Assembly (NCBI GenBank): GCA_016215405.1
Contig: JACRJQ010000007.1
Location: forward strand, 150,298 to 214,297
DNA from: Candidatus Tayloriibacteriota bacterium
Lineage (GTDB): Bacteria > Patescibacteriota > Minisyncoccia > Phycocordibacterales > UBA6065
Reading direction: 5' to 3'
DNA: 64,000 bases
Shown here: one piece after another, positions 1-64,000 of the stretch
How the letters are laid out: the number at the start of each line of letters is the position of its first letter
How positions within the stretch are numbered: the stretch's first letter is position 1
The notes under the pieces: model-generated
Told to the model about the DNA's origin: nothing
What the model saw: only the letters and a program-made list of their open reading frames with translations
Databases searched by the model: none
Made by a program: the position numbers and the translations under genes

Positions 1-1048
<1,048 letters not shown>

Positions 1049-1199
1049 CAGCCCTAGGCTGATCCGCCTTGGGCGGAAACTAAAAAGCGAGAGGGGGCTC
1101 TGGCTAAATAGGACTACAGAGTATAGGAAAATGGCTAAAGAATCAAGAAACCGTGGCAGATAAAGGCAGGTTATACTGTGTAACCAACACCCACACCGT

Positions 1200-1856
1200 A
1201 TGTACGCCGTGATACTCGCAGCCGGAAAAGGTACGAGAATGCGAAGCCTTACGAAGGATACGCCTAAGCCCCTGCTCGCCTACGAGGGGAAAAGCCTCAT
1301 AGAACACAAGCTCCTCGCCCTGCCGAGGACGGTCACGAAAGTCGTGATAGTCGTAGGCTACCTCGGCGACTCAATATCGAGCCGTTTCGGGAGCTCTTAT
1401 AAAGGCATCCCCATAGAGTACGTAGAGCAGAAAGAGCTTTTGGGGACGGCTCATGCCCTCTGGCAGGCGAAGGGCCTCCTCGACGATAGGTTCCTAGTCC
1501 TTATGGGAGACGACGTCTACGGTGCTCGCGACCTCGACGCGCTCGCGCAATACGACTGCGCCCTGCTCTCGTACAAGGGAGACCCGAAGCGCTCCGGCGG
1601 AAAGTTCATCCTCAACGAAGATGGGTCGCTTCGAGCGATCGTCGAGGACAAGGATGGGTCCATCGATTCGCCGTTGGTCTACACAGGGGCGTGCGTCGTG
1701 ACCCCGGCGCTTTTCGACTACCCTCTCGCGCAGATTCCCGGACGAAAGGAGTTCGGATTGCCGCAGACCATCGTCCAGATGGCGGACAAGCGCAGAATCC
1801 ATATCGTCGAAGCGGAATTCTGGAAGCAGATCACTTCGCCCGAGGACCTCGCATAA
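1200..1856 (+). CDS. sugar-phosphate nucleotidyltransferase (NTP_transferase family)
   Basis: N-terminal [10 protein letters not shown] signature of the nucleotidyl transferase family; 218 aa. Confidence 0.7.
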
Positions 1857-1861
1857 CAAAA

Positions 1862-1890
1862 GGCCGGTTCGCGAAGCGAACCGGTCTTTT
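1862..1890. terminator. bidirectional rho-independent terminator
   Basis: Stem ccggttcgc / loop gaag / gcgaaccgg, followed by TCTTTT on + and TTTTGTT on -. Sits between the convergent NTP-transferase and rpsG. Confidence 0.65.
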
Positions 1891-1977
1891 GTCTTCTATT
1901 GGAACGTATTTGCGAGAATTATCGGATGGAGTTCGAGGAGTCGACGACGAAGAAATCCGCCGATAAGACCGCAAAGG

Positions 1978-2448
1978 CTACCAAGCGAAGTGGGCGAAGG
2001 CCTTGTTCGCCTCTGCCATCTTGTGGGTGTTCTCTCGCTTCTTGACCGCCTCGCCTTCGTTCTTCGAAGCCGCGATGATCTCGTCTGCGAGCTTTACAGA
2101 GATAGGAGCCCCCTTCTTCGATCGGGCAGCGTCTATGATCCACTTGATAGAGAGAGCGTCTCGGCGCTTCGGTCGCACCTCGACAGGGACCTGATAGTTA
2201 GCGCCACCGACGCGCCTCGAGCGGACCTCGACGTTAGGAGCGGTGTTCTTGAGAGCGGCCTCGAAGACAGAGAAAGGGTCCTCCACCTTCGCCTTCTCCT
2301 TGATGAGGTCGAAGCACTTGTAGATGTTCGCGCGGGCCTGGTTCTTCTTGCCGTCGAACATGATGTAGTTTATGAGCTTCGAGACCTTCTCGGAGTTGTA
2401 CTTGAAGTCAGGCTTGAGCTCTCGCTTTATGTTTATTTTTCGTCTCAT
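1978..2448 (-). CDS. rpsG: 30S ribosomal protein S7
   Basis: RRVGGANYQVPVEVRPKRR S7 signature; 156 aa. Confidence 0.95.
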   Translation of the reverse strand: MRRKINIKRELKPDFKYNSEKVSKLINYIMFDGKKNQARANIYKCFDLIKEKAKVEDPFSVFEAALKNTAPNVEVRSRRVGGANYQVPVEVRPKRRDALSIKWIIDAARSKKGAPISVKLADEIIAASKNEGEAVKKRENTHKMAEANKAFAHFAW

Positions 2449-2467
2449 GGGATGTTCGTATTAGCGA

Positions 2468-2884
2468 TTACTTGGCTGCCTTCGGCCTCTTGGCGCCGTA
2501 CTGGCTGCGACCTTTCTTTCGATTCTCCACGCCGCCTGCGTCGAGGACGCCGCGGACGACAGAGTAGCGGAGGCCCACGTCCTTGACTCGACCGCCCTTA
2601 AGAAGGACCACCGAGTGCTCCTGGAGGTTATGTCCCATGCCTGGGATGTATGCGGTGACTTCCATGCCGTTAGAGAGCCTTACCCTCGCGATCTTTCGGA
2701 TAGCCGAGTTAGGCTTCTTCGGGGTCTTCGTCGTTACCTTTATGCATACTCCGCGCTTGAAAGGCGAGTAGAAGAAGCGAGGCTTGTTCGTAAGCACGTT
2801 GAAGCTCTTCGTCAATGCGACGGACTTCGACTTTCGCTTGAGCGAACGGCGCTTTCGCTTCACCAGCTGGTGAATGGTTGGCAT
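2468..2884 (-). CDS. rpsL: 30S ribosomal protein S12
   Basis: [13 protein letters not shown]...[13 protein letters not shown]12 signature. Start taken at the internal ATG (2882-2884); the 26-codon upstream extension of the ORF was rejected. Confidence 0.93.
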
Positions 2885-3018
2885 TCGTTTTCGATTGTTA
2901 CGGAAGGAGTGGTTTCTTCGCGGCGCTAAAGCTTGAGTTTGATGCTTTAAGCCGTTACTCACCCCTACCCTGTTAAATAGCGTTCCTTACGGACGCGAAG
3001 GTGAGATTACTATAGATA

Positions 3019-3048
3019 GTGACAATTATCAAGACTGCGCCTAGTATT
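3019..3048 (+). promoter_or_regulatory. candidate sigma70-type promoter (-35 GTGACA, 17-bp spacer, -10 TAGTAT)
   Basis: GTGACA 3019-3024, TAGTAT 3043-3048, 6 nt before ATG 3055. Implies a leaderless or very short-leader mRNA. Confidence 0.35.
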
Positions 3049-3054
3049 AGGGCC

Positions 3055-4005
3055 ATGAAAGAAAACCTTCCACTCGGCCTCCTCTCAAAGCACCTCCCTG
3101 CACTGGGGCTAGAAAATCCCCTGTATATAGAAAACGAGAACGACCTATTCGAGGATGGAGCGGTACCGAGGCGAAACCTCGGTATTCGGTACCGAGGTTT
3201 CGCCTCGGTACAAAGCGCGGTCGTCTTTTTGCCGAAATCGAAGGCGCTCATAGACATGACGCTCGCCTTGGTCTCGGGGATAGTAGAGGAAGGCGGCACG
3301 GTCGTCCTCGCCGGTTCGAACGACGCGGGGATCAGGAGCGCGAGGGACGCCTATGAGAAGAACATCGGCCCGGTCGACCAGAAGATCGTCGGGAACCACT
3401 CCGCCCTCTATGTGGGCAAGAACCGCCGCCTCTCTGCTTCGAAAAAGCTGGAGGATTTCCTCTCGTATGGAAGTATCATATATGATACTAAATCTCTAGA
3501 AGTCGCGATCGTGCCGGGAGTATTCAGCGCAGGAGAACTGGATGAGGGCACGAAGCTCCTTTTGGACCATATCCCATACGATAGAAAAAAAATCCTCGAC
3601 GTCGGATGCGGCGCGGGAATTATCGGCGCGATATACAAGAAAAAGAATCCCACGGCGGACGTGACGATGTCGGATTCGAGCGAGCTCGCCGTATTCGCTA
3701 CAAGGGCGACGTTTGAGAGGAACGACATCGAAGCGAAGATCCTCCGGTCTGACGTATTCGACGGCATCCAAGAGAAATTCGACGCCATTCTCTGCAACCC
3801 TCCTTTCCACAAAGGAGTATCGACAGACTATTCGTTCATAGAGAAGTTCGCGAAGGGCGCCAAGGCGCGCCTTTCTCCCAACGGAGAGGTCTGGGTCGTC
3901 GCGAACGCGTTCCTCTCCTATGCGGATATCCTCCAAAAGAACATCGGCCCGACAGAGGTCGTGGCCGATGACAAAAGATTCAAAGTCTACAGGTCGAGGG
4001 TCTAG
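3055..4005 (+). CDS. class I SAM-dependent methyltransferase (RsmC/RsmD-like MTS domain, likely rRNA methyltransferase)
   Basis: ILDVGCGAGIIG (motif I) and LCNPPFH (motif IV, N-methyl/N2-G type). Start moved to ATG 3055 because 3019 lies inside the putative promoter. Confidence 0.7.
   Translation: MKENLPLGLLSKHLPALGLENPLYIENENDLFEDGAVPRRNLGIRYRGFASVQSAVVFLPKSKALIDMTLALVSGIVEEGGTVVLAGSNDAGIRSARDAYEKNIGPVDQKIVGNHSALYVGKNRRLSASKKLEDFLSYGSIIYDTKSLEVAIVPGVFSAGELDEGTKLLLDHIPYDRKKILDVGCGAGIIGAIYKKKNPTADVTMSDSSELAVFATRATFERNDIEAKILRSDVFDGIQEKFDAILCNPPFHKGVSTDYSFIEKFAKGAKARLSPNGEVWVVANAFLSYADILQKNIGPTEVVADDKRFKVYRSRV
3163..3211. repeat. perfect 22-bp inverted repeat (GTACCGAGGCGAAACCTCGGTA / TACCGAGGTTTCGCCTCGGTAC, 5-nt spacer) inside the methyltransferase CDS
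   Basis: Directly visible; each arm is itself a hairpin (GUACCGAGG-CGAAA-CCUCGGUA). Confidence 0.85.
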
Positions 4006-4674
4006 CTACCACGGGAGCCTCTCTCCTTTGAACCAAAAGAGTCCAGTGTCCGATAAGGGCTTTACCTTCGCGGCGAATTCGTATATATAGCCCGCCGCTT
4101 CTTCGGGCGAGAGATCTGCTTCTCCGCCGCCCATATCCGTCTTCACCCAACCCGGATGAATCGACGCGACGAATATCCCACGCTGAGAGAGCCTGCCCGC
4201 GAGGATCCTCGTGTACATGTTGAGGGCGGCCTTCGACATCTTGTACGAAGGATAGTTAAAGACGCGCAGGTCTTTCGAGAGCATGCCTGCGGTCGAAGAC
4301 ATGTTGAATATCTGGCCCCCGTCGCTTACCTGAGACGAAAGCCTCTCTGTGAGATCGGCGAGGCCGAAGACGTTCACCTCGAACGTCTCGCGAAGCTTCT
4401 CTGAGATCACCTTGTCGGTGAAATCGTCCTCGCATACGCCGGCGTTGTTCACGAGGAGGTCGATCGTCACGCCTTCGCTGATAAGCGCGTCGCAGAGAGA
4501 TCCGATGCTCTGAGGCGACGAAAGGTCGAGGTCGTATCCCTTGAAGCTCGGAGAATCCGGGATATTGAGGCCGGAGACGGCAGTGCCGAGGACGCGCCAG
4601 CCTTCCTTTATGAATCTCTCGGCGAGCGCCCTGCCTATGCCTCGCGAAGTCCCCGTTATAAGCGCGGTTTTCAT
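4006..4674 (-). CDS. short-chain dehydrogenase/reductase (SDR)
   Basis: TGTSRGIGRA Rossmann motif, NNAG, YxxxK (YKMSKAAL). Confidence 0.85.
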   Translation of the reverse strand: MKTALITGTSRGIGRALAERFIKEGWRVLGTAVSGLNIPDSPSFKGYDLDLSSPQSIGSLCDALISEGVTIDLLVNNAGVCEDDFTDKVISEKLRETFEVNVFGLADLTERLSSQVSDGGQIFNMSSTAGMLSKDLRVFNYPSYKMSKAALNMYTRILAGRLSQRGIFVASIHPGWVKTDMGGGEADLSPEEAAGYIYEFAAKVKPLSDTGLFWFKGERLPW

Positions 4675-4690
4675 CGTCTTGGAGGTTAGC

Positions 4691-5305
4691 TTAGATGCCG
4701 GTTATAAGGCGGAAGAGCCATGGTATGAGAGGGGCGAAGAACTGCCAGAGGAAGATGAGGAATATGAACACTCCGACGAATCCGAACCTCTCTATAGACT
4801 CCCTCACCTTCATCCAGCCCTGCGGCAAGATCGCCGTGAGGATCTTCGACCCGTCGAGGGGCGGCATCGGCACCAGGTTGAAGACCGCGAGCGCGATGTT
4901 TATATAGACGATCTGGATAGCGAGCATCGAGACAGGGCTATCGATGCCTCCCGGCAAAGCGTAGAACCTGAGAAAAAGGCCGAACACGGTGGCGAGGACG
5001 AGATTCGATAAAGGGCCCGCGAACGCGACGATGGCTTCTCCCCACCTTTGATTCCTCAGATTATATGGATTGTAAGGGACCGGCTTCGCCCAGCCGAACA
5101 TGAAGCCTCCGGGAAGGAGCGCGAGGATTACCGGCAGTATGACCGAGCCTACCGGGTCGATATGCTTTATCGGATTGAGCGTGAGGCGGCCCTCGAGCTC
5201 CGCCGTCCTATCCCCCTGGATAAGGGCAGCGTAGCCGTGAGAGATCTCGTGTATCACGACCGAGAATATGAGGATGACGAGGGAGAATATGAACGATGCT
5301 TCCAT
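4691..5305 (-). CDS. site-2 protease family (peptidase M50) membrane metalloprotease
   Basis: HEISHG HExxH in the first TM segment, multi-TM, LDGS motif. Confidence 0.8.
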   Translation of the reverse strand: MEASFIFSLVILIFSVVIHEISHGYAALIQGDRTAELEGRLTLNPIKHIDPVGSVILPVILALLPGGFMFGWAKPVPYNPYNLRNQRWGEAIVAFAGPLSNLVLATVFGLFLRFYALPGGIDSPVSMLAIQIVYINIALAVFNLVPMPPLDGSKILTAILPQGWMKVRESIERFGFVGVFIFLIFLWQFFAPLIPWLFRLITGI

Positions 5306-5397
5306 GGTTGATGGTTGTGGAGCCTAAAACTTGCCAAATCGCCTATGTATGATACCATGCTCCGTACTTCCTAATACGAGAAATCTAATCAACTGTC

Positions 5398-5640
5398 ATG
5401 GCAAAAACCTGCCCAGTAACAAAGAGAACGTCCCTCATGGGAGGAGGATACTCGAACGCGACCCGCGCGACGCAGTTTAACCCTACCGGAAAGGTCCGAA
5501 GGTATGTGAACCTCCAGGCGAAGAAGATCTACATCCCGGAGCTCAAGAAATCGATCAGGCTCACCCTCTCGACCCGCGCGATCAAGACCATAAACAAGAA
5601 CGGCGCCTACGCCACCCTCAAGAAGGCGGGCATCATCTAG
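5398..5640 (+). CDS. rpmB: 50S ribosomal protein L28
   Basis: MAKTCPVTKR... typical L28 N-terminus; 80 aa. Confidence 0.85.
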   Translation: MAKTCPVTKRTSLMGGGYSNATRATQFNPTGKVRRYVNLQAKKIYIPELKKSIRLTLSTRAIKTINKNGAYATLKKAGII

Positions 5641-5643
5641 ATA

Positions 5644-5679
5644 AAAAGCGGCTCGGACCTACGGTCCGAGCCGCTTTTC
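5644..5679 (+). terminator. rho-independent terminator
   Basis: aaaagcggctcggacc-tac-ggtccgagccgctttt, a perfect 13-bp stem plus U-tract. Confidence 0.75.
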
Positions 5680-5686
5680 GTTCCCT

Positions 5687-6244
5687 TTGACTCAGGCGGC
5701 TCTGAGGGTACTATTAGGAGCGATGAGCACGTCGACCTATCCTGTGTTGACCATTTGCTATCTCATCCGAGGCGAGCCGGGGCATGAGGAAGTCCTCATG
5801 GGAGAGAAGGCGCCGACAGAAAGCGCCGTAAAGCGAGGGGTTGCGGGAAGATGGATCGGTTCGGGAGGCCTTCTCGAACCGGACATCGATCCCTCTCCCA
5901 TCGCATGCGGCATCCGCGAGACGAAGAAAGAGCTGGACGTCCTCGCGGAGGAGAGCCACACGTCAGAGATGAGCCGCATCCTAGTGAGCAAGGAGGGCGA
6001 GGAAGATATCGAGCTGCGCCATCTCTTCATGAGGCGCTGGCGAGGCACCCCCCGCCCTGACGGCAGAGAATTCCTGAAGATCCACTGGTATCCGGTATCC
6101 CGGACGCCGGAGAATCTCTGCGACGTAGACCGCTGCGTCCTGCCGGTCCTTATGAGCGGAAGAAGGCTCTGCGGCACGCTCAGGCTCACCCGCTCCGGCG
6201 CGTTCGCCGGATCGAGACTGCAAATGGTAAGTTCGTTCGAGTGA
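5687..6244 (+). CDS. Nudix hydrolase-like protein
   Basis: Loose Nudix box (G...E...GIRETKKELDV). The start may be the internal Met (MSTST...). Confidence 0.45.
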   Translation: MTQAALRVLLGAMSTSTYPVLTICYLIRGEPGHEEVLMGEKAPTESAVKRGVAGRWIGSGGLLEPDIDPSPIACGIRETKKELDVLAEESHTSEMSRILVSKEGEEDIELRHLFMRRWRGTPRPDGREFLKIHWYPVSRTPENLCDVDRCVLPVLMSGRRLCGTLRLTRSGAFAGSRLQMVSSFE

Positions 6245-6263
6245 AGCAATCCTTCGCTTTTCG

Positions 6264-6293
6264 CCCCGCGTCTTCCTTAGACGCGGGGTTTTA
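6264..6293 (+). terminator. rho-independent terminator
   Basis: ccccgcgtc-ttcctt-agacgcgggg-tttt; overlaps the stop of the convergent MBL gene. Confidence 0.55.
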
Positions 6294-7151
6294 ATCCCTC
6301 TCTACGACAGAGCCGTCGGAGACGAACACCACCGTGCCTTCCTCTCCTGTCATAAGGACCTCGGCTCCTACGCCCTCGAATATATCAAGAACCTCTCTGT
6401 GTGGATGCCCGTACCTGTTCTGCGCGCCGGCAGAGATCACCGCGTATCGAGGCGAGACGGCGCCGACGAATCCCAGACCCGAGGACGTGCGGGATCCATG
6501 ATGCCCTGCTTTCAGCACGTCGCTTCGCAGCCTCGACCCGTCGAGCGAGACGAGGCGCGCCTCGACCTGCTTCGGAGAATCGCCCGTAAGCATCACAGAG
6601 GTTGAGCCGTATCTGAGGGCGCCGACGATGGAGGCGGCATTTGTCTCGGAACGGGAGACGTCTCCGTCAGGAAAAAGGATATCGAAATAGGCGCCGTCGC
6701 CGAAGTTTATCCTCATTCCCCTTCTCGCGATGATGCTCTCGACGCCTTTTTTCTGCCTCACCCTCGAAAGCTCGTCATCTATGCTGTTTCCAGACTCGAC
6801 TCCCGGCTCGAGAAAGACGCCCACATCGTAGCGAGAAAGGACGTCAGGCAGCCCTCCTATATGATCAGCGTCGGGGTGCGTCTCGAGAACGACGTCTATC
6901 GAGCGATCGTGCCAGGGCATGGCTTCAGAGAGCCTCCTTATGACCGACCTCGACGGGCCTCCGTCGACGAGCATGTCCCGACCGGACGGCGTGCGCACAT
7001 AGACGGCGTCGCCCTGTCCCACGTCGAGGAAGTATACGAAGAGGCTCCCTCTAACGGAGCCCTTGATAGAAGCGAGAGACACGGCCAAAGCGCCGCAAAG
7101 AAGCGTAAAGAGTGCCCATCTGTGAGCGTTTCGGAGCGTGCTTTGCGTCAT
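6291..7151 (-). CDS. MBL-fold metallo-hydrolase, ComEC C-terminal (Lactamase_B) domain-like; free-standing
   Basis: YFLDVGQGDA...LETHPDADHIGG...GHHGS motifs of the ComEC/Rec2 beta-lactamase-like domain; N-terminal hydrophobic segment. Confidence 0.8.
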   Translation of the reverse strand: MTQSTLRNAHRWALFTLLCGALAVSLASIKGSVRGSLFVYFLDVGQGDAVYVRTPSGRDMLVDGGPSRSVIRRLSEAMPWHDRSIDVVLETHPDADHIGGLPDVLSRYDVGVFLEPGVESGNSIDDELSRVRQKKGVESIIARRGMRINFGDGAYFDILFPDGDVSRSETNAASIVGALRYGSTSVMLTGDSPKQVEARLVSLDGSRLRSDVLKAGHHGSRTSSGLGFVGAVSPRYAVISAGAQNRYGHPHREVLDIFEGVGAEVLMTGEEGTVVFVSDGSVVERD

Positions 7152-7887
7152 CGAGCGATAGAGAATAGAGCTCTTGTATAGAGGCGTCGCCGTTCTTCGC
7201 GATGAATCCCTCGTACGAAGGTCGCGTGTTCGCCTCGAGGAAGTAAAGATCCCCGCCCTTTGATTCTATGAAATCGAGAGAGCCCCAGGAGACAGGCAGG
7301 CTCTCGAGGATCTTGTCGGACGCCGAAAAAAGACGAGAGGCCGAGGCCCTGTCGAGGCGGTCGAACTCGCCTCGCGCATAAGCAAAGACAGGGGCGCCCG
7401 CCGCGAGCGCGACCCGATATTCGAACTTCGGCTCCACATACTCCTGCACGAGAGCGATATAGTCGTAATACCGCGAACCTTTATCGAAGATACGCTCGAA
7501 GCATTTTCTGAAATCTGTCTCGTTCTCGGCAAAGAATACGTTGTGTCCCCTCTCGCCCTTATTCATCTTAACCATGCGAGGATAAAGGAAATCTAAAGAC
7601 TTTTTGACGATCTCGTCGAGGGATTTCGCGTTACAGAGCTCGGGATGTCGGCCGCGCGGATCGAGGAACTCCCTGGTATCAGGCATCCGCGTCTTCCCCT
7701 TGAGGATCTCGTGCACCGCCGCTTTGTCCTGACAGAGGGCAGAGACGGATTCGTCGTTGAAAGGAGTCGTGGCGCGTATAAACGGGGCGCCTCCGACGAT
7801 AAGCGCGTCGGCGAAAGAAGCGATCTCTTGGTACGCGACGCCGCGCTTTTCCAAGAGGGACCTGAGCGCTCTGATATGGGGATGCAT
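7051..7887 (-). CDS. ATP-grasp domain protein (RimK/glutathione-synthetase-like ligase)
   Basis: MVKMNKGERGHNVFF, ALVQEYVEP...YRV, YFLEANTRP ATP-grasp signatures. The 3' 100 nt overlap the start of the downstream MBL gene. Confidence 0.55.
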   Translation of the reverse strand: MHPHIRALRSLLEKRGVAYQEIASFADALIVGGAPFIRATTPFNDESVSALCQDKAAVHEILKGKTRMPDTREFLDPRGRHPELCNAKSLDEIVKKSLDFLYPRMVKMNKGERGHNVFFAENETDFRKCFERIFDKGSRYYDYIALVQEYVEPKFEYRVALAAGAPVFAYARGEFDRLDRASASRLFSASDKILESLPVSWGSLDFIESKGGDLYFLEANTRPSYEGFIAKNGDASIQELYSLSLDDAKHAPKRSQMGTLYASLRRFGRVSRFYQGLR

Positions 7888-7949
7888 CTGGGGATTGTAT
7901 CAAAAACAAAAGCCTCCGGGAGGAGGCTCGGAAAGATCCTTGCGAGGGA

Positions 7950-8132
7950 TCAGTGGCGAAACGACAAGCCGACGTTCGCCGCGATATGCGCCGCTACCCC
8001 CGAAGGGATGAGGATGAGGGCGATATCGACGAAGGATCGGGTGTCCGTCGCTTCGCCGATAAGGCCGCAGGCGAAGCCTACGAGCGCGCAGAGGATCGAA
8101 CCTAACGAGAGCTTTACGAGCGTTCTATTCAT
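7950..8132 (-). CDS. hypothetical small membrane protein
   Basis: 60-aa ORF with two hydrophobic segments; no recognisable motif. Confidence 0.25.
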   Translation of the reverse strand: MNRTLVKLSLGSILCALVGFACGLIGEATDTRSFVDIALILIPSGVAAHIAANVGLSFRH

Positions 8133-8190
8133 GGGATGGAGGGTCGGGGCTCCGCTAAACCTTACTCCTTAGCCCTCGCGCGGGCAAGGG

Positions 8191-8199
8191 TGGTATACT
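8191..8199 (+). promoter_or_regulatory. extended -10 promoter element (TGgTATACT) upstream of sod
   Basis: TG 8191-8192 and TATACT 8194-8199, about 30 nt upstream of ATG 8229. Confidence 0.35.
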
Positions 8200-8228
8200 C
8201 TTTCCATTATCGGCGCTCAGAACAATCT

Positions 8229-8816
8229 ATGAAAAAATTCGAAGAAAGGAAATTCGACATACCGGAGCTCAAGGGCATCTCGCGAAAGACCGTCGAGGAG
8301 CACCTCAAGCTCTATTCGGGCTACGTCAATCATCTCAACCTCATACATGAGATCGTCGAGAACCAGTCGAACCCCGAATACGCTCGCAGGGAGGCATATC
8401 GCAGGCAAGGATTCGAATACGGCGGCATGAGGAACCATGAATATTATTTCGCCCATTTCGAAGGCGGGCCGAGACCGCTCTCGCAGGGCTCGATCCTCGA
8501 AAAAAAGATCGCGGAATGGTGCGGAAGCCTCGATACCTTCAAGAAGATCTTCTCGAGCCTCGCGACTACCCGCGGGATAGGTTGGGCGATGCTCGGCTAC
8601 GACAAGAAAGCCGACACTCTCATCCAATACTGGGTAGACGAGCAGCATTTCGGGCACCTCCCCGGCGTGGCCCCTATCATCTGCCTCGACATGTGGGAGC
8701 ATTCGTTCGTCGCGGACTACCAGCCTTCGGGAAAGAAGGCCTACATCGAGGATTTCTTCGCGAACCTCAACTGGCAGACGGCTGAGAAGAACCTCTCCGA
8801 CGCCATGCGCGGATAA
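8229..8816 (+). CDS. Fe/Mn-family superoxide dismutase
   Basis: Metal-ligand motifs EEHLKLYSGYVNHLN and DMWEHSFVADY; start at internal ATG 8229 (MKKFEERKFDIPEL). Confidence 0.9.
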   Translation: MKKFEERKFDIPELKGISRKTVEEHLKLYSGYVNHLNLIHEIVENQSNPEYARREAYRRQGFEYGGMRNHEYYFAHFEGGPRPLSQGSILEKKIAEWCGSLDTFKKIFSSLATTRGIGWAMLGYDKKADTLIQYWVDEQHFGHLPGVAPIICLDMWEHSFVADYQPSGKKAYIEDFFANLNWQTAEKNLSDAMRG

Positions 8817-10233
8817 GGGATGCGGCCATAAAGACATAGACGACGGCGAGCGCTCCCGCGCTCGCCGTCGCTTGTATGGACGCGAAGGGCACCTGCGCAA
8901 AGACAGCGGCTACCCGGATCATGTAGGAAAGGACGAGGCTCGTGGCCCAGGCTAAAGGAAAGGCGATGGCCGAAGAGACGGAGCCTAAAGCTATCGCGCC
9001 GAACCCTCCAAGCATCGCGTATGGCACGAAAGGCAAGACCAGGAGGTTCGTGACGAGAGAGATGAGCGAGACCTGCCCCATAGCGTGCATGAGGAAAGGC
9101 AGCACAGCGACCTGCGTGCCCACTGTCGCCGCCGCCACCTCGCGGAGCTTGAACCTCTCCGTGACGAACCCGAGCCTCTCTAGCGCTAAAGGCGCTACGT
9201 AGATGAGGCCGAGGGTCGCGAGGAACGAGAGCTGAAAAGACATGTCGAACGCGAGGATAGAGGGATTATGGAGGACCATGAAGAAAGCGGCTGTTATGAG
9301 GGCCCTCGTTATGTCGTAGCGCCTCGACGCCGATTTCGCCAAGAGCACGATAAGCGCCATGACCGAAGCCCGTACGGTCGTGGCGGAAGCGCCTGTCATA
9401 ACGGCGAACAGAACGATGGAGAGCGCTCCCGCGGATCGCCCGAACGTCCGCGGAAGGAAGGAGAACGCCTTCATGAGGCTCTCCGCGACGATCGTCACGT
9501 TGTATCCCGATAGGACGAGTATGTGGACAAGGCCAGCATCCTTGAAATCCTCGACGACGTCCTTCGGCAGAGAATCCTTTTCGCCCAAGAGGAGCCCACC
9601 TAAAAGCGACGATTCGGGTTCGGGAAATAGGAACTGCATCCTTTCGACGAACGACCGCTTCGCCGCATAGAGCGTCCTCAAAAGACCGTGGCCCTGATCC
9701 CGGCCCGAAAGCTCTATGTGGGGCATGAACATCGTATAGCGTATCCCTTCCTTAGCCAGGTAGGAGACGTAGTCGAATTCGGGCCCTCCTTCGTACGCCT
9801 CGAAATTGCGGGGCGACGAGAGCTTTCCTGAGGCCGAGAGCCGGTCGCCGTAGGAATAGAGAGGATATCTCGCGGCCGTGACGAGGACCCGATCGGGAGA
9901 GCTCTCAGGAGCGAAGCAGAATCTCTGGGCCGTGTCTCTCTCCTCGGGCTCCGAGCACACCGTCCCGCTAAGGCTCGCGACCTCTCCCACATGCGCGTCG
10001 AGCGGATGGCCGCTCTCGCCGAAACCTGCCATACGCAAAAAACCCGAACCGAAAGCGACGGCGCACAGAAGACAGAGGAGCAAAGGCTTCGCCCTGCCGC
10101 GAGACGAGACGAGCGCGAGAGCGATGAGGAGGATGATGCCGGCCAAAAGCGGACCGCGGGAAATAGAGAGCGACGAAACGAGCACCCCGGCGAAAAAAGA
10201 GAGGGACGCGCAATAGAAAGACCGAGATGACAT
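8767..10233 (-). CDS. comEC: ComEC/Rec2 competence membrane protein (DUF4131 plus Competence domain only; no lactamase domain)
   Basis: Polytopic membrane protein with LVHILVLSGYNVTIV competence-domain signature; ends without an MBL domain. Confidence 0.8.
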   Translation of the reverse strand: MSSRSFYCASLSFFAGVLVSSLSISRGPLLAGIILLIALALVSSRGRAKPLLLCLLCAVAFGSGFLRMAGFGESGHPLDAHVGEVASLSGTVCSEPEERDTAQRFCFAPESSPDRVLVTAARYPLYSYGDRLSASGKLSSPRNFEAYEGGPEFDYVSYLAKEGIRYTMFMPHIELSGRDQGHGLLRTLYAAKRSFVERMQFLFPEPESSLLGGLLLGEKDSLPKDVVEDFKDAGLVHILVLSGYNVTIVAESLMKAFSFLPRTFGRSAGALSIVLFAVMTGASATTVRASVMALIVLLAKSASRRYDITRALITAAFFMVLHNPSILAFDMSFQLSFLATLGLIYVAPLALERLGFVTERFKLREVAAATVGTQVAVLPFLMHAMGQVSLISLVTNLLVLPFVPYAMLGGFGAIALGSVSSAIAFPLAWATSLVLSYMIRVAAVFAQVPFASIQATASAGALAVVYVFMAASLIRAWRRRGSSQPSAS

Positions 10234-10312
10234 AAAGTGATTCTACCGAGGCGGGATAAAGGAAATATAAATTGGCGCGATGAGAGCGCCGGTGCTAAGG
10301 TGTCGAAGGACT

Positions 10313-10651
10313 ATGAATATCGAGATCACCCCTTCGGGATTCGGGATCCTGGCGATCTTGGCCATCGGAATCGCGCTGAGCCGCTATCAGAGGCGCCTCG
10401 AGCAGAGGGCCCGCAGAGAAGAAGCCTTCGACCTCTGGCTTGAGAAAAGCGAGGAGACGGGCGCTTGGCTCAAAGCGAATCCAGCCGCGAGCATCGACCA
10501 TCCTGCCTACAAAGAGCTTGTCGCGCGAGAGTCCGAGGCTTTCGAGGCCTACCTCAAGAAAAAAGGGTCCGTTACGCCGGCAGAGAGCGCCGAGCAGGAA
10601 CGGCTCAGGCGGCGCCTCTCGGGCATCGACACGCCGAGATCCCACGAATGA
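10313..10651 (+). CDS. hypothetical membrane-anchored protein
   Basis: Single N-terminal TM (MNIEITPSGFGILAILAIGIALS), charged helical tail. Confidence 0.4.
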   Translation: MNIEITPSGFGILAILAIGIALSRYQRRLEQRARREEAFDLWLEKSEETGAWLKANPAASIDHPAYKELVARESEAFEAYLKKKGSVTPAESAEQERLRRRLSGIDTPRSHE

Positions 10652-10654
10652 CGC

Positions 10655-10687
10655 GAGCGCGAACCTTTAGGTTCGCGCTTTGTTTTA
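10655..10687 (+). terminator. rho-independent terminator
   Basis: agcgcgaacc-ttta-ggttcgcgct-ttgtttt. Confidence 0.65.
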
Positions 10688-11383
10688 TACCCCCCATTCT
10701 TTCTTGATCCGTCTTTCGTCCTCAGGCGAAACGGATTTCTTGAACCTCGCGCCCCGCACGCCCTTTACCCTCGCTTCGCATTCGGCCCACGTCTTATGGA
10801 CCATGAAGGCGCCGTCTACGAGAGAGAGATACGAATAGGCCTTGGCTGACGAAGACGGCTTTTTCTTCGAAGCTCCCGTTGTTGGGGAAGGCTCCGCATC
10901 GAGGTCGATGGTATATCCGTCTTTGGGTCCATGATAGAGGGCCACATCCGCTTTGTCGGCGAAACCTGTCGCTATCTCGTCGCACCTCTCGTTTCCCGGA
11001 TGTCCCGCGTGCCCCTGCACATACCTCCAGTCTATTGAAAGTCCTTTAGACGCGAAAGAGAGCGCCTCCCACAAATCTCTGTTCTCGACGTCTTTCTTCG
11101 CTGTTGTCTTCCAGCCATTCCTTTCCCAGCCCTTCACCCACTGAGTTATGCCGTTGATAAGATATTTCGAATCGGTCTGGAGCACGATCTCGCTGTCGTC
11201 GATGCTCTCATCTACATAGATAAGAGCGTTTATCGCGGCGGAAAGCTCCATCCTATTGTTAGTGGTGTGGTCCTCCCTGCCGCCGAGCTCTCTCACTTCG
11301 CTCTGCGTCCTCACGACAGCGCCCCACCCGCCTGGGCCGGGGTTGCCGCGCGAAGACCCGTCGGTGAATATGGTTATTGGCAT
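10685..11383 (-). CDS. rnhA: ribonuclease HI with C-terminal hybrid-binding (Cauli_VI/HBD-like) domain
   Basis: TDGSSRGNPGPGGWGAV...ELSAAINAL...GHAGHPGNERCDE RNase H fold. C-terminal ...HKTWAECEARVKGVRGARFKKSVSPEDE resembles the RNase H1 HBD (TWxECxxQVxGxxGAxFKKF). Confidence 0.85.
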   Translation of the reverse strand: MPITIFTDGSSRGNPGPGGWGAVVRTQSEVRELGGREDHTTNNRMELSAAINALIYVDESIDDSEIVLQTDSKYLINGITQWVKGWERNGWKTTAKKDVENRDLWEALSFASKGLSIDWRYVQGHAGHPGNERCDEIATGFADKADVALYHGPKDGYTIDLDAEPSPTTGASKKKPSSSAKAYSYLSLVDGAFMVHKTWAECEARVKGVRGARFKKSVSPEDERRIKKEWGV

Positions 11384-11386
11384 CGG

Positions 11387-13114
11387 CTAGATTATATCAA
11401 CTATACGGAGCCTCAATTCAGGATAGTTCTTGAACGTCGACTTCTCGAGGTGGACGACCAGATCGATCAGAGCCTGCGGCGCGACATGCTTCGGCAGAGA
11501 TTCCTTCGGAGCGAAGAATTGGATGGCGGTTACCTTTCGGCCGTTAAGGTCGCGGAAGGATATCTCCGTGTGATTGCCCTCCTTACCGAAGGACTTCACG
11601 GAGTCCACAAGCGCGCCTTTTATGAGGAAAAGAGGCTTCGGGTTCCCTGTGCCGTAGGGCGAGAGCTTCTCGATCTCTCGATAGAGGTTCCAAGAGACGT
11701 CTTCGAGCGATATATGCGCGTCCACGAGCTCGCGGGCGTCATCCTTGGCGAAAGCGAGCCCCTGCGCCGCTTTATCGAGCTTCTCTTCGAGGAAATGGAT
11801 GGCATCGTCGGCGACCTCGAACCCTCCCGATGCGGCGTGTCCGCCGTAATGAGCGAACGCCTCGGGGGCCCTTTGCATTATGGAAAGCACGCTCGCGTTC
11901 CCGCCCGAGCGCGCCGAGCCCTTTATCTTGTTATCTCCGTCCCTGCCCCACAAGAAGGCTGGTTTGCCGTATTCTTCGGCGAGCGTATTCGCGACGAGGC
12001 CTAACAGCGACGGCCTCCAGAGCGGGTTCCCTATGACGATGACCTGCTTGTCCTCTATGTTCCTTTCAGAGAGCGCTTTTCTGATCTCCTTCACGAGGGA
12101 GGCGACGGTCCCCTTCCTCTCGTTGTTCACATGCTCTAGAGCGTCGGCATACGCGCCGGCGAGAGCCTCGTCTTCGGTCGATAGCAGATTGAACGCCGCG
12201 TCCGGCGCCCCCATCCTCGACGCGGCGTTTATGCGCGGAGTGAGGGTGAATCCTATATCGTCCTCGCTTATGTGCTCCCGCTTCACCCGAAGCTTCTCGA
12301 AGAGCTTCGAGAGCCCCGCCCGCGGCGTCTTTTTGAGGACCTTCAAGCCGTAGTATGCGAGCGTCCTATTCTCGCCCGTAAGAGGGACCATATCGGAGAG
12401 CGTGGCGATGCCCACCATATCGAGGAGCCATTTCTCCCAGCCCGGATTCACTCCGAATTCGGCGCCGTGCCTCTTGAGGAACGCTTGCACGAGCTTGAAT
12501 ATGACGCCTGAGCCGCAGAGCATCTTCTCAGGATAGGAGCAGCCTTCCACCTTCGGATTGAGGATGGCGAACGCAGGCGGAAGCGTCTCATGGGCCTCGC
12601 CTGTCGCGCCATGACTGAGGGGCATGTGGTGGTCGGTCACTATGACGTCCATGCCGAGCTTTTGAGCGTGCGCGACCTCATCGAGGTTCCCTATGCCGCA
12701 ATCGATGGTGATAAGGAGTGTCGCCCCTCTCTCTTTGAATCCTTCAATGGCGGGGAGATTGAGGCCGAACCCTTCATCGTGCCGGTGCGGTATGTAATTC
12801 TCGAAATTCGTGTAGCCTATCTTTTTGAACGCGTCATGGAGGACGACTGCCCCAGGGATCCCGTCAGCGTCGTAATCGCTGAAGATGACCGTCCTCTCGC
12901 CGGATTTTACCGCCTTATAGAGCCGCTCGACGGCGCGATCCATATCTCGCATGAGGAAAGGGTCGTGGATGTGCCTGTCGTAGTCGGGAGAAAGAAACGC
13001 CTCCGCGTCGCTTATGGTCAGGACGCCCCGCGAAAGCAGGAGCGCCGAGAGCGTGTCCGAAAACGCCGAAAACGACTCTGGCTTCGCGGGTCTCTCTCGC
13101 AGGGCGTATCTCAT
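11387..13114 (-). CDS. recJ: single-stranded-DNA-specific exonuclease RecJ
   Basis: DHH family: FSDYDADGI, ITIDCG, VTDHH, plus DHHA1 region. Start placed at MRYALRER (13114) to avoid a divergent overlap with the HIT gene; the ORF extends to 13180. Confidence 0.88.
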   Translation of the reverse strand: MRYALRERPAKPESFSAFSDTLSALLLSRGVLTISDAEAFLSPDYDRHIHDPFLMRDMDRAVERLYKAVKSGERTVIFSDYDADGIPGAVVLHDAFKKIGYTNFENYIPHRHDEGFGLNLPAIEGFKERGATLLITIDCGIGNLDEVAHAQKLGMDVIVTDHHMPLSHGATGEAHETLPPAFAILNPKVEGCSYPEKMLCGSGVIFKLVQAFLKRHGAEFGVNPGWEKWLLDMVGIATLSDMVPLTGENRTLAYYGLKVLKKTPRAGLSKLFEKLRVKREHISEDDIGFTLTPRINAASRMGAPDAAFNLLSTEDEALAGAYADALEHVNNERKGTVASLVKEIRKALSERNIEDKQVIVIGNPLWRPSLLGLVANTLAEEYGKPAFLWGRDGDNKIKGSARSGGNASVLSIMQRAPEAFAHYGGHAASGGFEVADDAIHFLEEKLDKAAQGLAFAKDDARELVDAHISLEDVSWNLYREIEKLSPYGTGNPKPLFLIKGALVDSVKSFGKEGNHTEISFRDLNGRKVTAIQFFAPKESLPKHVAPQALIDLVVHLEKSTFKNYPELRLRIVDII

Positions 13115-13157
13115 GGAGCGTATTCTATCATGCGGCCTTCGGTGATATGCTTTACGC

Positions 13158-13517
13158 ATGACGGACTGCATATTCTGCAAGATAGCGGAGGGAGAGGTGC
13201 CAGCCTACAAGGTATATGAGGATGCCGAATTCTTGGCGTTCCTCGATATAAACCCGCGATCTCCCGGACACGCGCTCGTGATCCCGAAATCCCACCACCG
13301 CTGGGTCTGGGATGTGCCGAATGCCGGAGCATATTTCGAAGTCGCGAAAAAGATCGCCCTCGCCCAGAAAAAGGCATTCGGCACCGATCTTATCCTCTCG
13401 AGGATCCACGGCGTAGACGTCGCTCACGCCCATATCTGGGTCTATCCTGACGAAGCAGTCAAAGGCGACAAAAAGGATCTCCCTGGAAACGCGGACAAGA
13501 TACAGAAAGCGCTTTAG
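13158..13517 (+). CDS. HIT-family (histidine triad) hydrolase
   Basis: CIFCKI...PGHALVIPK...HAHIWV histidine triad. Confidence 0.85.
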
Positions 13518-13518
13518 G

Positions 13519-15336
13519 CTACTCGACCGTCACAGATTTCGCCAGATTCCTCGGCCGATCGACGTTAAGCCCGCGCGCGACCGCCGCGTAGTAGGCGAAA
13601 AGCTGCAAAGGCACGGCCGCGAGCGCCGGATACAGGCACTCGATGGTCTCTGGGATCTCGATCGTCTCTTTCGCTATCCGAGAAGCCTCCGCGTCTCCTT
13701 CTGTGACGAGGGCGATCACATCGGCGCCTCGGGCCCTCACCTCTTCCATATTCGAGAGCGTCTTTTCGTAAACGCTATCTCGAGGCGCGAGGGCGAATAC
13801 GGGAAATGATTCCGATACGAGGGCCAGAGGGCCATGCTTGAGCTCCCCCGCCCCGTAGCCTTCCGCATGTATGTAAGAGACCTCCTTGAGCTTGAGAGCG
13901 CCTTCGTACGCGAGAGGCATCATGTATTTGCGCCCGATATAGAGCATGCTGCCGCTTTCTGCGTATCTCTTCGCGATGCGCTCGACGAGGCCTCTATTCG
14001 CGAGGATCCTCTCCATCTTCTCGGGCAACGCCGAGAGCTCCTCGAGCACTTCCTTTCTCCGAGAGGCTCCCAGATTGCGCTGCGAGCCCAAGAACAGCGC
14101 GACGAGCGCGAGGACCGCCGTCTGCGATATGAACGCCTTCGTAGAAGCGACGGATACCTCGGGACCCGCGTGGTTATAGATGCCGGCATCGGTCTCTCGA
14201 GCTATCGAGGATCCCACGACGTTCACGATGCCGAGAGTGAACGCCCCTTTTCGCTTCGCCTCCCTGACGGCTTCGAGCGTGTCCGCCGTCTCCCCTGATT
14301 GGGACAAGGCGATAAGGAGGGTCTTCGGAGTGAGAATCGGCTCGCGGTAGCGTAGCTCAGAAGCGATATCGGCTTCGACTGGGATATCTGCCAGGCTTTC
14401 GATGAGATATTTCCCTACGACACCCGCATAATAGGACGTGCCGCATCCCGCTATGACGACCCTCTCGATCGACCGAAGCCTCTCATCGTTCGATTCGAGG
14501 CCTCCGAGCTTCACCCTCCACCCGTCTTTCGCGATCCTTCCTCGGATGGCGTTCCTTAATACCTCAGGGCCCTCCATGATCTCTTTGAGCATGAAATGCT
14601 CGTACCCGCCCCTCTTCGCCTCTTCTGCGCCGAAGGGGACCGTCTCTCCTTCGCGAGAGACCGCCTCTTTCAAGAAAGAGAATATCCGATGAGAATCGGC
14701 CGACACGATAGCGACGTCTCCGTCTTTCAAGTAGACGACATCTCGCGTATGCCGAATAACGGGCGCGGCGTCCGAAGCTATGATCCTTCCTCCGCGCGCC
14801 ACGCCTATCACGAGAGGGCTTCCCATCCTCACCGCGACCATCCTATCGGGCGCGTCCCTATGAGCGATCGCGAGGCCGAACGCGCCCTTAAGGACCCTCA
14901 CCGTCTCGAATACCGCGTCCTCGAACGATGCGCCTCTCTCCATGGCCCTTTCTATGAGATGCGGCACGACTTCGGAATCCGTCTCCGATGCGAAGACCCT
15001 CCCTTCTCCCATGAGCTTTTGGCGGAGCTCTGAGTGATTCTCGATTATCCCGTTGTGGACCGCCCAGATCGACCCGCGACCCGTGTGAGGATGGGCGTTC
15101 GCCTCGGAAGGCTTTCCGTGGGTAGCCCAACGGGTATGGGCTATGCCGAGGTTCCCGTCAGGCATGAGAGCCGCCTTCTTCCTGAGGTTCGCTACCGGTC
15201 CTACCGCCTTTATCGGTCCGGCGCCCGCGATATAGAGGCCCGCCGAGTCGTAGCCTCGATACTCGAGAGCCTCGAGGCCGTCGAGGAGGACGTCTTTCAC
15301 CCTGTCTTTGCCTATGTATGCAATGATCCCGCACAT
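13519..15336 (-). CDS. glmS: glutamine--fructose-6-phosphate aminotransferase
   Basis: MCGIIAYIG N-terminal Cys amidotransferase domain and two SIS domains; 605 aa. Confidence 0.95.
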   Translation of the reverse strand: MCGIIAYIGKDRVKDVLLDGLEALEYRGYDSAGLYIAGAGPIKAVGPVANLRKKAALMPDGNLGIAHTRWATHGKPSEANAHPHTGRGSIWAVHNGIIENHSELRQKLMGEGRVFASETDSEVVPHLIERAMERGASFEDAVFETVRVLKGAFGLAIAHRDAPDRMVAVRMGSPLVIGVARGGRIIASDAAPVIRHTRDVVYLKDGDVAIVSADSHRIFSFLKEAVSREGETVPFGAEEAKRGGYEHFMLKEIMEGPEVLRNAIRGRIAKDGWRVKLGGLESNDERLRSIERVVIAGCGTSYYAGVVGKYLIESLADIPVEADIASELRYREPILTPKTLLIALSQSGETADTLEAVREAKRKGAFTLGIVNVVGSSIARETDAGIYNHAGPEVSVASTKAFISQTAVLALVALFLGSQRNLGASRRKEVLEELSALPEKMERILANRGLVERIAKRYAESGSMLYIGRKYMMPLAYEGALKLKEVSYIHAEGYGAGELKHGPLALVSESFPVFALAPRDSVYEKTLSNMEEVRARGADVIALVTEGDAEASRIAKETIEIPETIECLYPALAAVPLQLFAYYAAVARGLNVDRPRNLAKSVTVE

Positions 15337-15411
15337 GCGATATATAAGGCGCGCCGAGGAGAAATGGTTTCAGATAGACGCAAAAGCCGCCCGAAGGCGG
15401 CCTTTTCTTTT

Positions 15412-16542
15412 TTACTGCTGCTTGAGCGCCTCTATGCCGGTAAGCGTGCCTTTGGCTAGGAATTCGATCATCGCGCCACCTCCCGTCGAGACGAACGAGA
15501 ATCGATCGAGGAGATTGAGCTTAGAGACGACCGCGATGGTATCTCCGCCGCCGAGGACGGTCTTTACGCCCGACTCGATGAGCGCGAGGGCGAGGCTCTC
15601 GGTGCCTTCGGCGAACCCTTTCGGATAATCTCCCAACGGGCCGTTCCAGACGACGAACTTCACGTCGCTCAAGAGGTCGGAGATCTCGCTTATGGTGCGG
15701 GGACCGGCATCCACGACCTTCTCGTCGAGGCCTATCTGGTCGGGGCTCCTTACGGCGGTCTCGATCGCGCTCGCGACCACGACATCGGAAGGAACGATGA
15801 GCTTCGGGCTCATCTCGACGTGCTTGAGGTTGATCCTCGAAGGAGCGACGACAGAGCGCCCCGTCTCATAGCCCTTCTCCTTGTATATATCGTTCGCGAG
15901 AGCCCCTCCTACGAACACGTAGTCCGCTATATCGAGGAATTTCTCGATGAGAGGGAGCTTCGTATCGAATTTGATCCCGCCGATGATGAAAAGGAAGGGA
16001 CGGGGCGGATTGAAAGCGGCGGAGAGGCCCTCGACCTCCTCGGACAGGAGGAGTCCCGCATACGAAGGGAGGAGCCGCGGGAGCGAGACTATCGAAGCGT
16101 GGTCTCGATGCGATACCGCGAAGGCGTCGTTCACGTAGATATCCGCCAAGGAAGCGAGCCTCCCTGCGAATACCGGATCGTTCTCTTTTTCGCCCGGATG
16201 CTTGCGGAGATTCTCCATGACGATGACGTCTCCCTCGCGCATGTTGTCCACGACCGTCTTCGCGTCCTCGAATTTGGCGACGAACGCCTTAATCTCGACC
16301 GTTTTCGCTATGTACGTCGCGACCCTTGAGAGCGAATCTGTGAGGTCATTCTCTATGTGGCTGATGACGATGGTCTTCGCTCCGGCCTTCTTGAGGAATT
16401 CGACGGTCGGCAGCGACCTCCGTATCCTGAAATCGTCTCGGACCTCGTCTCCTATGACAGGGACGTTAAGGTCGAGGCGCAAGAGCACGCGCTTGCCTTT
16501 TAGATCCTTCGCGTCCCGTATGCTCTTAAATGCTTGCGGCAT
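15412..16542 (-). CDS. pgk: phosphoglycerate kinase
   Basis: RVLLRLDLNVP...VISHIEN...GGGA PGK signatures; 376 aa. Confidence 0.95.
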   Translation of the reverse strand: MPQAFKSIRDAKDLKGKRVLLRLDLNVPVIGDEVRDDFRIRRSLPTVEFLKKAGAKTIVISHIENDLTDSLSRVATYIAKTVEIKAFVAKFEDAKTVVDNMREGDVIVMENLRKHPGEKENDPVFAGRLASLADIYVNDAFAVSHRDHASIVSLPRLLPSYAGLLLSEEVEGLSAAFNPPRPFLFIIGGIKFDTKLPLIEKFLDIADYVFVGGALANDIYKEKGYETGRSVVAPSRINLKHVEMSPKLIVPSDVVVASAIETAVRSPDQIGLDEKVVDAGPRTISEISDLLSDVKFVVWNGPLGDYPKGFAEGTESLALALIESGVKTVLGGGDTIAVVSKLNLLDRFSFVSTGGGAMIEFLAKGTLTGIEALKQQ

Positions 16543-17296
16543 ATTCGATGATGCTTCCGAACGCCTTAGGGTCGAGAGACTGCCGGCCGACGAGAAGCCC
16601 GTCTATCCCAGCGTTCGAGAGGAAATCCTTGGCGTTCTTAGAATCTACGGACCCTCCGTAAAGCACAGGGATCGCGAGGCCGAGCTTCTTTCCCAAGGCC
16701 TCCGCGGCGACCTTTCGTATATAGATGACCATCTCGTGGATATCGAGAGGGCTCGGAGCCGTGTCGTAGCTCTTGCCGATCGCCCATACGGGCTCGTAGG
16801 CGATCGCGATATCCTTCGCCTCCTTCTTGTCGATGGCAGAGAGAACGGAAAGGACCTGTCCGCGGACGTTTCGCAAATATTGAGCGTGCTCGTCGCGCTC
16901 CGTCTCACCGACACACAGGACGATCCGAAGGCCAGCCTCGAGGGCGCGACTCGCCTTTTTGGCCACCAGCTCGTCCGTATCACCGACGGCCCGCCTCTCG
17001 CTGTGGCCGATTATCGCGTACGAGGCGCCCGCGCTCTTCGCCTGCTTCGCCGACACCGATCCGGTAAAGGCACCCGATGCCTCATGCGAGACGTCTTGGA
17101 CGGCGACGCTTAGGGGCGAGCCTTTCTTAGAGAGAGAGGCGATGAAAGCCGCCGGCGGAGCGACGACCACGCTTTGCCCTTTGTGCTTCGCCGCGAGCCT
17201 GGCGACCGCAGAGAAGACGGACCTCGCCTCCTCGGCCGTCTCAGGGTTCATCTTCCAATTACCGACAATAAGGAAGCTCTTTTTCGCTTTTGCCAT
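16526..17296 (-). CDS. tpiA: triosephosphate isomerase
   Basis: VGNWKMN, AIIGHSERR, AYEPVWAIG, GGSV TIM motifs; overlaps pgk by 17 nt (operon). Confidence 0.95.
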   Translation of the reverse strand: MAKAKKSFLIVGNWKMNPETAEEARSVFSAVARLAAKHKGQSVVVAPPAAFIASLSKKGSPLSVAVQDVSHEASGAFTGSVSAKQAKSAGASYAIIGHSERRAVGDTDELVAKKASRALEAGLRIVLCVGETERDEHAQYLRNVRGQVLSVLSAIDKKEAKDIAIAYEPVWAIGKSYDTAPSPLDIHEMVIYIRKVAAEALGKKLGLAIPVLYGGSVDSKNAKDFLSNAGIDGLLVGRQSLDPKAFGSIIEYAASI

Positions 17297-17351
17297 GGGC
17301 CGATTATACCATCGAAACGAAAGAGTGGCCCCTAGAGCCGCTCTTTTCGCC

Positions 17352-19148
17352 TTACTGCACCTCTTTCCAGGTCTTTATGCCGAAATCCTCGCCCGTCGAC
17401 CCTGACGTGAGGTTGAGCTCGGCGACCGATGGATCATATATGAGGTTCGCTCCGCCGTCGGTGGTTATGTGCCGCGCGGTAGCGGCCTTCGCCGTCGCCC
17501 CGCCGGTGATGAGGATGCCGCCGTAAGGGGCCGCGAGCACGGTATCGTTAGCTCCGCCGTTTATGGTTATCGCAGGATCGAGCGCCGAGGTAGATAGAAG
17601 GAGTATGTGACCGTCCTCGGTACCCGTTATCTCCCCTCCGCCCGCGAGGTTTATCGTACCGTCGGCGATTATGGCGTAGCTCTCTCCCGTACCCGCAGGC
17701 GATACGATCGCGCCGCCGTTTATGGTGACCGAGCCCGTGACCCAGAGGAATCCAGAGACGACGAGGGTGCCTCCGCCGCCGACGCTGAGATTCCCTTCTA
17801 TCTTCTTCGGACCGAGGGTGGCTCCGGCCCAGCCCACCGAGACGCTATCCCCCTCTATCCCTCCCGACTCTGCCACGGATTTCCACGCGGCGATGGTGGC
17901 GGCCGATATCGGATCGGTCTCGACAGTCGGATCGCCGCGCGAGGTATCGCAAGATTTGTTATTCGTCACGCCTATCTGGCAATAGAGCGCTCCGTTCGAA
18001 TTCACATACGAAGCCTTGTACGCATAGGCGCTCCCCACGGTGAGCCTGTTCCACTCGTCCTCTCCCGTTATGCCGTCTTCGTTCGATCCGATCGATATCC
18101 TGAAATACATGTCGAGGTTAGCGGGGGACGTCGCGTTCCATGACGAATTGTTATAACGGCCCGTCTTCGTGACGCCGTCGGCATACGTCGAGGTATTCCC
18201 GCCGGCGAGGTAATAGTTCGTCGAGCTCGTGTTGGCGTCTATGACTATCCAATACGTATTCCCCTCCGTAAGGACGGGGTTGGCGGTGAGCGTTATAGGC
18301 TCCCAGTCGTACGAGGTCGAGACGAGGGACGAGGAGAGCGTTCCGGACGCGAGAATCGCGCCTGAAGGATTGCCTCCATTATCCTGGACTACACGGACAG
18401 TCGCGTTCGCAGGATTTCCGTTCTTTCGGACATAGACCTGAAGTCCCGTAAGCGAGAGGCTGTCGGAGACAGTAAAGCTCTGGGCGAGGTCCTGCGTCCC
18501 GTTCGCGTTCCCGAACGTGATGTTGTTTGTCGGAGTCGAAGGCGAGGCGTTCTCCTGGTCGACGTTAGTCGAAGATTTGCCGGCAGCGACGGCGGCGCCG
18601 GTTATCGTACAGAATCCGCAGCCGCGTATCGATCCCGTGGTATAGATATCGCCTGTCACCGTCCCGTTGTTAAGATCGAGCCCTCCGATGCCGCCGTGGA
18701 GGACATACGGAAAGGAGATCCCTTGAGTAGTATTGAGAGACGCCTCCACGCTCCTTATCGTACCGAGCCAGTCTCCCGAGGAGACCACCTTCTGCGAGCC
18801 GTCGGCCTCGACGGTGACGGTCGAGCTCGCCGCCGACGAGCCCACAGAGAGGGTCTCCGACGAGCCGATGGACTTGCCCCTCTTTATGCGATAGAGGGCG
18901 TCCTCGAGCGCCGACTCGGACGCGAAATAGCTCTGCTTGGACACCGATTCGTTGCGCACCGTCCTCATCTCGCGGACGACGGCGGAGGACATGCCTGCGA
19001 TCACAGCCGCGGATCCGGCGAGAAAGAAAGCCAGAGCCGTCACGAGAACGTACCCATTCTGTCGGCGGACGCGGGACGCAGGGGCCGAGGCAGGCGAAAG
19101 GAGAGTCTCGCCCACCCTATCCCCCATGATCCTTGCTTCTTGATTCAT
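17352..19148 (-). CDS. large PilX-like minor pilin / pilus-tip protein (PilX_N-type N-terminal helix, Gly/Thr/Ser-rich body)
   Basis: RRQNGYVLVTALAFFLAGSAAVIAGM resembles the PilX N-terminal domain; 598 aa; first gene downstream of three prepilin genes. Confidence 0.5.
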   Translation of the reverse strand: MNQEARIMGDRVGETLLSPASAPASRVRRQNGYVLVTALAFFLAGSAAVIAGMSSAVVREMRTVRNESVSKQSYFASESALEDALYRIKRGKSIGSSETLSVGSSAASSTVTVEADGSQKVVSSGDWLGTIRSVEASLNTTQGISFPYVLHGGIGGLDLNNGTVTGDIYTTGSIRGCGFCTITGAAVAAGKSSTNVDQENASPSTPTNNITFGNANGTQDLAQSFTVSDSLSLTGLQVYVRKNGNPANATVRVVQDNGGNPSGAILASGTLSSSLVSTSYDWEPITLTANPVLTEGNTYWIVIDANTSSTNYYLAGGNTSTYADGVTKTGRYNNSSWNATSPANLDMYFRISIGSNEDGITGEDEWNRLTVGSAYAYKASYVNSNGALYCQIGVTNNKSCDTSRGDPTVETDPISAATIAAWKSVAESGGIEGDSVSVGWAGATLGPKKIEGNLSVGGGGTLVVSGFLWVTGSVTINGGAIVSPAGTGESYAIIADGTINLAGGGEITGTEDGHILLLSTSALDPAITINGGANDTVLAAPYGGILITGGATAKAATARHITTDGGANLIYDPSVAELNLTSGSTGEDFGIKTWKEVQ

Positions 19149-19157
19149 AATTCTCTT

Positions 19158-19682
19158 TTATTCCGTATACGAGCCGCGCAAGACGTAAGTGCCGTAGAAA
19201 TTCAGGGCCGGCACGGTCGAAGACGCGTCAGGGGCGAGAGTCATCTCCACCCGTATCGCTGTCGACGAGGCGGCGGTGAACTTCCGGAAAGTGAGATTGG
19301 AGACCGCCATATTATCCTGGGTTATGTCGCCTTCGAATACTCCGTTCTTATCTATCTTCACCTTGGTGTCCGAAAGGTAGAACGTGCTCACGTCGTTCGA
19401 GCCGTCCGGCCTCCTCATGTTGAGGACGAGCTTTCCCGAGCTCGCGCCAAGGACTGAATTGACCGTATCGACCGAAGACGCGCGGCGTATGTCGCGCGAG
19501 AACCTCGAGAACGCCGAGACCGCGGCAGAGTTGACGTCGAGGTATGCCTGAGACCTCTTGTGCCCTTTCGCGAGAGCGATGGTGCTCCCCACGATCACGA
19601 GAAGGAGGGCCGCGACCAGAGCGGCGTATACGATAGTCTCTACGAGGGTGTATCCCCGGTGCTTTCTATATATTAGTGACAT
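19158..19682 (-). CDS. prepilin-type N-terminal cleavage/methylation domain protein (minor pilin)
   Basis: RGYTLVETIVYAALVAALLLVI class III signal peptide (G-Y-T-L-V-E). Confidence 0.6.
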   Translation of the reverse strand: MSLIYRKHRGYTLVETIVYAALVAALLLVIVGSTIALAKGHKRSQAYLDVNSAAVSAFSRFSRDIRRASSVDTVNSVLGASSGKLVLNMRRPDGSNDVSTFYLSDTKVKIDKNGVFEGDITQDNMAVSNLTFRKFTAASSTAIRVEMTLAPDASSTVPALNFYGTYVLRGSYTE

Positions 19683-20145
19683 ATGTCATGTAGGTGACCG
19701 TCGTCGTCGACCCCCTCCAGCTCCACGAGACCGCAGATTCGGCGAGGAGCGTATCGGGGTCGACAGTGCCCCCCGCCGTCACGATGTCGTCGGAAGCATC
19801 CCTCGATACCGGATAGAGGCGGAAGGACCTGTAGAAGACGCCGTCGACGACCTCCGGAGTCGTCGACGCCGACCAGGTCGACGTGCCCAAGGCGAGGTAG
19901 CGGTCGGTAGCGGTCGGGATCGCGGAGAGGTTCGTCCAGCCGTCGTCCTTCATGAGGCGCAAAGCCTCGAGACCCTCTTCGGCGAGAAGGCTCCCTTTTA
20001 TCGAGAGCATGCTCTTTTGGTGGAAGCGAGAGAGGGCCGCGAAAGACCCGAAGAACGCGAGAGAGACCGAGCCTAATATCGCGGCGGCCACGACCACCTC
20101 GACGAGAGACGACCCTTTGGTTCGGTCTGTTGTGCGTTTGAACAT
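19666..20145 (-). CDS. prepilin-type N-terminal cleavage/methylation domain protein (minor pilin)
   Basis: KGSSLVEVVVAAAILGSV prepilin N-terminus. Confidence 0.6.
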   Translation of the reverse strand: MFKRTTDRTKGSSLVEVVVAAAILGSVSLAFFGSFAALSRFHQKSMLSIKGSLLAEEGLEALRLMKDDGWTNLSAIPTATDRYLALGTSTWSASTTPEVVDGVFYRSFRLYPVSRDASDDIVTAGGTVDPDTLLAESAVSWSWRGSTTTVTYMTYVTNI

Positions 20146-20146
20146 G

Positions 20147-20599
20147 CTATTCGATGCCTACGAGGCCCGTCGACTGGACCCTCACCGTCTTTTTCGTCGA
20201 CGGCGAGGTGACCAGATACATCTCTATAGTACCAGAGGCCGAGGCGTTCCCCGTCACCCGCTCGAACACGAGGGACGATACCGAGGTCGACGCCTTCACC
20301 CATGACGTGAACACGAACGTCTCGTTTCCAGGGGTCGAAGAGGAGAATGCGGAGCCTTTAAAGAAAGTGAACCTGTCTTCGTCTATCTTCACGCCGTACT
20401 GCGACGCCCCTACGGAAGCGAGGGTCCTCGCCCTCGCGTCCCGTATGCCCTCGGCGAGCGCCGAGGTCGAAGCGACGAGAGACTCGCGCCTGGCGATATT
20501 CCCGAAAGCAGCCAGGGTTATGCCGAATATAAGGGCCGTTATGCCAACGGCCACTAGGAGCTCGGCGGCGGAGAATCCCTTGCTATCCGATCGTCGCAT
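20147..20599 (-). CDS. prepilin-type protein (GspH/FimT-like pseudopilin or major pilin)
   Basis: KGFSAAELLVAVGITALIFGI prepilin N-terminus. Confidence 0.6.
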   Translation of the reverse strand: MRRSDSKGFSAAELLVAVGITALIFGITLAAFGNIARRESLVASTSALAEGIRDARARTLASVGASQYGVKIDEDRFTFFKGSAFSSSTPGNETFVFTSWVKASTSVSSLVFERVTGNASASGTIEMYLVTSPSTKKTVRVQSTGLVGIE

Positions 20600-21810
20600 T
20601 AGATGTTGTTCGAAAGCGAATAAATCGGCGAGATGATCGCGAGCGCGAAGAATCCGACGCCGACGCCGATCGCGACCATGAGGAAAGGCTCGATTATGGA
20701 GGACATATCTTTGGTCTTCTGATCCACCTCGCCTTCATAGAAAGTCGCCACCTCGACGAGGACCTTCGAGAGAGATCCCGTCTCCTCGCCCACCCCGATC
20801 ATCTCTGCGACGAACGGCGGATAGATATCGCCTCGCGGCATGAAGAGCGATTGGAGGGTGGATCCCTTCTGGATACCTTCGGCCGTGCGGTTGAGCATGT
20901 TTTGATAATGGACGTTCTGGACGACCGAGGACGTTATGCGTATGGCGTGCACCACGTCGACTCCCGAAGAGAGGAGCGACGAGAGGGTACGGGCTGTGCG
21001 AGCTGAATTCACCTCCTTAGCGATAGTGCCTATCACAGGGAGCTTTATGACGAGCTTGCCGAAGAACCTCTTGCCGGAGGCCGATTTCCTAAAGAAGACG
21101 AAGGCGACGACGAAGGCGACGACGGCCGCGAGGAGCGACAGGTAATGGGCCTGCATGAGGTCGCTCGCTCCGATGATGAGCCTTGTCGCGAACGGAAGCT
21201 CGACGTTGAACTCCTTGAACGTCGATGTGAGCTTCGGCACGACGTATATGAACATAAGAACTCCGATCGCGACCATGAGGCAGAGGATGATAGCGGGGTA
21301 CATCATGGCGCCGCGGACCTTCTTTTGGAGCTGATAGGACTTCTCGAGCTGGTCCCCTACGATGGAGAGCGACCCCGAAAGGTTTCCCGACTCCTCGCCC
21401 GCTGCGACCATCGAAACGAAAAGAGGAGTGAACGTCTTCGGAAAGGCGGCGAGAGCCGAAGAGAATGCGGAGCCTTTGGCGAGCTCGGCCCCCAAAGCGA
21501 TGAATATAGGCTTCCAGGCCTTTGACGTCATCTGGCGCTCAAGGACCGAGAGAGCGCGAGCGAGCGGGAGCCCCGCCTTAAGCATCGCGGAAAGGTTCTT
21601 CGCGAACATGATCCTCTCGGCGGCTTTCGTGCCTCCGAACGATATGTCGAGGGCGCCTTTTAAGCCCCTCTTCGCCGATTTCTCTTTTACGGACAATACG
21701 GCTTCTCCTTGAGCGTGCAGCTCTTTATAGAGCGCGAACTTGTCCGGCGCCTCGAGCGTCCCTTCGTATTCCGTGCCGTCGCTTTTTTTCGCCTTGTATG
21801 AGAAAAGCAT
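20599..21810 (-). CDS. pilC: type IV pilus assembly platform protein PilC (GspF family)
   Basis: Two T2SSF repeats, three TM segments, GEESGNL / GEETGSL motifs; 403 aa. Confidence 0.9.
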   Translation of the reverse strand: MLFSYKAKKSDGTEYEGTLEAPDKFALYKELHAQGEAVLSVKEKSAKRGLKGALDISFGGTKAAERIMFAKNLSAMLKAGLPLARALSVLERQMTSKAWKPIFIALGAELAKGSAFSSALAAFPKTFTPLFVSMVAAGEESGNLSGSLSIVGDQLEKSYQLQKKVRGAMMYPAIILCLMVAIGVLMFIYVVPKLTSTFKEFNVELPFATRLIIGASDLMQAHYLSLLAAVVAFVVAFVFFRKSASGKRFFGKLVIKLPVIGTIAKEVNSARTARTLSSLLSSGVDVVHAIRITSSVVQNVHYQNMLNRTAEGIQKGSTLQSLFMPRGDIYPPFVAEMIGVGEETGSLSKVLVEVATFYEGEVDQKTKDMSSIIEPFLMVAIGVGVGFFALAIISPIYSLSNNI

Positions 21811-21894
21811 TTGCGAGTTTATTTCGTACTATTGTAGCATCCATTTTCCCGCCATTGCCCAAAGGAGTGGACATGTAATAGAGTTAGACGGCGT

Positions 21895-22509
21895 ATGCCC
21901 CAATACCTCGACCCTCAATTCCTCATAGAGACCCTCGGCTTCGTCGGCCTCGTCGCCATAGTCTTCGCCGAATCAGGCCTCTTTTTCGGGTTCTTCTTGC
22001 CGGGCGACTCCCTTCTTTTCACGGCAGGCCTCTTCGCCTCTCAAGGGCATCTCTCTATCGCCCCTCTCCTCGTGACGCTCGCGATCGCGGCGATAGCGGG
22101 AGACAGCGTGGGCTATATGTTCGGCAAGCGCGCGGGCCCCGCGATATTCCGAAAGGAGGATTCTTTATTCTTCCACAAGAAGCATGTCGCGCGGGCCAAA
22201 GCCTTTTATGACAGATACGGCGTAAAGACCATCGTCCTCGCCCGCTTCGTGCCCATCGTCCGCACGTTCGCCCCTATCGTCGCGGGGGTGGCCGGCATGG
22301 AATACAAGACCTTCCTAAAATTCAACATCGTCGGAGGCATCCTTTGGACGGCGAGCATGACGCTCCTAGGCTACGTCCTCGGCGCGACGGTGCCCGGAAT
22401 AGGCGACTATCTCGAATACATCATCGTGGGCATCATACTCCTCTCCTTCGTGCCCGTCGTAAGGGAATATCTTAAGGAAAGGAAGGCCTCGAACCGTTCG
22501 GAGCTGTAG
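21895..22509 (+). CDS. DedA-family (VTT/SNARE-associated domain) membrane protein
   Basis: FLPGDSLLFTAG...ARFVPIVRTFAPIVAGV DedA signature. Confidence 0.85.
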   Translation: MPQYLDPQFLIETLGFVGLVAIVFAESGLFFGFFLPGDSLLFTAGLFASQGHLSIAPLLVTLAIAAIAGDSVGYMFGKRAGPAIFRKEDSLFFHKKHVARAKAFYDRYGVKTIVLARFVPIVRTFAPIVAGVAGMEYKTFLKFNIVGGILWTASMTLLGYVLGATVPGIGDYLEYIIVGIILLSFVPVVREYLKERKASNRSEL

Positions 22510-22522
22510 TATACTTAGTGGC

Positions 22523-23626
22523 GTGAAAAGCGCTCCAGTCGCACATACGCCTGAGATAGCGAAGAAGTCGTGGCTCAAAGAGGCATTTCCCGTGCCAAGG
22601 CTTCTTTTGCCCTCCCCTGTCTCCATAGACGTCTCTGACGGCATCCTCCGATACATAGAATTCTCCCGCTCGCGAGGCGATCTCCGCCCGAAAGCGTTCG
22701 GAACGAGGCCGTTCCCCCGATTCCATGCGGGCGAAGGCGACGAGAAGGCGCGCGAAGAGGCGGTAAAAGCGCTTCAGGCGTGGTCGGTCGAAACGGGGCA
22801 CAAGTCGGTGCACGGCATCATACACGAAGACGAGACGTACGCCTTCAAGCTCACCCTCCCGATAGCGAGGAGAAGCGGCATCCGCGAGGCGATCGAATCG
22901 CTCCTCGAAGAGAACGTGCCGATCCCTCCTTCGGAGACGGTGTTCGAATACGACATCCTCAAAGAAGACTCGAAAATCAAGGAGACTCAGGTGGCGGTGG
23001 CAGCTATATCCGAGAAGTCCCTCAGAGAATACTTGGAGATATTCTCAGAAGCCGGCCTCTCGCTCATCTCGCTCGAGACCGAGTCGCGGGCGGCGGCGAA
23101 AGCCCTCTTCCCTAAAGGGGACGCAGGCGTGCATGCCGTCCTCTCGATCTCCCCGCGCCACTCGGTCGCCTTCGTCGTCATGCGCGGAGCGGTCGTGTTC
23201 AGCTCTTCGATCCCTGTCGGATCGATCGACCTCGACCGCGCCATCGCCAAGACTCTGGGCGTGACCGAGGGTGAGGCGGCGAAGCTTAAGGCGGAGAAGG
23301 CCGGTGGCGAGCACGAAGAGAGCGCGAAGCTTTTCGAGGCCATGCTCCCCGTCCTCTCGACTATCCGCGACGAGCTAGGCAAGGTCCTCGTATACTGGAA
23401 GACCCAAGGGAGGAAAGAGCGGGATTTCAAAGACATCGAGGACATCTGCCTCATCGGCAAAGACTCCGTGGTCGCAGGGTTCGCCCGCTACATATCCGTC
23501 ACGTCGAGGCTCCCCGCGAGGCAAGGGGACGTATGGACGAACGTCCTCTCCGCCGAGCTCTCCCTGCCGGACCTTCACCGCGACGACTCTCTCGACTACG
23601 CGGCGCTCATAGGAACACTCATCTAA
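22523..23626 (+). CDS. pilM: type IV pilus assembly ATPase-like protein PilM
   Basis: Actin-like fold; N-terminal LLLPSPVSIDVSDGILRYIEF; directly followed by pilN/pilO-like genes. Confidence 0.75.
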   Translation: MKSAPVAHTPEIAKKSWLKEAFPVPRLLLPSPVSIDVSDGILRYIEFSRSRGDLRPKAFGTRPFPRFHAGEGDEKAREEAVKALQAWSVETGHKSVHGIIHEDETYAFKLTLPIARRSGIREAIESLLEENVPIPPSETVFEYDILKEDSKIKETQVAVAAISEKSLREYLEIFSEAGLSLISLETESRAAAKALFPKGDAGVHAVLSISPRHSVAFVVMRGAVVFSSSIPVGSIDLDRAIAKTLGVTEGEAAKLKAEKAGGEHEESAKLFEAMLPVLSTIRDELGKVLVYWKTQGRKERDFKDIEDICLIGKDSVVAGFARYISVTSRLPARQGDVWTNVLSAELSLPDLHRDDSLDYAALIGTLI

Positions 23627-23630
23627 CCTT

Positions 23631-24164
23631 ATGTTCACTTTCCTCTTCGGCGAATACAGGCGAAAAGCGATACGCGGATACCGCGAGAGGCTCTTTCTCA
23701 TGTATCTCGGCATCGTCTCCGCCAGCCTGTTCGCTGCGTGCGCGCTCTTTATGCCGGCGTACCTCCTCTCGGCGGCGAAGCGCGACGCCATCCTCATCCC
23801 CGACGCGTCGCTTTCCGAAAAGGCCAAGACGGAGAGCAAGGCGATCGAGGGAGAGGTCAGAGCCCTCAAGGAGAAGCTCTCGTACGCAAAAGCCGACGCG
23901 GACGACATCGCCCTCTCAGCGGTCCTTGAACGCGTAGGAGCGAGGCGCGAGCCCGGCATATCGATAACGTCCGTCGCCTTGCGCCGCGGCGCGGAAAAGG
24001 GGGCGATCTCGATATCGGGGAGAGCCGCGACGCGAGACGCCCTCGTTTCGTTCTCGAAAAGCCTCCAAGGCGAGCCCTCCTTCGGCTCCGTCAATCTCCC
24101 CGTGTCGAGCCTCGCGAAATCGCGGGACATCCCCTTTTCGATCTCGATAGACTCGAAATTCTAA
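23631..24164 (+). CDS. PilN-like pilus assembly protein (single TM plus coiled coil)
   Basis: Size, TM topology and position directly after pilM. Confidence 0.5.
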   Translation: MFTFLFGEYRRKAIRGYRERLFLMYLGIVSASLFAACALFMPAYLLSAAKRDAILIPDASLSEKAKTESKAIEGEVRALKEKLSYAKADADDIALSAVLERVGARREPGISITSVALRRGAEKGAISISGRAATRDALVSFSKSLQGEPSFGSVNLPVSSLAKSRDIPFSISIDSKF

Positions 24165-24168
24165 ACGC

Positions 24169-24714
24169 ATGAAAGCCTCAAAAACAGCCATAACCATCCT
24201 CTCGATCCTCTGCTTAAGCCTCGCCTGCGGGTGGGCGTTCCTCGTCTACAAGGCGTATTCCTATAAAGCGGAGATAGCGGAAGCCTCCGTGGCCGCCAAA
24301 GAGCGGCTCGCCGAAAGCTCGTACCTCGCATCCTTGCGCTCTCTCATAAAAGAGGAAAAGGAGGACATAGAGGAGATCGAAGCGAGGTTCGTGCCCGAAG
24401 AAGAGCTTCCCGCATTCGTCGAATTCCTCGAAGAGAGCGCCGTCGACGCTGGGATAGAGGCGACCCTCGGCTCTTTGGGGCTCGCCGCCGCCGCAGAGGG
24501 GTCTTCGATAGCGCCCCTTTCGATAAGCATCTCCGCCAAGGGCCCGTGGGCGAGCATCGTCAGGTTCGTCTCGGCCCTCGACGCCCTTCCCTACGCCTCG
24601 AAGATCGAGAGCGTGTCGATGACGAAGATAGAATCCGCGACTCCCGAGAAAGGGGTCGTGGCGTGGAACGCGAGGATAGAGTTCGTGCAATACGTAGAGA
24701 AAGCGAAAAAATAA
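24169..24714 (+). CDS. PilO-like pilus assembly protein
   Basis: N-terminal TM, coiled coil, position after pilN. Confidence 0.45.
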   Translation: MKASKTAITILSILCLSLACGWAFLVYKAYSYKAEIAEASVAAKERLAESSYLASLRSLIKEEKEDIEEIEARFVPEEELPAFVEFLEESAVDAGIEATLGSLGLAAAAEGSSIAPLSISISAKGPWASIVRFVSALDALPYASKIESVSMTKIESATPEKGVVAWNARIEFVQYVEKAKK

Positions 24715-24718
24715 CCAC

Positions 24719-25021
24719 ATGAACGCCATAAGATCATATTTGAGCAGGGCAAGCGCGAGGCTTTCGAGGCTCGGAAAAGACCCCCAAACCGACTGGTACT
24801 TCGCCCTCGGCGCTTTCGCTCTCGCGTTGGGAGTCGTAGTTGCACTCGACGCCTACTTCGCATTCGACGTGACGCAGGTCGCCGAAGAGACGCAGGCGGA
24901 GACGAGGAAAGCCATCACTCTCGACAGAGACGCCCTCTCGGAAGAAGCGAAGAGGATACGCGAAGAATCGCAGACGAAAGCTCCGATTCCCGAAGCGGCC
25001 CTCAGAGACCCTTCTCTATAA
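24719..25021 (+). CDS. hypothetical single-TM protein (possibly pilus-associated)
   Basis: 100-aa ORF; 4 nt after the PilO-like gene. Confidence 0.35.
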   Translation: MNAIRSYLSRASARLSRLGKDPQTDWYFALGAFALALGVVVALDAYFAFDVTQVAEETQAETRKAITLDRDALSEEAKRIREESQTKAPIPEAALRDPSL

Positions 25022-25025
25022 AACT

Positions 25026-25098
25026 GTGTCCCCACGTGGAATCGAACCACGATCTCAGGCTCCGGAGGCCCGCACTCTATCCGTTGAGCTATGAGGAC
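25026..25098 (-). tRNA. tRNA-Arg (anticodon CCG)
   Basis: Cloverleaf: acceptor GTCCTCA/TGGGGAC, anticodon loop CUCCGGA, T-arm CGTGG-TTCGATT-CCACG. Confidence 0.85.
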
Positions 25099-25139
25099 GC
25101 TGCTTCATTTTAAACCTCTTTCCTGATATTCTCACTGCA

Positions 25140-25215
25140 CCCCTTGTAGTTCAATGGATCAGAACACCGGACTTCTAAGCCGGCTATGCAGGTTCGATTC
25201 CTGCCGAGGGGACCA
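25140..25215 (+). tRNA. tRNA-Arg (anticodon UCU), CCA encoded
   Basis: Acceptor CCCCTTG/CGAGGGG, D-arm GTTC...GAAC, anticodon loop CUUCUAA, T-arm GCAGG-TTCGATT-CCTGC, ACCA 3' end. Confidence 0.85.
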
Positions 25216-25260
25216 TATGAGAAAACCGCCGTACGGCGGTTTTCTCATATGGTCCCCTCG
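25205..25260. repeat. perfect 27-bp-arm palindrome that includes the tRNA-Arg(UCU) 3' acceptor/CCA end
   Basis: cgaggggaccatatgagaaaaccgccg-ta-cggcggttttctcatatggtcccctcg. Confidence 0.85.
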
Positions 25261-25303
25261 AAACGCCTCACGACGACCGACATATCTTTCGGACGCGCCT
25301 CCT

Positions 25304-25347
25304 CAGCGAAGCAGAAAGGCCCCTTGCGGGGCCTTTCTGCTTCGCTG
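25304..25347 (+). terminator. strong hairpin (20-bp perfect stem, ttgc loop)
   Basis: cagcgaagcagaaaggcccc-ttgc-ggggcctttctgcttcgctg; no clean U-tract, so it may be a structural or processing element rather than a classic terminator. Confidence 0.5.
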
Positions 25348-25587
25348 AGCTTCTTCTGACAAACTCGCTGCCGGAGTTCTGCGGCCCCGGCTCGCCCTAC
25401 GGGCTCATCGAACCAAAACGGCAAATGATACCTGCGCAACGAACCTTCTTAGCCTGAGAGGCCGCCCGTACCGCCTCCTCGGCTAAAGTCGAGAACGAAT
25501 ACCGATCTGCTTCCGTTTCTCCAGCGGACGACCGCTCCGCCTGACCCTATCGATACTACTCCCGAGACGGCGATTTCTTTCAGGGAC

Positions 25588-26085
25588 CTATCTCTCTATG
25601 GCCGCGCCGAGAGCGGTGCCAGCAAGTATGGCCAGCCCTCCGATGACGGCCGTCGTCATCCCCTTCCTCAGAGGCGATGTCGACGAGAGGCGCGCGTTCG
25701 CCACGCCGAGGACGAAGAGCGCTGAAAGAGAGACCGCGATCGACACGGGAAGCGCGAGAGAGCTCGCAAACAGGACGTATGGCAAGAGCACCACGAGGCC
25801 CGATACGAAATACGAGAAGAACATGACGATGGCCGACGCCACGGACCTGCGCAGAGGCAGAGATTTCCTCTCTTCGAATTCTTTAGCGCTATTCTCCGAC
25901 AAAAGGCCGCCCGCGCTCATAGAGAGCGCTTCGACGAATATAAGGATGATCCCCGTGAGGAGGATGGTCGGACGAGGCACCCCAGCGACGGCGATGCCCG
26001 ATATGAGGCCCACGGTCGAGACAAGGCTGTCTTCGACGCCGAAAGTGAAGCTTCGGACCGAATCTGAATTGATAAAGGTTTTCAT
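25588..26085 (-). CDS. VIT1/CCC1-family (DUF125) membrane protein
   Basis: Five TM topology with ...VEDSLVSTVGLISGIAVAG... motif. Confidence 0.65.
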   Translation of the reverse strand: MKTFINSDSVRSFTFGVEDSLVSTVGLISGIAVAGVPRPTILLTGIILIFVEALSMSAGGLLSENSAKEFEERKSLPLRRSVASAIVMFFSYFVSGLVVLLPYVLFASSLALPVSIAVSLSALFVLGVANARLSSTSPLRKGMTTAVIGGLAILAGTALGAAIER

Positions 26086-26093
26086 GGCTCTTT

Positions 26094-26573
26094 CTAGAGA
26101 TTCGCGAGCCAGAGCACCGCGAGGAAGATGAACACTCCCATATAAAGGAGCCTGTATGTCGCGTAGAAGAACAGGCGCTTTCTCTTTTCCGAAGAGTCGA
26201 GCGACCAGATCTCGGGATAGACGCCCTCTTCGGCGAAAGCGCCCCGCTCATAAAGGCCGAGGATCTTCTCTATCCTTACGGCGACCTTGTGCTGATCCTG
26301 AAACGTCTTGTCGAGGTCTTTGATGTAATGCTCTTTGAGTACGTAGAGCGCGAGAAGGACGAGCGCCGTAGCCGCCGCTCTCATATCGACGCCCACGAGA
26401 GACTCTCTCTGGACTATCCAACCCGACGCGACGATAAGGACTCCGAGTCCCCAGATCGCGACGCTCTGAGCCCTCTCGCGGACCGTGTGCATGGCCTTAT
26501 ACCTCTCGTCGAGCGCCCGTAAGAGCACCTGGACCTTCTCTGCTTCAGACAGGGCGATATGCTGATCTTTCAT
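26094..26573 (-). CDS. hypothetical membrane protein
   Basis: 159 aa, three predicted TM segments, no motif recognised. Confidence 0.4.
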   Translation of the reverse strand: MKDQHIALSEAEKVQVLLRALDERYKAMHTVRERAQSVAIWGLGVLIVASGWIVQRESLVGVDMRAAATALVLLALYVLKEHYIKDLDKTFQDQHKVAVRIEKILGLYERGAFAEEGVYPEIWSLDSSEKRKRLFFYATYRLLYMGVFIFLAVLWLANL

Positions 26574-26607
26574 GCCTTAAGTATACCTCGGCCGACGAGG
26601 CGGAAAT

Positions 26608-26793
26608 TCACCTCCTCCCCTGTCGGGGCACCTTCGCGCCCGCCCGCCGCGCCTCAGAGAGGCCTATCGCGATCGCCTGCTTCCTGTTTTTGACCCTCTT
26701 CCCGCTCCGGCCCGACTTCAATCTGCCGCGCTTGTATTCATGGACGGCTTTCTTCACTTTCTCTTGAGCTTTCGGTCCGTATCTTCGGGGCAT
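26608..26793 (-). CDS. small basic conserved-looking protein (KQAIAIGLSEARRAG motif)
   Basis: 61 aa, Lys/Arg-rich; family not confidently recognised. Confidence 0.35.
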   Translation of the reverse strand: MPRRYGPKAQEKVKKAVHEYKRGRLKSGRSGKRVKNRKQAIAIGLSEARRAGAKVPRQGRR

Positions 26794-26833
26794 ACGAGAC
26801 TAGTACGATCGAGCGCCGCGAACGGTTCGAGGC

Positions 26834-27358
26834 CTATGACCTCCTCGATATCTCCTCTCTCACGGCTCGCCTCCGGCGCAGCCTCTGTATCCCCCACATC
26901 GCGTAGGCAAACGCGATGAGTGCGAGATTTGTGAAGAATATCGAGGGCGTCGCCCAGCTCACGCCGTCGAAGCGGTAGATCGAGAGGGGCCAGAGAAAGG
27001 GCGTCGGAAAGAATTCCGTCGAGTGCGTGAATATGTCGACGGCTATGTGGAGAGGCCAGGCGAGCATGGGCCAGAACGGCTTCCTGAAAACGGCCCATGC
27101 GAGGGCGAAGACGGTGGCGAACACGACGAGGCTATGGGTGAGGTCGTAGAGCGAGCTTACATAGCCGGGGATCGAAGAGAGCTCGGGCCTGCCGAATCCG
27201 CCGCGTTCGAAGAGATTCGCGACCGTGAATATGCCGAAAGAGAAGAGGTCTGGCGATATGCCGAAAAGGGCGCTCCACCAGAAAGCTCTCTTATTCTTCC
27301 TTCCGAACGCGACTCCGCCCCAAAGCCCGTGAGAGATGATGTCCACGACAGACAGCAT
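26834..27358 (-). CDS. membrane-bound metal-dependent hydrolase (YdjM/DUF457-like)
   Basis: HGLWGG N-terminus, multiple His in TM helices; 174 aa. Confidence 0.55.
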   Translation of the reverse strand: MLSVVDIISHGLWGGVAFGRKNKRAFWWSALFGISPDLFSFGIFTVANLFERGGFGRPELSSIPGYVSSLYDLTHSLVVFATVFALAWAVFRKPFWPMLAWPLHIAVDIFTHSTEFFPTPFLWPLSIYRFDGVSWATPSIFFTNLALIAFAYAMWGIQRLRRRRAVREEISRRS

Positions 27359-27672
27359 AGCACGACAAAGGCTCCGCCTTGCACCCTCTTTGTAGCGATT
27401 AGGTTAGGAGCGATAATCATGTCATAAAACAATACGACGTATCCTTTGTCAAAAAATTAACGTACTATGTAAGGGAGTAAAACTATAGTGAAAGGCCAGA
27501 TCGGGCGATCATCTCCGACGGACGTTTAAGGAAAAAACCAAAAACCTTCCAGTCGAAAGCGCCTCCTCCGCCCCAGGACTGCCTTCTTTCTCTAGCGCCT
27601 CAAGCGCTTGCGGATAAAATCAGTTGCGACTTTTACCTCTTAAAAGCTAGCAAATCGGCTAAGAATATCTAT

Positions 27673-28044
27673 ATGACAAAGATCACGCAATCGGTCGGGC
27701 TTTCGGCGGGCTCATTCTTCAGGGCGCTCTTCCTCGCTCTCATCTTTATAGCGGCCCCTGCAGCGCATGCGGATACCAACATCCTCGCCGGCAACGACCT
27801 TACTGTCGGAGCTACAGGGCAAGGAGTGGTCGTCCTGCAAGGACTGCTCTCGGAGATGGGGTACTTGAATATCCCGTCGAGCGTCCCGATGGGCTACTTC
27901 GGATCGCTCACTAAGAGCGCGCTCGCTCGATACCAGACGTCTGAAAGCGTAAGCCCTGCCGTAGGCTACTTCGGGCCTGTGACCAAGATCAGGATGCATC
28001 AGCAGTTCGCGTCCCATAACTGGCTTACCATGATGGGTTGGTAG
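27673..28044 (+). CDS. secreted peptidoglycan-binding domain (PG_binding_1) protein
   Basis: Signal peptide; LQGLLSEMGYL...GYFGSLTKSALARYQ motif. Confidence 0.7.
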   Translation: MTKITQSVGLSAGSFFRALFLALIFIAAPAAHADTNILAGNDLTVGATGQGVVVLQGLLSEMGYLNIPSSVPMGYFGSLTKSALARYQTSESVSPAVGYFGPVTKIRMHQQFASHNWLTMMGW

Positions 28045-28065
28045 CCTAAGAACAGATGGAGCAAA

Positions 28066-28090
28066 TAAACCAGAGAAACCGCCGCGAGGG
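28066..28090 (+). terminator. rho-independent terminator
   Basis: aaaccgcc-gcga-gggcggtttttt. Confidence 0.7.
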
Positions 28091-28185
28091 CGGTTTTTTG
28101 CTTGCCTCACTGACGCACAAAGCACGGACACCAGTACAAAAAAGCCCGCCGCGTCGTGCGGGGGCTTCGGAAACCTGACGGATCG

Positions 28186-28965
28186 TTACCTCGTCCTCTG
28201 CAGGACGTAGGGGTGCTCCATATCGTGGTGCAGATAATGCGGCCCGCAATTGCATGGCCGTTTGCCGCACCGATAATGCGGCCCCGAATACTTCTCGGAA
28301 AGGACCGTATCGAGATCGACCTCGAGCATTCCCGAGATCACCAAGATCCACGAGAACACGTCGGCGAGCTCGTGCGAGACGCTTTTGCGCATGGCTTCGA
28401 GTTTCATACCGTGCCGGTGGATGTCGAGGAGCTGGGCGCTCGACGTCTCGCCGATCTCCTCATACAGGCGACCGATGACGAATTGCATCCCGTTCTTCCG
28501 GTTGCCTTCGCCATAGACCGCCATCAGATTCGCGGCCCAGTCGTTTGCAGACCAGGCGAGCTGAATGGGGTCGGGAGGGGCGAGGACGATGTCTTTCCTC
28601 TTTTCGATGTGGCAGGCGCAGACGGGCTCTCCGCAATACGCACAGCGGCCCGGCGGGAACTTCTCCCGCATCGCATCGACGACGGGAAGGTCCCTGAATT
28701 CGTCGGCGACGGCGCACGTCCAGCTGAAGAGGCTCGCGAGAGAGCTTTCGAGATTGGGCTTAGAGGACTTCTTGCGCACATGCTTCGCGAAGATCCTAGC
28801 CGCTTCGAGGAGGAAGAAAAGGCGCTGGCCCTTGAGATACATAGCGTTGCGCTGGCCAAAGAGCCCGCGCAGATCGTCAATCTGGCTTTGGAGGTTCATG
28901 GTAGGTTTTGGGTTCTGCGACCACCCTACTCCAACACCACGAGGAAGTAAATCGAAGAGGATCAC
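28186..28965 (-). CDS. MazG-like nucleotide pyrophosphohydrolase domain protein with Cys-rich inserts
   Basis: ELADVFSWILVISGMLEVDLDTVLSEKY resembles the MazG EExxD/E helix; CxxC...CxC and CxxxxCxC clusters. The start may be the internal MNLQSQ. Confidence 0.45.
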   Translation of the reverse strand: MILFDLLPRGVGVGWSQNPKPTMNLQSQIDDLRGLFGQRNAMYLKGQRLFFLLEAARIFAKHVRKKSSKPNLESSLASLFSWTCAVADEFRDLPVVDAMREKFPPGRCAYCGEPVCACHIEKRKDIVLAPPDPIQLAWSANDWAANLMAVYGEGNRKNGMQFVIGRLYEEIGETSSAQLLDIHRHGMKLEAMRKSVSHELADVFSWILVISGMLEVDLDTVLSEKYSGPHYRCGKRPCNCGPHYLHHDMEHPYVLQRTR

Positions 28966-28971
28966 ATAAGA

Positions 28972-28992
28972 AAACCGCCTTTCGGCGGCTTC
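28972..28992 (-). terminator. candidate terminator downstream of the SIR2 gene
   Basis: On the minus strand gccgcc-gaaa-ggcggt followed by TTTCTT; weak. Confidence 0.4.
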
Positions 28993-29086
28993 TCATTTTG
29001 GGTGCCGTCGTGGCGGGAATTAGAAATAGAATGAGGTTTGAAAATCCAGCCATTCCCTCTCTTAAATGAAATAATTGAACCTCGTC

Positions 29087-30064
29087 TCAAGAGAGACTCT
29101 TTTTTATTTCTTTTAAAATTGTAGTTTCATTTTGATCGGGCGGAAATATCTGTCGAAGAGAATAAGGGAAATAACCTTTAACACCATTCCATATTCCTGC
29201 GTATTTACTCACTTCCCATGAACCGAAATGAGAAGGTTTTCCCTCGAGTTTATTTTTGACAATCTCAGGATCTGTCGGATTCACAATGTAAATACTGAGA
29301 CCGTATTCTTGCACACCCTTTAGCAGAATGTCGTTTATATGCGCGTCACCAAATCCATACCCAATCACAAGTAATTTCTTATTCTTTTCAAAGATCTGAC
29401 CCATAAATATTTCCATGTACCATTTCAACAATGGCTCCTGAGAAATGTTTTCGGATTTGTTCTTACCAATCACCATCTGATTACCTCCATTGGAGGAGGC
29501 CCAAGCATAGGACCCGTGTAATTTTATATAACTCGAATTATTTAAGTCTTTTTTTGCAGGCTCAGCCTCCTTGGGGAGGATGGCTTTTTTGGCATTTCCT
29601 TTAATTCCATAATCAAACACCTGTGCAACACCAGGAGAGCGATAGTCGTGCTGTCTCTCCATAAGTAAGTCTTGATTCAGAGTGAAAAACCAACCGCTCT
29701 CTGATCCCCTTTGGGATAAAAAACTCAACAAATCACCAAGCCCATAGATATTTAGAGCAAGAGGATTCTCCAAATTAAATGTCCAGCCTTTTATCGAGTC
29801 ATCAAGGTCTTTATATGCATCCTCCACGGCAACTCGCACCGCTTCTTTTGCCTCGGGTGTGTAGCGTCCTCCTGTAAGGACTATTGAATACACCGACTCA
29901 AAATCAAAGTCCTTCAATAACAAATCGCGCACATCAGGAATTGCCTGTAAGAGGGGGTTATTGAAAATTTTTGACCACATTTCACGCGCAAGAAAACCAC
30001 CAAAATTATGTGTGAAGCCGGCACCTGTTAGCAAAAGAACATTTCTCTGCATAGATTTAGTCAT
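29087..30064 (-). CDS. SIR2-like (SIR2_2 / DUF4020-type, ThsA-like NADase) domain protein
   Basis: LLLTGAGFT (cf. ThsA FAGAGLS), KLHGS (cf. KMHGD), VIGYGFGDAHINDIL (cf. VGFSFTDPNLDYIL). Start ATG 30062-30064 overlaps the upstream gene's stop (ATGACTAA). Confidence 0.8.
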   Translation of the reverse strand: MTKSMQRNVLLLTGAGFTHNFGGFLAREMWSKIFNNPLLQAIPDVRDLLLKDFDFESVYSIVLTGGRYTPEAKEAVRVAVEDAYKDLDDSIKGWTFNLENPLALNIYGLGDLLSFLSQRGSESGWFFTLNQDLLMERQHDYRSPGVAQVFDYGIKGNAKKAILPKEAEPAKKDLNNSSYIKLHGSYAWASSNGGNQMVIGKNKSENISQEPLLKWYMEIFMGQIFEKNKKLLVIGYGFGDAHINDILLKGVQEYGLSIYIVNPTDPEIVKNKLEGKPSHFGSWEVSKYAGIWNGVKGYFPYSLRQIFPPDQNETTILKEIKKSLS

Positions 30065-31505
30065 CGTAATCGCGCCAATTCTGCTTATCGTATTTTCCCC
30101 TTTCAACATATTCTACAAGCGTGTCGTAGAAAAAACGCGCATGGGCAGAACGATCACCTTCATTCAAATACCAGCCATTCTGCGTTCTTTTAATCTTATA
30201 GGTTAACCAATCAGAATTCTCGTTAGTCCCTTTCGGAATTAATCTCTTCAACATCGAATTTGAATATTCCGAGAAAAGCCACTGCCCCTTGTCATCAGAT
30301 GAGGAGGCGTTTGCCCTCACTGATCTAAGCACCTTTAGAAAAGTCTCTTTATTTCCATAAAGAGCGATTAATAACTTAATAGCAATATCTATACATTGGT
30401 TCCTACCATCCATGAAACTGTCCCTAATAAGGGCGCCCTTTTGTACCTCAACAAACTTATGTTGTATTGGTTTATACAGCTGGCGAAGGCTCACGTGACC
30501 CAAATCAAATGCCTTAAGTAACACCTCCTCCAAAAGATGTTTGGTTATTCCACTTCTACCCAGCGCATCTTTGAGATTTGGCTCATCATATTTTATTTTC
30601 TGGATGAGATCAGGTATTTTTTCAATAACTGCCTTTTTGTTATCGAACTCAAAGGGTTTAACGGTGAAGAATTTGTCGAAATAACCACCAAACTCGGTTG
30701 ACTCACCGTATCTGTGATGAAATATGCTCTCTACGTTCTTAATGTCAGCCACAATTATTATGTGATCGAAACCAAATTTGTTGTCTTCCTCACCTTCCAT
30801 CTGGGCTGATAACACGTTCAGTATGCGGAATATATGCTCGGGATCGATTCTGTCGAAGTCGTCCAATATCAAAACGCTTCTCTTTCCCGCTTTGTTGTTT
30901 TTTATCTTCTCGATCAGCAAGTGACTAAGATGATCGGTTGCAATCGAATCGTCAGACAATTCGATCTCCTTTATGAATTTATCAATAACGCCCTTATCAC
31001 CAGCTTGAAATTCTCTTTTAAACTCTTGGAATTTCCTGTCGAACACGAGCAAGTCTTTTATAGGCCGACCTAGTTTGCTCAATGCCTGTACTAATGGGTC
31101 TGGAGACAGGGAGAGCGCCGCTTCAGTGGTGCCAACGATTGATTGAAGCGTTGAGTTTATTGACCCTCTTTCTTTGCAAAAAGAGAGAAATAGCCTAGTA
31201 GAATCTTTTATGCCCTTGGAAACATTACCCTGAAAACACTCAGGGTCCTTTTTAAGCAGTTCTACTAAAATATCGTATTTTAGTAGATTAATTATATTTT
31301 CATTTGATGAAATCTGATATCTGACTGGATACAGATGATAGACATCATATTTTTCTTTAAAACCATCAAAGAAAGTCTGTAGGAAAAAAGTCTTTCCACA
31401 CCCAAATTTGCCAGAGAAAAAAATACGCCTGTTTTTCTCTTCAGATAAAAAAGCTTCAAATTTACTCTTTGGTCCGTCTATTGAAATAAGGTTTTCTTGT
31501 TCCAT
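30057..31505 (-). CDS. KAP-family P-loop NTPase
   Basis: Walker A FSGKFGCGKT and KAP-type Walker B VLILDDFDRIDPEHIFRILNVL. Start placed at MEQENLIS (ATG 31503-31505) because the upstream ORF extension overlaps a tRNA-like structure. Confidence 0.78.
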   Translation of the reverse strand: MEQENLISIDGPKSKFEAFLSEEKNRRIFFSGKFGCGKTFFLQTFFDGFKEKYDVYHLYPVRYQISSNENIINLLKYDILVELLKKDPECFQGNVSKGIKDSTRLFLSFCKERGSINSTLQSIVGTTEAALSLSPDPLVQALSKLGRPIKDLLVFDRKFQEFKREFQAGDKGVIDKFIKEIELSDDSIATDHLSHLLIEKIKNNKAGKRSVLILDDFDRIDPEHIFRILNVLSAQMEGEEDNKFGFDHIIIVADIKNVESIFHHRYGESTEFGGYFDKFFTVKPFEFDNKKAVIEKIPDLIQKIKYDEPNLKDALGRSGITKHLLEEVLLKAFDLGHVSLRQLYKPIQHKFVEVQKGALIRDSFMDGRNQCIDIAIKLLIALYGNKETFLKVLRSVRANASSSDDKGQWLFSEYSNSMLKRLIPKGTNENSDWLTYKIKRTQNGWYLNEGDRSAHARFFYDTLVEYVERGKYDKQNWRDYDD

Positions 31506-31511
31506 ATTTGC

Positions 31512-31609
31512 TGCGAGAATGGGGATCGAACCCATATTTTTTCCTTTCAAGATATTCAACAATGTGAGTACCTTGAAAGGGAAATGTGCTACCGTTACAC
31601 CATCTCGCA
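31512..31609 (-). tRNA. tRNA-like element: tRNA-Glu(UUC)-like cloverleaf with a 28-nt insertion after the anticodon loop (possible intron-containing or degenerate tRNA)
   Basis: Manual fold: acceptor TGCGAGA/TCTCGCA, D-arm GTGT-AACGGTA-GCAC, anticodon arm TTTCC-CTTTCAA-[28 nt]-GGAAA, T-arm ATGGG-TTCGATC-CCCAT. No CCA. Confidence 0.4.
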
Positions 31610-31625
31610 ATATCACTTTGATATC

Positions 31626-32156
31626 TCAGGTCATCAAAGCGATGAGCTTCTCAAGGTCCACAATTTTTTTCTTTTGCGAATCGACGAGTGTTTTCGGAAA
31701 TACTTTCTCATATTCAGTAGGGTCGTTGCGGCGTTTATGGTCGATGTATTTTGATTCGAATTCCGACTTGCACCATGCTGATGTTTTGTCTGAATAAGAC
31801 TTCCCGTCATTAAGTATTGAGAGAAGCACTGCCTCCAAGCAGGGTGTAATCTCAATAAGCTCAATGCCTCTTTCTTTTGCTTGCTTTCGAGCTCGCCTAA
31901 TTTCCTCTTCGCCCTTATCGTTATCAAGGACAACGACCTTGCGATCAAAGGCCCCTGGAATCTTGTCCGCATCCATAACCACATTCTCTGGTGCGCCCCC
32001 TTTGCCTTTTCGGATAGTAACGGCAACCCCAGTATCCCTCGAATAAATAGATTTGAGATATTTAAGGAATACCTCTTCGCACATCCCCTCCCCAAAAACC
32101 AAAAGCATCCTACTTGCGACACGTCGTTTATGCTTTTGTGGATTTGAGCGAGACAT
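31626..32156 (-). CDS. RloB-like / DUF4276-like Toprim-type small protein (partner of an AAA_21 ATPase)
   Basis: N-terminal MLLVFGEGMCEEVF (E-G-x-x-E) and VVVLDNDKGEEE (DxD) in Toprim-like spacing; 176 aa; 9 nt downstream of the ATPase gene. Confidence 0.5.
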   Translation of the reverse strand: MSRSNPQKHKRRVASRMLLVFGEGMCEEVFLKYLKSIYSRDTGVAVTIRKGKGGAPENVVMDADKIPGAFDRKVVVLDNDKGEEEIRRARKQAKERGIELIEITPCLEAVLLSILNDGKSYSDKTSAWCKSEFESKYIDHKRRNDPTEYEKVFPKTLVDSQKKKIVDLEKLIALMT

Positions 32157-32164
32157 GAACGACT

Positions 32165-33370
32165 TTAGATCTTAGGCACGGCGCCATAAGCACCTGCAAG
32201 GTACTTGGTGTAGTAATTGTCATCTGCTCGAACGCCCTCCATCTCGTCGAGCCGCCAAGATTCGCTCATGCCCTTTGAGTTTTTCTCAATCAGAATGATC
32301 TGATATTTATCAAGCTTACTCAATATCTGATGACTATGTGTACTGAATAGAAGCTGAGCGTTCTTCGGATTTAGCTCTGGTTCGATGAACATATCGAAGA
32401 GCGCCAACATCATGTCAGGATGTAAGCTGACGTCGAATTCATCCAATACCGCAATACCTCCTTTTTCGAGGGCAACAAGAATGTGTTTAAGAAGCACGAA
32501 GAGCTGTTTGGTGCCCGAGGACTCTTGATCAAAAGGTAGATTAACCTTCTCGTCTCCAAATGAATGTGAGACGGAAACATTCATGAGAAAATCGTTTGGA
32601 TTTTTTGATTTTTCTATTTCGAAGGCATTAAGGCCCAGATCAAATCGAGACAGCATTTTTTCGGCCGCTTTCTTGAGTTTGTCGTTTTCACTATAAAACT
32701 TGAAAGCCATAGCCTGTTGTATTGTGTTGTGAATACCGTGACCGCCAACCCAACCCACAGGTCCGACGTTTGTCTCGAGTTTCTGCCAATAATTTGCTAT
32801 ATCCTGGCTTTCTTTGTGATTGAGTCGTATCGCGACCGCAACTACACTCGCATTTGAGCGGAGTAGTGTCTCGGATCCCTTTGGGAGGTCAAAGTTTGCA
32901 TCATCAAGTTCATAGGAGTTAATACCTTCGTTCCAAGATCGAGAAAACATCTTTTTATTCGATTTCTTCTCGTTAGCCATACTTACCAGGCGAAGGTCCT
33001 CAGACGTAATCTTATTTTTGTTCAGTGTGAAGCTGTAAGTATAAACACCCCTTTCTATCTCAAACACTACTGATATCTCTGTGGGCAAGCTCTTGTGTTC
33101 ATTCAAGGCAAAGCAATTTATCGGCAAGGCCTGCTGAGGATTCATTTCAAATGAATCAACGATAAGCCACTTTAAAAATGGAATTACTTTTAGAAGATTT
33201 GTTTTACCCGAGGCATTGGGTCCTATGATCGTTTCGACTTTTGAGAGCCGTGTCCCAAGAGGGGTAGTAAAGTAAGAGTTATTCTTAGGCGCATTATCGT
33301 TCACAACAAAACTCAGAGTGTTTTCCTCACCCAAAGAATAGAAATTCTTGCAAGAAATTGAATGTATCAT
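32165..33370 (-). CDS. AAA_21-type ABC ATPase (RloA/AbiLi/OLD-ATPase-like)
   Basis: Walker A GPNASGKTNLL, Walker B/D-loop IAVLDEFDVSLHP, H-loop FSTHS. Confidence 0.8.
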   Translation of the reverse strand: MIHSISCKNFYSLGEENTLSFVVNDNAPKNNSYFTTPLGTRLSKVETIIGPNASGKTNLLKVIPFLKWLIVDSFEMNPQQALPINCFALNEHKSLPTEISVVFEIERGVYTYSFTLNKNKITSEDLRLVSMANEKKSNKKMFSRSWNEGINSYELDDANFDLPKGSETLLRSNASVVAVAIRLNHKESQDIANYWQKLETNVGPVGWVGGHGIHNTIQQAMAFKFYSENDKLKKAAEKMLSRFDLGLNAFEIEKSKNPNDFLMNVSVSHSFGDEKVNLPFDQESSGTKQLFVLLKHILVALEKGGIAVLDEFDVSLHPDMMLALFDMFIEPELNPKNAQLLFSTHSHQILSKLDKYQIILIEKNSKGMSESWRLDEMEGVRADDNYYTKYLAGAYGAVPKI

Positions 33371-33596
33371 GTTTTTATTGTGGCCTTTGCTTAATCGGTA
33401 CTATACCTCTATATACGAATATTGCAAGCTTTTATACATAAAATTGTATAAAACGACACAAAAATAGTTAATTGAATACGGCTTAAGAAAGTAGGGCTTT
33501 ATTAAGCCACCAGATAAGGGTCATTTGAGAGGGTGCGCCAGAATTATAAAAGCCAAGAGAGTACTCGTGAAAACTCTTGGAAGGGTGTAATTGATT

Positions 33597-33945
33597 TGTA
33601 GAAACTAATCAACCGCTCGCGCAAGAATTATCTCCCTCGGAAGATCGACACGCCAAGTTCGTTGAGCTTACCCAGAAGACGTTCGAGTTCGCCGCCTATG
33701 CTCACAAGGCTTTTATCGCTCCAAACGCCGATTCAATGCTTAAAAGGGAGATATTCCTCGCACTCGGTAAGAACCATTCGATAACGGGCCAAATACTTCG
33801 AATAGAGCCGTATGAATGGCTCGAACCTATAAAGTCCTGCTACCCAGCCTTGAAAGCTGAATATGACGCGTTGGAACTCAATATACCCGACAGTTTGGCG
33901 CGAGCAGAGGCATTAGCTCAAATTCGTACCACTTGGGGTGGCTAG
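33597..33945 (+). pseudogene. open frame without ATG start until 33736 (possible 3' remnant of a gene disrupted at the island boundary, or small gene with non-canonical start)
   Basis: Reading frame open from the TGA at ~33594 to the stop at 33945 (≈115 codons); only the Met-initiated part (33736..33945) appears in the ORF track. Confidence 0.25.
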
Positions 33946-34084
33946 AGAGATCACGGATACGTTTATCAATTCTTACAGAATCTGTACACCTTTCCCAATT
34001 CTTCGGATGGAAATCCTCAGAATTATGGGAGAAGGTTTTCGATTCTCTCACGCGAGCCGCCCCGGGCTCGCTTAGCCATCCACT

Positions 34085-34108
34085 CAAAAACCCGCTCGCG
34101 CGGGTTTT
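34085..34108. terminator. bidirectional terminator hairpin downstream of tRNA-His
   Basis: aaaaacccgc-tcgc-gcgggtttttt. Confidence 0.6.
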
Positions 34109-34114
34109 TTCGTG

Positions 34115-34186
34115 GGTGGCTAGAGAGAATCGAACTCTCGATATCGGTTCCACAAACCGAAGTTTTACCACTAAACTATAGCCACC
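34115..34186 (-). tRNA. tRNA-His (anticodon GUG) with the extra 5' G-1
   Basis: GGTGGCTA...anticodon loop UUGUGGA...GAGTTCGATTCTCTCTAGCCACC. Confidence 0.85.
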
Positions 34187-34349
34187 ATATTTACCGAGTC
34201 AGCCGAATCTTTATAGCAGATTTAGCCTGAAAAATCGAGGATTCGGAAGAAGAGAGGCCTTGAGTGTAAGAATTTATGAAGACTTTCCCTCGACTCGAAT
34301 TTCGGCAGCGCGCACAAATGAAAAGAGGCCTTGCGGCCCTTTTCATTTG

Positions 34350-34433
34350 TGCGCGGGAGAGGACTTGAACCTCCATGCCTGTGAAGGCGCTACCACCTCA
34401 AGGTAGTGCGTCTGCCAATTTCGCCACCCGCGC
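34350..34433 (-). tRNA. tRNA-Leu (anticodon GAG), long variable arm
   Basis: GCGCGGGTGGCGAAATTGGCAGACGC...CUACC-UUGAGGU-GGUAG...long variable arm...GGTTCAAGTCCTCTCCCGCGCA. Confidence 0.85.
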
Positions 34434-34485
34434 ATTTCGAACTTGCCAAGGCATAATAGCCGAAAGCCTCCTTATTTTCAAGCTC

Positions 34486-34510
34486 AAAAGAAAAAACCCG
34501 CTTTCGCGGG
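34486..34510 (-). terminator. rho-independent terminator downstream of rplS
   Basis: Minus strand ccccgc-gaaa-gcgggg followed by TTTTTTC. Confidence 0.6.
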
Positions 34511-34517
34511 GATTTCC

Positions 34518-34949
34518 TTATTTCGCTGCGACAGGGGCTTCTGCGGCCTCCTCCTTCTTCGGCGACTTCACCACATCGGTGTTGCCTCCCTTTACGGATC
34601 GGAGATTTCGCATCTGGCGGCGGATCTCCTTTGCTGCCTTCTCGCGGACGAAGTAGAGCTTCGAGCGGCGGACCTTCGAGCGGCGAATGATCTCGATCTC
34701 GTCTATCGTCGGGGAGTAGAGCGGGAATATCCTCTCTACGCCGATGCCGTCGACCGACTTTCGGACGGTAAACGTAGCGCCGGCCTCGTCGCCGTGCTTC
34801 CTCGAAAGGATGAGTCCCTCGAACGCCTGGAGTCGGGTCTTATCGCCTTCCTTGATCTTCTGCCATACGCGGACGGTGTCGCCGGAACGGAGCTCGAGCT
34901 TTCGGCGAGCTTCCATGTCTATAGGCGATGTGACTACTTTGCTTTCCAT
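34518..34949 (-). CDS. rplS: 50S ribosomal protein L19 with Lys-rich C-terminal tail
   Basis: [32 protein letters not shown]...TFTVRK L19 signature. Confidence 0.9.
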
Positions 34950-35070
34950 GAGTTTCTATTAATTAACGTGGTCGTTAATCTAACATAACGGCCCGAAATG
35001 AGCAAGAAAATCGGCGTTTTCTTGAAAATGTGGGCGAAATAGGCTATCGTTCATCTGTTTCCCGCTATAT

Positions 35071-35143
35071 GCGCCCTTAGCTCAGTTGGTAGAGCAGCTC
35101 ATTTACACTGAGAAGGTCGGGGGTTCAAGTCCCTCAGGGCGCA
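35071..35143 (+). tRNA. tRNA-Val (anticodon UAC)
   Basis: GCGCCCTTAGCTCAGTTGGTAGAGC...anticodon loop UUUACAC...GGGGGTTCAAGTCCCTCAGGGCGCA. Confidence 0.85.
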
Positions 35144-35152
35144 CAAATTTGA

Positions 35153-35179
35153 AAAATCCTGCCAGTGGCAGGATTTTTC
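35153..35179 (+). terminator. rho-independent terminator after tRNA-Val
   Basis: aaaaatcctgcc-agtg-gcaggattttt. Confidence 0.7.
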
Positions 35180-35352
35180 GTTTGTGCGAGCCGCAGCCAT
35201 ATTTTCCGTTTCGGAAAATGGCGAGGCGGGGTCGCGGACGTTTCGAGCGACGGCGAGAAACGATCCGTGACCACAAACACATCTCACGGAATCCAAAATG
35301 GAGCCCTCCCTCTTCTTTGTAGCCCCACCTCTATCTGTCGTATAATCTCTTC

Positions 35353-35901
35353 ATGGAACATACGCACACCAAGCACGAAGAGAATCAGGAGATATTCATA
35401 AGGCTCGAGCACTACGACGATATCTTCTCTGACTTCGACATCCGCCCGTATTCAAAGAGAGCCCTCTCGGTCGACTTCCTCGACGAGATAAAGAGGGCTT
35501 CGCAAGACAAGGTCATCGGAGGCATCGACCTCGTGCTCCACATGCACGAGAAGGACCGCAGCGAATCCCACGAGGTTACGATCCGCGAGCGGCTCGCCGC
35601 GCATTTCAAAAAGCATCACCACCTGCTTCTAAAAGAGAAGAAAGGAGTCGTGAAGCTCGGCAGCGGCATGGTCTCGGTCGGCGTCCTCTTCATGGTCGCC
35701 GCCACCTATATCGTATTCAAGGACCCCGAGAAGAGCGCCCTTATGTCCTTTCTCCTCGTCTTTCTCGAACCGGCCGCATGGTTCCTCCTCTGGGAAGGCA
35801 TGGATCAGATCATCTTCAAATCGAAAGGGATAAACCCCGAATTGGATTTCTATCGCAAGATGTCCGACTCGCACGTGCGAGTGCATTTCAAGTCCTACTA
35901 G
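35353..35901 (+). CDS. hypothetical protein with C-terminal two-TM hairpin
   Basis: 182 aa, His-rich N-terminus, no motif recognised. Confidence 0.4.
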   Translation: MEHTHTKHEENQEIFIRLEHYDDIFSDFDIRPYSKRALSVDFLDEIKRASQDKVIGGIDLVLHMHEKDRSESHEVTIRERLAAHFKKHHHLLLKEKKGVVKLGSGMVSVGVLFMVAATYIVFKDPEKSALMSFLLVFLEPAAWFLLWEGMDQIIFKSKGINPELDFYRKMSDSHVRVHFKSY

Positions 35902-36530
35902 AAGGCCTTCCCCGCGAGGCGTAGAACATAGAGGCAGGCGATGAGAGCCGCCTGCACGATGATTCCTGCCATAATGAGACTTAGCGCGAAGAGGCCTATC
36001 TGAGCGAGGGCGGGCACCGGTATAAAAAAGAGGATGACGAGAGCGGGCCAGATATTCTTTATGTCTCGCGTCGACGGCCCGATCATCGCCCCTACGTTCA
36101 AAAGAAGGAGCGCGAGGGCCCAGCTCTGCCATTCATAGATCCGCATCTGGCCCAGAAGCTCTAGAGGCTCCCGCAACAGGGATCTCCAATCGAGGACGGC
36201 CTCAAAAGAGAAGTGGCCGCCGAGGACGAATCGGTTGACGAGAAACAAGAAGAGGAGCCCGCCGAAGAGAGGGGCGATGGAGATGAGCGTGCTTCCTATG
36301 AGAGGCAATTTCGGCTTGCCGTGCGTCACGTGCGGCTGCGCGGAAAAGACCTGAAATTCGGATATCTTTGCGCCCGTAAGGAGGCAAAGGACGGCGTGCG
36401 ATCCTTCATGGACGAACGCGCCGAGATAGTAGAGAAGCCTCGTAAGGGCAGAATCGAGGAATCTCCAATTGAGCCAATTGCTCGCATAGCCTGCAAGGAC
36501 GACGAGGAGGATGACTAACCCGGAGCTCAT
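35898..36530 (-). CDS. membrane metalloprotease-like protein (HEGSH HExxH motif in a TM helix; M50-like)
   Basis: FVHEGSHAV motif, six predicted TM segments. Confidence 0.45.
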   Translation of the reverse strand: MSSGLVILLVVLAGYASNWLNWRFLDSALTRLLYYLGAFVHEGSHAVLCLLTGAKISEFQVFSAQPHVTHGKPKLPLIGSTLISIAPLFGGLLFLFLVNRFVLGGHFSFEAVLDWRSLLREPLELLGQMRIYEWQSWALALLLLNVGAMIGPSTRDIKNIWPALVILFFIPVPALAQIGLFALSLIMAGIIVQAALIACLYVLRLAGKAF

Positions 36531-36587
36531 GATGGCTTTAGGATATCACAGGAGCAACCCCTCGCTTTTTCGGCATATAATAGAGCT

Positions 36588-37502
36588 ATGAAAAAAGCGA
36601 TCATCGTACTTGCGTTATCAGCCGCTTTCACGGCTTCGGTCCAAGCTGCCTGCGTCGATATCGCCACAGATCTCGGCCCCAGGTCGGAAGGCGCCTCCGT
36701 CACCAGCCTGCAGAATCTCCTAAAGGATTCCGGATATCTCTCGGCGACGCCCAACGGCTACTTCGGGCCCGCGACAGAGGCGGCGGTGAAGAAATTCCAA
36801 TCGGCGAACGGAATAAGCCCGACGGGATTCGTAGGGCCCTCGACCCGCGCGAAGATAAAATCCTCGACATGCTCCGCGTCACAGGCCGGTCAGGCGCCTC
36901 AAGGCTCTTCCTCGAAGCCGTACGGCGTGACGTCGCCTAGAGCCGGAGAAGCGCTCTCCATAGGCAAGAGCCATAAGGTCTCCTGGGCGACGGAGATAAA
37001 GTCGGATTACAGCATCATCCTCGAGGACGACAAAGGCGTCGCCCAGGGCTTTATCACCTCGAACCAGGTAGGAGGCAAGAGCTTCACATGGAAGGTCGGC
37101 AAGCTCTCGACCGCAAGCGGCGACAAGAACGCCCTGCCCGGGACGTACCGCATCCGCATCCAAAAGACCTCTTCGGGGGCGACAGCCGACGACGAGACGA
37201 GCGGATATTTCACGATAGCCGCGCAAGGCCTCACGGTATCGAGCATCCTGCCTTCGACCGTGGCGCCCGACTCGAATTCCGTCGTCGTCCTGTATGGATC
37301 CGGGTTCACGGCTTCGACGTTCGTCTACCTCGATGGCATAAGGAACATACAGACATCGCGGCTCTTCGTCTCTCCGGACGGAAAAGTCATCGTATTCGCC
37401 CTTCCCGAAGGGGTATCCTCAGGCGCGCACTACATCTCGCTTAAGAACGGATACGAGAGCGTCGAGAACGCCGGCCGCATACGCGTAGAAGAGAGAGACT
37501 AG
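36588..37502 (+). CDS. secreted protein: N-terminal peptidoglycan-binding domain plus beta-rich (Ig/IPT-like) C-terminal region
   Basis: Signal peptide; LQNLLKDSGYL...GYFGPATEAAVKKFQ PG_binding_1 motif. Confidence 0.65.
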   Translation: MKKAIIVLALSAAFTASVQAACVDIATDLGPRSEGASVTSLQNLLKDSGYLSATPNGYFGPATEAAVKKFQSANGISPTGFVGPSTRAKIKSSTCSASQAGQAPQGSSSKPYGVTSPRAGEALSIGKSHKVSWATEIKSDYSIILEDDKGVAQGFITSNQVGGKSFTWKVGKLSTASGDKNALPGTYRIRIQKTSSGATADDETSGYFTIAAQGLTVSSILPSTVAPDSNSVVVLYGSGFTASTFVYLDGIRNIQTSRLFVSPDGKVIVFALPEGVSSGAHYISLKNGYESVENAGRIRVEERD

Positions 37503-37573
37503 CGCGTCTGCCTGGCTATAGAGCCGGGCTTCGTTTAGGATAGAAGGCCTCTAGCATAAGATATAATCACCCC

Positions 37574-38041
37574 ATGGAAACCAACACCCCCACGGCGAAC
37601 AAGAGCTCGAAGAACGCATATATAGCGGGCGCAGCGATCGTCGCTATAGCTATAGCGGCCGGGCTCTACATCGTCCGCCAGAACAGCTTCTGCTTCGATT
37701 TCGCCTACGACACGCAGTTCGGAGACAAGAAAGACTTCGCGAAAGCATCGAACGAGGCCTTCATGGGCCCCGGAGGGAGCCTTTACTACATCCCAGAGAA
37801 CCCCGCTCTCCAGAAAGCGCTCGAGAAGGAAGGCTTCTTCATAGACGAGCTCGAGAAGACGGGAGGCAACGTATACCTCACGTCGTTCTTCGGACCGACG
37901 ACCCAGACGGCTGTCAAAGCGTTCCAAGAGAGATACGATCTCGCCCCGACGGGAGAAGTCGACAACAACATGATAGACGTGCTGCGAGAGAGATACGGGT
38001 GCACGGCAAAGCCCGAGCCGACACCGGCTCCAGAGGTATAG
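37574..38041 (+). CDS. membrane-anchored peptidoglycan-binding domain protein
   Basis: N-terminal TM; FFGPTTQTAVKAFQERYDLAPTG PG_binding_1 motif. Confidence 0.65.
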   Translation: METNTPTANKSSKNAYIAGAAIVAIAIAAGLYIVRQNSFCFDFAYDTQFGDKKDFAKASNEAFMGPGGSLYYIPENPALQKALEKEGFFIDELEKTGGNVYLTSFFGPTTQTAVKAFQERYDLAPTGEVDNNMIDVLRERYGCTAKPEPTPAPEV

Positions 38042-38044
38042 CGA

Positions 38045-38070
38045 GAGAGCCCGGCGAGCCGGGCTTTTTT
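38045..38070 (+). terminator. rho-independent terminator
   Basis: gagagcccggc-gag-ccgggctttttt. Confidence 0.75.
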
Positions 38071-38086
38071 GTTCGTCCTTTTCGCC

Positions 38087-38092
38087 TATAAT
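38087..38092 (+). promoter_or_regulatory. consensus TATAAT -10 box 6 nt upstream of ATG 38099 (probable leaderless mRNA)
   Basis: ttcgccTATAATgtccctATG. Confidence 0.3.
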
Positions 38093-38098
38093 GTCCCT

Positions 38099-39187
38099 AT
38101 GCTCGAACGCGCGAAAAAATTCATGCTCCGCTACGAGAGGTACGTATCCCCCGTCACGCTCGTGCTCGGCTTCGCGTTCGACTCGATCATGCTCAAACGG
38201 ATAGACCTCTTCTTCTCGAATGCCCTCCTCATCTCGTATCTATTCATCGCATCGGTCTGCATAATATTCCTTAACGTACGAGAGACGAGAAGGACGAAGC
38301 CTGAGATCGAGCACTCCGAGACGATGCATATCGCGCTCCTCTTCATGATGCAGTTCTCGATCGGAGGCCTTTTCTCGGCCTCATTCCTCTTCTATTCAAA
38401 ATCGGGGACGATCATTGCGAGCTGGCCTTTCCTCCTCCTTATATTCGCCTACGTAATAGGCAACGAGCTCCTCCGAAAGAATTACGTGAGGCTCGGCTTC
38501 CAGGTCACCGTATTCTTCACCGCCCTCTTCTCTTTCCTCATCTTCTTCTTGCCGGTCATACTCGGGGCCATGGGCGACGCGATATTCATGCTTTCAGGCA
38601 TCGCATCCCTCGTCCTCACCGGGCTCTTCTATTACGTCCTCTCGTGGTTCGCGCCTGAACGGGCGACGAAAGGCGCGCCTCTGGCGATCCTCTCCATACT
38701 ATCGGTATTCGCCGTCATAAACGCGCTCTACTTCTCGAACTTGATACCTCCGATCCCCCTCTCTCTGCGCGACGTCGGCGTCTACAGGTCGGTCTCGAAG
38801 ATCTCGGAGGGGGCATACGAGGTCATGGGCGAAAAGCAGGGAAAGTCTTGGATCCTCTCGCGGAAGACCGTGGTGCACATGACTCCCGGCGAGCCGCTCT
38901 ACGCCCTCACGTCCGTCTTCGCGCCCACATCGCTTACGACCGAGATCAGGCATGTCTGGCGGCACTTCGATGGCGACAGGGGCGAATGGATCGTAGCGAG
39001 CGATATACTGCTTTCTATAAAGGGCGGGCGCGAAGGGGGCTTCCGCACCTATTCGGTGAAGAAAAACGTCTTTCCGGGCACCTGGCGCCTCGACGTCGAG
39101 ACGGTGCGAGGGCAGCTTATAGGCAGATTCCCGTTCGAGATACGCCTATCCACAGGCGAGGAGAAGCTCTTTACAGAGACTAAATAG
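38099..39187 (+). CDS. polytopic membrane protein with C-terminal DUF2914-like domain
   Basis: Seven or eight TM helices, then a soluble domain with W...W..GxW pattern (GTWRLDVETVRGQLIGRFPFEI). The TTG at 38069 inside the terminator T-run was rejected as start. Confidence 0.5.
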   Translation: MLERAKKFMLRYERYVSPVTLVLGFAFDSIMLKRIDLFFSNALLISYLFIASVCIIFLNVRETRRTKPEIEHSETMHIALLFMMQFSIGGLFSASFLFYSKSGTIIASWPFLLLIFAYVIGNELLRKNYVRLGFQVTVFFTALFSFLIFFLPVILGAMGDAIFMLSGIASLVLTGLFYYVLSWFAPERATKGAPLAILSILSVFAVINALYFSNLIPPIPLSLRDVGVYRSVSKISEGAYEVMGEKQGKSWILSRKTVVHMTPGEPLYALTSVFAPTSLTTEIRHVWRHFDGDRGEWIVASDILLSIKGGREGGFRTYSVKKNVFPGTWRLDVETVRGQLIGRFPFEIRLSTGEEKLFTETK

Positions 39188-39261
39188 AGCCCTTGTAGAG
39201 CCGAAATATCGTGCTACAATGGCAAAACATTGCTCCGGCAATATCTTTATAACCAACCCAT

Positions 39262-39918
39262 ATGAATAAAAAAGGAATCATCGCTCTCGTCGTTATCATC
39301 GTCCTCGCCATCGTAGGCTATATGGTATGGGGAGGAAGCGAGACGACCGTTAATAACGAGCCTGCAGGAGGCTCGAATGAGCCGATCGAGGTGCCTGAGG
39401 GCGTCTCTAAGGACGACTTCGCGCCTGTCACAAAGGATACGACCGATACGTCGCTCATCGGCAGGCTCAAGGTCGCGTCCGTAGCCGCAGCAGAGACCGG
39501 GACCCGCGTCGCTCTCGCCAACGGAAAGGCTTCCTTCTCTGAGGGAGACGTGAAAGGCACGATCACCCTCGGCGATGTCGCCGTCGAAAAGGAGGTTGGG
39601 GGAACGAAATACGTCATCGCCGACCTCGCGGTCAACTCAGGAGGCAGCGGCACGTTCAAATACGTCGTCCTCTTCGAGGACAGCAAGAACGTCCTCACCG
39701 ACAAGTCCTATGCGATCATCGGCGACCGAGTCTCCATCACGGGTATCCGAGGCGACGTCGTCTCTGACGCTTCTGGCAAGGCTCAGCTCATCGTATCCGT
39801 CTCGTATCTCGCCCACGACCAGGGAGAGCCTCTCTCTTCGAAGCCTTCCGTCCCTCGCACGAAGATCCTCGTCGTAGAGAACGGCATGTTCAATCCGGCA
39901 AAGGAGATAAACATCTAG
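39262..39918 (+). CDS. hypothetical membrane-anchored extracytoplasmic protein
   Basis: N-terminal TM, Gly/Ser/Thr/Val-rich beta-like body. Confidence 0.45.
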   Translation: MNKKGIIALVVIIVLAIVGYMVWGGSETTVNNEPAGGSNEPIEVPEGVSKDDFAPVTKDTTDTSLIGRLKVASVAAAETGTRVALANGKASFSEGDVKGTITLGDVAVEKEVGGTKYVIADLAVNSGGSGTFKYVVLFEDSKNVLTDKSYAIIGDRVSITGIRGDVVSDASGKAQLIVSVSYLAHDQGEPLSSKPSVPRTKILVVENGMFNPAKEINI

Positions 39919-39930
39919 TCGAAGCATCCA

Positions 39931-39958
39931 AAGCGCCGCCCTCTGGCGGCGCTTTTCT
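39931..39958 (+). terminator. rho-independent terminator
   Basis: aaagcgccgcc-ctct-ggcggcgctttt. Confidence 0.75.
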
Positions 39959-39976
39959 TTGGTAGAATAGGGATCG

Positions 39977-40528
39977 ATGAAAAAACACAACCGAAGGCTC
40001 CTTCTCGACGGGATCGTCGTCGCTGTAAGCATCGCGGTCGCTATCGCCATAGCGAAGAGTCCCTATATCGATCTGCTCGTCTCATGGACCGACGGCTACT
40101 ACGTGCTCACGGCTTTCGTCGCCGGCCTCTTCTTCACGTCGGCGTTCACCACGGCGCCAGCGATAGCCGTCCTCGCCAAGCTCTCCTTGGCATATCCTCC
40201 TGGAGCGGTAGCTATAATAGGAGGCATCGGAGCCCTCCTCGGAGACCTCCTCATATTCGCTTTCATAAAGGGCCACATCCGCGAAGACGTGAGGTATTTC
40301 CTCGCCAAGGCGAAGACGAAGAGGATACGCCACATCCTCGAGCATCGCTTCGCCCGATGGTCCCTCGCGTTCGTAGGCGCGATAATAATCGCCTCGCCGC
40401 TGCCTGACGAGCTCGGCCTCGCGATGATGGGGCTCTCCGACGTAAGGACGAGCCGATTCGTCCCCATATCCCTCGCTTTCAATACCCTAGGGATACTCCT
40501 TATTGCATTCATAGCTCATTCCATTTAA
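39977..40528 (+). CDS. small DedA/YqaA-like membrane protein
   Basis: PPGAVAIIGGIGALLGDLLIFAFIKG motif, five TM segments. Confidence 0.45.
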   Translation: MKKHNRRLLLDGIVVAVSIAVAIAIAKSPYIDLLVSWTDGYYVLTAFVAGLFFTSAFTTAPAIAVLAKLSLAYPPGAVAIIGGIGALLGDLLIFAFIKGHIREDVRYFLAKAKTKRIRHILEHRFARWSLAFVGAIIIASPLPDELGLAMMGLSDVRTSRFVPISLAFNTLGILLIAFIAHSI

Positions 40529-40537
40529 TCTGTCGGT

Positions 40538-41596
40538 GTGAAAAAGACGAGCGCTCTCCCGCAATACTCATATTCCCTTCCAGAAGGGTTCATAGCACGC
40601 GAGCCGGCGTCTCCTCGCGATTCGGCAAAGCTCCTTTCATATGACTCGAAGACGGGCCGCATAGCCGACCTGGTGTTCAGAGACCTCGCGGAAACGCTCC
40701 CGTCGGGCGCTCTGCTGGTCATAAACGAGACTCGAGTCGTCCCCGCCCGAGTAACCCTCGCGAAAAAGACCGGCGGAAAGGTGGAGATCCTCTTCTACGT
40801 AAATTCGTGGGACGGAAAGACCGCTGTCATCGAAGGGATATCCGACAGGAAGCTCTCGGTCGGAGACCGGCTCTTCCTCGACGGAAAAGAGCTCTGCGCC
40901 GTCGCCTCTCAAAGCGAGAATGTCTTCAGCTTCTCGCTTTCCATATCCCCCGCAAAGCTCCTCTCGACGCTCGAAGAGAAGGGCGCGATGCCGATCCCGA
41001 AGTACATAAAGGGCTCGCCCCTTTCGGAGAGAGACCTCAAAGAGAGATACCAGACGACCTTCGCCAAGAATCCCGGATCAGTCGCCGCCCCGACCGCGTC
41101 ACTTCACTTCACCCCCGAGCTCTTCGAAAGGCTGGCAAAGAGAGGGATAGAGGTATGCCGCCTCACTCTCCACGTCGGAGCAGGGACGTTCTCGCCCGTG
41201 ACAGAGCGAGAGATGTCCTCCGGAAGGCTCCATCGCGAGCGCTTCATCGTACCCAGAGCGACCTTCGATGCGATCGTCCGGGCGAAGAAAGAAGGCAGGG
41301 CGGTCATACCCGTAGGCACGACCGCCCTGCGCGCGATAGAGTCCATCGACCTCGACCAACAGGCGACGGAGGACATCGCGTCGTCTACGGACATATTCAT
41401 CCGAAAGCCGTATGCGTTCCGGGTCGCAGACGGCCTCGTAACGAATTTCCACGTACCCGAATCCTCACTCATGTGCCTCGTCGACGCGCTCCTCGAATCC
41501 AAAAAAGCGCCGCATGACATACTCGATCTCTATCGGCACGCGATACACGAGAAATATAGGTTCTTCTCGTTCGGCGACGGGATGCTCATAACCTAG
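40538..41596 (+). CDS. queA: S-adenosylmethionine:tRNA ribosyltransferase-isomerase
   Basis: YSYSLPEGFIAREP, LLVINETRVVPAR, TASLHFT, LHVGAGTF QueA signatures; 352 aa. Confidence 0.9.
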   Translation: MKKTSALPQYSYSLPEGFIAREPASPRDSAKLLSYDSKTGRIADLVFRDLAETLPSGALLVINETRVVPARVTLAKKTGGKVEILFYVNSWDGKTAVIEGISDRKLSVGDRLFLDGKELCAVASQSENVFSFSLSISPAKLLSTLEEKGAMPIPKYIKGSPLSERDLKERYQTTFAKNPGSVAAPTASLHFTPELFERLAKRGIEVCRLTLHVGAGTFSPVTEREMSSGRLHRERFIVPRATFDAIVRAKKEGRAVIPVGTTALRAIESIDLDQQATEDIASSTDIFIRKPYAFRVADGLVTNFHVPESSLMCLVDALLESKKAPHDILDLYRHAIHEKYRFFSFGDGMLIT

Positions 41597-41705
41597 GCAA
41601 AGCCAGGAAGCCTCTCTTTGTTGAGGGAGCGCGACCGAGAAAGCGCCGCAAGGCCCCCCTCCACGAGCGATGACAATCGCTCTCTCGAATGCTAAAGTCA
41701 TTCAC

Positions 41706-42581
41706 ATGCCACTTATCCTCGATGGAAAAAAAGCCCGAGACTCCTACAAGAGCCGTCTCATAGAGCGCGTAGGCGCCCTTTCCTGCACGCCGACCCTTGC
41801 CCTCGTCCAGATCGGCGACAATAGAGAGTCGACTATATATATCGAGCAAAAGAAGAAGTTCGGACAAACGATAGGCGCGCACACCGAGCACATCCATCTC
41901 CCCGAGAACGCCACGGAGAATTCGATCTCGTCGCGCATCCTCGCCCTCAACAGGAGAGACGACGTCCACGGCATCATCATCCAGCTCCCTCTGCCGGCGC
42001 ACCTCGACAGGCTTTCCCTTATAAACCTGATAGATCCTGAAAAGGACGTCGACGGGCTGACCGACGAGAACCAGAGGCTCCTCGAAGAAGGGACCCCTCG
42101 ACACATCCCCGCGACGGCAAAAGGAGTCTCGCTCCTCCTCGATTTCTACGGCATCTCTCCCGCGGGTAAAAAGGCCGTCGTCTTCGGCAGGTCGAGGCTC
42201 GTCGGACACCCGGCCGCAAAGCTCCTCGAAATGAAGGGCGCGGACGTGTCCGTCTGCCATTCAAAGACAGAGGATCCGGAAAAGATATCAAAAACGGCGA
42301 ACATCCTCGTGGTCGCCGTAGGCAAGCCAGGTCTTATCGGCGCGAGGCACGTCAAAGAGGGCGCCGTCGTGATCGACGTGGGCATCAATTCCGTATCCGG
42401 AGCAAAGCTCGAAGAGGAGATTCCCAAGAGAAAGATCGTAGGCGACGTCGATTTCGAGGCCGTGCAGAGCCTCGCCTCGGCCATATCGCCGGTGCCAGGA
42501 GGCGTCGGTCCGATGACGGTTCTCTCATTATTTGATAATCTTATATCCTCGGCGGAAAAGTCCTGCCCGAGGCAGCGCTAA
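41706..42581 (+). CDS. folD: bifunctional methylenetetrahydrofolate dehydrogenase/cyclohydrolase
   Basis: DGKK..., IQLPLP, EKDVDG, VVFGRSRLVGHPAAKLL, PVPGGVGPMT FolD signatures; start at MPLILDG. Confidence 0.9.
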   Translation: MPLILDGKKARDSYKSRLIERVGALSCTPTLALVQIGDNRESTIYIEQKKKFGQTIGAHTEHIHLPENATENSISSRILALNRRDDVHGIIIQLPLPAHLDRLSLINLIDPEKDVDGLTDENQRLLEEGTPRHIPATAKGVSLLLDFYGISPAGKKAVVFGRSRLVGHPAAKLLEMKGADVSVCHSKTEDPEKISKTANILVVAVGKPGLIGARHVKEGAVVIDVGINSVSGAKLEEEIPKRKIVGDVDFEAVQSLASAISPVPGGVGPMTVLSLFDNLISSAEKSCPRQR

Positions 42582-42604
42582 ATTACAAGAATACTAAGCA
42601 TATT

Positions 42605-43384
42605 ATGGACACACTAAATAATTCCGTCATAAGGAAGGGCCTTGGAACGCTCCTCATCATCCTCGTCGCGTTCGTCGCGATAAAGATAGTATCGGAGGTG
42701 AAATCCCTCTCCTACATCGGCAAGCCCACGAACGTACCTAACGTCATAACCGTTAACGGAAAGGGCGAGGTCATCGCCACTCCGGATATCGCGACCTTCA
42801 GCTTCACCGTCTCCGAAGAGTCTCCTGTAGTCTCGACCGCACAGGCAGAAGCGACCAAGAAGATGAACTCTATCCTCGCTTATCTCCAGGACACGGGAGT
42901 CGAGGATAAGGACGTAAAGACCGTCGCGTACGACATCTACCCCCGCTACGACTACGTCGGCAACACCTATTACGGCGGCGGAAAGCAGGTGCTCGCAGCG
43001 TATGTGGTCTCGCAGACCATCCAGGTGAAAGTCCGAGAGATGGCGAAGGCGGGTGACCTCCTCACGGGCATCGGCGAATACGGCGCATCGAACGTCTCGG
43101 GCCTTACCTTCTCGGTCGACGAACAAGATGAGCTTCTTCGAGAGGCTCGCGACAAGGCCATCACAGACGCGCGAGAACAGGCAGAAAAGCTCGCGAAGTC
43201 CCTGGGCGTAAAGCTCGGATCGATCACGAGCTATTACGACAACTCGCCTTACCAGCCGTATCCAATGTACTACGCAAAGGACGGTATGGGCAGCGGAGTC
43301 GCGATGAATCAAGCGGCCCCTCAGCTTCCCGGCGGCGAGTCGAAGATAATCTCGAACGTCACTATCACGTACGAGATAAAATAA
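42605..43384 (+). CDS. SIMPL-domain (DUF541) periplasmic/outer-surface protein
   Basis: N-terminal TM, ITVNGKGEV...ATPDIATFSFTV...YVVSQTIQVKV SIMPL pattern. Confidence 0.7.
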   Translation: MDTLNNSVIRKGLGTLLIILVAFVAIKIVSEVKSLSYIGKPTNVPNVITVNGKGEVIATPDIATFSFTVSEESPVVSTAQAEATKKMNSILAYLQDTGVEDKDVKTVAYDIYPRYDYVGNTYYGGGKQVLAAYVVSQTIQVKVREMAKAGDLLTGIGEYGASNVSGLTFSVDEQDELLREARDKAITDAREQAEKLAKSLGVKLGSITSYYDNSPYQPYPMYYAKDGMGSGVAMNQAAPQLPGGESKIISNVTITYEIK

Positions 43385-43401
43385 GGCTCTTTGTCGGAGG
43401 C

Positions 43402-43427
43402 AAAATCCCCGCTTTCGCGGGGATTTT
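43402..43427. terminator. rho-independent terminator
   Basis: aaaatccccgc-tttc-gcggggatttt. Confidence 0.75.
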
Positions 43428-43451
43428 GTATTGTACGACTCAGATAAAATC

Positions 43452-43544
43452 CTAATCGAATACCTCGACAATGCTCCAAAGCACCAGGACCGCAAATATT
43501 ACCCAGAGCAGCCGCGTCCCCCACTTGATTATAAAATCCATCAT
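43452..43544 (-). CDS. possible 30-aa membrane micropeptide immediately downstream of pilB
   Basis: MMDFIIKWGTRLLWVIFAVLVLWSIVEVFD; starts 5 nt after the pilB stop; too short for the ORF track. Confidence 0.2.
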   Translation of the reverse strand: MMDFIIKWGTRLLWVIFAVLVLWSIVEVFD

Positions 43545-43548
43545 CGCT

Positions 43549-45297
43549 CTATTCGGTTACGACCCTTAGCACCTCTTCTATGGTCGTGAGGCCTTGAGCC
43601 GCGCAGAATATGCCGTCTTCGAGCATGGTGACCATCCCCTCCTTCTTCGCCTGCTCCTCTATCGCAGCGGAGGTCGAACCCTTCATGATGAGCTCGCGGA
43701 TCGTCGGCGTCATCTTGAAGACCTCATGGATGCCGATACGGCCCTTATATCCGTCGTTTTCAGGCGTCGCCTTGGGCGAACCGAACATGACGTTGTCCCA
43801 GCCGTCTTTAGGACCTATGATCTTCTCCGCCCGAAGGAGCTCGAGCATACGGTCGAGGTTCACGACCTTGGAGAGAGCCCCGAGCTCGGCCTTGGAAAGG
43901 GCGCGGCGCTCCTTGTTATCGGCGAGCCTGCGGACGAGGCGCTGTCCGATCACCACAGAGAGCGTCGAGACGAGAAGGAACGGCTCTATCTTCATGTCCA
44001 TGAGGCGAGGGATCGCTCCGGCAGCCGAGTTCGTGTGAAGGGTCGAGAGCACGAGGTGTCCGGTGAGCGCGGCATTCACGGCCAGAGACGCCGTCTCGTT
44101 GTCGCGGATCTCACCCACCATGATGATGTCCGGGTCTTGGCGGACGAGAGAGCGAAGCCCTGTCGCGAAGGTAAATCCGATGTCAGGACGGACCTGGGTC
44201 TGGTTCACGCGAGGCATCTGGTATTCGACAGGATCCTCGACGGTGGAGATGTTCACGTCGGGCGTATTCAAGATATCGAGGACAGTATAGAGCGTCGTGG
44301 ACTTTCCCGATCCCGTAGGGCCTGTCGCGAGGATCATTCCCGTCGCGAGCTTCGTCGCCGCGTGTATGCGCTCGAGGGCCTCGCCGTGGAAGCCTAGGTG
44401 CTCGAGCGTGAATCCCGAGACCGATTCGCGGAGAAGTCGCATCACGGTCTTCTCTCCGTAAAACGTAGGCATGACGGAAACGCGCAAAGACACCTTCTCG
44501 CCGTTCATCTCGACTTTGAATCGCCCGTCCTGAGGCAGCCTCTTCTCGTCGAGCTTAAGGTTAGAGAGCACCTTTATGCGGGCGGTTATAGAAGTCTCTG
44601 CCTGCTTAGGCAAGACCATCGCGTCATGGAGGAGCCCATCGATGCGATAGCGGACGAGGAGCTCCTTCTCCATCGGCTCGACATGGATGTCGGAAGCGCC
44701 CTGAAGGATGGCGTGCTTTAGGAGGGTGTCGACGATGCGCACGACAGGCAGGTCTTCAGCGAGCTTCTTAAGGTCACCTTCAGACGCTTTGCCCCCGACC
44801 TCTTCAGAGAGAGCCTTGATGCTCGCGGTCTCCTGCTTTATGAGGTCGCCGAACTCGGCCTTGAGGCTCTTTTGGTACTGAAGGAGCGCCGATTTTATCG
44901 AATCGGTATCGGTGAGCCGAGGGAGGATCCGCAGGCCGACCTTCTTCTTTATGAAATCGATGGCGTGCAGGTCGTCGGTGTCGAGCATGGCCACTTCGAG
45001 CGAATCGGGCGTCTTCTTGAACGCGACGATATTGTGGTTCCTCGCGATAGGCTCGGGGATGAGTGAGAGCACGTCGAAATCTATCTTCTGGCCACGCAGG
45101 TCGACGAAGGGGATCCCGAGGATATACGCCTGCATCTTTCTGAGATCGTCCTCCGAGAGCTTGCCCTGAGAGACGAGTATCTCTCCGAGGCCGGTCTTCT
45201 TCGATCTCGCTTCGGTCTCGGCGACGGAGATGTCCTTCTTCGAGACGAGGCCCGAATCGACGATGAAACTCTTCAGCTGGCTTTCCTCGATGTACAT
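43549..45297 (-). CDS. pilB: type IV pilus assembly ATPase PilB (GspE family)
   Basis: Walker A GPTGSGKST, Asp box, Walker B, His box (LSTLHTN); N-terminal GSPII domain; 582 aa. Confidence 0.92.
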   Translation of the reverse strand: MYIEESQLKSFIVDSGLVSKKDISVAETEARSKKTGLGEILVSQGKLSEDDLRKMQAYILGIPFVDLRGQKIDFDVLSLIPEPIARNHNIVAFKKTPDSLEVAMLDTDDLHAIDFIKKKVGLRILPRLTDTDSIKSALLQYQKSLKAEFGDLIKQETASIKALSEEVGGKASEGDLKKLAEDLPVVRIVDTLLKHAILQGASDIHVEPMEKELLVRYRIDGLLHDAMVLPKQAETSITARIKVLSNLKLDEKRLPQDGRFKVEMNGEKVSLRVSVMPTFYGEKTVMRLLRESVSGFTLEHLGFHGEALERIHAATKLATGMILATGPTGSGKSTTLYTVLDILNTPDVNISTVEDPVEYQMPRVNQTQVRPDIGFTFATGLRSLVRQDPDIIMVGEIRDNETASLAVNAALTGHLVLSTLHTNSAAGAIPRLMDMKIEPFLLVSTLSVVIGQRLVRRLADNKERRALSKAELGALSKVVNLDRMLELLRAEKIIGPKDGWDNVMFGSPKATPENDGYKGRIGIHEVFKMTPTIRELIMKGSTSAAIEEQAKKEGMVTMLEDGIFCAAQGLTTIEEVLRVVTE

Positions 45298-45371
45298 GTG
45301 AGAGTGAAAATAAGCGCTCGGGCCAAGACGCCCTGTGATATAATCGTCTACATTATATCTTATAATCCGCT

Positions 45372-46100
45372 ATGACACATACCACCCACAAGGAAGAATG
45401 GCTCGCCATGCCAATCGCCGTTATCATCGCCGGAGGCCTCATCGCCTTAGGCCTCTTCTACGGCCTTAAGTCTTCAGGATCGCCCGCGCAAGGGGACGCC
45501 GTCGCGCAGAACCCTCAGCAAGGGCTCGGCGAGGATTTCACGGGCGAGCTCGCTCCGGTGAGCGCTTCGGAGCATATCCGCGGCAACCCGAAGGCGAAAG
45601 TCGTCATCGTCGAGTACTCGGACACCGAGTGCCCGTTCTGCAAGATGTACCACAACTCGATGAAGGAGGTGATGTCGAAATACGAGTCGTCAGGCGACGT
45701 GGCGTGGGTATACCGCCACTACCCTATCGACCAGCTCCATAAGAAGGCGCGAAAGGAGGCGGAAGCGACCGAATGCGCTGCGGAGCTCGGTGGAAATACG
45801 AAATTCTGGGCCTATATAGACAGGCTCTTCGAGGTGACCACCTCGAACGACGGCCTCTCGGAGAGCGAGCTTCCTAACATCGCCCAGTATGTGGGCCTCG
45901 ACAGGACGGCCTTTACGAGCTGCCTATCGAGCGGCAGGACAGCGGCGAAGGTTCAGGCGCAGTTCGACGGCGGAGCGAAAGCAGGGGTCAGAGGTACTCC
46001 TCATAGCTTCATCGTCACGAAGGACGACAAAGTAGCCCTCAGCGGCGCGGTCCCGTTCGCAGAGCTCGACAAGATGATCCAAAACGCTCTCTCGAGATAA
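45372..46100 (+). CDS. DsbA-like thioredoxin-fold thiol:disulfide oxidoreductase (membrane-anchored)
   Basis: N-terminal TM, CPFC active site (YSDTECPFCKMYH), Thioredoxin_4-like pattern. Confidence 0.8.
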   Translation: MTHTTHKEEWLAMPIAVIIAGGLIALGLFYGLKSSGSPAQGDAVAQNPQQGLGEDFTGELAPVSASEHIRGNPKAKVVIVEYSDTECPFCKMYHNSMKEVMSKYESSGDVAWVYRHYPIDQLHKKARKEAEATECAAELGGNTKFWAYIDRLFEVTTSNDGLSESELPNIAQYVGLDRTAFTSCLSSGRTAAKVQAQFDGGAKAGVRGTPHSFIVTKDDKVALSGAVPFAELDKMIQNALSR

Positions 46101-46111
46101 TTCGAAGATAG

Positions 46112-46156
46112 CCATACACATAAAAACCGGCCGTGCGGCCGGTTTTTATGTGTATG
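46112..46156. terminator. bidirectional terminator (21-bp-arm perfect palindrome)
   Basis: ccatacacataaaaaccggcc-gtgc-ggccggtttttatgtgtatgg. Confidence 0.75.
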
Positions 46157-46166
46157 GAGACCGGTC

Positions 46167-46781
46167 CTACTCTACGGTCACGTATATACCGCCGGCGACA
46201 GGAGATGATCCATCCAGCTCGTGCCACGCGACACGCGCCTTATCGCCCCTCTCCAGCATAGACACGTCGATTCTGTCGACCTTCGTCGCGACGATACCCT
46301 CGCCTAGCGTAAAGGTCCTTTCGACGCCGCCTTCGTCTCTAAGGGTCAAATCTCTCCCCGAGACCAGGGTCGCGTTTCCCACGAAGAACCAATCGTCGCT
46401 ATCGCGAACGGCGGGCACGACACCGCTCTCTCCCACCCAAATCGAGACAACGTCCTTCGTCACAGGATTCGTTATGACACTCACGACGTCGCCTGACTCT
46501 AGCTTTTCAAGAGGCACGATCGCGATCTTGAATGCTACCGTGCTCGATGAGAGCGAGTAGGCCTTTTCCCGGCCGTCCGAAAGGCTAATGGTGATCGAAA
46601 CTCGATCGATAGACGCGACCGTCCCCATATCGTCTCCTCCCCTCGCCTCAGAGACAGAGCTCTGCGGTCCCGCCTCGGTATCCGTCTCGCGAGCCGACCG
46701 GTCTATCGAGACGTATGAGCCTAGGGAGACCGCGAGGAGGAGCGCTGTCGACGCTATTACCGCCTTTTTTCTGTTCGTCAT
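46167..46781 (-). CDS. hypothetical secreted protein
   Basis: Signal peptide, Ser/Val/Asp-rich, no motif recognised. Confidence 0.45.
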   Translation of the reverse strand: MTNRKKAVIASTALLLAVSLGSYVSIDRSARETDTEAGPQSSVSEARGGDDMGTVASIDRVSITISLSDGREKAYSLSSSTVAFKIAIVPLEKLESGDVVSVITNPVTKDVVSIWVGESGVVPAVRDSDDWFFVGNATLVSGRDLTLRDEGGVERTFTLGEGIVATKVDRIDVSMLERGDKARVAWHELDGSSPVAGGIYVTVE

Positions 46782-46827
46782 ATTGATTTGAATGAATAAT
46801 ACCTACCGACCCAGGCGCGCCTTACAT

Positions 46828-49107
46828 CTACGGACACCCGCTTACATAGCCGCAACTCTGATCCCAGTCGACGCATTCGTATGAGCAATTGCACTCGTAC
46901 CATTCGTAACCGTCGCTACACCAGCTGCAGACCTCATCGGAATTCACGCAATACGGTTCCCCGCACACATATCGGTCCGCCACGTTCGCCGGAGCCGAGA
47001 CCGAGCATGTGCCGGCGCAATTACGGGTTCCGCTATTCGTCTGGCCGCAATTGTTCGCAGACGAAGTGCAGGACTGGCCGTAATAAGACGGATCAGAAGC
47101 CGTGCACGAGCCGTATGCGTTCGTCGTCCCATAGATGCAACCGCCTGGAGAGGACCAACAATAGTAAGGCGCCTGCACGGCCGAGCCGTCGCCATTGACG
47201 CACCCTGTGCAGCCGTATGTTCCATAATTGCAGCCTGCGCCATTGCAGACCGAGCAGGACTGACCGTAATTCGAAGGGCTCTGCGCTGAACAATTGCCAT
47301 ATCCGTCGGTTAGACCGAAGGAGCACGCGCCTGGAGAAGACCAGCAGGTATAGGGCGCCTGCACGGCCGAGCCGTTAGGATTGACGCATGATCCGCCACA
47401 GTTATATGTTCCGTAATTGCATCCCATGCCGGTACACGCCGAGCACGACTGGTTATAGTTCGCTGCGCAGCATGACTGGGTATTGCAGGCCTGAGAGCTC
47501 GCCGGCGGCAGCATCATCGTGCAGATTCCCCCTTCTTCGTACACCCCATCGTCCCGAAGGCAGCGCACCGTCCTCGTCTGAGTGCCGCCTCCGCAGGAAG
47601 CCGAGCAAGACGACCAGCCGCCCAGCTCCCAAGAATAGGAGTGTGCGACCCAGCATGAGCCGTTCGAATAGGGCGTAGATCCCCATGAACCGTTATAGCA
47701 GGTAGACGTCCTCGATACGGACGAGCAGCTCGACGGCCAATAGACATAGCTCGATGAATACGTCGTGCACGACCCCCCGTCAGACACGGTCCCGCAAGCG
47801 CTCGAATAGCACGAGCAGCCTTGGGTATTGCAGCTCTGGCTCGTCGAAGGCTTCCCTCCTCCGCAGTAGGAGTCGGATACGGATATTCCGTCGCTGCGCT
47901 CGCACCACACGCCCCTCGATTGGCTGCCTCCTCCGCAGGACGCCGAACATGATCCCCAGCCGTCGTAATTCCAATAGTAGTCATAGCCGACCGAGCACGA
48001 ACCGTTCGGATAGGGCGATGCGCTCCAAGAGCCGTTACTGCAAGTCGAGGTGCGGGAAACAGACGAACACGACGAAGGATAGCTGACAGAGCTCGAAGAA
48101 TACGAGGTGCAGGAAGCGCCGTTCGACGCGGCGGAGCATGCGCCGGAGGCGCTGCAGCCGCTTGAGCAGCTGCCATAAGCGTACGGAGAGGCGCTCCACG
48201 TGCCGTCGCTACAGGTGGAGGTGCGTGCAACCATAGAACATGAGGCTCCCGACGGAGCGGTCGAAGAATAGGTCGTGCAGGATCCTCCATGCGCGGTCGT
48301 ACCGCAGCCGCCCGAAGCGGAGCAGGACCTGTAGCTCTGAGAGCAAGAGCTGTAGGCCCCCGGCGTCACGGTCCATGCCCCGTTCGAGCACGTAGACGAG
48401 ATAGACGCGCCCGAGCAGGTGGCAGGAGACGTCGCCGAGCTCGCGGTGTAGCTCGTGCAGGAAGCGCCGTTCGACGCGGCGGAACATGCGCCGGAGGCGC
48501 TGCAGCCGCTCGTACAACTGCTGTATACATATGGCGACGCGCTCCATGTACCATCGCTACAGGTAGAGACCCGAGAGACCGTGGAGCACGATGCGCCCGA
48601 AGGGGAATTCGAAGAGTATGTGGTGCAGCTTCCGCCATGAGCCGTCGTGCCGCAGCCGCCCGAGGGCGCGCATGAGCGATAGCCCTGCGAACAAGAGCCG
48701 TAAGCGGCGGGAGTGACGGACCATGCCCCTCCTACGCACGTCGCCGTCACTGATATCGCCGCGCACGTGGTGGGAGACGTTGCCGAGCTCGCGGTGTAGC
48801 TCGTGCATGTGCTTCCCAAGGCAGCGGCGGCGCACCCCCCTGACGCAGCGCACCCGCAGGGAGATTTCGTCACTCCTGTAGGGAGGTGGTCATAGAAGGA
48901 GGCCCATTCTTCTGCCGTCTTCGTAGGGATAAATATCCTGCTCCCTGTATCGTTTGTTATGACATAGCATGTCCCGATCTCGTTCACCGAGATAGCCGAA
49001 CCTGCATTTAGAGAGTACGACGTCGCCGCGTCGGATGCCGTAGCAACTGCAAAAAGAGAGAGGCATAGCGCCAGGCCTTTCGCGATCGCGGCTATTTTAG
49101 TTGGCAT
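46828..49107 (-). CDS. large Cys-rich secreted repeat protein with thrombospondin-type-1-like (TSP1) repeats
   Basis: Signal peptide (MPTKIAAIAKGLALCLSLFAVATA); two or more ~45-aa Cys modules (GGCGTTAHGGSCTTYSS...); two TSP1-like units WGSCSASCGGGSQSRGVWC and WSSCSASCGGGTQTRTVRC; nucleotide-level tandem repeats. The ORF extends to 49188. Confidence 0.6.
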   Translation of the reverse strand: MPTKIAAIAKGLALCLSLFAVATASDAATSYSLNAGSAISVNEIGTCYVITNDTGSRIFIPTKTAEEWASFYDHLPTGVTKSPCGCAASGGCAAAALGSTCTSYTASSATSPTTCAAISVTATCVGGAWSVTPAAYGSCSQGYRSCAPSGGCGTTAHGGSCTTYSSNSPSGASCSTVSRVSTCSDGTWSASPYVYSSCTSGCSASGACSAASNGASCTSYTASSATSPATCSGASISSTCSNGAWTVTPGAYSSCSQSYRSCSASGGCGTTAHGGSCTTYSSTAPSGASCSMVARTSTCSDGTWSASPYAYGSCSSGCSASGACSAASNGASCTSYSSSSVSYPSSCSSVSRTSTCSNGSWSASPYPNGSCSVGYDYYWNYDGWGSCSASCGGGSQSRGVWCERSDGISVSDSYCGGGKPSTSQSCNTQGCSCYSSACGTVSDGGSCTTYSSSYVYWPSSCSSVSRTSTCYNGSWGSTPYSNGSCWVAHSYSWELGGWSSCSASCGGGTQTRTVRCLRDDGVYEEGGICTMMLPPASSQACNTQSCCAANYNQSCSACTGMGCNYGTYNCGGSCVNPNGSAVQAPYTCWSSPGACSFGLTDGYGNCSAQSPSNYGQSCSVCNGAGCNYGTYGCTGCVNGDGSAVQAPYYCWSSPGGCIYGTTNAYGSCTASDPSYYGQSCTSSANNCGQTNSGTRNCAGTCSVSAPANVADRYVCGEPYCVNSDEVCSWCSDGYEWYECNCSYECVDWDQSCGYVSGCP

Positions 49108-49261
49108 CTGTTTTCCGTTATCTACGCTTGCTGCCTTGATAATCCCCAACCTCAGCTCTGAAGGGATCCAGAGCTTGCGACAAGGCACGAGCCCTCACAA
49201 TGAACATTATATACCAATAGTTTCGAAAAATTGAAACTATCGGCGGACAGCCGGCCGAAGG

Positions 49262-49627
49262 CTACTCGACGACGCTTATGGTACCGCGTATCCGAGGCTT
49301 GAGATGGTCGTGGTAAGTCCACTCGCCTGCTTCTTCGAACACGAACTCCCATTCCTCTCCTGGGCCTACGGGCTCTCGCGGATCGAACTCGGGGTAGAGC
49401 TCGTGCGTAGGATGCAGGTTCGAGGCGGGCCAAAGGTAGGCGTCGTCGGTAGCGTTCACGAACCTCACCGCCTCGCCTCGCTTGATGGTCGTCGTTGCTG
49501 GAGAGTAGCCTTTCTCCGTCATGGACATGACAGCGCCCACTCGAACATCTCTGTCTGAAAGGAGCGATGCCCCGAGAGCAGATGCCGCCGCAAGGGTTAA
49601 CAAGGCGATGACCAGCTTCTTACGCAT
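49262..49627 (-). CDS. secreted cupredoxin-like domain protein
   Basis: Signal peptide; ...RFVNATDDAYLWPASNLHPTHE...GEEWEFVFEEAGEWTYHDHLKPRIRGTISV, shared with the N-terminal domains of the genes at 52182 and 54780. Confidence 0.55.
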   Translation of the reverse strand: MRKKLVIALLTLAAASALGASLLSDRDVRVGAVMSMTEKGYSPATTTIKRGEAVRFVNATDDAYLWPASNLHPTHELYPEFDPREPVGPGEEWEFVFEEAGEWTYHDHLKPRIRGTISVVE

Positions 49628-50108
49628 GCTTTTTCTTGAGAAAGAGAATGATAAGGGCTCCTACGACCGCGCCCAGAAGAGCAGAGGCGGATGCGACGAG
49701 AAAAGAAGCCTTAGATCCTTCAGGCGCCCCCACCGAAAACGGAAACTCTCCTTCGGCTATCGTCTCGGAGCCGTCCTGAAATCGCACGAAGAGCGAGTAC
49801 GACCCTTCTTTCGGAAAGACGATGCTGAATCCGGGCTTTCCGAATTCTCCGTAGGCGATCGGCCCGGCAAAAACGGTTTTCTTCCCTTCCTCTATCTTCA
49901 CCCAAGCGCTCGTGAAAGGGATCTCGTCCCCTCCAGAGGCGGGAGAGACCGCGATGTCATACCGGACGAGCTCTCCGGCCACCGGCTCTTGGCTATAGCC
50001 GATATCGAACTTGTGGTCTCCGACGACCGTCTCTATAGAAGGCCCTCCGGCGTGAGCGAAAGCGAAGACCGGTACAAAAGCGAGCAAGAAGAGAGAAGCT
50101 TTTTTCAT
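49620..50108 (-). CDS. hypothetical secreted protein with C-terminal TM anchor
   Basis: Signal peptide, beta-rich body, C-terminal hydrophobic helix plus KKKHA. Confidence 0.45.
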   Translation of the reverse strand: MKKASLFLLAFVPVFAFAHAGGPSIETVVGDHKFDIGYSQEPVAGELVRYDIAVSPASGGDEIPFTSAWVKIEEGKKTVFAGPIAYGEFGKPGFSIVFPKEGSYSLFVRFQDGSETIAEGEFPFSVGAPEGSKASFLVASASALLGAVVGALIILFLKKKHA

Positions 50109-50244
50109 TCGCCTATTCTAGCCTATTTTCAAATCTGCGGGTATTTGAAGCGCCTTAGCCCTTACCTTGCGGCAGGTGAGATGTACCGTATAATTATCGG
50201 GACGTCTAGGCTTAGATTATTAATAAGGTCTGACGCGATCTTGA

Positions 50245-50820
50245 ATGCAAAATAGCAAAAAAGCCATCATCGTCGTTCTATTACTAGCAATCGCCGGTCT
50301 AGGGTACGCGGTGTACTCTAGGCAGGCTGCGCCGGAAGCTCCGACAGCCCAGGTTCAGAACGAGAACCCTACGCCTGCCGGAAACGTCGACGCGACGGGA
50401 GTGAAGGAACAAGCCGCCTCCGCCTCGAAAGTCTCCCTCGCTGAAGTGAGGAAGATCCTAAGCGACAGGGGAGCCAGCCCGACAAAGGAGGCGCTCGACA
50501 GATTCTCCACGAGCGTAACGGCGGCAGCGGTGAGGTCGAGCGTCCTCGATATCTCTGGCTGCGTCGCGACGCCTAACGTGATCGAGGTCTTCGCCGGAGA
50601 GCCGTTCACCGTGAAAAATACCGACAACTTCCCGCACGTGATCCATTACGGCGGAAAGAACCCTGAAACTATCCCTGGGAGCACGGAAAGGAAGATCACC
50701 CTCGAGTTCCCGAACGCGGAGAAAGGCGTTGCTGGAGTCATGTCTCCTTTTACCTGCGACACGGACAAGACTGAGGAGCCTATCGGCATATTCAGCGTAG
50801 TCCCCCGCTCAGACGAATAG
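50245..50820 (+). CDS. membrane-anchored protein with C-terminal small beta-sandwich (cupredoxin/azurin-like) domain
   Basis: CVATPNVIEVFAGEPFTVKNTDNFPHVI...FTCD resembles the C-terminus of the gene at 58454 (CVANPTVAMVAFGQKITFVNDD...GYGCDASQRAIGM). Confidence 0.4.
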   Translation: MQNSKKAIIVVLLLAIAGLGYAVYSRQAAPEAPTAQVQNENPTPAGNVDATGVKEQAASASKVSLAEVRKILSDRGASPTKEALDRFSTSVTAAAVRSSVLDISGCVATPNVIEVFAGEPFTVKNTDNFPHVIHYGGKNPETIPGSTERKITLEFPNAEKGVAGVMSPFTCDTDKTEEPIGIFSVVPRSDE

Positions 50821-50832
50821 CTCTAGCCACGA

Positions 50833-50858
50833 AAAATCCCCCGCTTGGGGGATTTTTC
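50833..50858. terminator. bidirectional rho-independent terminator
   Basis: aaaaatccccc-gctt-gggggattttt. Confidence 0.75.
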
Positions 50859-50879
50859 ATTTCGGCTTCTTCGATAAGG

Positions 50880-52145
50880 CTATCGGGGCGCTTTCGCGTG
50901 GCACTTGTCTTTCCAAGGATCCGGAAGGGCGCCGCAGAACGCGTAGAAGGCATCGCTCCCGGCATGGAAATTATATGTGGAATACTTGAGAAGCTCGAGA
51001 TAGCAGAGATTCTCCGGGTCGTTCGGCGCGGCGCGAGCGCAGAGCGAAGCGGACGCCGCGCTGTTTCGATAGTCTGTCTCTATGATCCTCGATGCTGCCT
51101 GCGCGAAGCAATTGCCCCGAAACTCCCTCGGCATCCCCTCGCAATAGCTCGCGATTTTATCTTCGTCGAATCCCATCTGAGAAGTGAATACGTACATGAG
51201 GGCGTTAAAGCACCTCTGTCTCTCGGGTTCGGCCGGGAGCGCTTCGCAGTGCGCGATGAGGTTATTCGGCTCGAAAAGCTCTTTTCTGAAGAGCGGCCAC
51301 GACTCCGACCAGCACGAGCCCCTTTCACGTCCGCTGTAGCCGCCGCAGAACGCCTCCACCTTATCGAGGCCCACCTCCTTTCCTTCTATGAGAGCGAAAT
51401 CGTCTGGTTCGAGAGGCTGGAATATCTGCATGAACGCGCCGTCGAAGCAGAGCTGGGAAAAATCCCTCGTGCCTTTGAAGGCGAGCTCCTTGCACAACGA
51501 AAGGGAGCGGTCGATATCGGCGTCGGTCACGTACATGAATAGATGGCCTAAGGCGTGATAGCAGCTCGCCTGCTCGAGGCCGGTCGGGGAGAATCCTTCG
51601 CGCCTCTCGCACACGCTCGCGAATTGAGGCTTATACTTCTCGATCTCCTCTGGAGAGAGCGATTCGCGCCTGAACCTCTCCTGGAACGCTCCGTGGATGC
51701 AGCCGTTCGAGCAGACTCCCGAAGGGCACCTCTGTATCACCGTTTGCCACAGATCGGGATCCTTAGCGGTCTCCTTGGCCGAGAGCTTGTGTCCGAGGAC
51801 GTGGCAATACCGATAGCTCGTATCGATGTCTTGGACGATTCTCGTTACCTCGAACGCTTCCTCCATAGATATCTCGTCCATAAGCTTCGGAAGCTCCTCG
51901 TCATAGCAAGTCGGCTTGTACGAGGCGCCAGCACACTCCTCGACGACGCTTTGCGCGTACGAGACGAAATCTCCATGCTCTTTTCGAGAGGGACCTCCGG
52001 AGAGAAGGACCGCGAGCTCGAAGCAGACGAGCGTAGCGAGGACGAGAGCTGTCGCCGGAAAAACCGCTTTCTTCCCTTTCGGAAGCCTTTGAGTGAGCGG
52101 ATGAAAGCGCTTCATGAGCGCATGCATTCTTTTATGGGTATTCAC
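50880..52145 (-). CDS. Cys/His-rich repeat protein, paralogue 1 of an unrecognised extracytoplasmic family
   Basis: N-terminal TM; repeated motifs YCHVLGHKL, SCYHALGHLF, QLCFDGAF, QRCFNAL, NLCYLEL. Confidence 0.55.
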   Translation of the reverse strand: MNTHKRMHALMKRFHPLTQRLPKGKKAVFPATALVLATLVCFELAVLLSGGPSRKEHGDFVSYAQSVVEECAGASYKPTCYDEELPKLMDEISMEEAFEVTRIVQDIDTSYRYCHVLGHKLSAKETAKDPDLWQTVIQRCPSGVCSNGCIHGAFQERFRRESLSPEEIEKYKPQFASVCERREGFSPTGLEQASCYHALGHLFMYVTDADIDRSLSLCKELAFKGTRDFSQLCFDGAFMQIFQPLEPDDFALIEGKEVGLDKVEAFCGGYSGRERGSCWSESWPLFRKELFEPNNLIAHCEALPAEPERQRCFNALMYVFTSQMGFDEDKIASYCEGMPREFRGNCFAQAASRIIETDYRNSAASASLCARAAPNDPENLCYLELLKYSTYNFHAGSDAFYAFCGALPDPWKDKCHAKAPR

Positions 52146-52181
52146 AGCAAGATTATAGCGTACCGGAGACTGAGAGTCTGC

Positions 52182-53639
52182 TTAGGGCTTATAGCAGTCT
52201 TCCCTGCGCAGAGGATCGACTCCGGAGCAGATCGCCTTCTGCTTCTCTTTTGAATAGTAGGCCCGCACGCTTCCGAACGCCGCTTCATAGCAAGAGTCCT
52301 GCTCCCCTTTCGACATTCCCGGGGTCTCGCAGAACGCAATCGCCGCTTCATATTCTCTCCCTGGCGGCCCGAACTCCATAAGCCCCGAAGGTATTCCTTG
52401 GACGCACGGGACGACGAGGTCTTCTCTCGCAGCCTTACAAGAGCGCACCGTAGACTCGAATTCGTCCTCGTAGGGCTCTTTGAAATTCGACGGAAAGACC
52501 CCCGAAAGACTTCTCATCGCGAGCGCCGAATACTGGAGATCGTCTTCGATCTCTTCGACGTATTCTATGGCGCGGGATAAGTCGCTGTTAGAGAGGGTGG
52601 CGACGAGAGTGTTCATCTCCTGGTAGCACGGATTCTTCACCCGAAACTCCTTCCAGTTTTTGCACACCTCGAACGGCCCCCTATCGTCGAGCGACAGATT
52701 ATAGGAGCGCTCGATGAACATGAGCGCGATCGAGTTAAAGACGCCGGAGACGCACCTATAGAAATGAGGCTCAGTGGGATCAACCTTGTTACAGAGAGCG
52801 ATGCCTGGAGAGGCGAGAGCTACAGGATCTCCCCACGCGCGCGGGTCGCCTCCGTCTGCAGCGCCGTGCCCTATGCCGTGGTAGCAGGCCCCTTCTGCGT
52901 TAGCGCTCTCCGAAGCGAGGAGCTTCCCTGCCTGCGCGCAGAACTCCCTCGCCCCGTCGACGTCTCCGGATATCTGGAGCATCTCTTCCATGAAGCCGTG
53001 ATAGAAGCCATAACTGCAATACGATGTCTTCGCGGAAAGCTTTATCTCTTTACCCTCGTCGAAGGCGAGATAGGCGCTCTTGCCGAGGATGTGGGCGACG
53101 GAGTGGCATGAATCCCGAAACCTCGGATCGGTATCGTAGAGCTCGGCCATACGGTCAAGCGCGGCGTCGAGGCCGCCTTTTTTAAGAGCTGCGACGACGT
53201 CTGCTTGAAAGCATTCCCCGGGCGTCGAGCTGGCCGATTTGCAATCAGGCACGACAACCTTGCCTGTCGAGCTTAAGACCACGATCTCTCCCGTCTGCCG
53301 CGAGGCTAGATGGTCATGGAATTTCCATATGCCGGGCTTTTCGAAAGAGAACGACCAAGACCCTCCTGCCTCGACGGGCATCTTGGGGTCGAATTGCGAA
53401 TATATGCCATGGCTCGGATGGAGATCGGATGCCGGCCAGAACGGATTATCCGACTCGTTGCGGAAAGTCACTCTATCGCCAAGGGACACCACAAGCCTTC
53501 TCGGCGAAAATCCGCTAGCGTCATAGGCTATCTCTCTCGTCTTCGAGAGAGAAAAATCGTCTCTGCTTAAGACGAGATAGGCGGCGATCGCCGAGATCGC
53601 GAGGACGAGGATGGTTGCACCGATGAGGGCTTTGCGCAT
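52182..53639 (-). CDS. Cys/His-rich repeat protein, paralogue 2, with N-terminal cupredoxin-like domain
   Basis: TM, then ...FWPASDLHPSHG...GIWKFHDHL..., then SCHSVAHILG, YCSYGFYHGF, GACYHGIGHGA, NPCYQEM, SCYEAAFG. Confidence 0.6.
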   Translation of the reverse strand: MRKALIGATILVLAISAIAAYLVLSRDDFSLSKTREIAYDASGFSPRRLVVSLGDRVTFRNESDNPFWPASDLHPSHGIYSQFDPKMPVEAGGSWSFSFEKPGIWKFHDHLASRQTGEIVVLSSTGKVVVPDCKSASSTPGECFQADVVAALKKGGLDAALDRMAELYDTDPRFRDSCHSVAHILGKSAYLAFDEGKEIKLSAKTSYCSYGFYHGFMEEMLQISGDVDGAREFCAQAGKLLASESANAEGACYHGIGHGAADGGDPRAWGDPVALASPGIALCNKVDPTEPHFYRCVSGVFNSIALMFIERSYNLSLDDRGPFEVCKNWKEFRVKNPCYQEMNTLVATLSNSDLSRAIEYVEEIEDDLQYSALAMRSLSGVFPSNFKEPYEDEFESTVRSCKAAREDLVVPCVQGIPSGLMEFGPPGREYEAAIAFCETPGMSKGEQDSCYEAAFGSVRAYYSKEKQKAICSGVDPLRREDCYKP

Positions 53640-53648
53640 TATCGTTAT

Positions 53649-54698
53649 TTATATGATGATCTCCGATTGTTCGAGGCAGTACGCATTCTCCGTCGCGGCA
53701 AGGCCCTGGCACGGCTCGCCCTTCCGCTCTCGCGAAGTCGGCTCCGCGAAAAAAGACCACGCCGCGCCGGCTCGGCACAGAAGCTCGCCTTCTCTGTCGG
53801 GCATCTTCGAGCACGCGGCGATCGATCTGACCGCGTCATACCTCTCATTTGCCCCGATCGAATTTCCGAGGCCTTTATAGCACGCCTCCCTCTCGCGCCC
53901 CGAAGGCGCGAGAGCGCAGAATTCTCCCGCTCTGGCCTGATCGCCCCCGAAGACGTTCATAAGCCATGCGGGCAATTCAAAATAGCAGGCCTCCGCGTAT
54001 GGTTTCGGTACCGAATCGCACGGGTAAAGGGGTCTCGAGGCGTCGAACTCCCGAGGCTCTGCCCCCTCGAGGCTCTGCATGGTCCGAAAGTTATATTCCA
54101 TAAAGACGCCCGATGTGCACCCGCCGATAGGCCCTTTCCATGAGAGCTTTCCGCAGATATCGAGCGCCTCGACGAGAGCGTCCTCACCCAGAAAACCGAG
54201 CACGCCGTGCCCTATCCCGTGCGGGCACCCGAGCCCTTTCGGGCCCCACTTCTTCACGCACTCTTTATCGAGCTCGAACACGACGTCAGGGCCGTTCTCC
54301 GTTATCGCCTTGCCGAAAAAGCTGTGATAGCAGCCGAAGGCGAAAGCGCTGTCGCAAACAGCGACTCCTGCAATGCCCTCTTTCTCATAGATAAGCTCTC
54401 CCATGATATGCGCGAGCGTGTGCGCTACGCCGAATTCCTTATCCTTGTTGCCCTCTTTGAAGAGCTCGTAGGCCCTTTCCGCTCCTTTATCCTCTATCTC
54501 CTTCTTCCAAAGCCTCTTCTCCTTGGTGTAATGGCCGGACCAGAGAGGATTGAGGGAGTCTTCGGGCCTTGCGTCCGCGCCTTCGCCCCGTATGAGGATC
54601 GAGGCCTCGAAGGCGACGATCGCGATAAGAGCGAGAGCGACGGAGATGAAAACCCTATGCGATGAAGCCCTTCGAAGCATGCGAGAGACAAATGACAT
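53649..54698 (-). CDS. Cys/His-rich repeat protein, paralogue 3
   Basis: VCDSAFAFGCYHSFFG, GCPHGIGHGV, GCTSGVFMEYN, EACYFELPAW, EACYKGLG. Confidence 0.6.
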   Translation of the reverse strand: MSFVSRMLRRASSHRVFISVALALIAIVAFEASILIRGEGADARPEDSLNPLWSGHYTKEKRLWKKEIEDKGAERAYELFKEGNKDKEFGVAHTLAHIMGELIYEKEGIAGVAVCDSAFAFGCYHSFFGKAITENGPDVVFELDKECVKKWGPKGLGCPHGIGHGVLGFLGEDALVEALDICGKLSWKGPIGGCTSGVFMEYNFRTMQSLEGAEPREFDASRPLYPCDSVPKPYAEACYFELPAWLMNVFGGDQARAGEFCALAPSGREREACYKGLGNSIGANERYDAVRSIAACSKMPDREGELLCRAGAAWSFFAEPTSRERKGEPCQGLAATENAYCLEQSEIII

Positions 54699-54779
54699 GC
54701 ATGAATTATATTCTATTTGCCAGAGGCCACAACGTTTGCCCGCTATTTTTTCGGGCCTCGGTTCTGTATAATTTGATGG

Positions 54780-56291
54780 ATGAAGCGAATCCGCCCACTC
54801 CTGTCGAGAGTCGCGAGACCGAGGCTGCTCCTCGCCTTCGCGGCGGCAGTCCTACTTTGCGCGGGAGGCGTCTATGCATCTTTACGCGGAACCGAAGGTC
54901 CGCGCGAATATACCATCGAAGCCAAAGAAGGCTCCTTCTTTCCCTCGAAGATCGCTCTTATCGTAGGGGACAAGGTGACCTTTAAGAACCTCGAATCTCA
55001 TTCGATCTGGCCGGCGTCCGACCCGCATCCGACCCATGAATTCCTCGCTGCCTTCGACCCAGGCGCGCCTATCCCCCCAGGAGGCTCTTGGACCTACAAA
55101 TTCTCCGAGACCGGGACATGGAGGTTCCACGACCACCTCGACGTGACGGTTCAGGGCGAGATACACGCTCTCGGCCGCACATCCGAGAAGACGGTCAAAA
55201 AATCGGCCTCGGGCGGATACTGCGACGGCAAATGCTTCGACGACCTGGTCAAAGAGACCGTCAAAGAGAAGGGCATCGACGCCGCCTACGCTCTCTTTCA
55301 AGAGACCTATGACTCTGGAAACCTGCCGCGAAGCTGTCATTGGACGGCCCACAAGATCGGAGAAGAGGCGTATCACCTCTTTAAAGAAGGGAAGGATTTC
55401 GCGATAACACAAGCCACATCCTACTGCGCATACGGTTTCTACCACGGATTCCTCGAAGGTCTCCTGCGCGATAATCCCGATCCTGCCTACGCGCTTACGT
55501 TCTGCGACAAGGTCGAGGAAAAGCTCGGTCGGTTGGGATTGCAAAACTGCTACCACGGTATAGGGCACGGCTTTACCGAAGATCCTCCGGATCCAAAGGT
55601 CGAGGGAGATTTCGAAGGGATGATAGAACCAGGCATAAAGATGTGCGAGTTCCTCTTCGGAAAGGATTTCAACAACCTCAACCTCTGCCTCACAGGCGTC
55701 TATACCGTTCCCGCGGGCTTCGCCTCTGATGGTACATACGGGCTTTCGATCGATCCCAAGGATCCGTTCGCGCTCTGCAAGGACGAACCTCTGCGCTACA
55801 AAAAAGCCTGCTATGGGGAATTCGCGCCCAAGCTCGATAAGATACTCGAAGGGGACATGTCACCCCTGCCTTCCTACGTCTCGTCTATAGACGACGATCG
55901 GCTCAAGAGGCTCGTCGTCTGGGTCGTACCGTCGGTCATGATGTCGCGAGACGTCACGTCCGCGGATCATTCGAAATATGTAGATTCATGCCGCCAAGGA
56001 TTCGAGGGCAGATACAGGCTTATCTGTTGGGGAGGTTCCATTCTCGGCTTCTTCTCTCATGGAAAACCCGAAAAGGAATACGAACCAGCGCTCGCTTTCT
56101 GCGCCTCTGCTTCATGGAAGACCGAGGGAGAGAGGACTTTCTGCTACGGCGAGGCGTTCAGACAGATGAGGCAGAACTACTCTATCGAGAAAGTAAAAAG
56201 CATTTGCCCCCTCGCCCCGAAAGCCTATGAGAGGCTCTGTCTCGATGAGAAAGGAGAGCATACCTCCCCTTACGACGACCCATCATTCTAA
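54780..56291 (+). CDS. Cys/His-rich repeat protein, paralogue 4, with N-terminal cupredoxin-like domain
   Basis: TM, then ...IWPASDPHPTHE...GTWRFHDHL..., then SCHWTAHKIG, YCAYGFYHGF, NCYHGIGHGF, KACYGEFAP, TFCYGEAF. Confidence 0.6.
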   Translation: MKRIRPLLSRVARPRLLLAFAAAVLLCAGGVYASLRGTEGPREYTIEAKEGSFFPSKIALIVGDKVTFKNLESHSIWPASDPHPTHEFLAAFDPGAPIPPGGSWTYKFSETGTWRFHDHLDVTVQGEIHALGRTSEKTVKKSASGGYCDGKCFDDLVKETVKEKGIDAAYALFQETYDSGNLPRSCHWTAHKIGEEAYHLFKEGKDFAITQATSYCAYGFYHGFLEGLLRDNPDPAYALTFCDKVEEKLGRLGLQNCYHGIGHGFTEDPPDPKVEGDFEGMIEPGIKMCEFLFGKDFNNLNLCLTGVYTVPAGFASDGTYGLSIDPKDPFALCKDEPLRYKKACYGEFAPKLDKILEGDMSPLPSYVSSIDDDRLKRLVVWVVPSVMMSRDVTSADHSKYVDSCRQGFEGRYRLICWGGSILGFFSHGKPEKEYEPALAFCASASWKTEGERTFCYGEAFRQMRQNYSIEKVKSICPLAPKAYERLCLDEKGEHTSPYDDPSF

Positions 56292-57277
56292 CGAGGACCG
56301 GCTCCGACTATCTCCCCTCTACAGCTTTGCCCTACTTCCGTTCGCGCCTCTGCGCATATAAGGAGGGCGCCATCTTTTAGTCCTAAGGCGCCGAGCCTCA
56401 TCGCGGCGCCTTTATAGCAGAGGTCCTGCCCTCCTCTTTCGCTTATCATCGCGCACCGCTCCTTTATCTCGGAAACGGAGCGGTCCACAGACTCTACGAC
56501 CACGCTTCCCCAGCCCAGATAGCACGCGTCTCTCTCGGGATTCCCTTTCGCCTCAGAGCACATATTGCCGACTCGGGCAGGATCGTCGGGAAAGATACCG
56601 CTCCACCAAGCGCCCATCTCGAAATAGCACGAGCGCCTGAAATCGAGCGATGAGAGCTCGTCGCAAGGAGCGTGCATATCCCCGTCGACTGGCCGCCTGA
56701 AGTCGAACGACGCTATGCCTCCGTCGAAGCGGATAGAGTTGTTATATTCCATGAATACGCCTGAGGTGCATCCGTAGAGAGGATCGGGCTGGTCGGTCTT
56801 CCTGCAGAGCTCGAGGGCTGGGACGAGCTTGTTGCGGCCCATGTGCTCCATGATCCCGTGGCCGATGCCGTGCTTACATCCTGTATCGCCCGTACCATAC
56901 CTTTCGGTACAGGCTCGGGCGAGCTCCTCTATTATTCCGACGCCCTTCTCTGCGATCGCCCGGCCTATAAAGCCGTGATAGCAGCCGAAAGCGAACTCCT
57001 CGTCGCAGGTCGCGAACCCATCAGATCCCATGATCTCGTAGAGATCTCTCCCGACGTCATGCGCCGCATTGTGCTGGGTATCGAAATCCTCTTTAGCGTA
57101 TCTCGCCTTAAACTCCTGATAGGCCTCTGCGGCTCCGACCTTCTCTGCACGCGCACGCAGGGCAAATGTGCTCTCGGTCCCCTCTCGCCCGTATAACAGG
57201 GCTACAGCGCAGACGGCCAGGGCGACCGCCCCAAAAAAGACGGCTCGCGCGCTTATTGTAAAAGCTTTCTTTGACAC
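56288..57277 (-). CDS. Cys/His-rich repeat protein, paralogue 5
   Basis: TCDEEFAFGCYHGFIG, GCKHGIGHGI, GCTSGVFMEYN, SCYFEMGAW, DACYLGWG. Stop overlaps paralogue 4's stop by 4 nt (convergent). Confidence 0.6.
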   Translation of the reverse strand: MSKKAFTISARAVFFGAVALAVCAVALLYGREGTESTFALRARAEKVGAAEAYQEFKARYAKEDFDTQHNAAHDVGRDLYEIMGSDGFATCDEEFAFGCYHGFIGRAIAEKGVGIIEELARACTERYGTGDTGCKHGIGHGIMEHMGRNKLVPALELCRKTDQPDPLYGCTSGVFMEYNNSIRFDGGIASFDFRRPVDGDMHAPCDELSSLDFRRSCYFEMGAWWSGIFPDDPARVGNMCSEAKGNPERDACYLGWGSVVVESVDRSVSEIKERCAMISERGGQDLCYKGAAMRLGALGLKDGALLICAEARTEVGQSCRGEIVGAGPR

Positions 57278-58452
57278 GATTGAGAATATTCTTCAGGCAC
57301 TGCGGCGCAGATCGCCTTACGGCCCTCGGAAGACAAATACGAGGAGGCATTACCAAAGAGGACGTCATAGCATGATGACTGGAGATCGGAGGGAGAGAGC
57401 TCACAGAAGCGCAAAGACGCCTTTGGGTCGTTCTCCCCTCCCCAGAATATAGAGCTCAGGGCAGATCCCATGCAGTCGATCTTTCCGTCTTCGGGCTTCG
57501 CGAGAGAGCACCATTCATAGACTCTCCTTAGCTGCTCGTCCGACATCCTGTCGATGGCACGGATGTCCCTGTTCTGAGCGAGGACGACGAACTCCTTTCC
57601 GAACCCGCCGAAACAGGCGCGCCTGTCGCCGTTAGTAAGAGGCTCACAGTATGTAAAAGCCTCCTTAAAATCCGCGGGCAAGGGATTCCCGAGATTCCCT
57701 CCTGCAGAGACGAAGAGATGAGGCGTTATGTACGTGTAGCACATGCCGCGGGCGGCCTCGTTCATGAAATCAGCCGAGCAGGGATAGAGAGGGTCTTCGG
57801 CCTTGAAATATTTCTTCGATTTCTCGAGCCACATCTCCCTGTCATGGACCCCTCCTATCATCTCCATGATCGTGCCCCCGACACACTCGGAATATTCGCG
57901 CCCTTTAGTCCCTGACTTCTCGCACATCTTCACAGCTAGAGGTAGCTCGTATTCGTTATACGCGAGGACGCCGTGCCCGAGCCCGTGGAAGCACATCGTG
58001 TAGGCGCCAGGACCTCCGGGAGCCTGCTTGCAAAGCTCGACGATCTCACCGAACGACTCAGGACCTTTCTCAAGAAGGGTCCCGATCACGATAGTGTGCG
58101 AGCAAGCATTCCTAAAATCGTCGGTACAGCTCAAGATACCCTCTGCCCCCTGCTGCTCGTAGAGGATGTCGCCTACGATATGGCCGAGAAGGTGCACGTC
58201 TATATTAGGCGGCAAGGGCGCCCTTTTAAGCACCTCGAACGCGTAGAGGGCGCCCTTATCCTCCGCGAGGCTAGAAAAATAGCTTGAGAGGTCCTTGAAC
58301 GACGCGTCTTTCGGTATCTCCATCGCCTCTGCGTATAGAGCGTCGCTGTCGCCCGAGAAAAGATAGGCGACTAGACAAACGTTCGCAAGGACGAGGAGGG
58401 CTATGGCGATCCCCGCAGACCCAGAGAACCATTTGATCGCCTTGCGAACCAT
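57253..58452 (-). CDS. Cys/His-rich repeat protein, paralogue 6
   Basis: VHLLGHIVGD, MCFHGLGHGV, ECVGGTIMEM, GMCYTYITP, RACFGGFG, SCYDVLFG. Confidence 0.6.
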   Translation of the reverse strand: MVRKAIKWFSGSAGIAIALLVLANVCLVAYLFSGDSDALYAEAMEIPKDASFKDLSSYFSSLAEDKGALYAFEVLKRAPLPPNIDVHLLGHIVGDILYEQQGAEGILSCTDDFRNACSHTIVIGTLLEKGPESFGEIVELCKQAPGGPGAYTMCFHGLGHGVLAYNEYELPLAVKMCEKSGTKGREYSECVGGTIMEMIGGVHDREMWLEKSKKYFKAEDPLYPCSADFMNEAARGMCYTYITPHLFVSAGGNLGNPLPADFKEAFTYCEPLTNGDRRACFGGFGKEFVVLAQNRDIRAIDRMSDEQLRRVYEWCSLAKPEDGKIDCMGSALSSIFWGGENDPKASLRFCELSPSDLQSSCYDVLFGNASSYLSSEGRKAICAAVPEEYSQSCQRKLLQ

Positions 58453-58453
58453 G

Positions 58454-58945
58454 CTATTCGGTGACGACGATCATACCGATCGCCCTCTGAGAGGCGTCGC
58501 ATCCGTATCCGTATATGCCTTTACCCTTCTCGAAGTCGGCCACGATCTCCTTCTTGGATTTTGCCGGGACCGAATACCTATCCTCGATGTTGAAACCTAT
58601 CATGTGTTCGACGGAGTCGTCGTTTACGAAGGTTATCTTTTGTCCAAAGGCCACCATCGCGACCGTCGGATTCGCGACGCAGGTCGATATATTGATCGTG
58701 TCTGTCTTGACCGCCGCTTCCAAGACCCGCTCCGCATGCTGCCTCTTCCTCTCCTCGAGGTCGTCGACCGCAGGAGTGTTCAATATCGCCTCGACATCAG
58801 TCCCTACCGTCTGGCCTTTATCTGCGGACGGCGAGGACGATCTGCCGAGAGAGGACCCCGGATTCTTCTCGACATAAATAAGGTAGCCAAGGACGAGGGC
58901 TGCGAGGACGAGACCACCTATCGTATATTTTGCTGTATTGCTCAT
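58454..58945 (-). CDS. membrane-anchored small cupredoxin/azurin-like beta-sandwich protein
   Basis: Start at MSNTAKYTIGG (TM); C-terminal CVANPTVAMVAFGQKITFVNDD...HMIGF...GYGCDASQRAIGMIVV. The ORF's first 42 codons (to 59071) were rejected. Confidence 0.45.
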   Translation of the reverse strand: MSNTAKYTIGGLVLAALVLGYLIYVEKNPGSSLGRSSSPSADKGQTVGTDVEAILNTPAVDDLEERKRQHAERVLEAAVKTDTINISTCVANPTVAMVAFGQKITFVNDDSVEHMIGFNIEDRYSVPAKSKKEIVADFEKGKGIYGYGCDASQRAIGMIVVTE

Positions 58946-59029
58946 GGTTTTGCTTATTAAGCTCCGATAATTATAGCATTCCGAGCCGGCCCAAGGGTGC
59001 GTGATATAATCATGCGGACCATCTAACCT

Positions 59030-59746
59030 ATGCGCGCAATGAACCATCTCCTCCGTCGACTCTTTCCACACGCCGAGGCCTGGCTCACACCTGCGGCGAT
59101 CGTGCTAGGCTCGATCATCATCGCCTCGAGCATAGCCTTAAGCGGCGAAAAGAGAACGATCCCTCCGCAGCCTGGACGCGAGCCTGTCACGACCCTCAAG
59201 ATACCCGCCCTCAATCCCTCAGACCACGTCTTGGGAAATCGAAATGCCCCTGTGATCATGATCGAGTACTCCGATACCGAATGCCCGTTCTGTAAACGCT
59301 TCCATTCTACTCTCCAAAAGATAATGAAAGAGTACGGGAGCGAAGGCGATGTCGCTTGGGCCTTCCGTCACTTTCCGGTACACAAGAAGTCCATGAAAGA
59401 AGGACATGCTCTCGAGTGCGCCGCCGAACTTGGAGGAAACGAGGTGTTCTGGAAATACGCCGACCGGATATTCGAAGAGACCTCCTCGAACGACAGCCTC
59501 GATCTCGGCCTCCTGAGGCCTTTTGCGGCCGATCTCGGCCTTGACGTCGAGGCTTTCGGCGAATGCCTCGAAAGCGGGAAATACGATGAGAAGATGACCG
59601 ATCAGAGGAGCGAGGCCGACGCTGCGGGAGCAAAAGGAACGCCATGGACAGTCATAGTCTCTAAGGGGCGATGGATCCCCCTCAACGGAGCGGTGCCGTA
59701 CGAGACCGTCGAATCGATCGTAAAAGAAGCCCTCCGCGCGCGCTAA
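59030..59746 (+). CDS. DsbA-like thioredoxin-fold thiol:disulfide oxidoreductase, paralogue 2
   Basis: TM, then YSDTECPFCKRFH...GDVAWAFRHFPV; strongly similar to the 45372 gene product. Confidence 0.8.
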   Translation: MRAMNHLLRRLFPHAEAWLTPAAIVLGSIIIASSIALSGEKRTIPPQPGREPVTTLKIPALNPSDHVLGNRNAPVIMIEYSDTECPFCKRFHSTLQKIMKEYGSEGDVAWAFRHFPVHKKSMKEGHALECAAELGGNEVFWKYADRIFEETSSNDSLDLGLLRPFAADLGLDVEAFGECLESGKYDEKMTDQRSEADAAGAKGTPWTVIVSKGRWIPLNGAVPYETVESIVKEALRAR

Positions 59747-59756
59747 GAGAGGAAAT

Positions 59757-60437
59757 ATGAAAGAACCGAGCATCATCGTCCCTTTCCATAACGAAGAAGG
59801 GTGCGTGGCGTTCGTCATAGAGGAGATCCTTCGGGAATTCCCCGATGCTGAGATCGTGGCGATAGACGACGGCTCCACCGATCGCACGAGGGAGATCCTC
59901 AAGAGGTTCGAGCGCGTGCGCCTCATCGCCTTCGAACAGCGGCTCGGCCAAAGCGCGGCTCTTTGGGCCGGCCTTCGAAAAGCGACTCGTGAGATATGCG
60001 TCCTTATGGATGGGGACGGAGAGAGCGATCCGAGGGACATACGCGCGCTCCTGAAGCTCCTCGATACGAACGACTTCGCATGCGGCTACCGTATCGGACG
60101 GCAAGACGGCGCGATGAAACGGATAGCCTCAGCGGCGGCGAACAGGCTTCGCAAAGCCGTCACGAAGGACTCCGCCAAAGATACGGGCGCGATGAAAGCG
60201 ATACGAAGAATCCACGCGCCGCATCTCGTCCCCTTCGAAGGCATGCATCGGTTCGTGCCCGCCCTTTTACAGGGAGCAGGGCTCACATTGGGACAAGCGC
60301 CGGTCAGAGCGCGAAGACGCTACGCCGGAAAGTCGAAATACGGCATATGGGATAGAGCGAGAAGAGGGCTTTTAGACCTTATGGGAGTAAAATGGATCAT
60401 GTCGAGAAGGATCGACCCTAACAAAAGCGATGAATAG
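59757..60437 (+). CDS. family-2 glycosyltransferase (polyprenol-phosphate sugar synthase, DPM1/GtrB-like)
   Basis: IIVPFHNEE...AIDDGSTD...D-x-D GT2 signatures; 226 aa. Confidence 0.85.
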   Translation: MKEPSIIVPFHNEEGCVAFVIEEILREFPDAEIVAIDDGSTDRTREILKRFERVRLIAFEQRLGQSAALWAGLRKATREICVLMDGDGESDPRDIRALLKLLDTNDFACGYRIGRQDGAMKRIASAAANRLRKAVTKDSAKDTGAMKAIRRIHAPHLVPFEGMHRFVPALLQGAGLTLGQAPVRARRRYAGKSKYGIWDRARRGLLDLMGVKWIMSRRIDPNKSDE

Positions 60438-60729
60438 CGTCTTATTCGCAGTATCGGGGATACAGGTGACGATATGGACCGTGACAGGGCTCGCCGGCGC
60501 CGCGCTTTTCGCGTCTCGATGGGTCGTGCAGGTCTTTCATTCAAAGGCCTACGGAAGCTCTTCGATCCCTCCGCTTTTTTGGTATATGAGCGCGGCCGGA
60601 AGCGTCCTTCTCATCGCGTATTTCTCGTTCGGAGCGAGAGACCTCGTCGGAGTCGCCTCGAACGCGCTCCCCCTCCTCGTATCTTCGTACAACCTATATC
60701 TCGTATGCAAAGAAAGAGCAAAAAGATAG
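60430..60729 (+). CDS. lipid-A-biosynthesis N-terminal domain-like (LAB_N) small membrane protein
   Basis: FASRWVVQ motif, three TM segments, classic position after a GtrB-like GT2. Confidence 0.55.
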   Translation: MNSVLFAVSGIQVTIWTVTGLAGAALFASRWVVQVFHSKAYGSSSIPPLFWYMSAAGSVLLIAYFSFGARDLVGVASNALPLLVSSYNLYLVCKERAKR

Positions 60730-62303
60730 CGGCTGCGGTCCTCGCGTCTATAGCCATCGGAGCGATAGGTTACTTCGTCTCGAGGGAGAGCGCCCTCCTG
60801 TCGGAGACAGAGCGGGACGCGGCGCTGTCAGCGGAAGCAGTAAGTAGGGTGCGGTCGTTCCTCGACTACACCGTCTCCTCCATAGACCCTGAAACCAGCC
60901 TGTTTCCGCGCGACCGGGCGGGCGCCATCTGGGCGCCGCGCGATAACGCCGCTGATGACTATCCTTACGCAGTGATAGCGGCGAAGCTCTTTGGAAAAGA
61001 GGATGACTTGCACGCGCTCGAACGCGTCCTCGAATCGGAGAGATCCGTCACCATTCGCGAAAACGGCCTTGTAGACGATTACGATTTCGACAAAGGGCGA
61101 TTCTTCCTGCCTCGCGACCCAGAGAGGTTACTGTTAAATAACGCCGAGTACGCCAAAGACGGACTCCTTCCTATAGTGGATGCCCTCGGAAAGGATTCGC
61201 CGTGGACCGAGCGCTTGATCTCGATCATCGATTCGATCTGGGATGCGAAACAGCTCTGGAGCTCCGAGACCTTGCCTTCATCGCGGCTCGAGACGAACGG
61301 CGATCTGCTTCAGGTCCTCTCACGCCTCTACTGGCTCACCGGCGACGAAGAATATCTCGAAAAAGCGAGAGGTATCGCGGACCATTATCTCCTCACGGAA
61401 CCTTTGGTCGCGTCGGGAACCCCTCTCCAGCTCAGAGACCACGCGAACGAGGTCATAGTCGGCCTCTCCGAGCTCTATTTCGCCTTCGACCATGCGGACA
61501 AAAACAAGACGGTTCTCTATCGAAAGCCTCTTCGCGACCTCTACGAAGCCGTGCTCGAGGAAGGTAGGACCGACGAGGGGCTCGTACTCTCATCGGCTGG
61601 AGGCGACGCTCTCACGGATAACTGGGGCTATATCATGAACGCCATACGAACAGTCGCGGATATCGAAGACGACGAAGGATATCGGGCCGAGACCGTCCGA
61701 ACAGCAGAAGCCGTCGCGAGCCTCGGCGAACGCGTCTGGGAAGAAAGATATCCTTTCGATGGATACGCTGACACCATCGAGAGCGCCATCATGACGCTCT
61801 CTTACTACCCAGCCCCACCCCTCTTCTCCTGGGTCGCCGAGAATATGGAAAGGCTCTGGAAACTCGAAGACAGCCTCGTCTCGAAGGGCCCCAACTATCT
61901 GTATGGGAATGTCGCTCGCACGAACATGCTGTATGCGCTCATGAAATCGAAAGGCTTCACCCTCGAGCCTTGGCCGGAGAACGGCGGATTGGCGGCGAAA
62001 AGCGGCGAAGACGGGATCGAGCTCTTCATATATCTGCCTCCAGGCTCTGAATGGAAAGGGATTCTCAAAGCTTCGCCTGCGCGCCATTCGACCATCTGGA
62101 GTATGCCGTCGAACTATCCTCGAATCAACGCGCTTTTGGAATGGTTCGTCCCGAATGCAGATGTCGAATACGCGCTCTCGAGTGGCCCCGCCTCCGAGCG
62201 ATCAAAGGTGACGGGCGCCCGCCTGCTCGAGGGCGTCGCTCTCGAACTGAGCGAAAGCGGCGTTATAGAGATAGCGCCTGCGAGGCTCGGTCAGAATCGA
62301 TAG
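60705..62303 (+). CDS. hypothetical membrane-anchored protein, probably all-alpha (possible (alpha/alpha)6-toroid hydrolase-like)
   Basis: Start at MQRKSKK (TM). The upstream 77 ORF codons overlap the LAB_N gene and were rejected. Function not recognisable. Confidence 0.4.
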   Translation: MQRKSKKIAAAVLASIAIGAIGYFVSRESALLSETERDAALSAEAVSRVRSFLDYTVSSIDPETSLFPRDRAGAIWAPRDNAADDYPYAVIAAKLFGKEDDLHALERVLESERSVTIRENGLVDDYDFDKGRFFLPRDPERLLLNNAEYAKDGLLPIVDALGKDSPWTERLISIIDSIWDAKQLWSSETLPSSRLETNGDLLQVLSRLYWLTGDEEYLEKARGIADHYLLTEPLVASGTPLQLRDHANEVIVGLSELYFAFDHADKNKTVLYRKPLRDLYEAVLEEGRTDEGLVLSSAGGDALTDNWGYIMNAIRTVADIEDDEGYRAETVRTAEAVASLGERVWEERYPFDGYADTIESAIMTLSYYPAPPLFSWVAENMERLWKLEDSLVSKGPNYLYGNVARTNMLYALMKSKGFTLEPWPENGGLAAKSGEDGIELFIYLPPGSEWKGILKASPARHSTIWSMPSNYPRINALLEWFVPNADVEYALSSGPASERSKVTGARLLEGVALELSESGVIEIAPARLGQNR

Positions 62304-63769
62304 AGCCAGATTTTAGAATCTTCGCTTTCACCGGAATCGTGATAGACGAGAGATATCCCCGGGTCCGACTCGAGATACGAGACGATCTGAGCCAGCCTGT
62401 ATCGCGCCATCCCGTCGATGACGACGAAGCCGTGGCCTGTAGGGACGAGTTCGCGAAGCGAATCGACGCCATATAGTATAGGGGCTCCAGCATAGTAATC
62501 GACGCCGTTGGCGACCCCTTTGGATTCGTCTCCTTTCTTGCCTATGCTCATAAGGAGCCATCGCCCCGGCTCGCCCAGATACACCCGGTGGAGCTGCGCA
62601 TAAGGAGATATGACGAGGTCGCCCTGTGCCCCAAGCTCTCGAATCTTGCGGAACGTTGATTTGAAATCAGGCTGTGGAGAACCGAATTCCAGACGATACT
62701 CAGACTTCGGGACGAAAGTGAGGCTCGAGAAAAAAATAGCGAGGACGGAGAGCGCGGATGCGAAGGAAGCCAAGAGACGGTCTTTTAATATGAAAGTGAG
62801 CAGCTGGCGGGCGCCGTAGATCCCCAAGACCGCCATAAGTGGCAGGAATGGAATGAGATATCGATACTGCGTCGCTCCGCTCCCGATTGTCGCGACAATG
62901 AGAGACCCTGATACGAGAGCGAGGATCGCCGCCGTCGGCCTGCGCGCCTCCTTTAAGGCGAGACCGACCGCCGCGCCGCAAGAAGCGAGCACGGTGAAAG
63001 GCAGCATGTCCCCGAAGAGAAACGGCAAGAATCTCGCGGCGTAAGCAAACTCGCGAAGCCCTCCTTCACGGAAGATCTCTACCGCGAAAAGGCCGAGAGC
63101 GACGGATATGGCGGTGTAACCCACAAGCGCCGCGAATCCGCCCTTACGATCGCCTCGCTGAGAGAAATGGCCCCATAGGAGGAGCGCTGCATGGGCCGGA
63201 ACAAAGGCGAACCCGACCGGATGAGAGAGCGCCCCGAGGACGATCGCTCCGAGGGAGGCCCATGCATGGGAAGGCTTCCTCGAGTCGAGATATTTCGCGA
63301 AGAGCCAGAGCGCCGATACGACGAAGAAGGAAACGAGGATGATCCCCCTGGCCTGCCGCGACCACGCGATCTCGAGGCTCGAGAACGACACGATAAAGGC
63401 CACCAAGAGAGACCCGAGGCGGTCCCTGAAAAGCCTCTGCGCGAGAGCGTATGAGACGAACACGAGAGCGCAGCCGAAAAGCGCGGCAGGGACGCGGGCC
63501 GACCAAGGAGAGAATGGGTCAAAAGCGAACACTTTCATCGAGAGCGCGACCAGATACGAAGAAAGGACGCTGTGCGAATAGACCGCGCCTGAAGGAAGCA
63601 CAGGGACGCCCTCCTCGGCTATCGAAAGCGCGGCGTTTATCGTATAGCCCTCGTCGATCCAAAGAGACTGCTCGCCAAGGCTATAGAACCTTAAGGCTGT
63701 CGCGCTCAGAGCGAGCGCGAAAAGCGCTACGACCGCGACCTTTGCGCTGAAAAAAATCTTTTCTGTCAT
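62291..63769 (-). CDS. GT-C family glycosyltransferase (ArnT/PMT, GT39/GT83-like)
   Basis: LRFYSLGEQSLWIDEGYT N-terminal motif, >10 TM segments; 492 aa. Confidence 0.75.
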   Translation of the reverse strand: MTEKIFFSAKVAVVALFALALSATALRFYSLGEQSLWIDEGYTINAALSIAEEGVPVLPSGAVYSHSVLSSYLVALSMKVFAFDPFSPWSARVPAALFGCALVFVSYALAQRLFRDRLGSLLVAFIVSFSSLEIAWSRQARGIILVSFFVVSALWLFAKYLDSRKPSHAWASLGAIVLGALSHPVGFAFVPAHAALLLWGHFSQRGDRKGGFAALVGYTAISVALGLFAVEIFREGGLREFAYAARFLPFLFGDMLPFTVLASCGAAVGLALKEARRPTAAILALVSGSLIVATIGSGATQYRYLIPFLPLMAVLGIYGARQLLTFILKDRLLASFASALSVLAIFFSSLTFVPKSEYRLEFGSPQPDFKSTFRKIRELGAQGDLVISPYAQLHRVYLGEPGRWLLMSIGKKGDESKGVANGVDYYAGAPILYGVDSLRELVPTGHGFVVIDGMARYRLAQIVSYLESDPGISLVYHDSGESEDSKIWLYRF

Positions 63770-63810
63770 TCGTTTCCTGTAAACGCCTCAAGCCCTTACC
63801 CTACCCACCC

Positions 63811-64000
63811 CTACCAGCAGACCCACTCGCACGGCGGACAGGTGACGGTATAGGTATAGCCATCCCAATCATCCCAACAATCTCCGCAATAATACTCCCA
63901 TGTACAGTAGTAAGCCTCCTCGTAGTAATAGCCCTCGTCATAATACCAACCCTGGCCGTAATAGTAGCCTTGGTAATATCCTTGGCCGTAATAATATCCC
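63811..64000 (-). CDS. Tyr/Gly/Cys-rich low-complexity peptide (partial; start beyond window end)
   Basis: Minus-strand frame reads ...GYYYGQGYYQGYYYGQGWYYDEGYYYEEAYYCTWEYYCGDCWDDWDGYTYTVTCPPCEWVCW-stop. Confidence 0.3.
   Translation of the reverse strand, partial: GYYYGQGYYQGYYYGQGWYYDEGYYYEEAYYCTWEYYCGDCWDDWDGYTYTVTCPPCEWVCW

Follow-up and report, generated by a model that had tools for sequence, protein, structure and literature searches.

A conserved Patescibacterial gene cluster of four exported domain types, putatively metal-binding, and its loose link to DsbA-like oxidoreductases

Analysis of a 64,000-nucleotide stretch of a Candidatus Taylorbacteria genome (contig JACRJQ010000007.1; hereafter the window) indicated that a 14-kb region, in which two membrane-anchored CPFC DsbA/MdbA-like proteins lie on either side of 12 exported-protein genes, is best read, with a probability of roughly 0.55, as three layers: a conserved core that would form a metal-binding module, general DsbAs and lineage-specific additions (Table 1). 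The core (49262-58945) is a cluster conserved in Patescibacteria and composed of four unannotated domain types, Sol, Cup, B191 and H162; the additions are the TSP1 giant, the 204-aa gene and DsbA2. The interest of the region lies in this cluster and not in the DsbA enzymes that flank it.

Table 1. Genes of the 14-kb region and of its downstream flank (window coordinates).
Feature	Coordinates	Strand	Characteristics
DsbA1	45372..46100	+	Pfam Thioredoxin_4 7e-23, DSBA 2e-14; CPFC; MdbA/BdbD-type anchored thiol:disulfide oxidoreductase
204-aa exported protein	46167..46781	-	0 Cys; N-terminal hydrophobic segment; lineage-specific
TSP1 giant, 786 aa	46828..49188	-	82 Cys; Pfam TSP1_ADAMTS 6e-19, two repeats
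Cup, standalone cupredoxin-like, 121 aa	49262..49627	-	0 Cys; WPAS, HPxH, FD and H-D-H motifs invariant
H162, 162 aa	49620..50108	-	Signal peptide (predicted cleavage between AFA and HAGG), 8-strand beta-sandwich, C-terminal TM anchor
B191-type degenerate cupredoxin	50245..50820	+	Anchored; 2 invariant Cys; profile A7
Sol, F421 type	50880..52145	-	Anchored; most conserved orthogroup
Cup+Sol fusion, 485 aa	52182..53639	-	Alignment A1, domain HMMs
Sol, short type, 349 aa	53649..54698	-	Alignment A1, domain HMMs
Cup+Sol fusion, 503 aa	54780..56291	+	Alignment A1; inverted relative to rest of cluster
Sol, short type, 329 aa	56288..57277	-	Alignment A1, domain HMMs
Sol, F399 type	57253..58452	-	Second well-conserved orthogroup
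B191-type degenerate cupredoxin, 163 aa	58454..58945	-	From MSNTAKY; NCBI protein also 163 aa; opens minus-strand Sol run
DsbA2	59030..59746	+	Pfam Thioredoxin_4 8e-25, DSBA 1e-16; paralogue of DsbA1
GT2	59757..60437	+	Pfam Glycos_transf_2 1.9e-28
609-aa anchored protein	60474..62303	+	Recurrent cluster neighbour
PMT_2/GT-C glycosyltransferase	62291..63769	-	Pfam PMT_2 9.6e-11

The first-pass annotation had described this region as ten genes for exclusively secreted or anchored Cys-rich proteins. The block contains 12 genes, the 204-aa and H162 genes having been missed, and an N-terminal hydrophobic segment is present in all 12, as the description required; its Cys-rich part fails for five of them, since the 204-aa, 121-aa and 162-aa proteins have no Cys and two others only two. 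The two anchored CPFC proteins (Pfam matches and N-terminal hydrophobic segments), the TSP1 repeats and a six-member Cys/His family, here called Sol, were borne out, the last by an alignment (A1) with four invariant His and seven invariant Cys. Two further cupredoxin-like domains, at the N-termini of the Cup+Sol fusions, had not been counted. With the TSP1 giant, the six Sol proteins make up seven Cys-rich proteins that carry 182 Cys in total (up to ~90 disulfides) and therefore must be served by an oxidase of some kind outside the cytoplasm.

The cluster is found in many ultra-small Patescibacteria, mostly Parcubacteria/Paceibacterota, and over 75 loci its gene order is [B191] Sol~410 Sol~340 Sol~405 ... 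Cup+Sol ... Cup H162, with a median of five Sol genes per locus (range 1 to 13). Orthologues of the F421-type Sol occur in all 75 loci and matches covering at least 70% of the F399-type protein in 58, each at a median of 49% identity; Cup homologues were found in 60-69 loci and the B191 domain in 33, and H162 adjoins a standalone Cup gene 21 times. Fusions across the loci comprise 96 Cup+Sol proteins and one each of H162+Cup, Cup+B191 and Sol+B191, and protein P0136 combines H162 with a cupredoxin domain. Because such fusions join them in a variety of genomes, the four domain types probably act together, and their products may associate physically.

Sol is an alpha-solenoid of ~35-aa repeats, each of which would be stapled by a Cys pair. 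Cys pairs are gained or lost jointly (r = 0.7-1.0), nine Cys are present in 97-100% of 386 domains, and the AF2 model of the F421-type protein, which has ~10 Cys-pair repeats, is all-alpha (pLDDT 93.2). In addition, Sol has four or five near-invariant His on three consecutive repeats. Those at positions 115, 151, 197 and 201 of the F421 type are kept in 96-99% of the 386 domains and are predicted to cluster in space from equivalent positions in successive repeats. The family is large (6,985 cluster representatives at E<=1e-3, with up to nine tandem Sol domains per protein), and all of its source-named matches are CPR hypothetical proteins. The F421-type protein gave no Pfam match even at E<=10, no match among PDB sequences and no PDB fold match at E<=1e-3. 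The disulfide-bridged alpha/alpha repeats of Helicobacter Hcp and Sel1-like proteins, presumably the counterpart of Sol, are likewise exported helical-hairpin solenoids with one Cys pair per repeat. Unlike Sel1 and HEAT proteins, however, Sol has no Sel1 or HEAT match at that Pfam threshold; Foldseek TM-scores are ~0.2, Hcp falls outside the top 50, and the conserved His cluster is particular to Sol.

Cup and B191 are detectable by sequence as homologues of the cupredoxins (amicyanin, plastocyanin, NirK and multicopper-oxidase domains), upholding the three small cupredoxin-like proteins of the first-pass annotation. Cup reached 26 bits with Pfam Cupredoxin_1 (9.4e-6), just below the cutoff of 27; when profiles were run against the sequences of the PDB, the one for Cup (A6), built with the standalone Cup of the window, matched amicyanin at 1.9e-7, and the one for B191 (A7), built with both B191-type proteins, matched plastocyanin at 4.6e-5. 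Cup is also homologous to NirK cupredoxin domains. In Cup, as in cupredoxins, the upstream ligand position is still occupied by His, but the type-1 Cys is replaced by the Asp of HDH and conservation of the His/Met loop is lost. What is left is four His and one Asp in the pattern HPxH...HDH (H41, H44, H75, D76 and H77), invariant or nearly so in alignments of 131 and 43 sequences. With a His before and after the Asp that replaces Cys, HDH resembles the H-C-H motif seen in NirK and in multicopper oxidases, and we take the engineered "type 2 / type zero" sites of azurin C112D to be a counterpart of this arrangement. B191 differs from cupredoxins in another way: Cys72 aligns with the type-1 Cys, but the His/Met ligand loop is absent. 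Since these ligands are lacking and a partner Cys is present, the B191 pair more likely forms a disulfide.

In H162, an invariant His (H19) is the predicted mature N-terminal residue, directly after the predicted cleavage site, and E26, D35, Y38, D51 and W69 each reach a conservation of 90% or more; the AF2 model (pLDDT 89.5) is a beta-sandwich followed by a C-terminal helix. The order of signal peptide, invariant first mature His, beta-sandwich and C-terminal TM anchor is that of B. subtilis YcnI (DUF1775), a monohistidine-brace Cu(II)-binding protein (PMC8424229), and an N-terminal His is a chelator irrespective of protein structure (PMC12537917). H162 also shares with the YcnI/CopC/PmoD group its conserved carboxylates and Trp and the presence of cupredoxin-type genes alongside. 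Unlike this group, H162 has no CopCD-type importer nearby, and none of the three proteins is singled out by Foldseek, which returned generic Ig/FN3 matches only (CopC at rank 24 and PmoD at rank 47, indistinguishable from noise); no DUF1775 Pfam match was obtained at E<=5. Neither CopA, CopZ, CsoR nor CopCD is among the top 25 Pfam families of 126 neighbouring ORFs, and a single ArsR-type regulator stands beside a cluster in one genome only. To our knowledge, few copper enzymes are known in CPR bacteria, which leaves the need for a copper module in doubt.

Alternatively, the four domain types could be a paralogue-rich set of non-metal surface scaffolds or adhesins, acting in attachment to other cells or to a host, or in cell-wall organisation, in episymbiotic CPR bacteria, with the His having structural or catalytic roles. 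We regard this as unlikely, although it is the strongest competitor of the metal-binding reading. Alpha-solenoids typically bind proteins and the fold matches of Sol are to HEAT/ARM proteins only, Sol varies in copy number and includes giants of tandem domains, and the adjacent TSP1 giant is adhesin-like in appearance. The surroundings of the cluster point the same way: Hint-domain proteins are recurrent neighbours in 35 loci, a separate neighbour cluster joins Hint and PG-binding-type proteins in 43, and PMT_2-type genes occur in 11 loci, in nine of them no more than 300 bp from cluster genes. The GT2, 609-aa and PMT_2/GT-C genes of the window are such recurrent neighbours, and GT2 and PMT_2 orthologues adjoin the B191 end in a related locus (L006). 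However, the strong conservation of orthogroups across distant lineages is ill-suited to variable adhesins, and the retention of the four Sol His, the fusion of Sol to a cupredoxin with His at copper-ligand positions and the invariant first mature His of H162 all speak against this alternative.

The DsbAs each have one N-terminal hydrophobic segment (residues 8-35 in DsbA1) and a single CPFC, which together with a cis-Pro T-P loop is a typical oxidase configuration. Their cores had been called near-identical; the motifs YSDTECPFCK, GDVAW..RH.P and ECAAELGGN are indeed the same in both, but overall identity is 42%. DsbA1, with four Cys including a second pair, best matches PDB entry 4n30 (3e-17), and also C. 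diphtheriae DsbA (4pwo) and BdbD. The nearest known systems are MdbA (Actinomyces, Corynebacterium), BdbD (Bacillus) and class-II DsbA (P. aeruginosa DsbA2, Wolbachia DsbA1), with which the window proteins share the anchored thioredoxin fold, inserted helical domain, CPxC, cis-Pro T-P loop and second structural Cys pair; like the MdbA/BdbD group, they would be surface proteins of a cell that has no outer membrane. Unlike these systems, two paralogues stand around one cluster. Also among the nearest systems is a CPR-enriched family (3.6k.fam00998), for which pilin folding has been proposed as a role and whose commonest neighbour in CPR genomes is VKOR (Meheust et al. preprint). In contrast to such members with VKOR and to relatives with a BdbC-like gene, no DsbB or VKOR partner was found within the window. 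DsbA1 adjoins PilB, an observation to be set beside the pilin-folding proposal.

A dedicated oxidative-folding system, co-evolved and co-regulated with the bracketed Cys-rich proteins, had been proposed for the two DsbAs, and we now consider it improbable. The bracket is not kept: a DsbA-like gene lies within the fetched flanks of only six of the 75 related loci and none is bracketed, so the enzymes and the cluster are largely not co-conserved. A reverse test started from the closest DsbA relatives (41-58% identity): their 80 metagenome loci, with flanks totalling 599 kb, contained no Sol, H162 or B191 genes and two non-adjacent Cup genes. Close relatives have housekeeping genes around them instead, as well as a BdbC/DsbB-like gene and a CPC-type P1B ATPase. 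Within the window, DsbA1 and its neighbour are convergent, DsbA1 and PilB divergent, and DsbA2 is divergent from the cluster, with the GT2 gene starting 10 bp downstream; because of these orientations, neither is co-transcribed with the adjacent Cys-rich genes. The missing DsbB or VKOR also weighs against a dedicated system, as does the fact that the gene abutted by DsbA, Cup, encodes no Cys. What survives is a loose, recurrent link, which is real because, where a DsbA is present, it stands close to the small Cup gene. In 6/6 DsbA-positive loci the distance to a standalone Cup at the cluster edge is 2-113 bp (naive p = 7e-4; ~0.01 counting only three independent arrangements), four of them on the same strand so that co-transcription is possible there, and DsbA is the commonest non-family neighbour of Cup. 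The place of DsbA1 beside Cup and PilB is ancestral within the clade, orthologues in the closest syntenic relatives (L006 and L009) keeping the order Cup, convergent DsbA, PilB. The 182 Cys, a second local DsbA paralogue in another locus (L029) and the gain of both DsbA2 and the 82-Cys giant by the lineage of the window speak for the dedicated reading. It is thus plausible that the DsbAs are general-purpose oxidases loosely linked to the cluster, although the non-random adjacency to Cup means that "purely general" may understate the functional tie.

That the cluster-linked DsbAs instead handle metal in the manner of ScsC, Sco or TlpA (copper reduction or binding, ligand upkeep), serving Cup and H162, is very improbable. 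In its favour, they always abut Cys-free Cup and not a Cys-rich gene, DsbA1 weakly matches two ScsC-type proteins described as "copper resistance" and "metal resistance" (6nen, 8e-5; 6mhh, 1.5e-4) and a CPC-motif P1B heavy-metal ATPase neighbours close relatives in 14/80 loci. Against it, the best matches are classical DsbA/MdbA/BdbD oxidases, whose E-values are lower by 5 to 12 orders of magnitude, the CPFC and cis-Pro T-P loop are typical of oxidases and close relatives are paired with a BdbC/DsbB-like partner.

The third layer, DsbA2 with the TSP1 giant and the 204-aa gene, is specific to this lineage. L006 and L009 have neither DsbA2 nor the giant, GT2/PMT or other genes abutting B191 at the equivalent place, and the 204-aa protein has no Pfam match and no homologue in the 75 related loci. 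Relatives were found only for the N-terminal module of the giant, residues 26-109 of which are 34-38% identical to proteins at the opposite cluster end in L006 and L009. The giant, which likely starts at the Met at 49107, contains a 348-nt internal duplication (tandem repeat at 48107-48807). Other gene callers pick alternative frames in this region, and NCBI has three protein accessions in the interval between the genes on either side of it.

Finally, the CPR-enriched, MdbA-like DsbAs would very probably fold the cluster proteins as general oxidases without being a co-conserved part of the cluster. The core itself, consisting of membrane-anchored extracytoplasmic proteins, would be a surface module that binds metal, most likely copper, through His ligands on a scaffold reliant on many disulfides, and may serve in metal capture, storage, hand-over or redox.

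Fourteen genes were read between 45372 and 59746, with a PilB/GspE ATPase gene upstream and a GT2 gene, a gene for a 609-aa protein and a PMT_2-type glycosyltransferase gene downstream. The window belongs to a Candidatus Taylorbacteria (Patescibacteria/CPR) genome: proteins of the locus match NCBI entries HZA81_03485 and HZA81_03490, and a 29-kb Logan contig is identical to the locus DNA. The first-pass annotation had read this interval as a dedicated disulfide-forming system, in which two DsbA-like paralogues with near-identical cores (DsbA1 and DsbA2) bracket a block encoding only Cys-rich exported proteins. Each of the 12 intervening proteins has an N-terminal hydrophobic segment, in keeping with export, but the Cys-rich label is too broad, since three of them lack Cys and two have only two Cys. 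The genes it listed are present, including three small cupredoxin-like proteins backed by profile searches against PDB sequences, a Cys/His family of six members (Sol) that align with four invariant His and seven invariant Cys, and a TSP1-repeat giant with 82 Cys and two TSP1_ADAMTS repeats; it had not listed the genes for the 204-aa and 162-aa proteins, nor the fusion of cupredoxin-like domains to two members of the Cys/His family.

Genes read between 45372 and 59746, and ORFs of a low-GC island in the same window
Feature	Position	Strand	Remark
Low-GC island ORF	29087-30109	-	
Low-GC island ORF	30057-31616	-	
Low-GC island ORF	31626-32156	-	
Low-GC island ORF	32165-33370	-	
DsbA1	45372-46100	+	
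204-aa protein	46167-46781	-	
786-aa Cys-rich giant	46828-49188	-	
121-aa protein	49262-49627	-	Cup
162-aa protein	49620-50108	-	H162
191-aa protein	50245-50820	+	B191 type
Sol paralogue 1 of 6	50880-52145	-	
Sol paralogue 2 of 6	52182-53639	-	485-aa Cup+Sol fusion
Sol paralogue 3 of 6	53649-54698	-	
Sol paralogue 4 of 6	54780-56291	+	
Sol paralogue 5 of 6	56288-57277	-	
Sol paralogue 6 of 6	57253-58452	-	
163-aa protein	58454-58945	-	B191 type
DsbA2	59030-59746	+	

Promoter and terminator scans of the locus gave no signal above shuffled expectation; by eye, a TGnTATAAT-like element lies ahead of every transcription unit. The identical 11-mer GTGATATAATC that precedes both DsbA genes (upstream regions 45298-45371 and 58946-59029) was rejected as a shared DsbA operator, its simplest reading being an extended -10 consensus. 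Elsewhere in the window, a low-GC island at 28000-34000 (GC 0.40-0.49, against about 0.57 for the remaining window) carries genes for a protein with a SIR2_2 domain, a KAP-family P-loop NTPase, an AAA_21 ATPase and an RloB-like protein, and resembles an acquired island of anti-phage defence genes. Three type IV pilus proteins, namely PilM, PilC/T2SSF and a pilin bearing an N-methylation motif, are encoded at 17352-25021, about 20 kb from the PilB ATPase gene that adjoins DsbA1 (43549-45297).

Both flanking proteins have the thioredoxin fold with an inserted helical domain, scoring 82.1 (DsbA1) and 88.4 (DsbA2) bits against Pfam Thioredoxin_4 (cutoff 23.2) and 54.2 and 61.8 bits, respectively, against DSBA (cutoff 25.6). 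Their motifs are identical as quoted in the first-pass annotation, but overall the two proteins are only 42% identical. Each contains one CPFC motif plus a second Cys pair, and C87, P88, C90 and the T209-P210 pair, representing the CxxC motif and the cis-Pro loop, are invariant across nine cluster-linked DsbA homologues; the single N-terminal hydrophobic segment in each points, by hydropathy, to an extracytoplasmic location. The closest solved relatives of DsbA1 are class-II DsbA, MdbA and BdbD. An anchored, MdbA-like oxidoreductase family enriched in CPR has been described in a preprint on protein families of CPR, with VKOR as its commonest neighbour and a proposed function in pilin folding (10.1101/335083), and the DsbA side of the locus is already known biology.

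Conservation of the bracket, i.e., one DsbA gene at each cluster end, was examined in both directions. In the forward test, an alignment of orthologues of Sol paralogue 1 yielded 75 loci on one-genome-per-species contigs, each taken with flanks of at most 10 kb per side, and domain HMMs were built for Sol, Cup (cupredoxin-like, with H-D-H), H162, B191 (the C-terminal domain common to the 191-aa and 163-aa proteins) and DsbA. A DsbA-like gene was found in only six of the 75 loci and a bracket in none of the fetched flanks, contrary to the expectation that homologous loci would keep it; the neighbours directly beside Sol clusters were otherwise heterogeneous. The reverse test covered 80 metagenome loci containing the closest relatives of DsbA1 and DsbA2 (41-58% identity; 599 kb of flanks in total). 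Sol, H162 and B191 genes were absent from these loci, and the two Cup genes present were non-adjacent. The surroundings of these relatives comprise housekeeping genes, further copies of DsbA, a CPC-motif P1B ATPase gene and a BdbC/DsbB-like gene. Counted across the 80 loci, the P1B heavy-metal ATPase gene lies beside a close DsbA relative in 14, the BdbC/DsbB-like gene (PCVLCWYQR motif) in seven and a second DsbA copy in seven; small Cys-motif membrane proteins without a Pfam match also adjoin them (examples are L108:11048-12958 and L107:4851-5336). No homologue of the BdbC-like gene was found in the window.

Within the window, DsbA1 and the 204-aa gene converge, PilB is divergent from DsbA1, and DsbA2 is divergent from the cluster, with the GT2 gene 10 bp downstream, indicating that neither DsbA gene is co-transcribed with the adjacent Cys-rich genes; in four Sol-cluster loci (L013, L029, L032 and L073) DsbA shares the strand and the gaps are short. 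Given the failure of co-conservation (6/75 forward, 0/80 reverse), the gene orientations in the window and the finding of no re-oxidising partner (DsbB/BdbC or VKOR) among the window ORFs scanned, we consider a dedicated disulfide-forming system unlikely. In the same four loci a small protein, u19, is found repeatedly downstream of DsbA; it has no Pfam match and no Cys, and was rejected as a DsbB/VKOR candidate.

The link between DsbA and the cluster is real, but it is loose and limited to certain lineages. In all six DsbA-positive loci a DsbA gene lies 2-113 bp from a standalone Cup gene at the cluster edge (on the same strand in four), and DsbA is the commonest non-family neighbour of Cup. 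Six of seven DsbA genes are adjacent to a cluster edge, for which the naive p is 7e-4 given the flank DNA within 1 kb of the edges, and about 0.01 when the count is restricted to three independent arrangements. L006 and L009, to which the window locus is most closely related, share its order of H162, Cup, DsbA (convergent) and PilB, indicating that the position of DsbA1 was inherited; DsbA2 is absent from both, and L006 has PMT_2 and GT2 orthologues beside its B191 end. DsbA flanking is thus a local, lineage-level arrangement, not a system.

The cluster between the DsbA genes has a conserved, mostly co-directional order across the 75 loci ([B191] Sol~410 Sol~340 Sol~405 ... Cup+Sol ... Cup~130 H162~175), with a median of five and a maximum of 13 Sol genes per locus. 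Because the four domain types are found fused to one another, in 96 Cup+Sol proteins and one protein each of H162+Cup, Cup+B191 and Sol+B191, they are expected to act jointly. By exact motif, the cluster occurs in more than 129 species-level genomes, and the family amounts to about 7,000 clusters at 50% identity. Some cluster-bearing contigs (L013, L065 and several 'uncultured Gammaproteobacteria/Saccharibacteria' records among L006-L080) are labelled Verrucomicrobiia, Acidimicrobiales or Gammaproteobacteria, which probably reflects mis-binning or automatic labelling.

The commonest non-family neighbours of Sol clusters are Hint-domain (PT-HINT) proteins of about 370 aa, present in 35 of the related loci, with 21 of the genes less than 300 bp from the cluster (for example L071:5802-6908(-) and L002:3047-6687). 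PMT_2/GT-C glycosyltransferases occur in 11 loci, in nine of which no more than 300 bp separates them from cluster genes, and a GT2 gene is sometimes present as well (window 59757-63769; L007:11628-13232; L006:3911-7218; L032:11383-13667), and their recurrence suggests that cluster products are glycosylated extracytoplasmically. An ArsR/HTH_5 regulator beside the L002 cluster was rejected as evidence of metal regulation, being present in one genome only.

None of the six window Sol proteins matched Pfam even at E<=10, none of the three members compared with NCBIfam (paralogues 1, 2 and 3) found a match there, and the family had no match among PDB sequences. A profile search of 1.84 billion representatives recovered 6,985 members, of which some contain as many as nine domains in tandem; giants with four to nine tandem Sol domains in metagenomes include P0146 (3580 aa) and P0147-P0150. 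The AF2 model of paralogue 1 (pLDDT 93.2) is an all-alpha solenoid, whose best Foldseek matches in the PDB are generic HEAT/ARM solenoids (ARM proteins, importin and retromer), with E>=0.019 and a TM-score of about 0.2. By its model, Sol has the alpha-solenoid architecture of Sel1-like/HEAT/ARM repeats but lacks a sequence-profile match to them (Pfam, E<=10). Over 386 domains, His at 115, 151, 197 and 201 is kept in 96-99%, position 111 is His in 75% and nine Cys are kept in 97-100%, while the variable Cys are gained or lost pairwise (r = 1.0 for 140-149 and 300-312, 0.92 for 404-415 and 0.70 for 335-346). From this conservation we infer one disulfide per ~35-residue helical repeat and a multi-His patch over three successive repeats. 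Assignments as a LanC-like cyclase (CHG motifs), a zincin (HExxH; the actual motif is HxxGH, without Glu) or a type-3 copper protein (HxxxH) were dropped for want of Pfam, PDB or Foldseek support.

Cup matched amicyanin (1.9e-7) and the cupredoxin domain of NirK (1.3e-8) among PDB sequences and, as judged by these profiles, is a true cupredoxin homologue; B191, with plastocyanin at 4.6e-5, is a weaker one. Although both share fold homology with the type-1 (blue) copper cupredoxins, neither has the His-Cys-His-Met set. Cup has no Cys, the Asp of its invariant H-D-H aligning to the type-1 ligand Cys, and it has an invariant HPxH at the upstream ligand region. B191 keeps the type-1 Cys but lacks the His/Met loop, with its C-terminal His and Met; as another invariant Cys is present, disulfide formation is more probable than copper binding.

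H162 begins AFA|HAGG around its predicted cleavage site, and H19, the residue after the cleavage, is invariant in 25 homologues, with A or G at -1; E26, D35, Y38, D51 and W69 are at least 90% conserved in the same set. Its AF2 model (pLDDT 89.5) is an eight-strand sandwich with a C-terminal TM helix (residues 134-161). This predicted topology of signal peptide, conserved N-terminal His and C-terminal TM helix is shared with YcnI, which binds Cu(II) via a monohistidine brace (PMC8424229); an N-terminal His is a general metal chelator (PMC12537917). H162 matched no Pfam family at E<=5, and hence not DUF1775, and Foldseek does not separate either CopC or PmoD from generic Ig folds.

The giant scores 68.5 bits against TSP1_ADAMTS (cutoff 23.8) over two stretches; TSP1 repeats are unusual for a CPR bacterium. 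No full-length relative was found in the 75 loci; similarity is confined to an N-terminal module of 80 residues, which L006 and L009 proteins encoded at the opposite end of the cluster share (34-38% identity). These proteins (L006:1604-2395 and L009:2001-2822, at the B191 end) combine a Cys-rich cap at the C-terminus with Tyr/Gly-rich repeats (YSEGYYPP), and look like a surface family with a variable centre that accompanies the cluster within the clade. No relative of the 204-aa gene was found in any of the 75 loci. The giant is probably mis-annotated in public records: the Logan gene caller picked short alternative-frame ORFs across the gene, the uninterrupted 786-aa ORF is absent as such from the protein collection, and three NCBI protein accessions fall between the genes on either side of it. 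Fragmentation of the gene in the Logan record was rejected, as the DNA is 100% identical and the difference is one of gene calling.

The best-supported reading is that the locus is composite. Its core is a conserved Patescibacteria surface module whose solenoid scaffold needs many disulfides and which probably binds metal through histidines, with copper most likely because of the cupredoxin ancestry and the N-terminal His. The flanking DsbA proteins would be general MdbA-like oxidases that very probably fold the cluster proteins, rather than a dedicated or co-conserved part, and the TSP1 giant, the 204-aa gene and DsbA2 are additions in the lineage of the window. A serious rival to metal binding is that the core is a non-metal scaffold or adhesin, in keeping with the lack of canonical copper-homeostasis genes accompanying the cluster; no thioredoxin-fold or copper-homeostasis family was among the top 25 Pfam families of the 126 nearest neighbour ORFs, which make up half of the neighbour set (a list crowded by overlapping TPR models). 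Within the composite reading, a more specific and at present rather unlikely proposal is that Sol, Cup, H162 and B191 form a new, Patescibacteria-specific extracytoplasmic metalloprotein system, in which the Cys-less Cup (HPxH...HDH) would dock on the Sol His cluster to create a multi-His, possibly multinuclear copper site between two unrelated folds, loaded by the membrane-anchored N-terminal-His protein. If true, this would provide surface copper redox, detoxification or acquisition for organisms without a respiratory chain, and would define a new metal-binding family comprising some 7,000 sequence clusters.

Neither the cluster nor the Sol family appears to be described in the searchable literature, Pfam, NCBIfam or PDB; both are made of known folds, and their function is putative. 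Patescibacteria account for a large share of bacterial diversity, yet no function is assigned to most of the surface proteins specific to their lineages. Here, a widespread and wholly extracytoplasmic cluster, not covered by Pfam, NCBIfam or PDB, shows strong conservation of gene order and sequence and has three hallmarks: an invariant N-terminal His, an invariant patch of several His and a cupredoxin with Asp for the type-1 Cys. Copper binding by the cluster would offer a way into the metal biology of uncultured episymbionts and the redox chemistry at their surface; without it, the cluster would still be a major, conserved scaffold of the cell surface that relies on MdbA-like oxidases to fold.

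Follow-up and report, generated by a model that had tools for sequence, protein, structure and literature searches.

A cysteine-rich protein with thrombospondin type-1 repeats, a candidate cell-surface stalk or adhesin, in a Parcubacteria genome

We have identified, in a Patescibacteria (Parcubacteria/Paceibacterota) genome, a 759-aa Cys-rich protein that sequence comparison places as an expanded member of an uncharacterised Parcubacteria family with a shared N-terminal head (P0105, P0137, P0191, the L081 ORF and L092-L095). Its gene lies in a 64-kb stretch of DNA that was analysed as a whole (the window). The domains follow in the order head, five 6-Cys modules, a thrombospondin type-1 (TSP1) repeat, a sixth module, a second TSP1 repeat, two 8-Cys repeats, one CGQT repeat and a C-terminal knot. 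The protein is probably exported through Sec and folded oxidatively into an extracellular string of about 13 disulfide-stapled domains, and we lean, with guarded confidence, towards a working model in which this string acts as a cell-surface stalk or adhesin. For the window protein we infer export, signal-peptide cleavage, disulfide formation, docking of the head and an adhesive function with its ligand; the function suggested for the family, this member included, draws on analogy with known domains and on neighbouring genes.

The gene appears to begin with a secretion signal:
46828..49107, minus strand: coding sequence of the 759-aa Cys-rich protein, predicted to be secreted (ORF list, translation; stop TAG at 46828-46830)
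49036..49107, minus strand: putative Sec-type signal peptide, aa 1-24, MPTKIAAIAKGLALCLSLFAVATA, followed by SD (read from sequence)

One long open reading frame occupies 46828..49188 of the minus strand and would give 786 aa from a GTG at 49188. The ATG at 49107 is the likely start codon, because P0105 and P0137 begin alike, with a signal peptide and then the head ('..SSY..'). The resulting 759 aa agree with the 760-aa secreted protein of an earlier sequence-only reading, and the signal peptide and Cys-richness described there also held, as the N-terminus is Sec-like (an h-region, A-T-A, then SD, where cleavage is predicted) and the protein contains 81 Cys (10.7%). Read directly, the signal peptide has neither a lipobox nor a prepilin motif, and the mature protein has no recognisable cell-wall or membrane anchor. 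Ser accounts for 21% of residues, and Ser and Thr together for 31%. The mature protein has a net charge of -15 and 80 Cys, with 2 in the head, 6 in each 6-Cys module and TSP1 unit, 8 in each CxC repeat, 4 in the CGQT repeat and 9 in the knot (10 with Cys547). This even count, the signal peptide, the co-variation of two module Cys (C1 and C3) and an adjacent DsbA gene suggest a disulfide-bonded extracellular protein. The GC3 of the gene (0.68) falls inside the housekeeping range (0.67-0.78; defence island, 0.41-0.46), and thus the gene is probably resident in the genome.

The two TSP1 repeats give the clearest link to a known domain:
47815..47982, minus strand: TSP1 repeat a, aa 376-431, DYYWNYDGWGSCSASCGGGSQSRGVWC...CNTQGC, 6 Cys (PF19030, 46.6 bits, E 4e-12)
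47470..47640, minus strand: TSP1 repeat b, aa 490-546, SYSWELGGWSSCSASCGGGTQTRTVRC...CNTQSC, 6 Cys (PF19030, 51.3 bits, E 1.4e-13)

Both matches span the whole PF19030 (TSP1_ADAMTS) profile (1-55/55) and exceed its Pfam cutoff of 23.8 bits, which bears out the earlier claim of at least two TSP1 units, quoted as WGSCSASCGGGSQSRGVWC and WSSCSASCGGGTQTRTVRC and found at aa 384 and 498. The PF00090 (TSP_1) profile named in the same reading (cutoff 21.6 bits) recovers unit b (29.2 bits, E 1.1e-6) and not unit a (15.8 bits). The Trp spacing given there as W-x2-W is in fact W-x4-W, the ADAMTS type, and Q-x-R (with V-R-C also in unit b) is likewise as in ADAMTS-type TSRs; we take the W/R layers of both units to be fewer than in thrombospondin-1 TSR2. 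Six Cys are invariant across an alignment of 26 prokaryotic units (A6) and line up with the TSR Cys of THSD7A and thrombospondin-1. A THSD7A TSR (8oxr) aligns with unit a, and a profile of the prokaryotic units searched against the PDB matched THSD7A (7e-11), thrombospondin-1 TSRs (1e-9) and also circumsporozoite protein. Judged by these profiles and alignments, units a and b are genuine TSP1 repeats.

The description of TSP1 repeats as rare in bacteria is outdated, given 2602 cluster representatives at E<=1e-3 in an exhaustive search. Many of these carriers come from metagenomes and start with a bacterial signal peptide, a lipoprotein-like N-terminus or a pilin N-terminus. Proteins from Ca. 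Paceibacterota, Azospirillum and Woesearchaeota already bear the NCBI name 'thrombospondin type-1 domain-containing protein'. Among the carriers with a named source are those of two epibiotic predators, Micavibrio and Pseudobdellovibrio exovorus, and of a Woesearchaeota (DPANN) archaeon; the literature searched contained no experimental characterisation of the NCBI-named prokaryotic proteins. One distant TSP1 protein, P0094, has a MopE copper-binding domain.

Classical TSRs have a basic heparin-binding face. Each TSP1 unit here has a net charge of -2, and acidic units within a mature protein of such negative charge do not fit the classical basic glycosaminoglycan-binding surface. The TSR O-fucosylation sequon is C-x-x-S/T-C-x-x-G, and the eukaryotic enzymes of TSR glycosylation are POFUT2 and DPY19. 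The CSASCGGG of the units presumably fits this sequon, and we count CSxSCGxG, which we take to match the eukaryotic motif, in favour of a eukaryote-directed mimic, that is, of TSP1 repeats recently acquired from a eukaryote and binding eukaryotic matrix or receptors. Such an origin would also suit the presence of ADAMTSL, papilin and THSD4 proteins among the matches, and TSP1 is best known from animals and apicomplexans (PMC3417536). We nevertheless consider it quite improbable, as the units are nearest to prokaryotic and metagenomic ones (55-71% identity in A6, versus about 30-48% to metazoan proteins), gene composition agrees with the genome, relatives occur at numerous Parcubacteria loci whose bacterial neighbour genes are conserved, and the hosts of cultured Patescibacteria are bacterial (PMC10633639).

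Most of the N-terminal half is built from a second type of bead:
47995..48852, minus strand: five tandem 6-Cys modules M1-M5, aa 86-371, ~53 aa each, A and B subtypes alternating (module alignment)
47653..47811, minus strand: 6-Cys module M6, aa 433-485, between TSP1 repeats a and b (module alignment)

The 6-Cys module has no Pfam match at E<=10, no significant PDB sequence match and no significant Foldseek match to its structure (best E 2.1). The AF2 model of the single module M6 reaches a pLDDT of 94.5, consistent with a folded bead. Comparison with the TSP1 units (hhalign, A1 vs A6) gave a probability of 0.3%, on which we rejected a degenerate TSR. Across homologs, C1 and C3 are either both kept or both missing. 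Modules are also fused to pilin N-termini (P0002, P0011, P0022, P0106) and precede PT-HINT/Hint domains (P0025, P0045).

At the DNA level, M1-M5 contain a repeat with a period of 348 nt, the only array reported by Tandem Repeats Finder (48107-48807, 2.0 copies, 77% matches). Direct repeats in the gene are 69% identical at a spacing of 348 nt and 73% at 186 nt. Module units measure 171-174 nt with pairwise DNA identities of 54-72%, the best pair being M2/M4 (72% nt, 83% aa identity), and the longest exact repeat within the gene is 29 nt. Thus, the near-identical ~130-nt tandem units proposed by the sequence-only reading do not exist as such, and the repeat-number variation that they were thought to mediate is disfavoured in this gene, because slippage would act here on repeats that are neither near-identical nor ~130 nt long. 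The modules are old, diverged duplications and poor slippage substrates, and module number varies across distant relatives (about 13 in the L081 ORF, none in P0105 or P0137).

Low repeat identity and the 29-nt maximum also make a read-length assembly collapse unlikely, and we find it scarcely credible that the region is non-coding or mis-assembled repeat DNA. The ORF list shows several long ORFs that overlap in this region, in other frames and on the opposite strand. Over the L081 homolog the source annotation placed spurious ORFs (three antisense calls and one partial sense call), and that copy of the gene carries an apparent frameshift. All of this could be read as signs of an artefact. However, the frame is unbroken over 2.3 kb, profile matches are full-length, Cys spacing is conserved and homologs are 45-60% identical.

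The remaining domains frame this array of beads at either end:
48856..49020, minus strand: N-terminal 'head' domain, aa 30-84, 2 Cys (alignments A4 and A5)
47086..47460, minus strand: two 8-Cys 'CxC...GCNYGTY...CWSSPGxC' repeats, aa 550-674 (direct repeat D2, spacing 186 nt, 73%)
46978..47085, minus strand: one 4-Cys 'YGQxCTSxANxCGQTNSGTxxCxGxCS' repeat, aa 675-710
46831..46977, minus strand: C-terminal Cys 'knot', aa 711-759, DRYVCGEPYCVNSDEVC...YECVDWDQSCGYVSGCP, common to P0137 and P0191

In the head alignments C, P, E-W and C are invariant and N nearly so, and identity between the window protein and other members is 22-48%. The AF2 model of the head (pLDDT 86.8) suggests a folded domain of beta-sheet and one helix. 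The head has no Pfam match at E<=10 and no significant Foldseek match in the PDB or BFVD, and neither it nor the 6-Cys module has a detectable structural analogue pointing to a binding function. The two 8-Cys CxC repeats are 67% (nt) and 70% (aa) identical to each other and 60% identical to their P0105 counterparts; in Pfam they match DUF6253 alone, below threshold. The CGQT repeat, for which there is no Pfam family, recurs in the L081 ORF, P0105, P0191 and L085, and P0150 holds about 25 copies. The knot motif DRYVC...YECVDW.QxCG..SGC is present in the window protein, P0137 and P0191, while the P0105 C-terminus differs, and BLAST gives 48-50% identity over 141-156 aa covering CGQT repeats and knot. 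The Cys-dense C-terminal knot noticed earlier is thus real in composition, with 30 Cys in aa 547-759.

All family members keep the head and a subset also keeps the knot; the middle differs in the kinds of bead used and ranges from 0 to about 13 modules and from 0 to 2 TSP1 units. P0137 (225 aa) reads head-TSP1-repeat-knot, P0191 head-repeats-knot and P0105 signal peptide-head-TSP1-repeats, the last with 60% identity to aa 550-723 of the window protein; the L081 ORF (47.6% identity to the window protein over 679 aa) carries about 13 modules and one TSP1 unit. The prepilin signal (class III, G↓F-T-L-x-E plus a hydrophobic helix) found in other proteins with the same modules (P0002, P0011, P0022, P0106, P0086, P0098) is absent from the N-terminus of the window protein, which is of Sec type instead. 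A knot retained in several members despite a variable middle might mark a secreted effector or toxin, in which the knot would be a warhead against neighbours, resembling disulfide-rich toxins or antimicrobial peptides, and the repeats its carrier. The modules upstream of PT-HINT/Hint domains would agree with this, as would locus L083, in which a conjugative element carries a head-domain/S74 gene pair next to HipA and defence genes. But Pfam and NCBIfam show no toxin, peptidase or immunity-gene signature in the protein or its neighbours, and the knot is conserved, not polymorphic, with no variable C-terminus and cognate immunity gene, so we regard an effector as improbable.

The gene neighbourhood adds putative folding, pilus and glycosylation functions:
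46167..46781, minus strand: 204-aa membrane-anchored ORF downstream of the TSP1 gene (ORF list)
45372..46100, plus strand: DsbA-like thiol-disulfide oxidoreductase, membrane-anchored, CPFC (PF13462 E 7e-23, PF01323 E 2e-14)
43549..45297, minus strand: PilB-type type IV pilus assembly ATPase (PF00437 E 9e-121, MshEN)
62291-63769: PMT_2 homolog, 13 kb from the TSP1 gene
49262-49627 and 52182-53639: cupredoxin-like genes just upstream of the TSP1 gene

The 204-aa ORF, which has no Pfam match, is probably co-transcribed with the TSP1-protein gene; a terminator-like hairpin follows it at 46125-46144, and the DsbA-like gene is convergent with the two-gene unit. Locus L091 has the order member, ORF, DsbA, PilB, PilC, pilin, with a PilB 88% identical to that of the window and, in the equivalent place, a 218-aa ORF whose similarity to the 204-aa ORF is not significant (E 0.094). 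DsbA genes also recur close to the family genes of L091, L092 and L094. Among 80 PilB-anchored loci from other species none has a TSP1 neighbour, and the pilus linkage is so far limited to the window and L091.

Of 13 assessable loci, 11 have a gene for a secreted S74 protein just upstream of the head-domain gene (adjacent or one gene apart). Loci L092-L095 keep a cassette that encodes proteins of ~410 aa and ~100 aa, S74, the head protein and PMT_2, and L081 has it without PMT_2; the PMT_2 glycosyltransferase gene is downstream of the family gene in all of L092-L095, directly so in L092 and L094. The 64-kb window has neither an S74-like ORF (best E 0.4) nor homologs of the ~410-aa and ~100-aa cassette genes. 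Thus, these 64 kb at least do not encode the partner to which the head is proposed to dock.

The cupredoxin-like genes, together with the MopE domain of P0094, could point to a metal-binding or redox protein whose Cys bind copper or other metals. This is very improbable in our view: Cys are even in number overall and in most domains, with the fixed spacing typical of disulfides and co-varying C1 and C3, the TSR is a disulfide domain, a DsbA gene lies alongside, and cupredoxin genes were not found beside the genes of relatives.

Under our working model of a surface stalk or adhesin, the head would dock the protein to a partner, in most relatives probably the secreted Peptidase_S74-type fibre encoded just upstream. 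Rigid beads would extend the far end of the protein outwards, where the TSP1 units, the Cys-rich C-terminal region or both may bind a ligand on another cell. That cell is presumably the host, the bacterium itself being presumably episymbiotic. Epibiotic growth of cultured Patescibacteria/Saccharibacteria needs type IV pili and several adhesins (PMC10633639). Of the host- or cell-surface binding first suggested for the TSP1 repeats, a surface or host-binding role survives as the most reasonable interpretation. The TSP1 units are 2 of about 13 small domains. Across the family they look exchangeable with other beads placed between the conserved head and, where there is one, the knot, and they need not be the binding element.

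The beads, TSP1 included, might instead be a passive spacer or coat, building a rigid, protease-resistant stalk or layer, perhaps glycosylated by PMT_2, with specificity in the S74 fibre or pilins. The free variation of bead type and number, the high Ser/Thr content, the PMT_2 genes of L092-L095 with their homolog in the window and the acidic TSP1 units are all compatible with this. Against it, TSP1 sequence is strongly conserved, with a mean column identity of 62% among the prokaryotic units of A6, which suggests selection beyond bulk shape. Additionally, M2 and M4 are more alike in protein than in DNA, and the same modules also occur on proteins of the pilin-like and polymorphic-toxin (HINT) types, which one would expect to expose binding parts. 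On balance a purely passive role seems unlikely, and we retain the stalk or adhesin as working model. As a more tentative proposal, which we would not yet bet on, the family may be part of a surface-fibre or attachment system, so far undescribed, that Parcubacteria share with some other bacteria. There, a secreted S74-type trimeric fibre would carry head proteins whose variable Cys-rich beads (TSP1, the 6-Cys module, CGQT repeats) recognise the host, while a neighbouring DsbA folds them and the adjacent GT-C (PMT_2) enzyme glycosylates them. If so, bead number and type would tune the reach and host range of uncultured episymbionts, and the head together with two of the bead types would represent new domain families.

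We know of no adhesin or host-recognition protein in Parcubacteria, nor, to our knowledge, have they any cultured representatives. A Cys-rich, presumably secreted and disulfide-bonded family with a conserved head and variable middle, usually encoded beside a fibre gene, a glycosyltransferase and DsbA, and in the window's lineage also beside pilus genes, offers a concrete candidate for that function. Bacterial TSP1-type proteins are already annotated in databases, and the window protein adds a member. ADAMTS-type TSP1 repeats form a well-conserved prokaryotic population whose carriers include lineages living attached to other cells (CPR, DPANN, Micavibrio, Pseudobdellovibrio), which bears on the origin of this 'animal' adhesion module. 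Ser/Cys/Gly-rich genes of this family are prone to mis-annotation, the closest homolog (L081) having been called as antisense ORFs, and thus the family is probably under-represented in protein databases.

Several known systems share individual features with the window protein. Like the eukaryotic TSRs of ADAMTS, ADAMTSL, papilin and THSD7A (PF19030), its TSP1 units have six Cys, W-x4-W and CSxSCGxGxQxR. Unlike ADAMTS, ADAMTSL and papilin, however, the protein is bacterial and its units are acidic, and PF19030 is the one family that Pfam lists on it, with no metalloprotease/reprolysin, disintegrin, spacer, Ig, Kunitz or PLAC domain. We therefore rejected membership of those families, as the repeat type alone is shared. 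Apicomplexan TRAP and circumsporozoite protein likewise place a TSR on a secreted or surface protein of a small parasite-like cell, and a role of such adhesins in invasion has been reviewed (PMC3417536), but the window protein lacks their vWA domain, transmembrane helix and cytoplasmic tail and the evolutionary context is unrelated.

The 6-Cys module resembles Sushi/CCP domains in length (about 55 aa), in being all-beta and in its 'TCxNGxWSxxPxxxxxC' end, which recalls the CCP C-terminal motif. Its weakest-level matches were factor H, HpARI and PAPP-A (E about 2-9, none significant). Identity with Sushi/CCP was rejected, since there is no PF00084 match, factor H scores an E of about 8 and Cys number and spacing differ. 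In gene order, the placement of head-domain genes after a secreted Peptidase_S74 (intramolecular chaperone) gene is reminiscent of phage fibre-plus-tip pairs. Unlike in phage S74 fibre systems, no homolog was found among 50,697 phage genomes or in IMG/VR, the head matched no predicted viral structure in BFVD, and the window has no S74 gene.

A further comparison is with P0105 (HEU5114492.1, Ca. Paceibacterota), an NCBI-named TSP1 protein, as are an Azospirillum plasmid protein and a Woesearchaeota protein. The window protein differs in having six 6-Cys modules and a second TSP1 unit and in ending in the knot, whereas P0105 ends in a TSP1-like tail; the window gene also lacks an upstream S74 gene. 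What the two have in common is a signal peptide, the head, ADAMTS-type TSP1, CGQT and CxC repeats, and an ORF-DsbA-PilB neighbourhood.

The thrombospondin type-1 (TSP1) gene is a genuine, resident bacterial gene whose product carries two true TSP1 repeats. It lies on the minus strand in a single long ORF at 46828..49188 (786 aa counted from GTG), and the protein likely starts at the ATG at 49107, giving 759 aa, because relatives open alike with a signal peptide followed by '..SSY..'. By reading of the sequence the N-terminus (MPTKIAAIAKGLALCLSLFAVATA followed by SD) is a Sec-type signal peptide; it holds neither a lipobox nor a prepilin motif, and no anchor is recognisable anywhere in the protein. 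GC3 of the gene is 0.68, inside the housekeeping range of 0.67-0.78, versus 0.41-0.46 in a low-GC defence island of the window. Surrounding genes include QueA, FolD and SIMPL, and PilB relatives place the window within Patescibacteria, in Parcubacteria/Paceibacterota. The protein is ordered as follows.

aa 1-24, signal peptide
aa 30-84, head (N-terminal) domain
aa 86-371, 6-Cys modules M1-M5
aa 376-431, first TSP1 unit, TSP1a
aa 433-485, 6-Cys module M6
aa 490-546, second TSP1 unit, TSP1b
aa 550-674, two 8-Cys 'CxC..GCNYGTY..CWSSPGxC' repeats
aa 675-710, one 4-Cys 'CGQTNSG' repeat
aa 711-759, C-terminal 9-Cys knot

Cysteine makes up 10.7% of the protein (81 residues, 80 of them in the mature form) and serine 21%. 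The head has 2 Cys, each module and each TSP1 unit 6, each of the two CxC repeats 8 and the CGQT repeat 4, while the 9 of the knot become 10 with Cys547. A metal-binding protein was considered; the architecture is of an even-Cys, disulfide type, and a DsbA gene adjoins.

Both segments that the sequence-only reading had taken for TSP1 units are present, at aa 384 and aa 498, and their identity is borne out by Pfam. PF19030 (TSP1_ADAMTS) matches the whole protein at E 5.3e-19 in two stretches, and each unit scanned alone covers the full profile (positions 1-55/55) above the cutoff of 23.8 bits, with 46.6 bits for TSP1a and 51.3 bits for TSP1b. The PF00090 profile proposed in that reading matches TSP1b (29.2 bits, cutoff 21.6) but not TSP1a (15.8 bits), and the W-x2-W spacing it described is in fact W-x4-W, which is ADAMTS-type. 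A phmmer search of PDB sequences matched a THSD7A TSR, and a profile built from 26 prokaryotic units retrieved THSD7A (7e-11), thrombospondin-1 TSRs (1e-9 and 7e-8) and also the circumsporozoite protein. A eukaryote-directed mimic was among the explanations considered. The TSP1 units of our protein are acidic.

The 6-Cys module and the head have confident predicted folds, and neither appears to belong to a described family. Four Cys of the module are invariant; C1 and C3 co-occur or are both missing across homologs, consistent with an additional disulfide. AlphaFold2 models the module as a small beta domain (pLDDT 94.5) and the head as a beta-sheet with one helix (pLDDT 86.8). The module has no Pfam match and no PDB sequence match, Foldseek returned nothing significant (best E 2.1, a CCP-containing protein), and the head has no significant structural match in PDB or BFVD. 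Searched against 5.8 billion proteins, a profile of the 56-aa module alignment returned nothing, a result attributable to the shortness of the domain relative to a database of that size. A degenerate TSR was ruled out for the module (hhalign probability 0.3%). Each module ends in TCxNGxWSxxPxxxxxC (window 47653-48852), which looks like the C-terminal motif of sushi/CCP domains. CCP-containing proteins are the module's sole matches, all non-significant (factor H, E ~8; HpARI, 2.1; PAPP-A, 6.2); the likeness is unsupported.

The near-identical ~130-nt tandem units first described in the gene are contradicted at the DNA level. Tandem Repeats Finder reports one array, at 48107-48807, with a period of 348 nt, 2.0 copies and 77% matches, and a direct-repeat search gives identities of 69% at spacing 348 and 73% at spacing 186. 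The 348-nt period corresponds to two 6-Cys modules, of A and B subtypes, with a single unit of 171-174 nt. Pairwise DNA identity between modules is 54-72%, the best pair being M2/M4 (72% in DNA, 83% in protein), and the longest exact repeat within the gene is 29 nt. These repeats appear to be old duplications maintained through selection on the protein, and would be poor substrates for slippage. Among the explanations considered was an artefact; assembly collapse or expansion seems unlikely from the repeat sequences. An exact-sequence lookup of the protein found no record.

The protein belongs to a family in which the head is conserved throughout, the middle is variable and the knot is common to a subset; within it, ours is an expanded member. 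A word-indexed search yielded 98 matches. At E<=1e-3 an exhaustive search reached 2602 cluster representatives, of which 103 remained at E<=1e-30; most of its matches are accounted for by the TSP1 units. Defining relatives include P0137 (225 aa: signal peptide, head, TSP1, one repeat, knot) and P0191 (235 aa: head, three CGQT repeats, knot). A third, P0105 (490 aa), has the head, TSP1, CGQT repeats, CxC repeats and a TSP1-like tail instead of the knot, and is 60% identical to aa 550-723 of our protein. The closest full-length relative, at L081:17688-21020 (+), shares 47.6% identity over 679 aa (E 3e-92) and has ~13 modules (168-nt array, 9.1 copies) and a single TSP1 unit, along with C-terminal repeats of the same type as ours and an apparent frameshift near its 3' end. 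Source annotation missed it, with three antisense and one partial sense spurious calls in its place, one antisense ORF giving faint 'Olduvai' and 'SARA' Pfam matches. Protein databases are likely to under-represent Ser/Cys/Gly-rich repeat genes of this head family.

Quite unlike passengers, namely 4-Cys modules and Gly-rich regions, also follow the head. Additionally, modules or TSP1 units follow pilin-type N-termini in six relatives (P0002, P0011, P0022, P0106, P0086 and P0098), and 6-Cys/4-Cys modules and TSP1 units are found after lipoprotein-like N-termini and upstream of HINT domains. Named carriers are Ca. Paceibacterota (HEU5114492.1) and an Azospirillum plasmid, both under the NCBI name 'thrombospondin type-1 domain-containing protein', as well as Ca. 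Parcubacteria, Micavibrio, a Woesearchaeota archaeon and Pseudobdellovibrio exovorus (13 modules). A phage or viral origin was rejected, with no relative in 50,697 phage records or IMG/VR.

Relatives share a recurrent S74/PMT_2/DsbA gene context, joined in the window's lineage by PilB. Among the 13 loci with enough upstream DNA, a secreted Peptidase_S74 (S74) gene stands just before the head-domain gene in 11 (L081, L083, L084, L086, L088, L089 and L091-L095; one gene lies between in L084), the exceptions being the window and L087. Four Parcubacteria loci (L092:291-5295, L093:4376-9678, L094:4546-9264 and L095:1-4416) hold a cassette of a secreted ~410-aa protein with GWAWS-type repeats, a ~100-aa membrane protein, S74, the head protein and a PMT_2 (GT-C) glycosyltransferase; L081:13565-21020 has the first four genes and no called PMT_2. 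The cassette is close to NusA in L081, L093 and L094, and GT4, GT2 and DsbA genes lie near it in L092 and L094. The S74 protein carries a Shufflon_N-like segment in L092-L094; it was rejected as a pilin, since the match covers profile 203-302 and not the prepilin N-terminus, and the signal peptides are Sec-type. In L083 the S74 gene and a head-domain/4-Cys-module gene (P0071) lie on an apparent conjugative element, with a TraG-type coupling protein, ArdC, KlcB, HipA and a Gabija-like ATPase and helicase as neighbours. Thus, the S74/head pair may be mobile and not confined to CPR.

The window itself has no S74 gene and no homolog of the ~410-aa or ~100-aa cassette genes, and no further gene in it carries the modules of this protein. 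Around the TSP1 gene lie the following.

43549-45297, minus strand, PilB
45372-46100, plus strand, membrane-anchored DsbA-like gene with a CPFC motif
46125-46144, terminator-like hairpin ending the unit of the TSP1 gene and orf204
46167-46781, orf204, membrane protein of 204 aa, next gene downstream of the TSP1 gene
near 49206-49211, TATAAT, seen by eye in the intergenic region upstream of the TSP1 gene
49262-49627 and 52182-53639, cupredoxin-like genes
50880-52145, Cys-rich 421-aa protein (4.8% Cys)
59030-59746, second DsbA paralog
59757-60437, GT2 glycosyltransferase
60474-62303, 609-aa ORF with a LAB_N-like start
62291-63769, PMT_2 homolog

The window order of family member, orf204, DsbA (inverted in the window) and PilB agrees with L091, a close relative (PilB 88% and PilC 66% identical to the window's) that reads S74, P0105, 218-aa ORF, DsbA, PilB, PilC, pilin. 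Homology of orf204 to the 218-aa ORF was rejected (E 0.094, not significant), the two being equivalent in position only. PilB/DsbA linkage is seen in this closer relative; a tblastn scan of 80 PilB loci of GTDB species genomes, with every part of the protein as query, gave no TSP1 neighbour, only low-complexity noise. In L092 and L094 most of the 59030-63769 genes have counterparts bordering the family cassette, and L093 has a match to the LAB_N-like gene; in the window the set stands 10-13 kb off the TSP1 gene, without S74. Upstream of the TSP1 gene, 49262-54698 is a series of small secreted or membrane proteins, including the cupredoxin-like and Cys-rich genes; its other members have no Pfam matches, and the cluster was not seen beside relatives of the TSP1 gene.

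Elsewhere, a type IV pilus cluster lies at 17352-23626, upstream of TIM-PGK and apart from PilB, and an island at 28000-34500 has a GC of 0.40-0.49 versus 0.57 elsewhere. The latter probably represents a defence island gained by horizontal transfer in this CPR genome.

8767-10233, ComEC
17352-19148, 598-aa protein with a pilin-like N-terminus
19158-20599, three pilin-like genes
20599-21810, PilC
22523-23626, PilM
29087-30109, SIR2-like gene
30057-31616, KAP-family NTPase
31626-32156 and 32165-33370, AbiLii and AbiLi of an AbiL system
34114-35144, tRNA-His, tRNA-Leu and tRNA-Val adjoining the island

An Rfam tRNA match inside the island (31511-31609 (-), 99 nt, 55.6 bits) overlaps the KAP NTPase ORF at its start and was not called by ARAGORN; an intron-containing tRNA and a tRNA-derived integration remnant are both possible readings.

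We propose that the protein would be exported by Sec and folded oxidatively, and may serve as a surface stalk or adhesin that projects from the cell. Its head may dock to a partner (in loci that have it, the S74 fibre), leaving the distal beads (small Cys-rich domains) to attach to a second cell. In cultured Saccharibacteria, Tn-seq shows that epibiotic growth needs type IV pili and several adhesins (PMC10633639), which makes an attachment role plausible. Points against the adhesin model are the partner genes absent from the window, the lack of a recognisable anchor and the acidic TSP1 units; a structural or glycosylated spacer and a secreted toxin were also considered. We regard it as rather unlikely that the family represents a fibre-based system, not yet described, by which Parcubacteria attach to hosts.

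No paper on type-1 repeats of prokaryotes came up in the literature searches, and the 'giant genes' preprint deals with type-3 repeats, not type-1. Bacterial TSP1-domain proteins, a close CPR relative included, are already recognised in NCBI annotation but unstudied, and our protein therefore adds to a known but unstudied kind. What appears new here, from sequence comparison, is the definition of a family by its head, variable beads and, in some members, the knot, together with the module and the head as undescribed domains, and the S74/head/PMT_2 cassette. ADAMTS and papilin families have the same repeat type, whereas our protein carries no other domain of either; it stands outside both, with the repeat type alone in common.

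Follow-up and report, generated by a model that had tools for sequence, protein, structure and literature searches.

Exported proteins built from alpha/alpha repeats with a period of about 35 aa, stapled by one disulfide per repeat and encoded by a paralogous gene family, are known from HcpA-E of Helicobacter (Sel1-like), in which the two cysteines of a repeat follow a C-x7-C spacing. The joining of an N-terminal cupredoxin to a helical metal-binding domain is known from EfeO, where that second domain is a C-terminal M75/imelysin module (PMC9174327), while YcnI has the architecture of a signal peptide, an N-terminal His, a beta-sandwich and a C-terminal TM helix (PMC8424229). Each of these systems shares some features with a locus of a Candidatus Tayloriibacteriota bacterium, analysed here within a window of 64,000 nucleotides, the whole stretch of DNA under study.

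An earlier note had marked six adjacent genes at 50880-58452 as paralogues of an unrecognised Cys/His-rich repeat family. All six open reading frames were found, encoding proteins of 329-503 aa, and each protein has a single N-terminal anchor, consisting of a basic stretch and then about 20 hydrophobic residues. An extracytoplasmic location of the repeat proteins is likewise supported. The span itself proved too short, as the functional unit covers about 49262-59071. The genes and neighbouring features are as follows.

45372-46100, plus strand: second copy of a DsbA/MdbA-like gene (Thioredoxin_4 7e-23, DSBA 2e-14)
49262..49627, minus strand: cup1, stand-alone anchored Cys-less cupredoxin, 121 aa, overlapping g162 by 8 bp
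49620..50108, minus strand: g162, with signal peptide, mature N-terminal His (AFA|H19), beta-sandwich and C-terminal TM helix
50245..50820, plus strand: g191, membrane-anchored paralogue of g205 with a degenerate cupredoxin-like C-terminal domain
50837..50852, no strand: hairpin resembling a bidirectional terminator, located where the 3' ends of A (minus) and g191 (plus) face each other, from a consensus scan only
50880..52145, minus strand: A-type solenoid gene, 421 aa, 21 Cys
52182..53639, minus strand: B-type gene, 485 aa, an anchor, then a Cys-less cupredoxin domain (about 53274-53513), then a solenoid
53649..54698, minus strand: C-type solenoid gene, 349 aa, the reference protein for modelling
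54780..56291, plus strand: D-type gene, 503 aa, an N-terminal anchor, a Cys-less cupredoxin domain (about 54927-55163) and a solenoid
56288..57277, minus strand: E-type solenoid gene, 329 aa, of the C-like subfamily, overlapping the end of F by 25 bp
57253..58452, minus strand: F-type solenoid gene of 399 aa, with which the family genes of the conserved operon begin
58454..59071, minus strand: g205, opening gene of the conserved operon, an anchored protein that has two conserved Cys and a degenerate cupredoxin-like domain; its true start is probably Met43 at 58945
59030..59746, plus strand: DsbA/MdbA-like thiol-disulfide oxidoreductase (Pfam Thioredoxin_4 8e-25, DSBA 1e-16)

Pairwise comparison confirmed that the six are true paralogues. 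B and D are 36% identical (E 9e-83), C and E 39% (E 2e-55) and C and F 28% (E 8e-23), the remaining pairs showing 20-28% identity (E 1e-4 to 1e-14), and a family HMM matched only these six proteins in the window. Each of them has an orthologue elsewhere with 47-66% identity, whereas the siblings within the window are only 21-38% identical. Thus F is 64% identical to its orthologue in locus L005 as against 29% to its best window paralogue, and A 66% as against 21%; B is 62% identical to its L005 orthologue, D 60-62% to those in L074, L069 and L025, and E 43-47% to those in L057, L069 and L074, each of which pairs E with a D-type gene. By these identities, the six genes are old and distinct subfamilies (F, C/E, A, B and D). 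In 79 Patescibacteria loci the usual order is a g205-like gene, F, C, A, B/D types, the N-terminal-His beta-sandwich protein and the Cys-less cupredoxin. Neighbouring family genes lie on the same strand in 339 of 353 pairs, with a median gap of -4 bp and 59% overlapping; an F-type gene is directly followed by a C-type gene in 50 of the 79 loci, a C-type directly by an A-type gene 42 times, and g205 orthologues stand immediately upstream of the F-type gene in L001, L003 and many other loci. Six to fifteen paralogues occur per locus, and one locus can take up 1.8% of a 721-kb chromosome. The suggestion that local expansion reflects diversifying selection or dosage therefore does not hold, given old subfamilies with one-to-one orthologues and a gene order conserved across Patescibacteria. 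Since even the closest orthologous proteins are only 56-66% identical, synonymous sites are saturated. A broader form of the same idea, in which a recent local expansion is combined with Csp-like thiolate metal or redox sites made of Cys and His, could call upon the tandem genes and the high Cys content; with the orthology against it, and with cysteines that behave as obligate pairs, we consider it highly improbable.

This pairing of the cysteines is best understood from the predicted fold. The AF2 model of the C protein (pLDDT 92, pTM 0.85) is all-alpha, and the ectodomain is modelled as an alpha-solenoid of seven helix-loop-helix units of about 35 aa behind one N-terminal tether helix, in place of the 6-8 copies of a ~40-aa unit counted earlier. 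Nor is a Cys-Tyr/Phe-His-Gly core common to every repeat, the C[YF]H motif being confined to units 1 and 2. Instead, each unit has two cysteines, of which the first closes the outer helix and the second opens the inner one, in the pattern C-x(8-12)-C-x-x-G; when units were compared with one another the sequence signal was weak, yet in register (hhalign P 3e-5 to 1e-3). The seven pairs, placed where helix A ends and helix B starts, show perfect co-presence or co-absence. At positions 115/123 both cysteines were present in 268 sequences and absent in 160, with no single Cys among 428, and at 261/273 both were present in 313 and absent in 119, again with no single Cys among 432; the number of Cys is even in 87% of sequences. 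Because the partners are gained and lost strictly together, the pairs would be structural disulfides and not metal sites, and we infer that they are staples made by the DsbA/MdbA system. The same pattern led us to reject a Csp-type thiolate copper store. As for the abundance of Cys and His, that of Cys was borne out (3.3-5.0%) while that of His was not (1.8-3.0%); judged from the alignments, the striking feature of the histidines is their positions, not their number.

Five such positions stand out in C, namely H93, H97, H125, H160 and H164 (codons at about 54207-54422), which across 438 sequences of all subfamilies are conserved at 96%, 94%, 96%, 94% and 94%, respectively. They fall in HxxxH on helix 1, C-x-H on helix 2 and C-x-H-G-x-G-H-G on helix 4, and conserved aromatics surround the His-bearing helices (FAFGCYHSFF, GVFMEYN). 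Most of the five are also invariant among 86 sequences only 16-40% identical to C, in which 15 columns are invariant, so that a merely compositional origin of the motif conservation is refuted. The five histidines are the putative functional signature of the family. In B and D members conservation of H160 and H164 falls to 81-90%, and some lack one of the two. By simple helix-register reasoning about 15 A may separate H93/H97 from H125/H160/H164, which is a point against one clustered metal centre. Mean-field DCA on 704 sequences, asking whether the His-bearing helices touch, gave gap and misalignment bands as its top couplings.

The repeat indeed falls outside the families of curated libraries, as nothing in Pfam or NCBIfam matched the solenoids when the six proteins and their partners were scanned, and Pfam gave no recurrent match on 63 members of the C-type alignment. 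PDB searches with the C-type profile and with the 86-sequence family profile returned nothing even at E 10, and no description of the family was found in the literature. A LanC-like (alpha/alpha)7 barrel, considered on account of the C-x-x-G and CHG-like motifs, was dropped as no LanC structure was among the fold matches, and the LANC_like profile gave a single match at E 0.1 in one of the 63 members. Clustered at 50% identity, this large family comes to about 7,000 clusters (6,975), and the 637 homologues of C are all named 'hypothetical' and all come from Patescibacteria-type sources. In common with the Hcp proteins it has exported alpha/alpha repeats of about 35 aa, a Cys pair per repeat and paralogues. 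In contrast to them, its cysteines stand 8-12 and not 7 residues apart, it has five invariant histidines, an N-terminal membrane anchor and cupredoxin fusions, and it forms a fixed multi-subfamily operon restricted to Patescibacteria. Among the six window proteins and 63 family members, Sel1, TPR and HEAT profiles found no match at E <= 1, and no Hcp structure was among the fold matches listed.

The fusion to cupredoxin-like domains in two of the paralogues is real, both B and D bearing a WPASD.HP[ST]H...W[KR]FHDHL domain, 46% and 40% identical, respectively, to cup1. Against Pfam Cupredoxin_1 (PF13473) cup1 scored 26.0 bits, below the cutoff of 27, and B and D 16.8 and 14.6; PF13473 is precomputed on P0277, the database protein identical to cup1, and on many orthologues. 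By profile match, then, cup1 and the N-termini of B and D are assigned to the cupredoxins. In addition to a weak Pfam Cu-oxidase_3 match in the domain, cup1 matched domain 1 of NirK (E 2e-6), with YHDH falling on YHCH; HPTH aligned with HGTH and HDH with HCH of that domain. The histidines H72, H75, H106 and H108 are 95-98% conserved, within a His4Asp2 motif. At the position of the type-1 Cys ligand, 133 of 145 domains (92%) have Asp and two have Cys, and with no His or Met conserved after it in these 145 domains the His-Cys-His-Met type-1 set is absent. Lacking the Cys ligand, these domains would not be ordinary blue-copper electron carriers. Their two His pairs coincide with the ligand motifs HxxH and HCH of NirK domain 1. 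From domain 1 of copper nitrite reductase and of the multicopper oxidases they differ in being single domains, the second and third domains for type-2/type-3 sites being missing. A cupredoxin domain occurs in 65 of the 79 loci, and in 43 of the 48 that span 15 kb or more; 86 of 435 family members carry it as a fusion, and in L016 and L020 it is joined with g162 in one fusion.

As in EfeO, B and D place an extracytoplasmic Cupredoxin_1-type domain ahead of an all-alpha domain in which metal-type residues are conserved. This parallel speaks for iron acquisition of the EfeO/EfeM or P19-Ftr kind, in which cupredoxin and helical domain would oxidise and bind iron and the beta-sandwich protein would be P19-like. 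The helical domain of B and D, however, is unrelated, a putative disulfide-stapled solenoid, and the cupredoxin motif is His4Asp2. Peptidase_M75/imelysin had no match in the six window proteins and 63 family members, and an HxxE motif was not noted; P19 was not the best fold match, and neither an EfeU/Ftr1 permease nor EfeB was among conserved neighbours at the 79 loci. We regard iron acquisition as improbable.

The beta-sandwich partner g162, whose type of anchored N-terminal-His protein co-occurs with the solenoid family, has a mature N-terminal His exposed by signal-peptide cleavage. It is this partner, and not the six solenoid proteins, that resembles YcnI and CopC, having the YcnI architecture; it differs from CopC, PcoC, CrdA and YcnI in lacking a sequence match, a second conserved His and a CopD/YcnJ partner. 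Nine members compared with the CopC (PF04234) and YcnI (DUF1775) profiles gave no match at E <= 10, and PDB profile searches with g162 gave no CopC/YcnI match. CopA, CopD, Ftr1 and EfeU were not found among recurrent neighbours at the 79 loci, where no copper transporter, Ftr1/EfeU permease or metal regulator was conserved nearby; an ArsR-type gene adjoins the cluster in one genome only. At the other end of the operon, g205 is 25% identical to g191 (E 8e-12), which the g205-family HMM also matches (E 8e-40), and their domains have no conserved metal ligands except the two Cys. The DsbA neighbours, which had been taken to suggest a metal or redox function, fit with oxidative folding, but their adjacency is not conserved (about 7 of 79 loci). 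The flanking gene at 59030..59746 probably encodes the general folding catalyst for these disulfide-rich exoproteins; MdbA-like oxidoreductases are enriched in genomes of the Candidate Phyla Radiation, i.e. Patescibacteria (PMC6744442).

Other fusions bear on two further explanations. Many family matches hold two to nine solenoid copies, P0135 joins an A-type and a C-type solenoid in one chain, P0130 has nine family domains and a C-terminal Glyco_hydro_3, and P0190 has an Abhydrolase_2 esterase where the cupredoxin would stand. The last two, together with the aromatics around the His helices, would suit a polysaccharide or cell-wall enzyme with the solenoid as catalytic or substrate-binding module, cleaving glycans or esters through a catalytic His. 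As such domains occurred in just two of seven long proteins scanned, and P0130, with exact internal duplications, may be partly an assembly artefact, there is little probability in this proposal. A non-enzymatic surface scaffold or adhesin, with Hcp/Sel1-like stapled repeats binding host-cell or envelope ligands of epibionts and with histidines in a structural role such as a Zn clip or hydrogen-bond network, would agree with the surface location, the paralogue family, the giant multi-copy fusions, the loss of H160 or H164 in some B/D members and the best Foldseek matches of the solenoid (HEAT, ARM, TPR and PPR binding scaffolds). Neighbours, among them a TSP1-repeat Cys-rich protein, Hint-domain surface proteins and a PilB-type ATPase, point the same way. 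Adhesins are usually fast-evolving, however, unlike these one-to-one subfamilies in fixed order with orthologues of 50-66% identity, and the five histidines persist over subfamilies otherwise about 20% identical, in tight association with the His4Asp2 cupredoxin and the N-terminal-His protein. We thus hold a scaffold or adhesin to be unlikely.

From the genomic context, our preferred reading, tentative and a little short of even chances, is that the products of the six genes are parts of a hetero-oligomeric metalloprotein complex, extracytoplasmic and specific to Patescibacteria, which probably handles copper. Its subfamilies would assemble in fixed stoichiometry on the outer face of the membrane, the conserved solenoid histidines would form a putative metal centre with copper as the metal, the N-terminal-His protein would act as a CopC/YcnI-type Cu(II) chaperone, and the cupredoxin domains would be Cu(II)-binding rather than electron-transfer modules. 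At the cell surface the whole complex might then serve for the capture, retention or redox processing of copper, or of a substrate at a copper site. Of the metal, copper or redox function put forward at the outset, metal or copper is the best available inference, while Cys as the metal or redox site is contradicted by the absence of singletons. The copper link is strengthened by the conserved N-terminal-His partner and by the frequency of the cupredoxin domain across loci. It is weakened by the missing type-1 ligands, by the lack of a conserved transporter or regulator nearby and by the rare GH3 and esterase fusions, which point elsewhere; six to fifteen paralogues per locus, unusual for metal-homeostasis systems, further weaken a reading of that kind.

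A more specific and rather doubtful proposal is that solenoids, Cys-less cupredoxin and N-terminal-His protein together make up an undescribed, Patescibacteria-only extracytoplasmic copper enzyme or relay, with a metal centre of histidines on disulfide-stapled helical repeats. As nitrite reductase and multicopper oxidases have inter-domain copper sites at the positions that the four cupredoxin histidines occupy, the centre might be completed by these four across the domain interface; together with four or five solenoid histidines, they would come close to the eight histidines that ligate a trinuclear cluster. If this is true, cells that possess hardly any respiratory machinery could use such a system to reduce O2 or reactive oxygen species, or to draw metal from the surface of their host.

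Much of bacterial diversity belongs to the Patescibacteria, in which most membrane protein families specific to the lineage are without annotation (PMC6744442). Here, a large and tightly conserved solenoid family with neither a Pfam/NCBIfam model nor a solved relative is given a defining signature, namely seven covarying Cys pairs, five near-invariant histidines and an operon grammar that includes the cupredoxin and the N-terminal-His protein, and with it an experimentally tractable hypothesis on cell-surface activity in Patescibacteria. Even as a non-metal scaffold, the family would be well suited to structural work and to definition as a new Pfam family; should metal binding hold, it would provide a new protein scaffold for bacterial copper biology, together with a natural Cys-to-Asp cupredoxin.

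The six open reading frames described in the earlier note at 50880-58452 are all present, and matches to the family HMM in the 64-kb window were exactly these six genes, here named A to F.

Genes A to F, with identity to the closest orthologue elsewhere and to the closest paralogue in the window
A, 50880-52145, minus strand, 421 aa; 66% and 21%
B, 52182-53639, minus strand, 485 aa; 62% and 36%
C, 53649-54698, minus strand, 349 aa; 56% and 38%
D, 54780-56291, plus strand, 503 aa; 62% and 36%
E, 56288-57277, minus strand, 329 aa; 47% and 38%
F, 57253-58452, minus strand, 399 aa; 64% and 29%

All-against-all BLASTP found A-F to be mutually homologous, with 36% identity between B and D (E 9e-83), 39% between C and E (2e-55), 28% between C and F (8e-23) and 20-28% for the other pairs (E 1e-4 to 1e-14). 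Each protein starts with a short basic stretch followed by ~20 hydrophobic residues, which indicates a predicted signal anchor with most of the protein extracellular, in agreement with the anchor proposed earlier for each protein. The proteins had also been called Cys/His-rich; with Cys at 3.3-5.0% and His at just 1.8-3.0% of residues, they are Cys-rich but not His-rich.

The repeat had been thought to belong to no recognised family, and this was upheld by Pfam, NCBIfam and PDB profile searches. Neither Pfam nor NCBIfam recognised any family in the repeat region of A-F, a Pfam scan of all 63 members of the alignment revealed no recurrent family, and a profile search of PDB sequences returned nothing relevant. 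A profile of 86 sequences spanning all subfamilies gave zero matches to PDB sequences, even at E 10, and no description of the family was found in the full-text literature.

The alignment of C, our reference protein for residue numbers, with 60 homologues contained 30 invariant columns, 14 of which are Cys in seven pairs (115/123, 147/158, 182/194, 227/238, 261/273, 296/308 and 330/341) and five of which are His (93, 97, 125, 160 and 164). AlphaFold2, run on the same alignment, returned a confident all-alpha model of C (pLDDT 92, pTM 0.85), in which helices alternate between shorter and longer downstream of the anchor and a helical N-terminal region. The first Cys of each pair is at a helix end or just past it, and the second within the first turns of the following helix. 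The repeat period is 32-45 residues, usually 34-35, and profile comparison of unit against unit gave matches that were weak but consistent in register (P 3e-5 for R4-R5; 4e-4 to 1e-3 for R3-R6, R5-R6, R5-R7 and R6-R7). Helix alternation, period and in-register matches together identify C, as modelled, as an alpha-solenoid of seven units with the unit pattern C-x(8-12)-C-x-x-G. The repeats read earlier from the sequence are real, and their conservation is not compositional, but the 'C[YF]HG' motif attributed to every unit is confined to units 1 and 2. Foldseek against the PDB matched the model to HEAT, ARM, TPR and PPR scaffolds (top E 0.06, TM 0.23-0.29), and a surface scaffold with no metal is one rival explanation.

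Cys pairing and His conservation were analysed in 438 family members from 79 loci, aligned to the family HMM. Across all subfamilies the five His were retained in 96% (H93), 94% (H97), 96% (H125), 94% (H160) and 94% (H164) of sequences, while G163 and Cys 158, 182, 194, 227 and 238 each reached 98%. Among 86 sequences sharing only 16-40% identity with C, H97, H125 and H160 did not vary, and H93 and H164 were each conserved in at least 90%. At position 200, F, C and A types keep Met and B and D types mostly have Asn; at position 201, Glu is kept only in F and C types, with Gln in most A types. Helix register would place H125, H164 and residues 200/201 at a depth of 7-8 residues in three successive parallel inner helices, with H160 one turn from that level, and on these positions H125, H160, H164 and residues 200/201 could share one pocket. 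The five-His pattern thus suggests a putative metal centre or active site, though H160 or H164 is missing from some B and D members.

The Cys vary differently from what their proposed metal-binding or redox role implied, since they behave as obligate pairs. Both Cys of pair 115/123 were present in 268 sequences, neither in 160 and a single one in 0; for pair 261/273 the corresponding counts were 313, 119 and 0. Both members of a pair are kept or lost together across the 438-member alignment, and 87% of sequences have an even number of Cys past the anchor. This joint presence and absence argues for disulfide partners and not independent metal ligands, and the pairs probably act as structural staples. 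The DsbA genes on either side of the region fit such a reading, as does the reported enrichment of an MdbA-like oxidoreductase in genomes of the CPR (Candidate Phyla Radiation = Patescibacteria) (PMC6744442).

The local expansion proposed for A-F is not a recent one, orthologues elsewhere (47-66%) being closer than the paralogues in the window (21-38%). With the C-type alignment as query against one genome per species, 78 distinct loci were recovered, mostly labelled Patescibacteria (among them Paceibacterota and Kaiser-, Colwell-, Yanofsky-, Doudna-, Nomura-, Gottesman- and Levyi-bacteria); the remaining labels are probably placeholder or mis-binned names. Between 1 and 15 family genes (median ~5) lie within 10 kb of each match. 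Neighbouring family genes share a strand in 339 of 353 pairs, with a median spacing of -4 bp and overlap in 59%. The top successions were F then C (46), C then A (42) and B then A (33); F and C are adjacent in 50 of 79 loci, and F-C(+)-A occurs in 29. The recurring order is a gene like g205 (a degenerate-cupredoxin-like protein), F, C, A, optional B/D types, a gene like g162 (an N-terminal-His protein) and a cupredoxin, and the window keeps this order on its minus strand, E, D, B and g191 lying in between. In one complete chromosome of 721 kb, a single locus of ten family genes takes up 13.3 kb (1.8%). When 1.84 billion cluster representatives were searched exhaustively with the HMM, 6,975 qualified as members at E <= 1e-3 and 1,996 did so at E <= 1e-30, and many of the top matches carry two to nine domain copies per protein; P0135 (712 aa) joins an A-type and a C-type domain in a single chain. 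Fixed order, overlapping genes and fusions suggest that the subfamilies may act together as a hetero-oligomer.

The functional unit extends past the six genes, as four flanking genes belong with A-F; two DsbA-type genes flank the whole region.

Genes around A to F
45372-46100, DsbA-type gene
49262-49627, minus strand, cup1, stand-alone cupredoxin of 121 aa
49620-50108, minus strand, g162, 162 aa, overlapping cup1 by 8 bp
50245-50820, plus strand, g191, anchored, with a degenerate cupredoxin-like C-terminal domain
58454-59071, minus strand, g205, anchored, with a degenerate cupredoxin-like C-terminal domain
59030-59746, DsbA-type gene, on the other side

The cupredoxin fusion noted earlier in two paralogues was confirmed: the N-termini of B and D match Pfam Cupredoxin_1 below threshold and are 46% and 40% identical to cup1, respectively. 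The domain was found in 65 of 79 loci (43 of the 48 of at least 15 kb), and 86 of 435 family members, mainly B and D types, carry it as a fusion. Its consensus is fWPASd.HP.H...FDp...G.W.yHDHl, with H72, H75, H106 and H108 conserved at 95-98%, D82 at 97% and D107 at 92%. The top PDB-sequence alignment was to domain 1 of copper nitrite reductase (E 2e-6), placing HPTH on HGTH and YHDH on YHCH, so that the type-1 Cys is replaced by Asp and the flanking His are kept. In oxidases and nitrite reductases those flanking His are ligands of inter-domain coppers. With its type-1 Cys replaced, the family cupredoxin is not a blue-copper electron carrier; it might instead bind Cu(II) in a type-2-like site. 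The paralogues g191 and g205 (25% identity, E 8e-12) conserve two Cys and nothing else in these domains, which lack a metal signal.

In 32 of 33 homologues of g162 the signal peptide ends in Ala with a His directly after it, and this His would be the mature N-terminus. The family conserves E26, D35, Y38 and W69 at 91-97%, ahead of a C-terminal TM helix, and the AF2 model is a beta-sandwich (pLDDT 83). The g162 sequence itself shares 100% identity with a protein from a Candidatus Taylorbacteria MAG, which places the window in a genome of Parcubacteria/Paceibacterota type. The g162 architecture matches that of Bacillus YcnI, a protein with a C-terminal TM helix in which the N-terminal His, a Glu and a neighbouring Trp bind Cu(II) (PMC8424229). 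CopC and YcnI sequence models did not match g162, which by analogy resembles CopC/YcnI without being a member. In two genomes (L016 12156-13175; L020 6193-7242) a g162-type beta-sandwich and a Cys-less cupredoxin occur in one protein with TM segments between them.

The copper reading calls for caution, since no conserved transporter or metal regulator adjoins the cluster, DsbA adjacency across loci is occasional, H160 or H164 can be lost, and in two long homologues the cupredoxin is replaced by a GH3 domain or an esterase. Iron uptake in the manner of EfeO and P19 and a glycan-active enzyme are further rival explanations. P0130 (3580 aa) has nine family domains, each after a vestigial signal-peptide-like segment, and ends in a Glyco_hydro_3 domain and LRV/HEAT repeats; its segments are partly exact repeats and may be an assembly artefact. 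P0190 (681 aa) has the esterase where the cupredoxin would be.

Several neighbouring features were observed in passing. At 46828-49188 (minus strand) lies a gene for a secreted, Cys/Ser/Thr-rich protein of 786 aa with two thrombospondin type-1 repeats (Pfam TSP1_ADAMTS, E 6e-19), a domain unusual in bacteria; related fragments adjoin the cluster in L005, L006 and L034. The cupredoxin end of the cluster has a PilB-type T2SSE ATPase gene and a DsbA gene beside it (43549-46100), an arrangement shared by related genomes (L005, L006, L010 and L034). In 11 loci (L025 14381-15346 and 10 others) a multi-pass membrane protein of ~320 aa that matches no Pfam family is encoded near the family, often along with a 160-aa partner. 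At ~29000-33400 lies an island of low GC content (0.40-0.49; 0.57 elsewhere) that adjoins tRNA-His, tRNA-Leu and tRNA-Val. Its gene content (SIR2_2, a KAP-family NTPase, an RloB-like protein and an AAA_21/AbiEii-type ATPase) suggests that it was acquired and serves in anti-phage defence. Within the island, a 99-nt Rfam tRNA match (31511-31609, minus strand, 55.6 bits), uncalled by ARAGORN, overlaps the 5' end of the KAP NTPase ORF and may represent a tRNA, with an intron or reduced to a remnant, that marks an integration site.

The copper/redox idea of the earlier note thus stands in part, carried by the cupredoxin and g162 and not by the cysteines. The solenoid family is large, unannotated and restricted to Patescibacteria, and comprises several old subfamilies encoded in coupled operons. 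Its members are alpha-solenoid proteins that carry an anchor, the five-His signature and probable disulfide staples, and their genes accompany those of a Cys-less His4Asp2 cupredoxin and an N-terminal-His protein resembling CopC/YcnI. The function that we consider most likely, while still tentative, is that of a copper-handling, extracytoplasmic, hetero-oligomeric metalloprotein complex.
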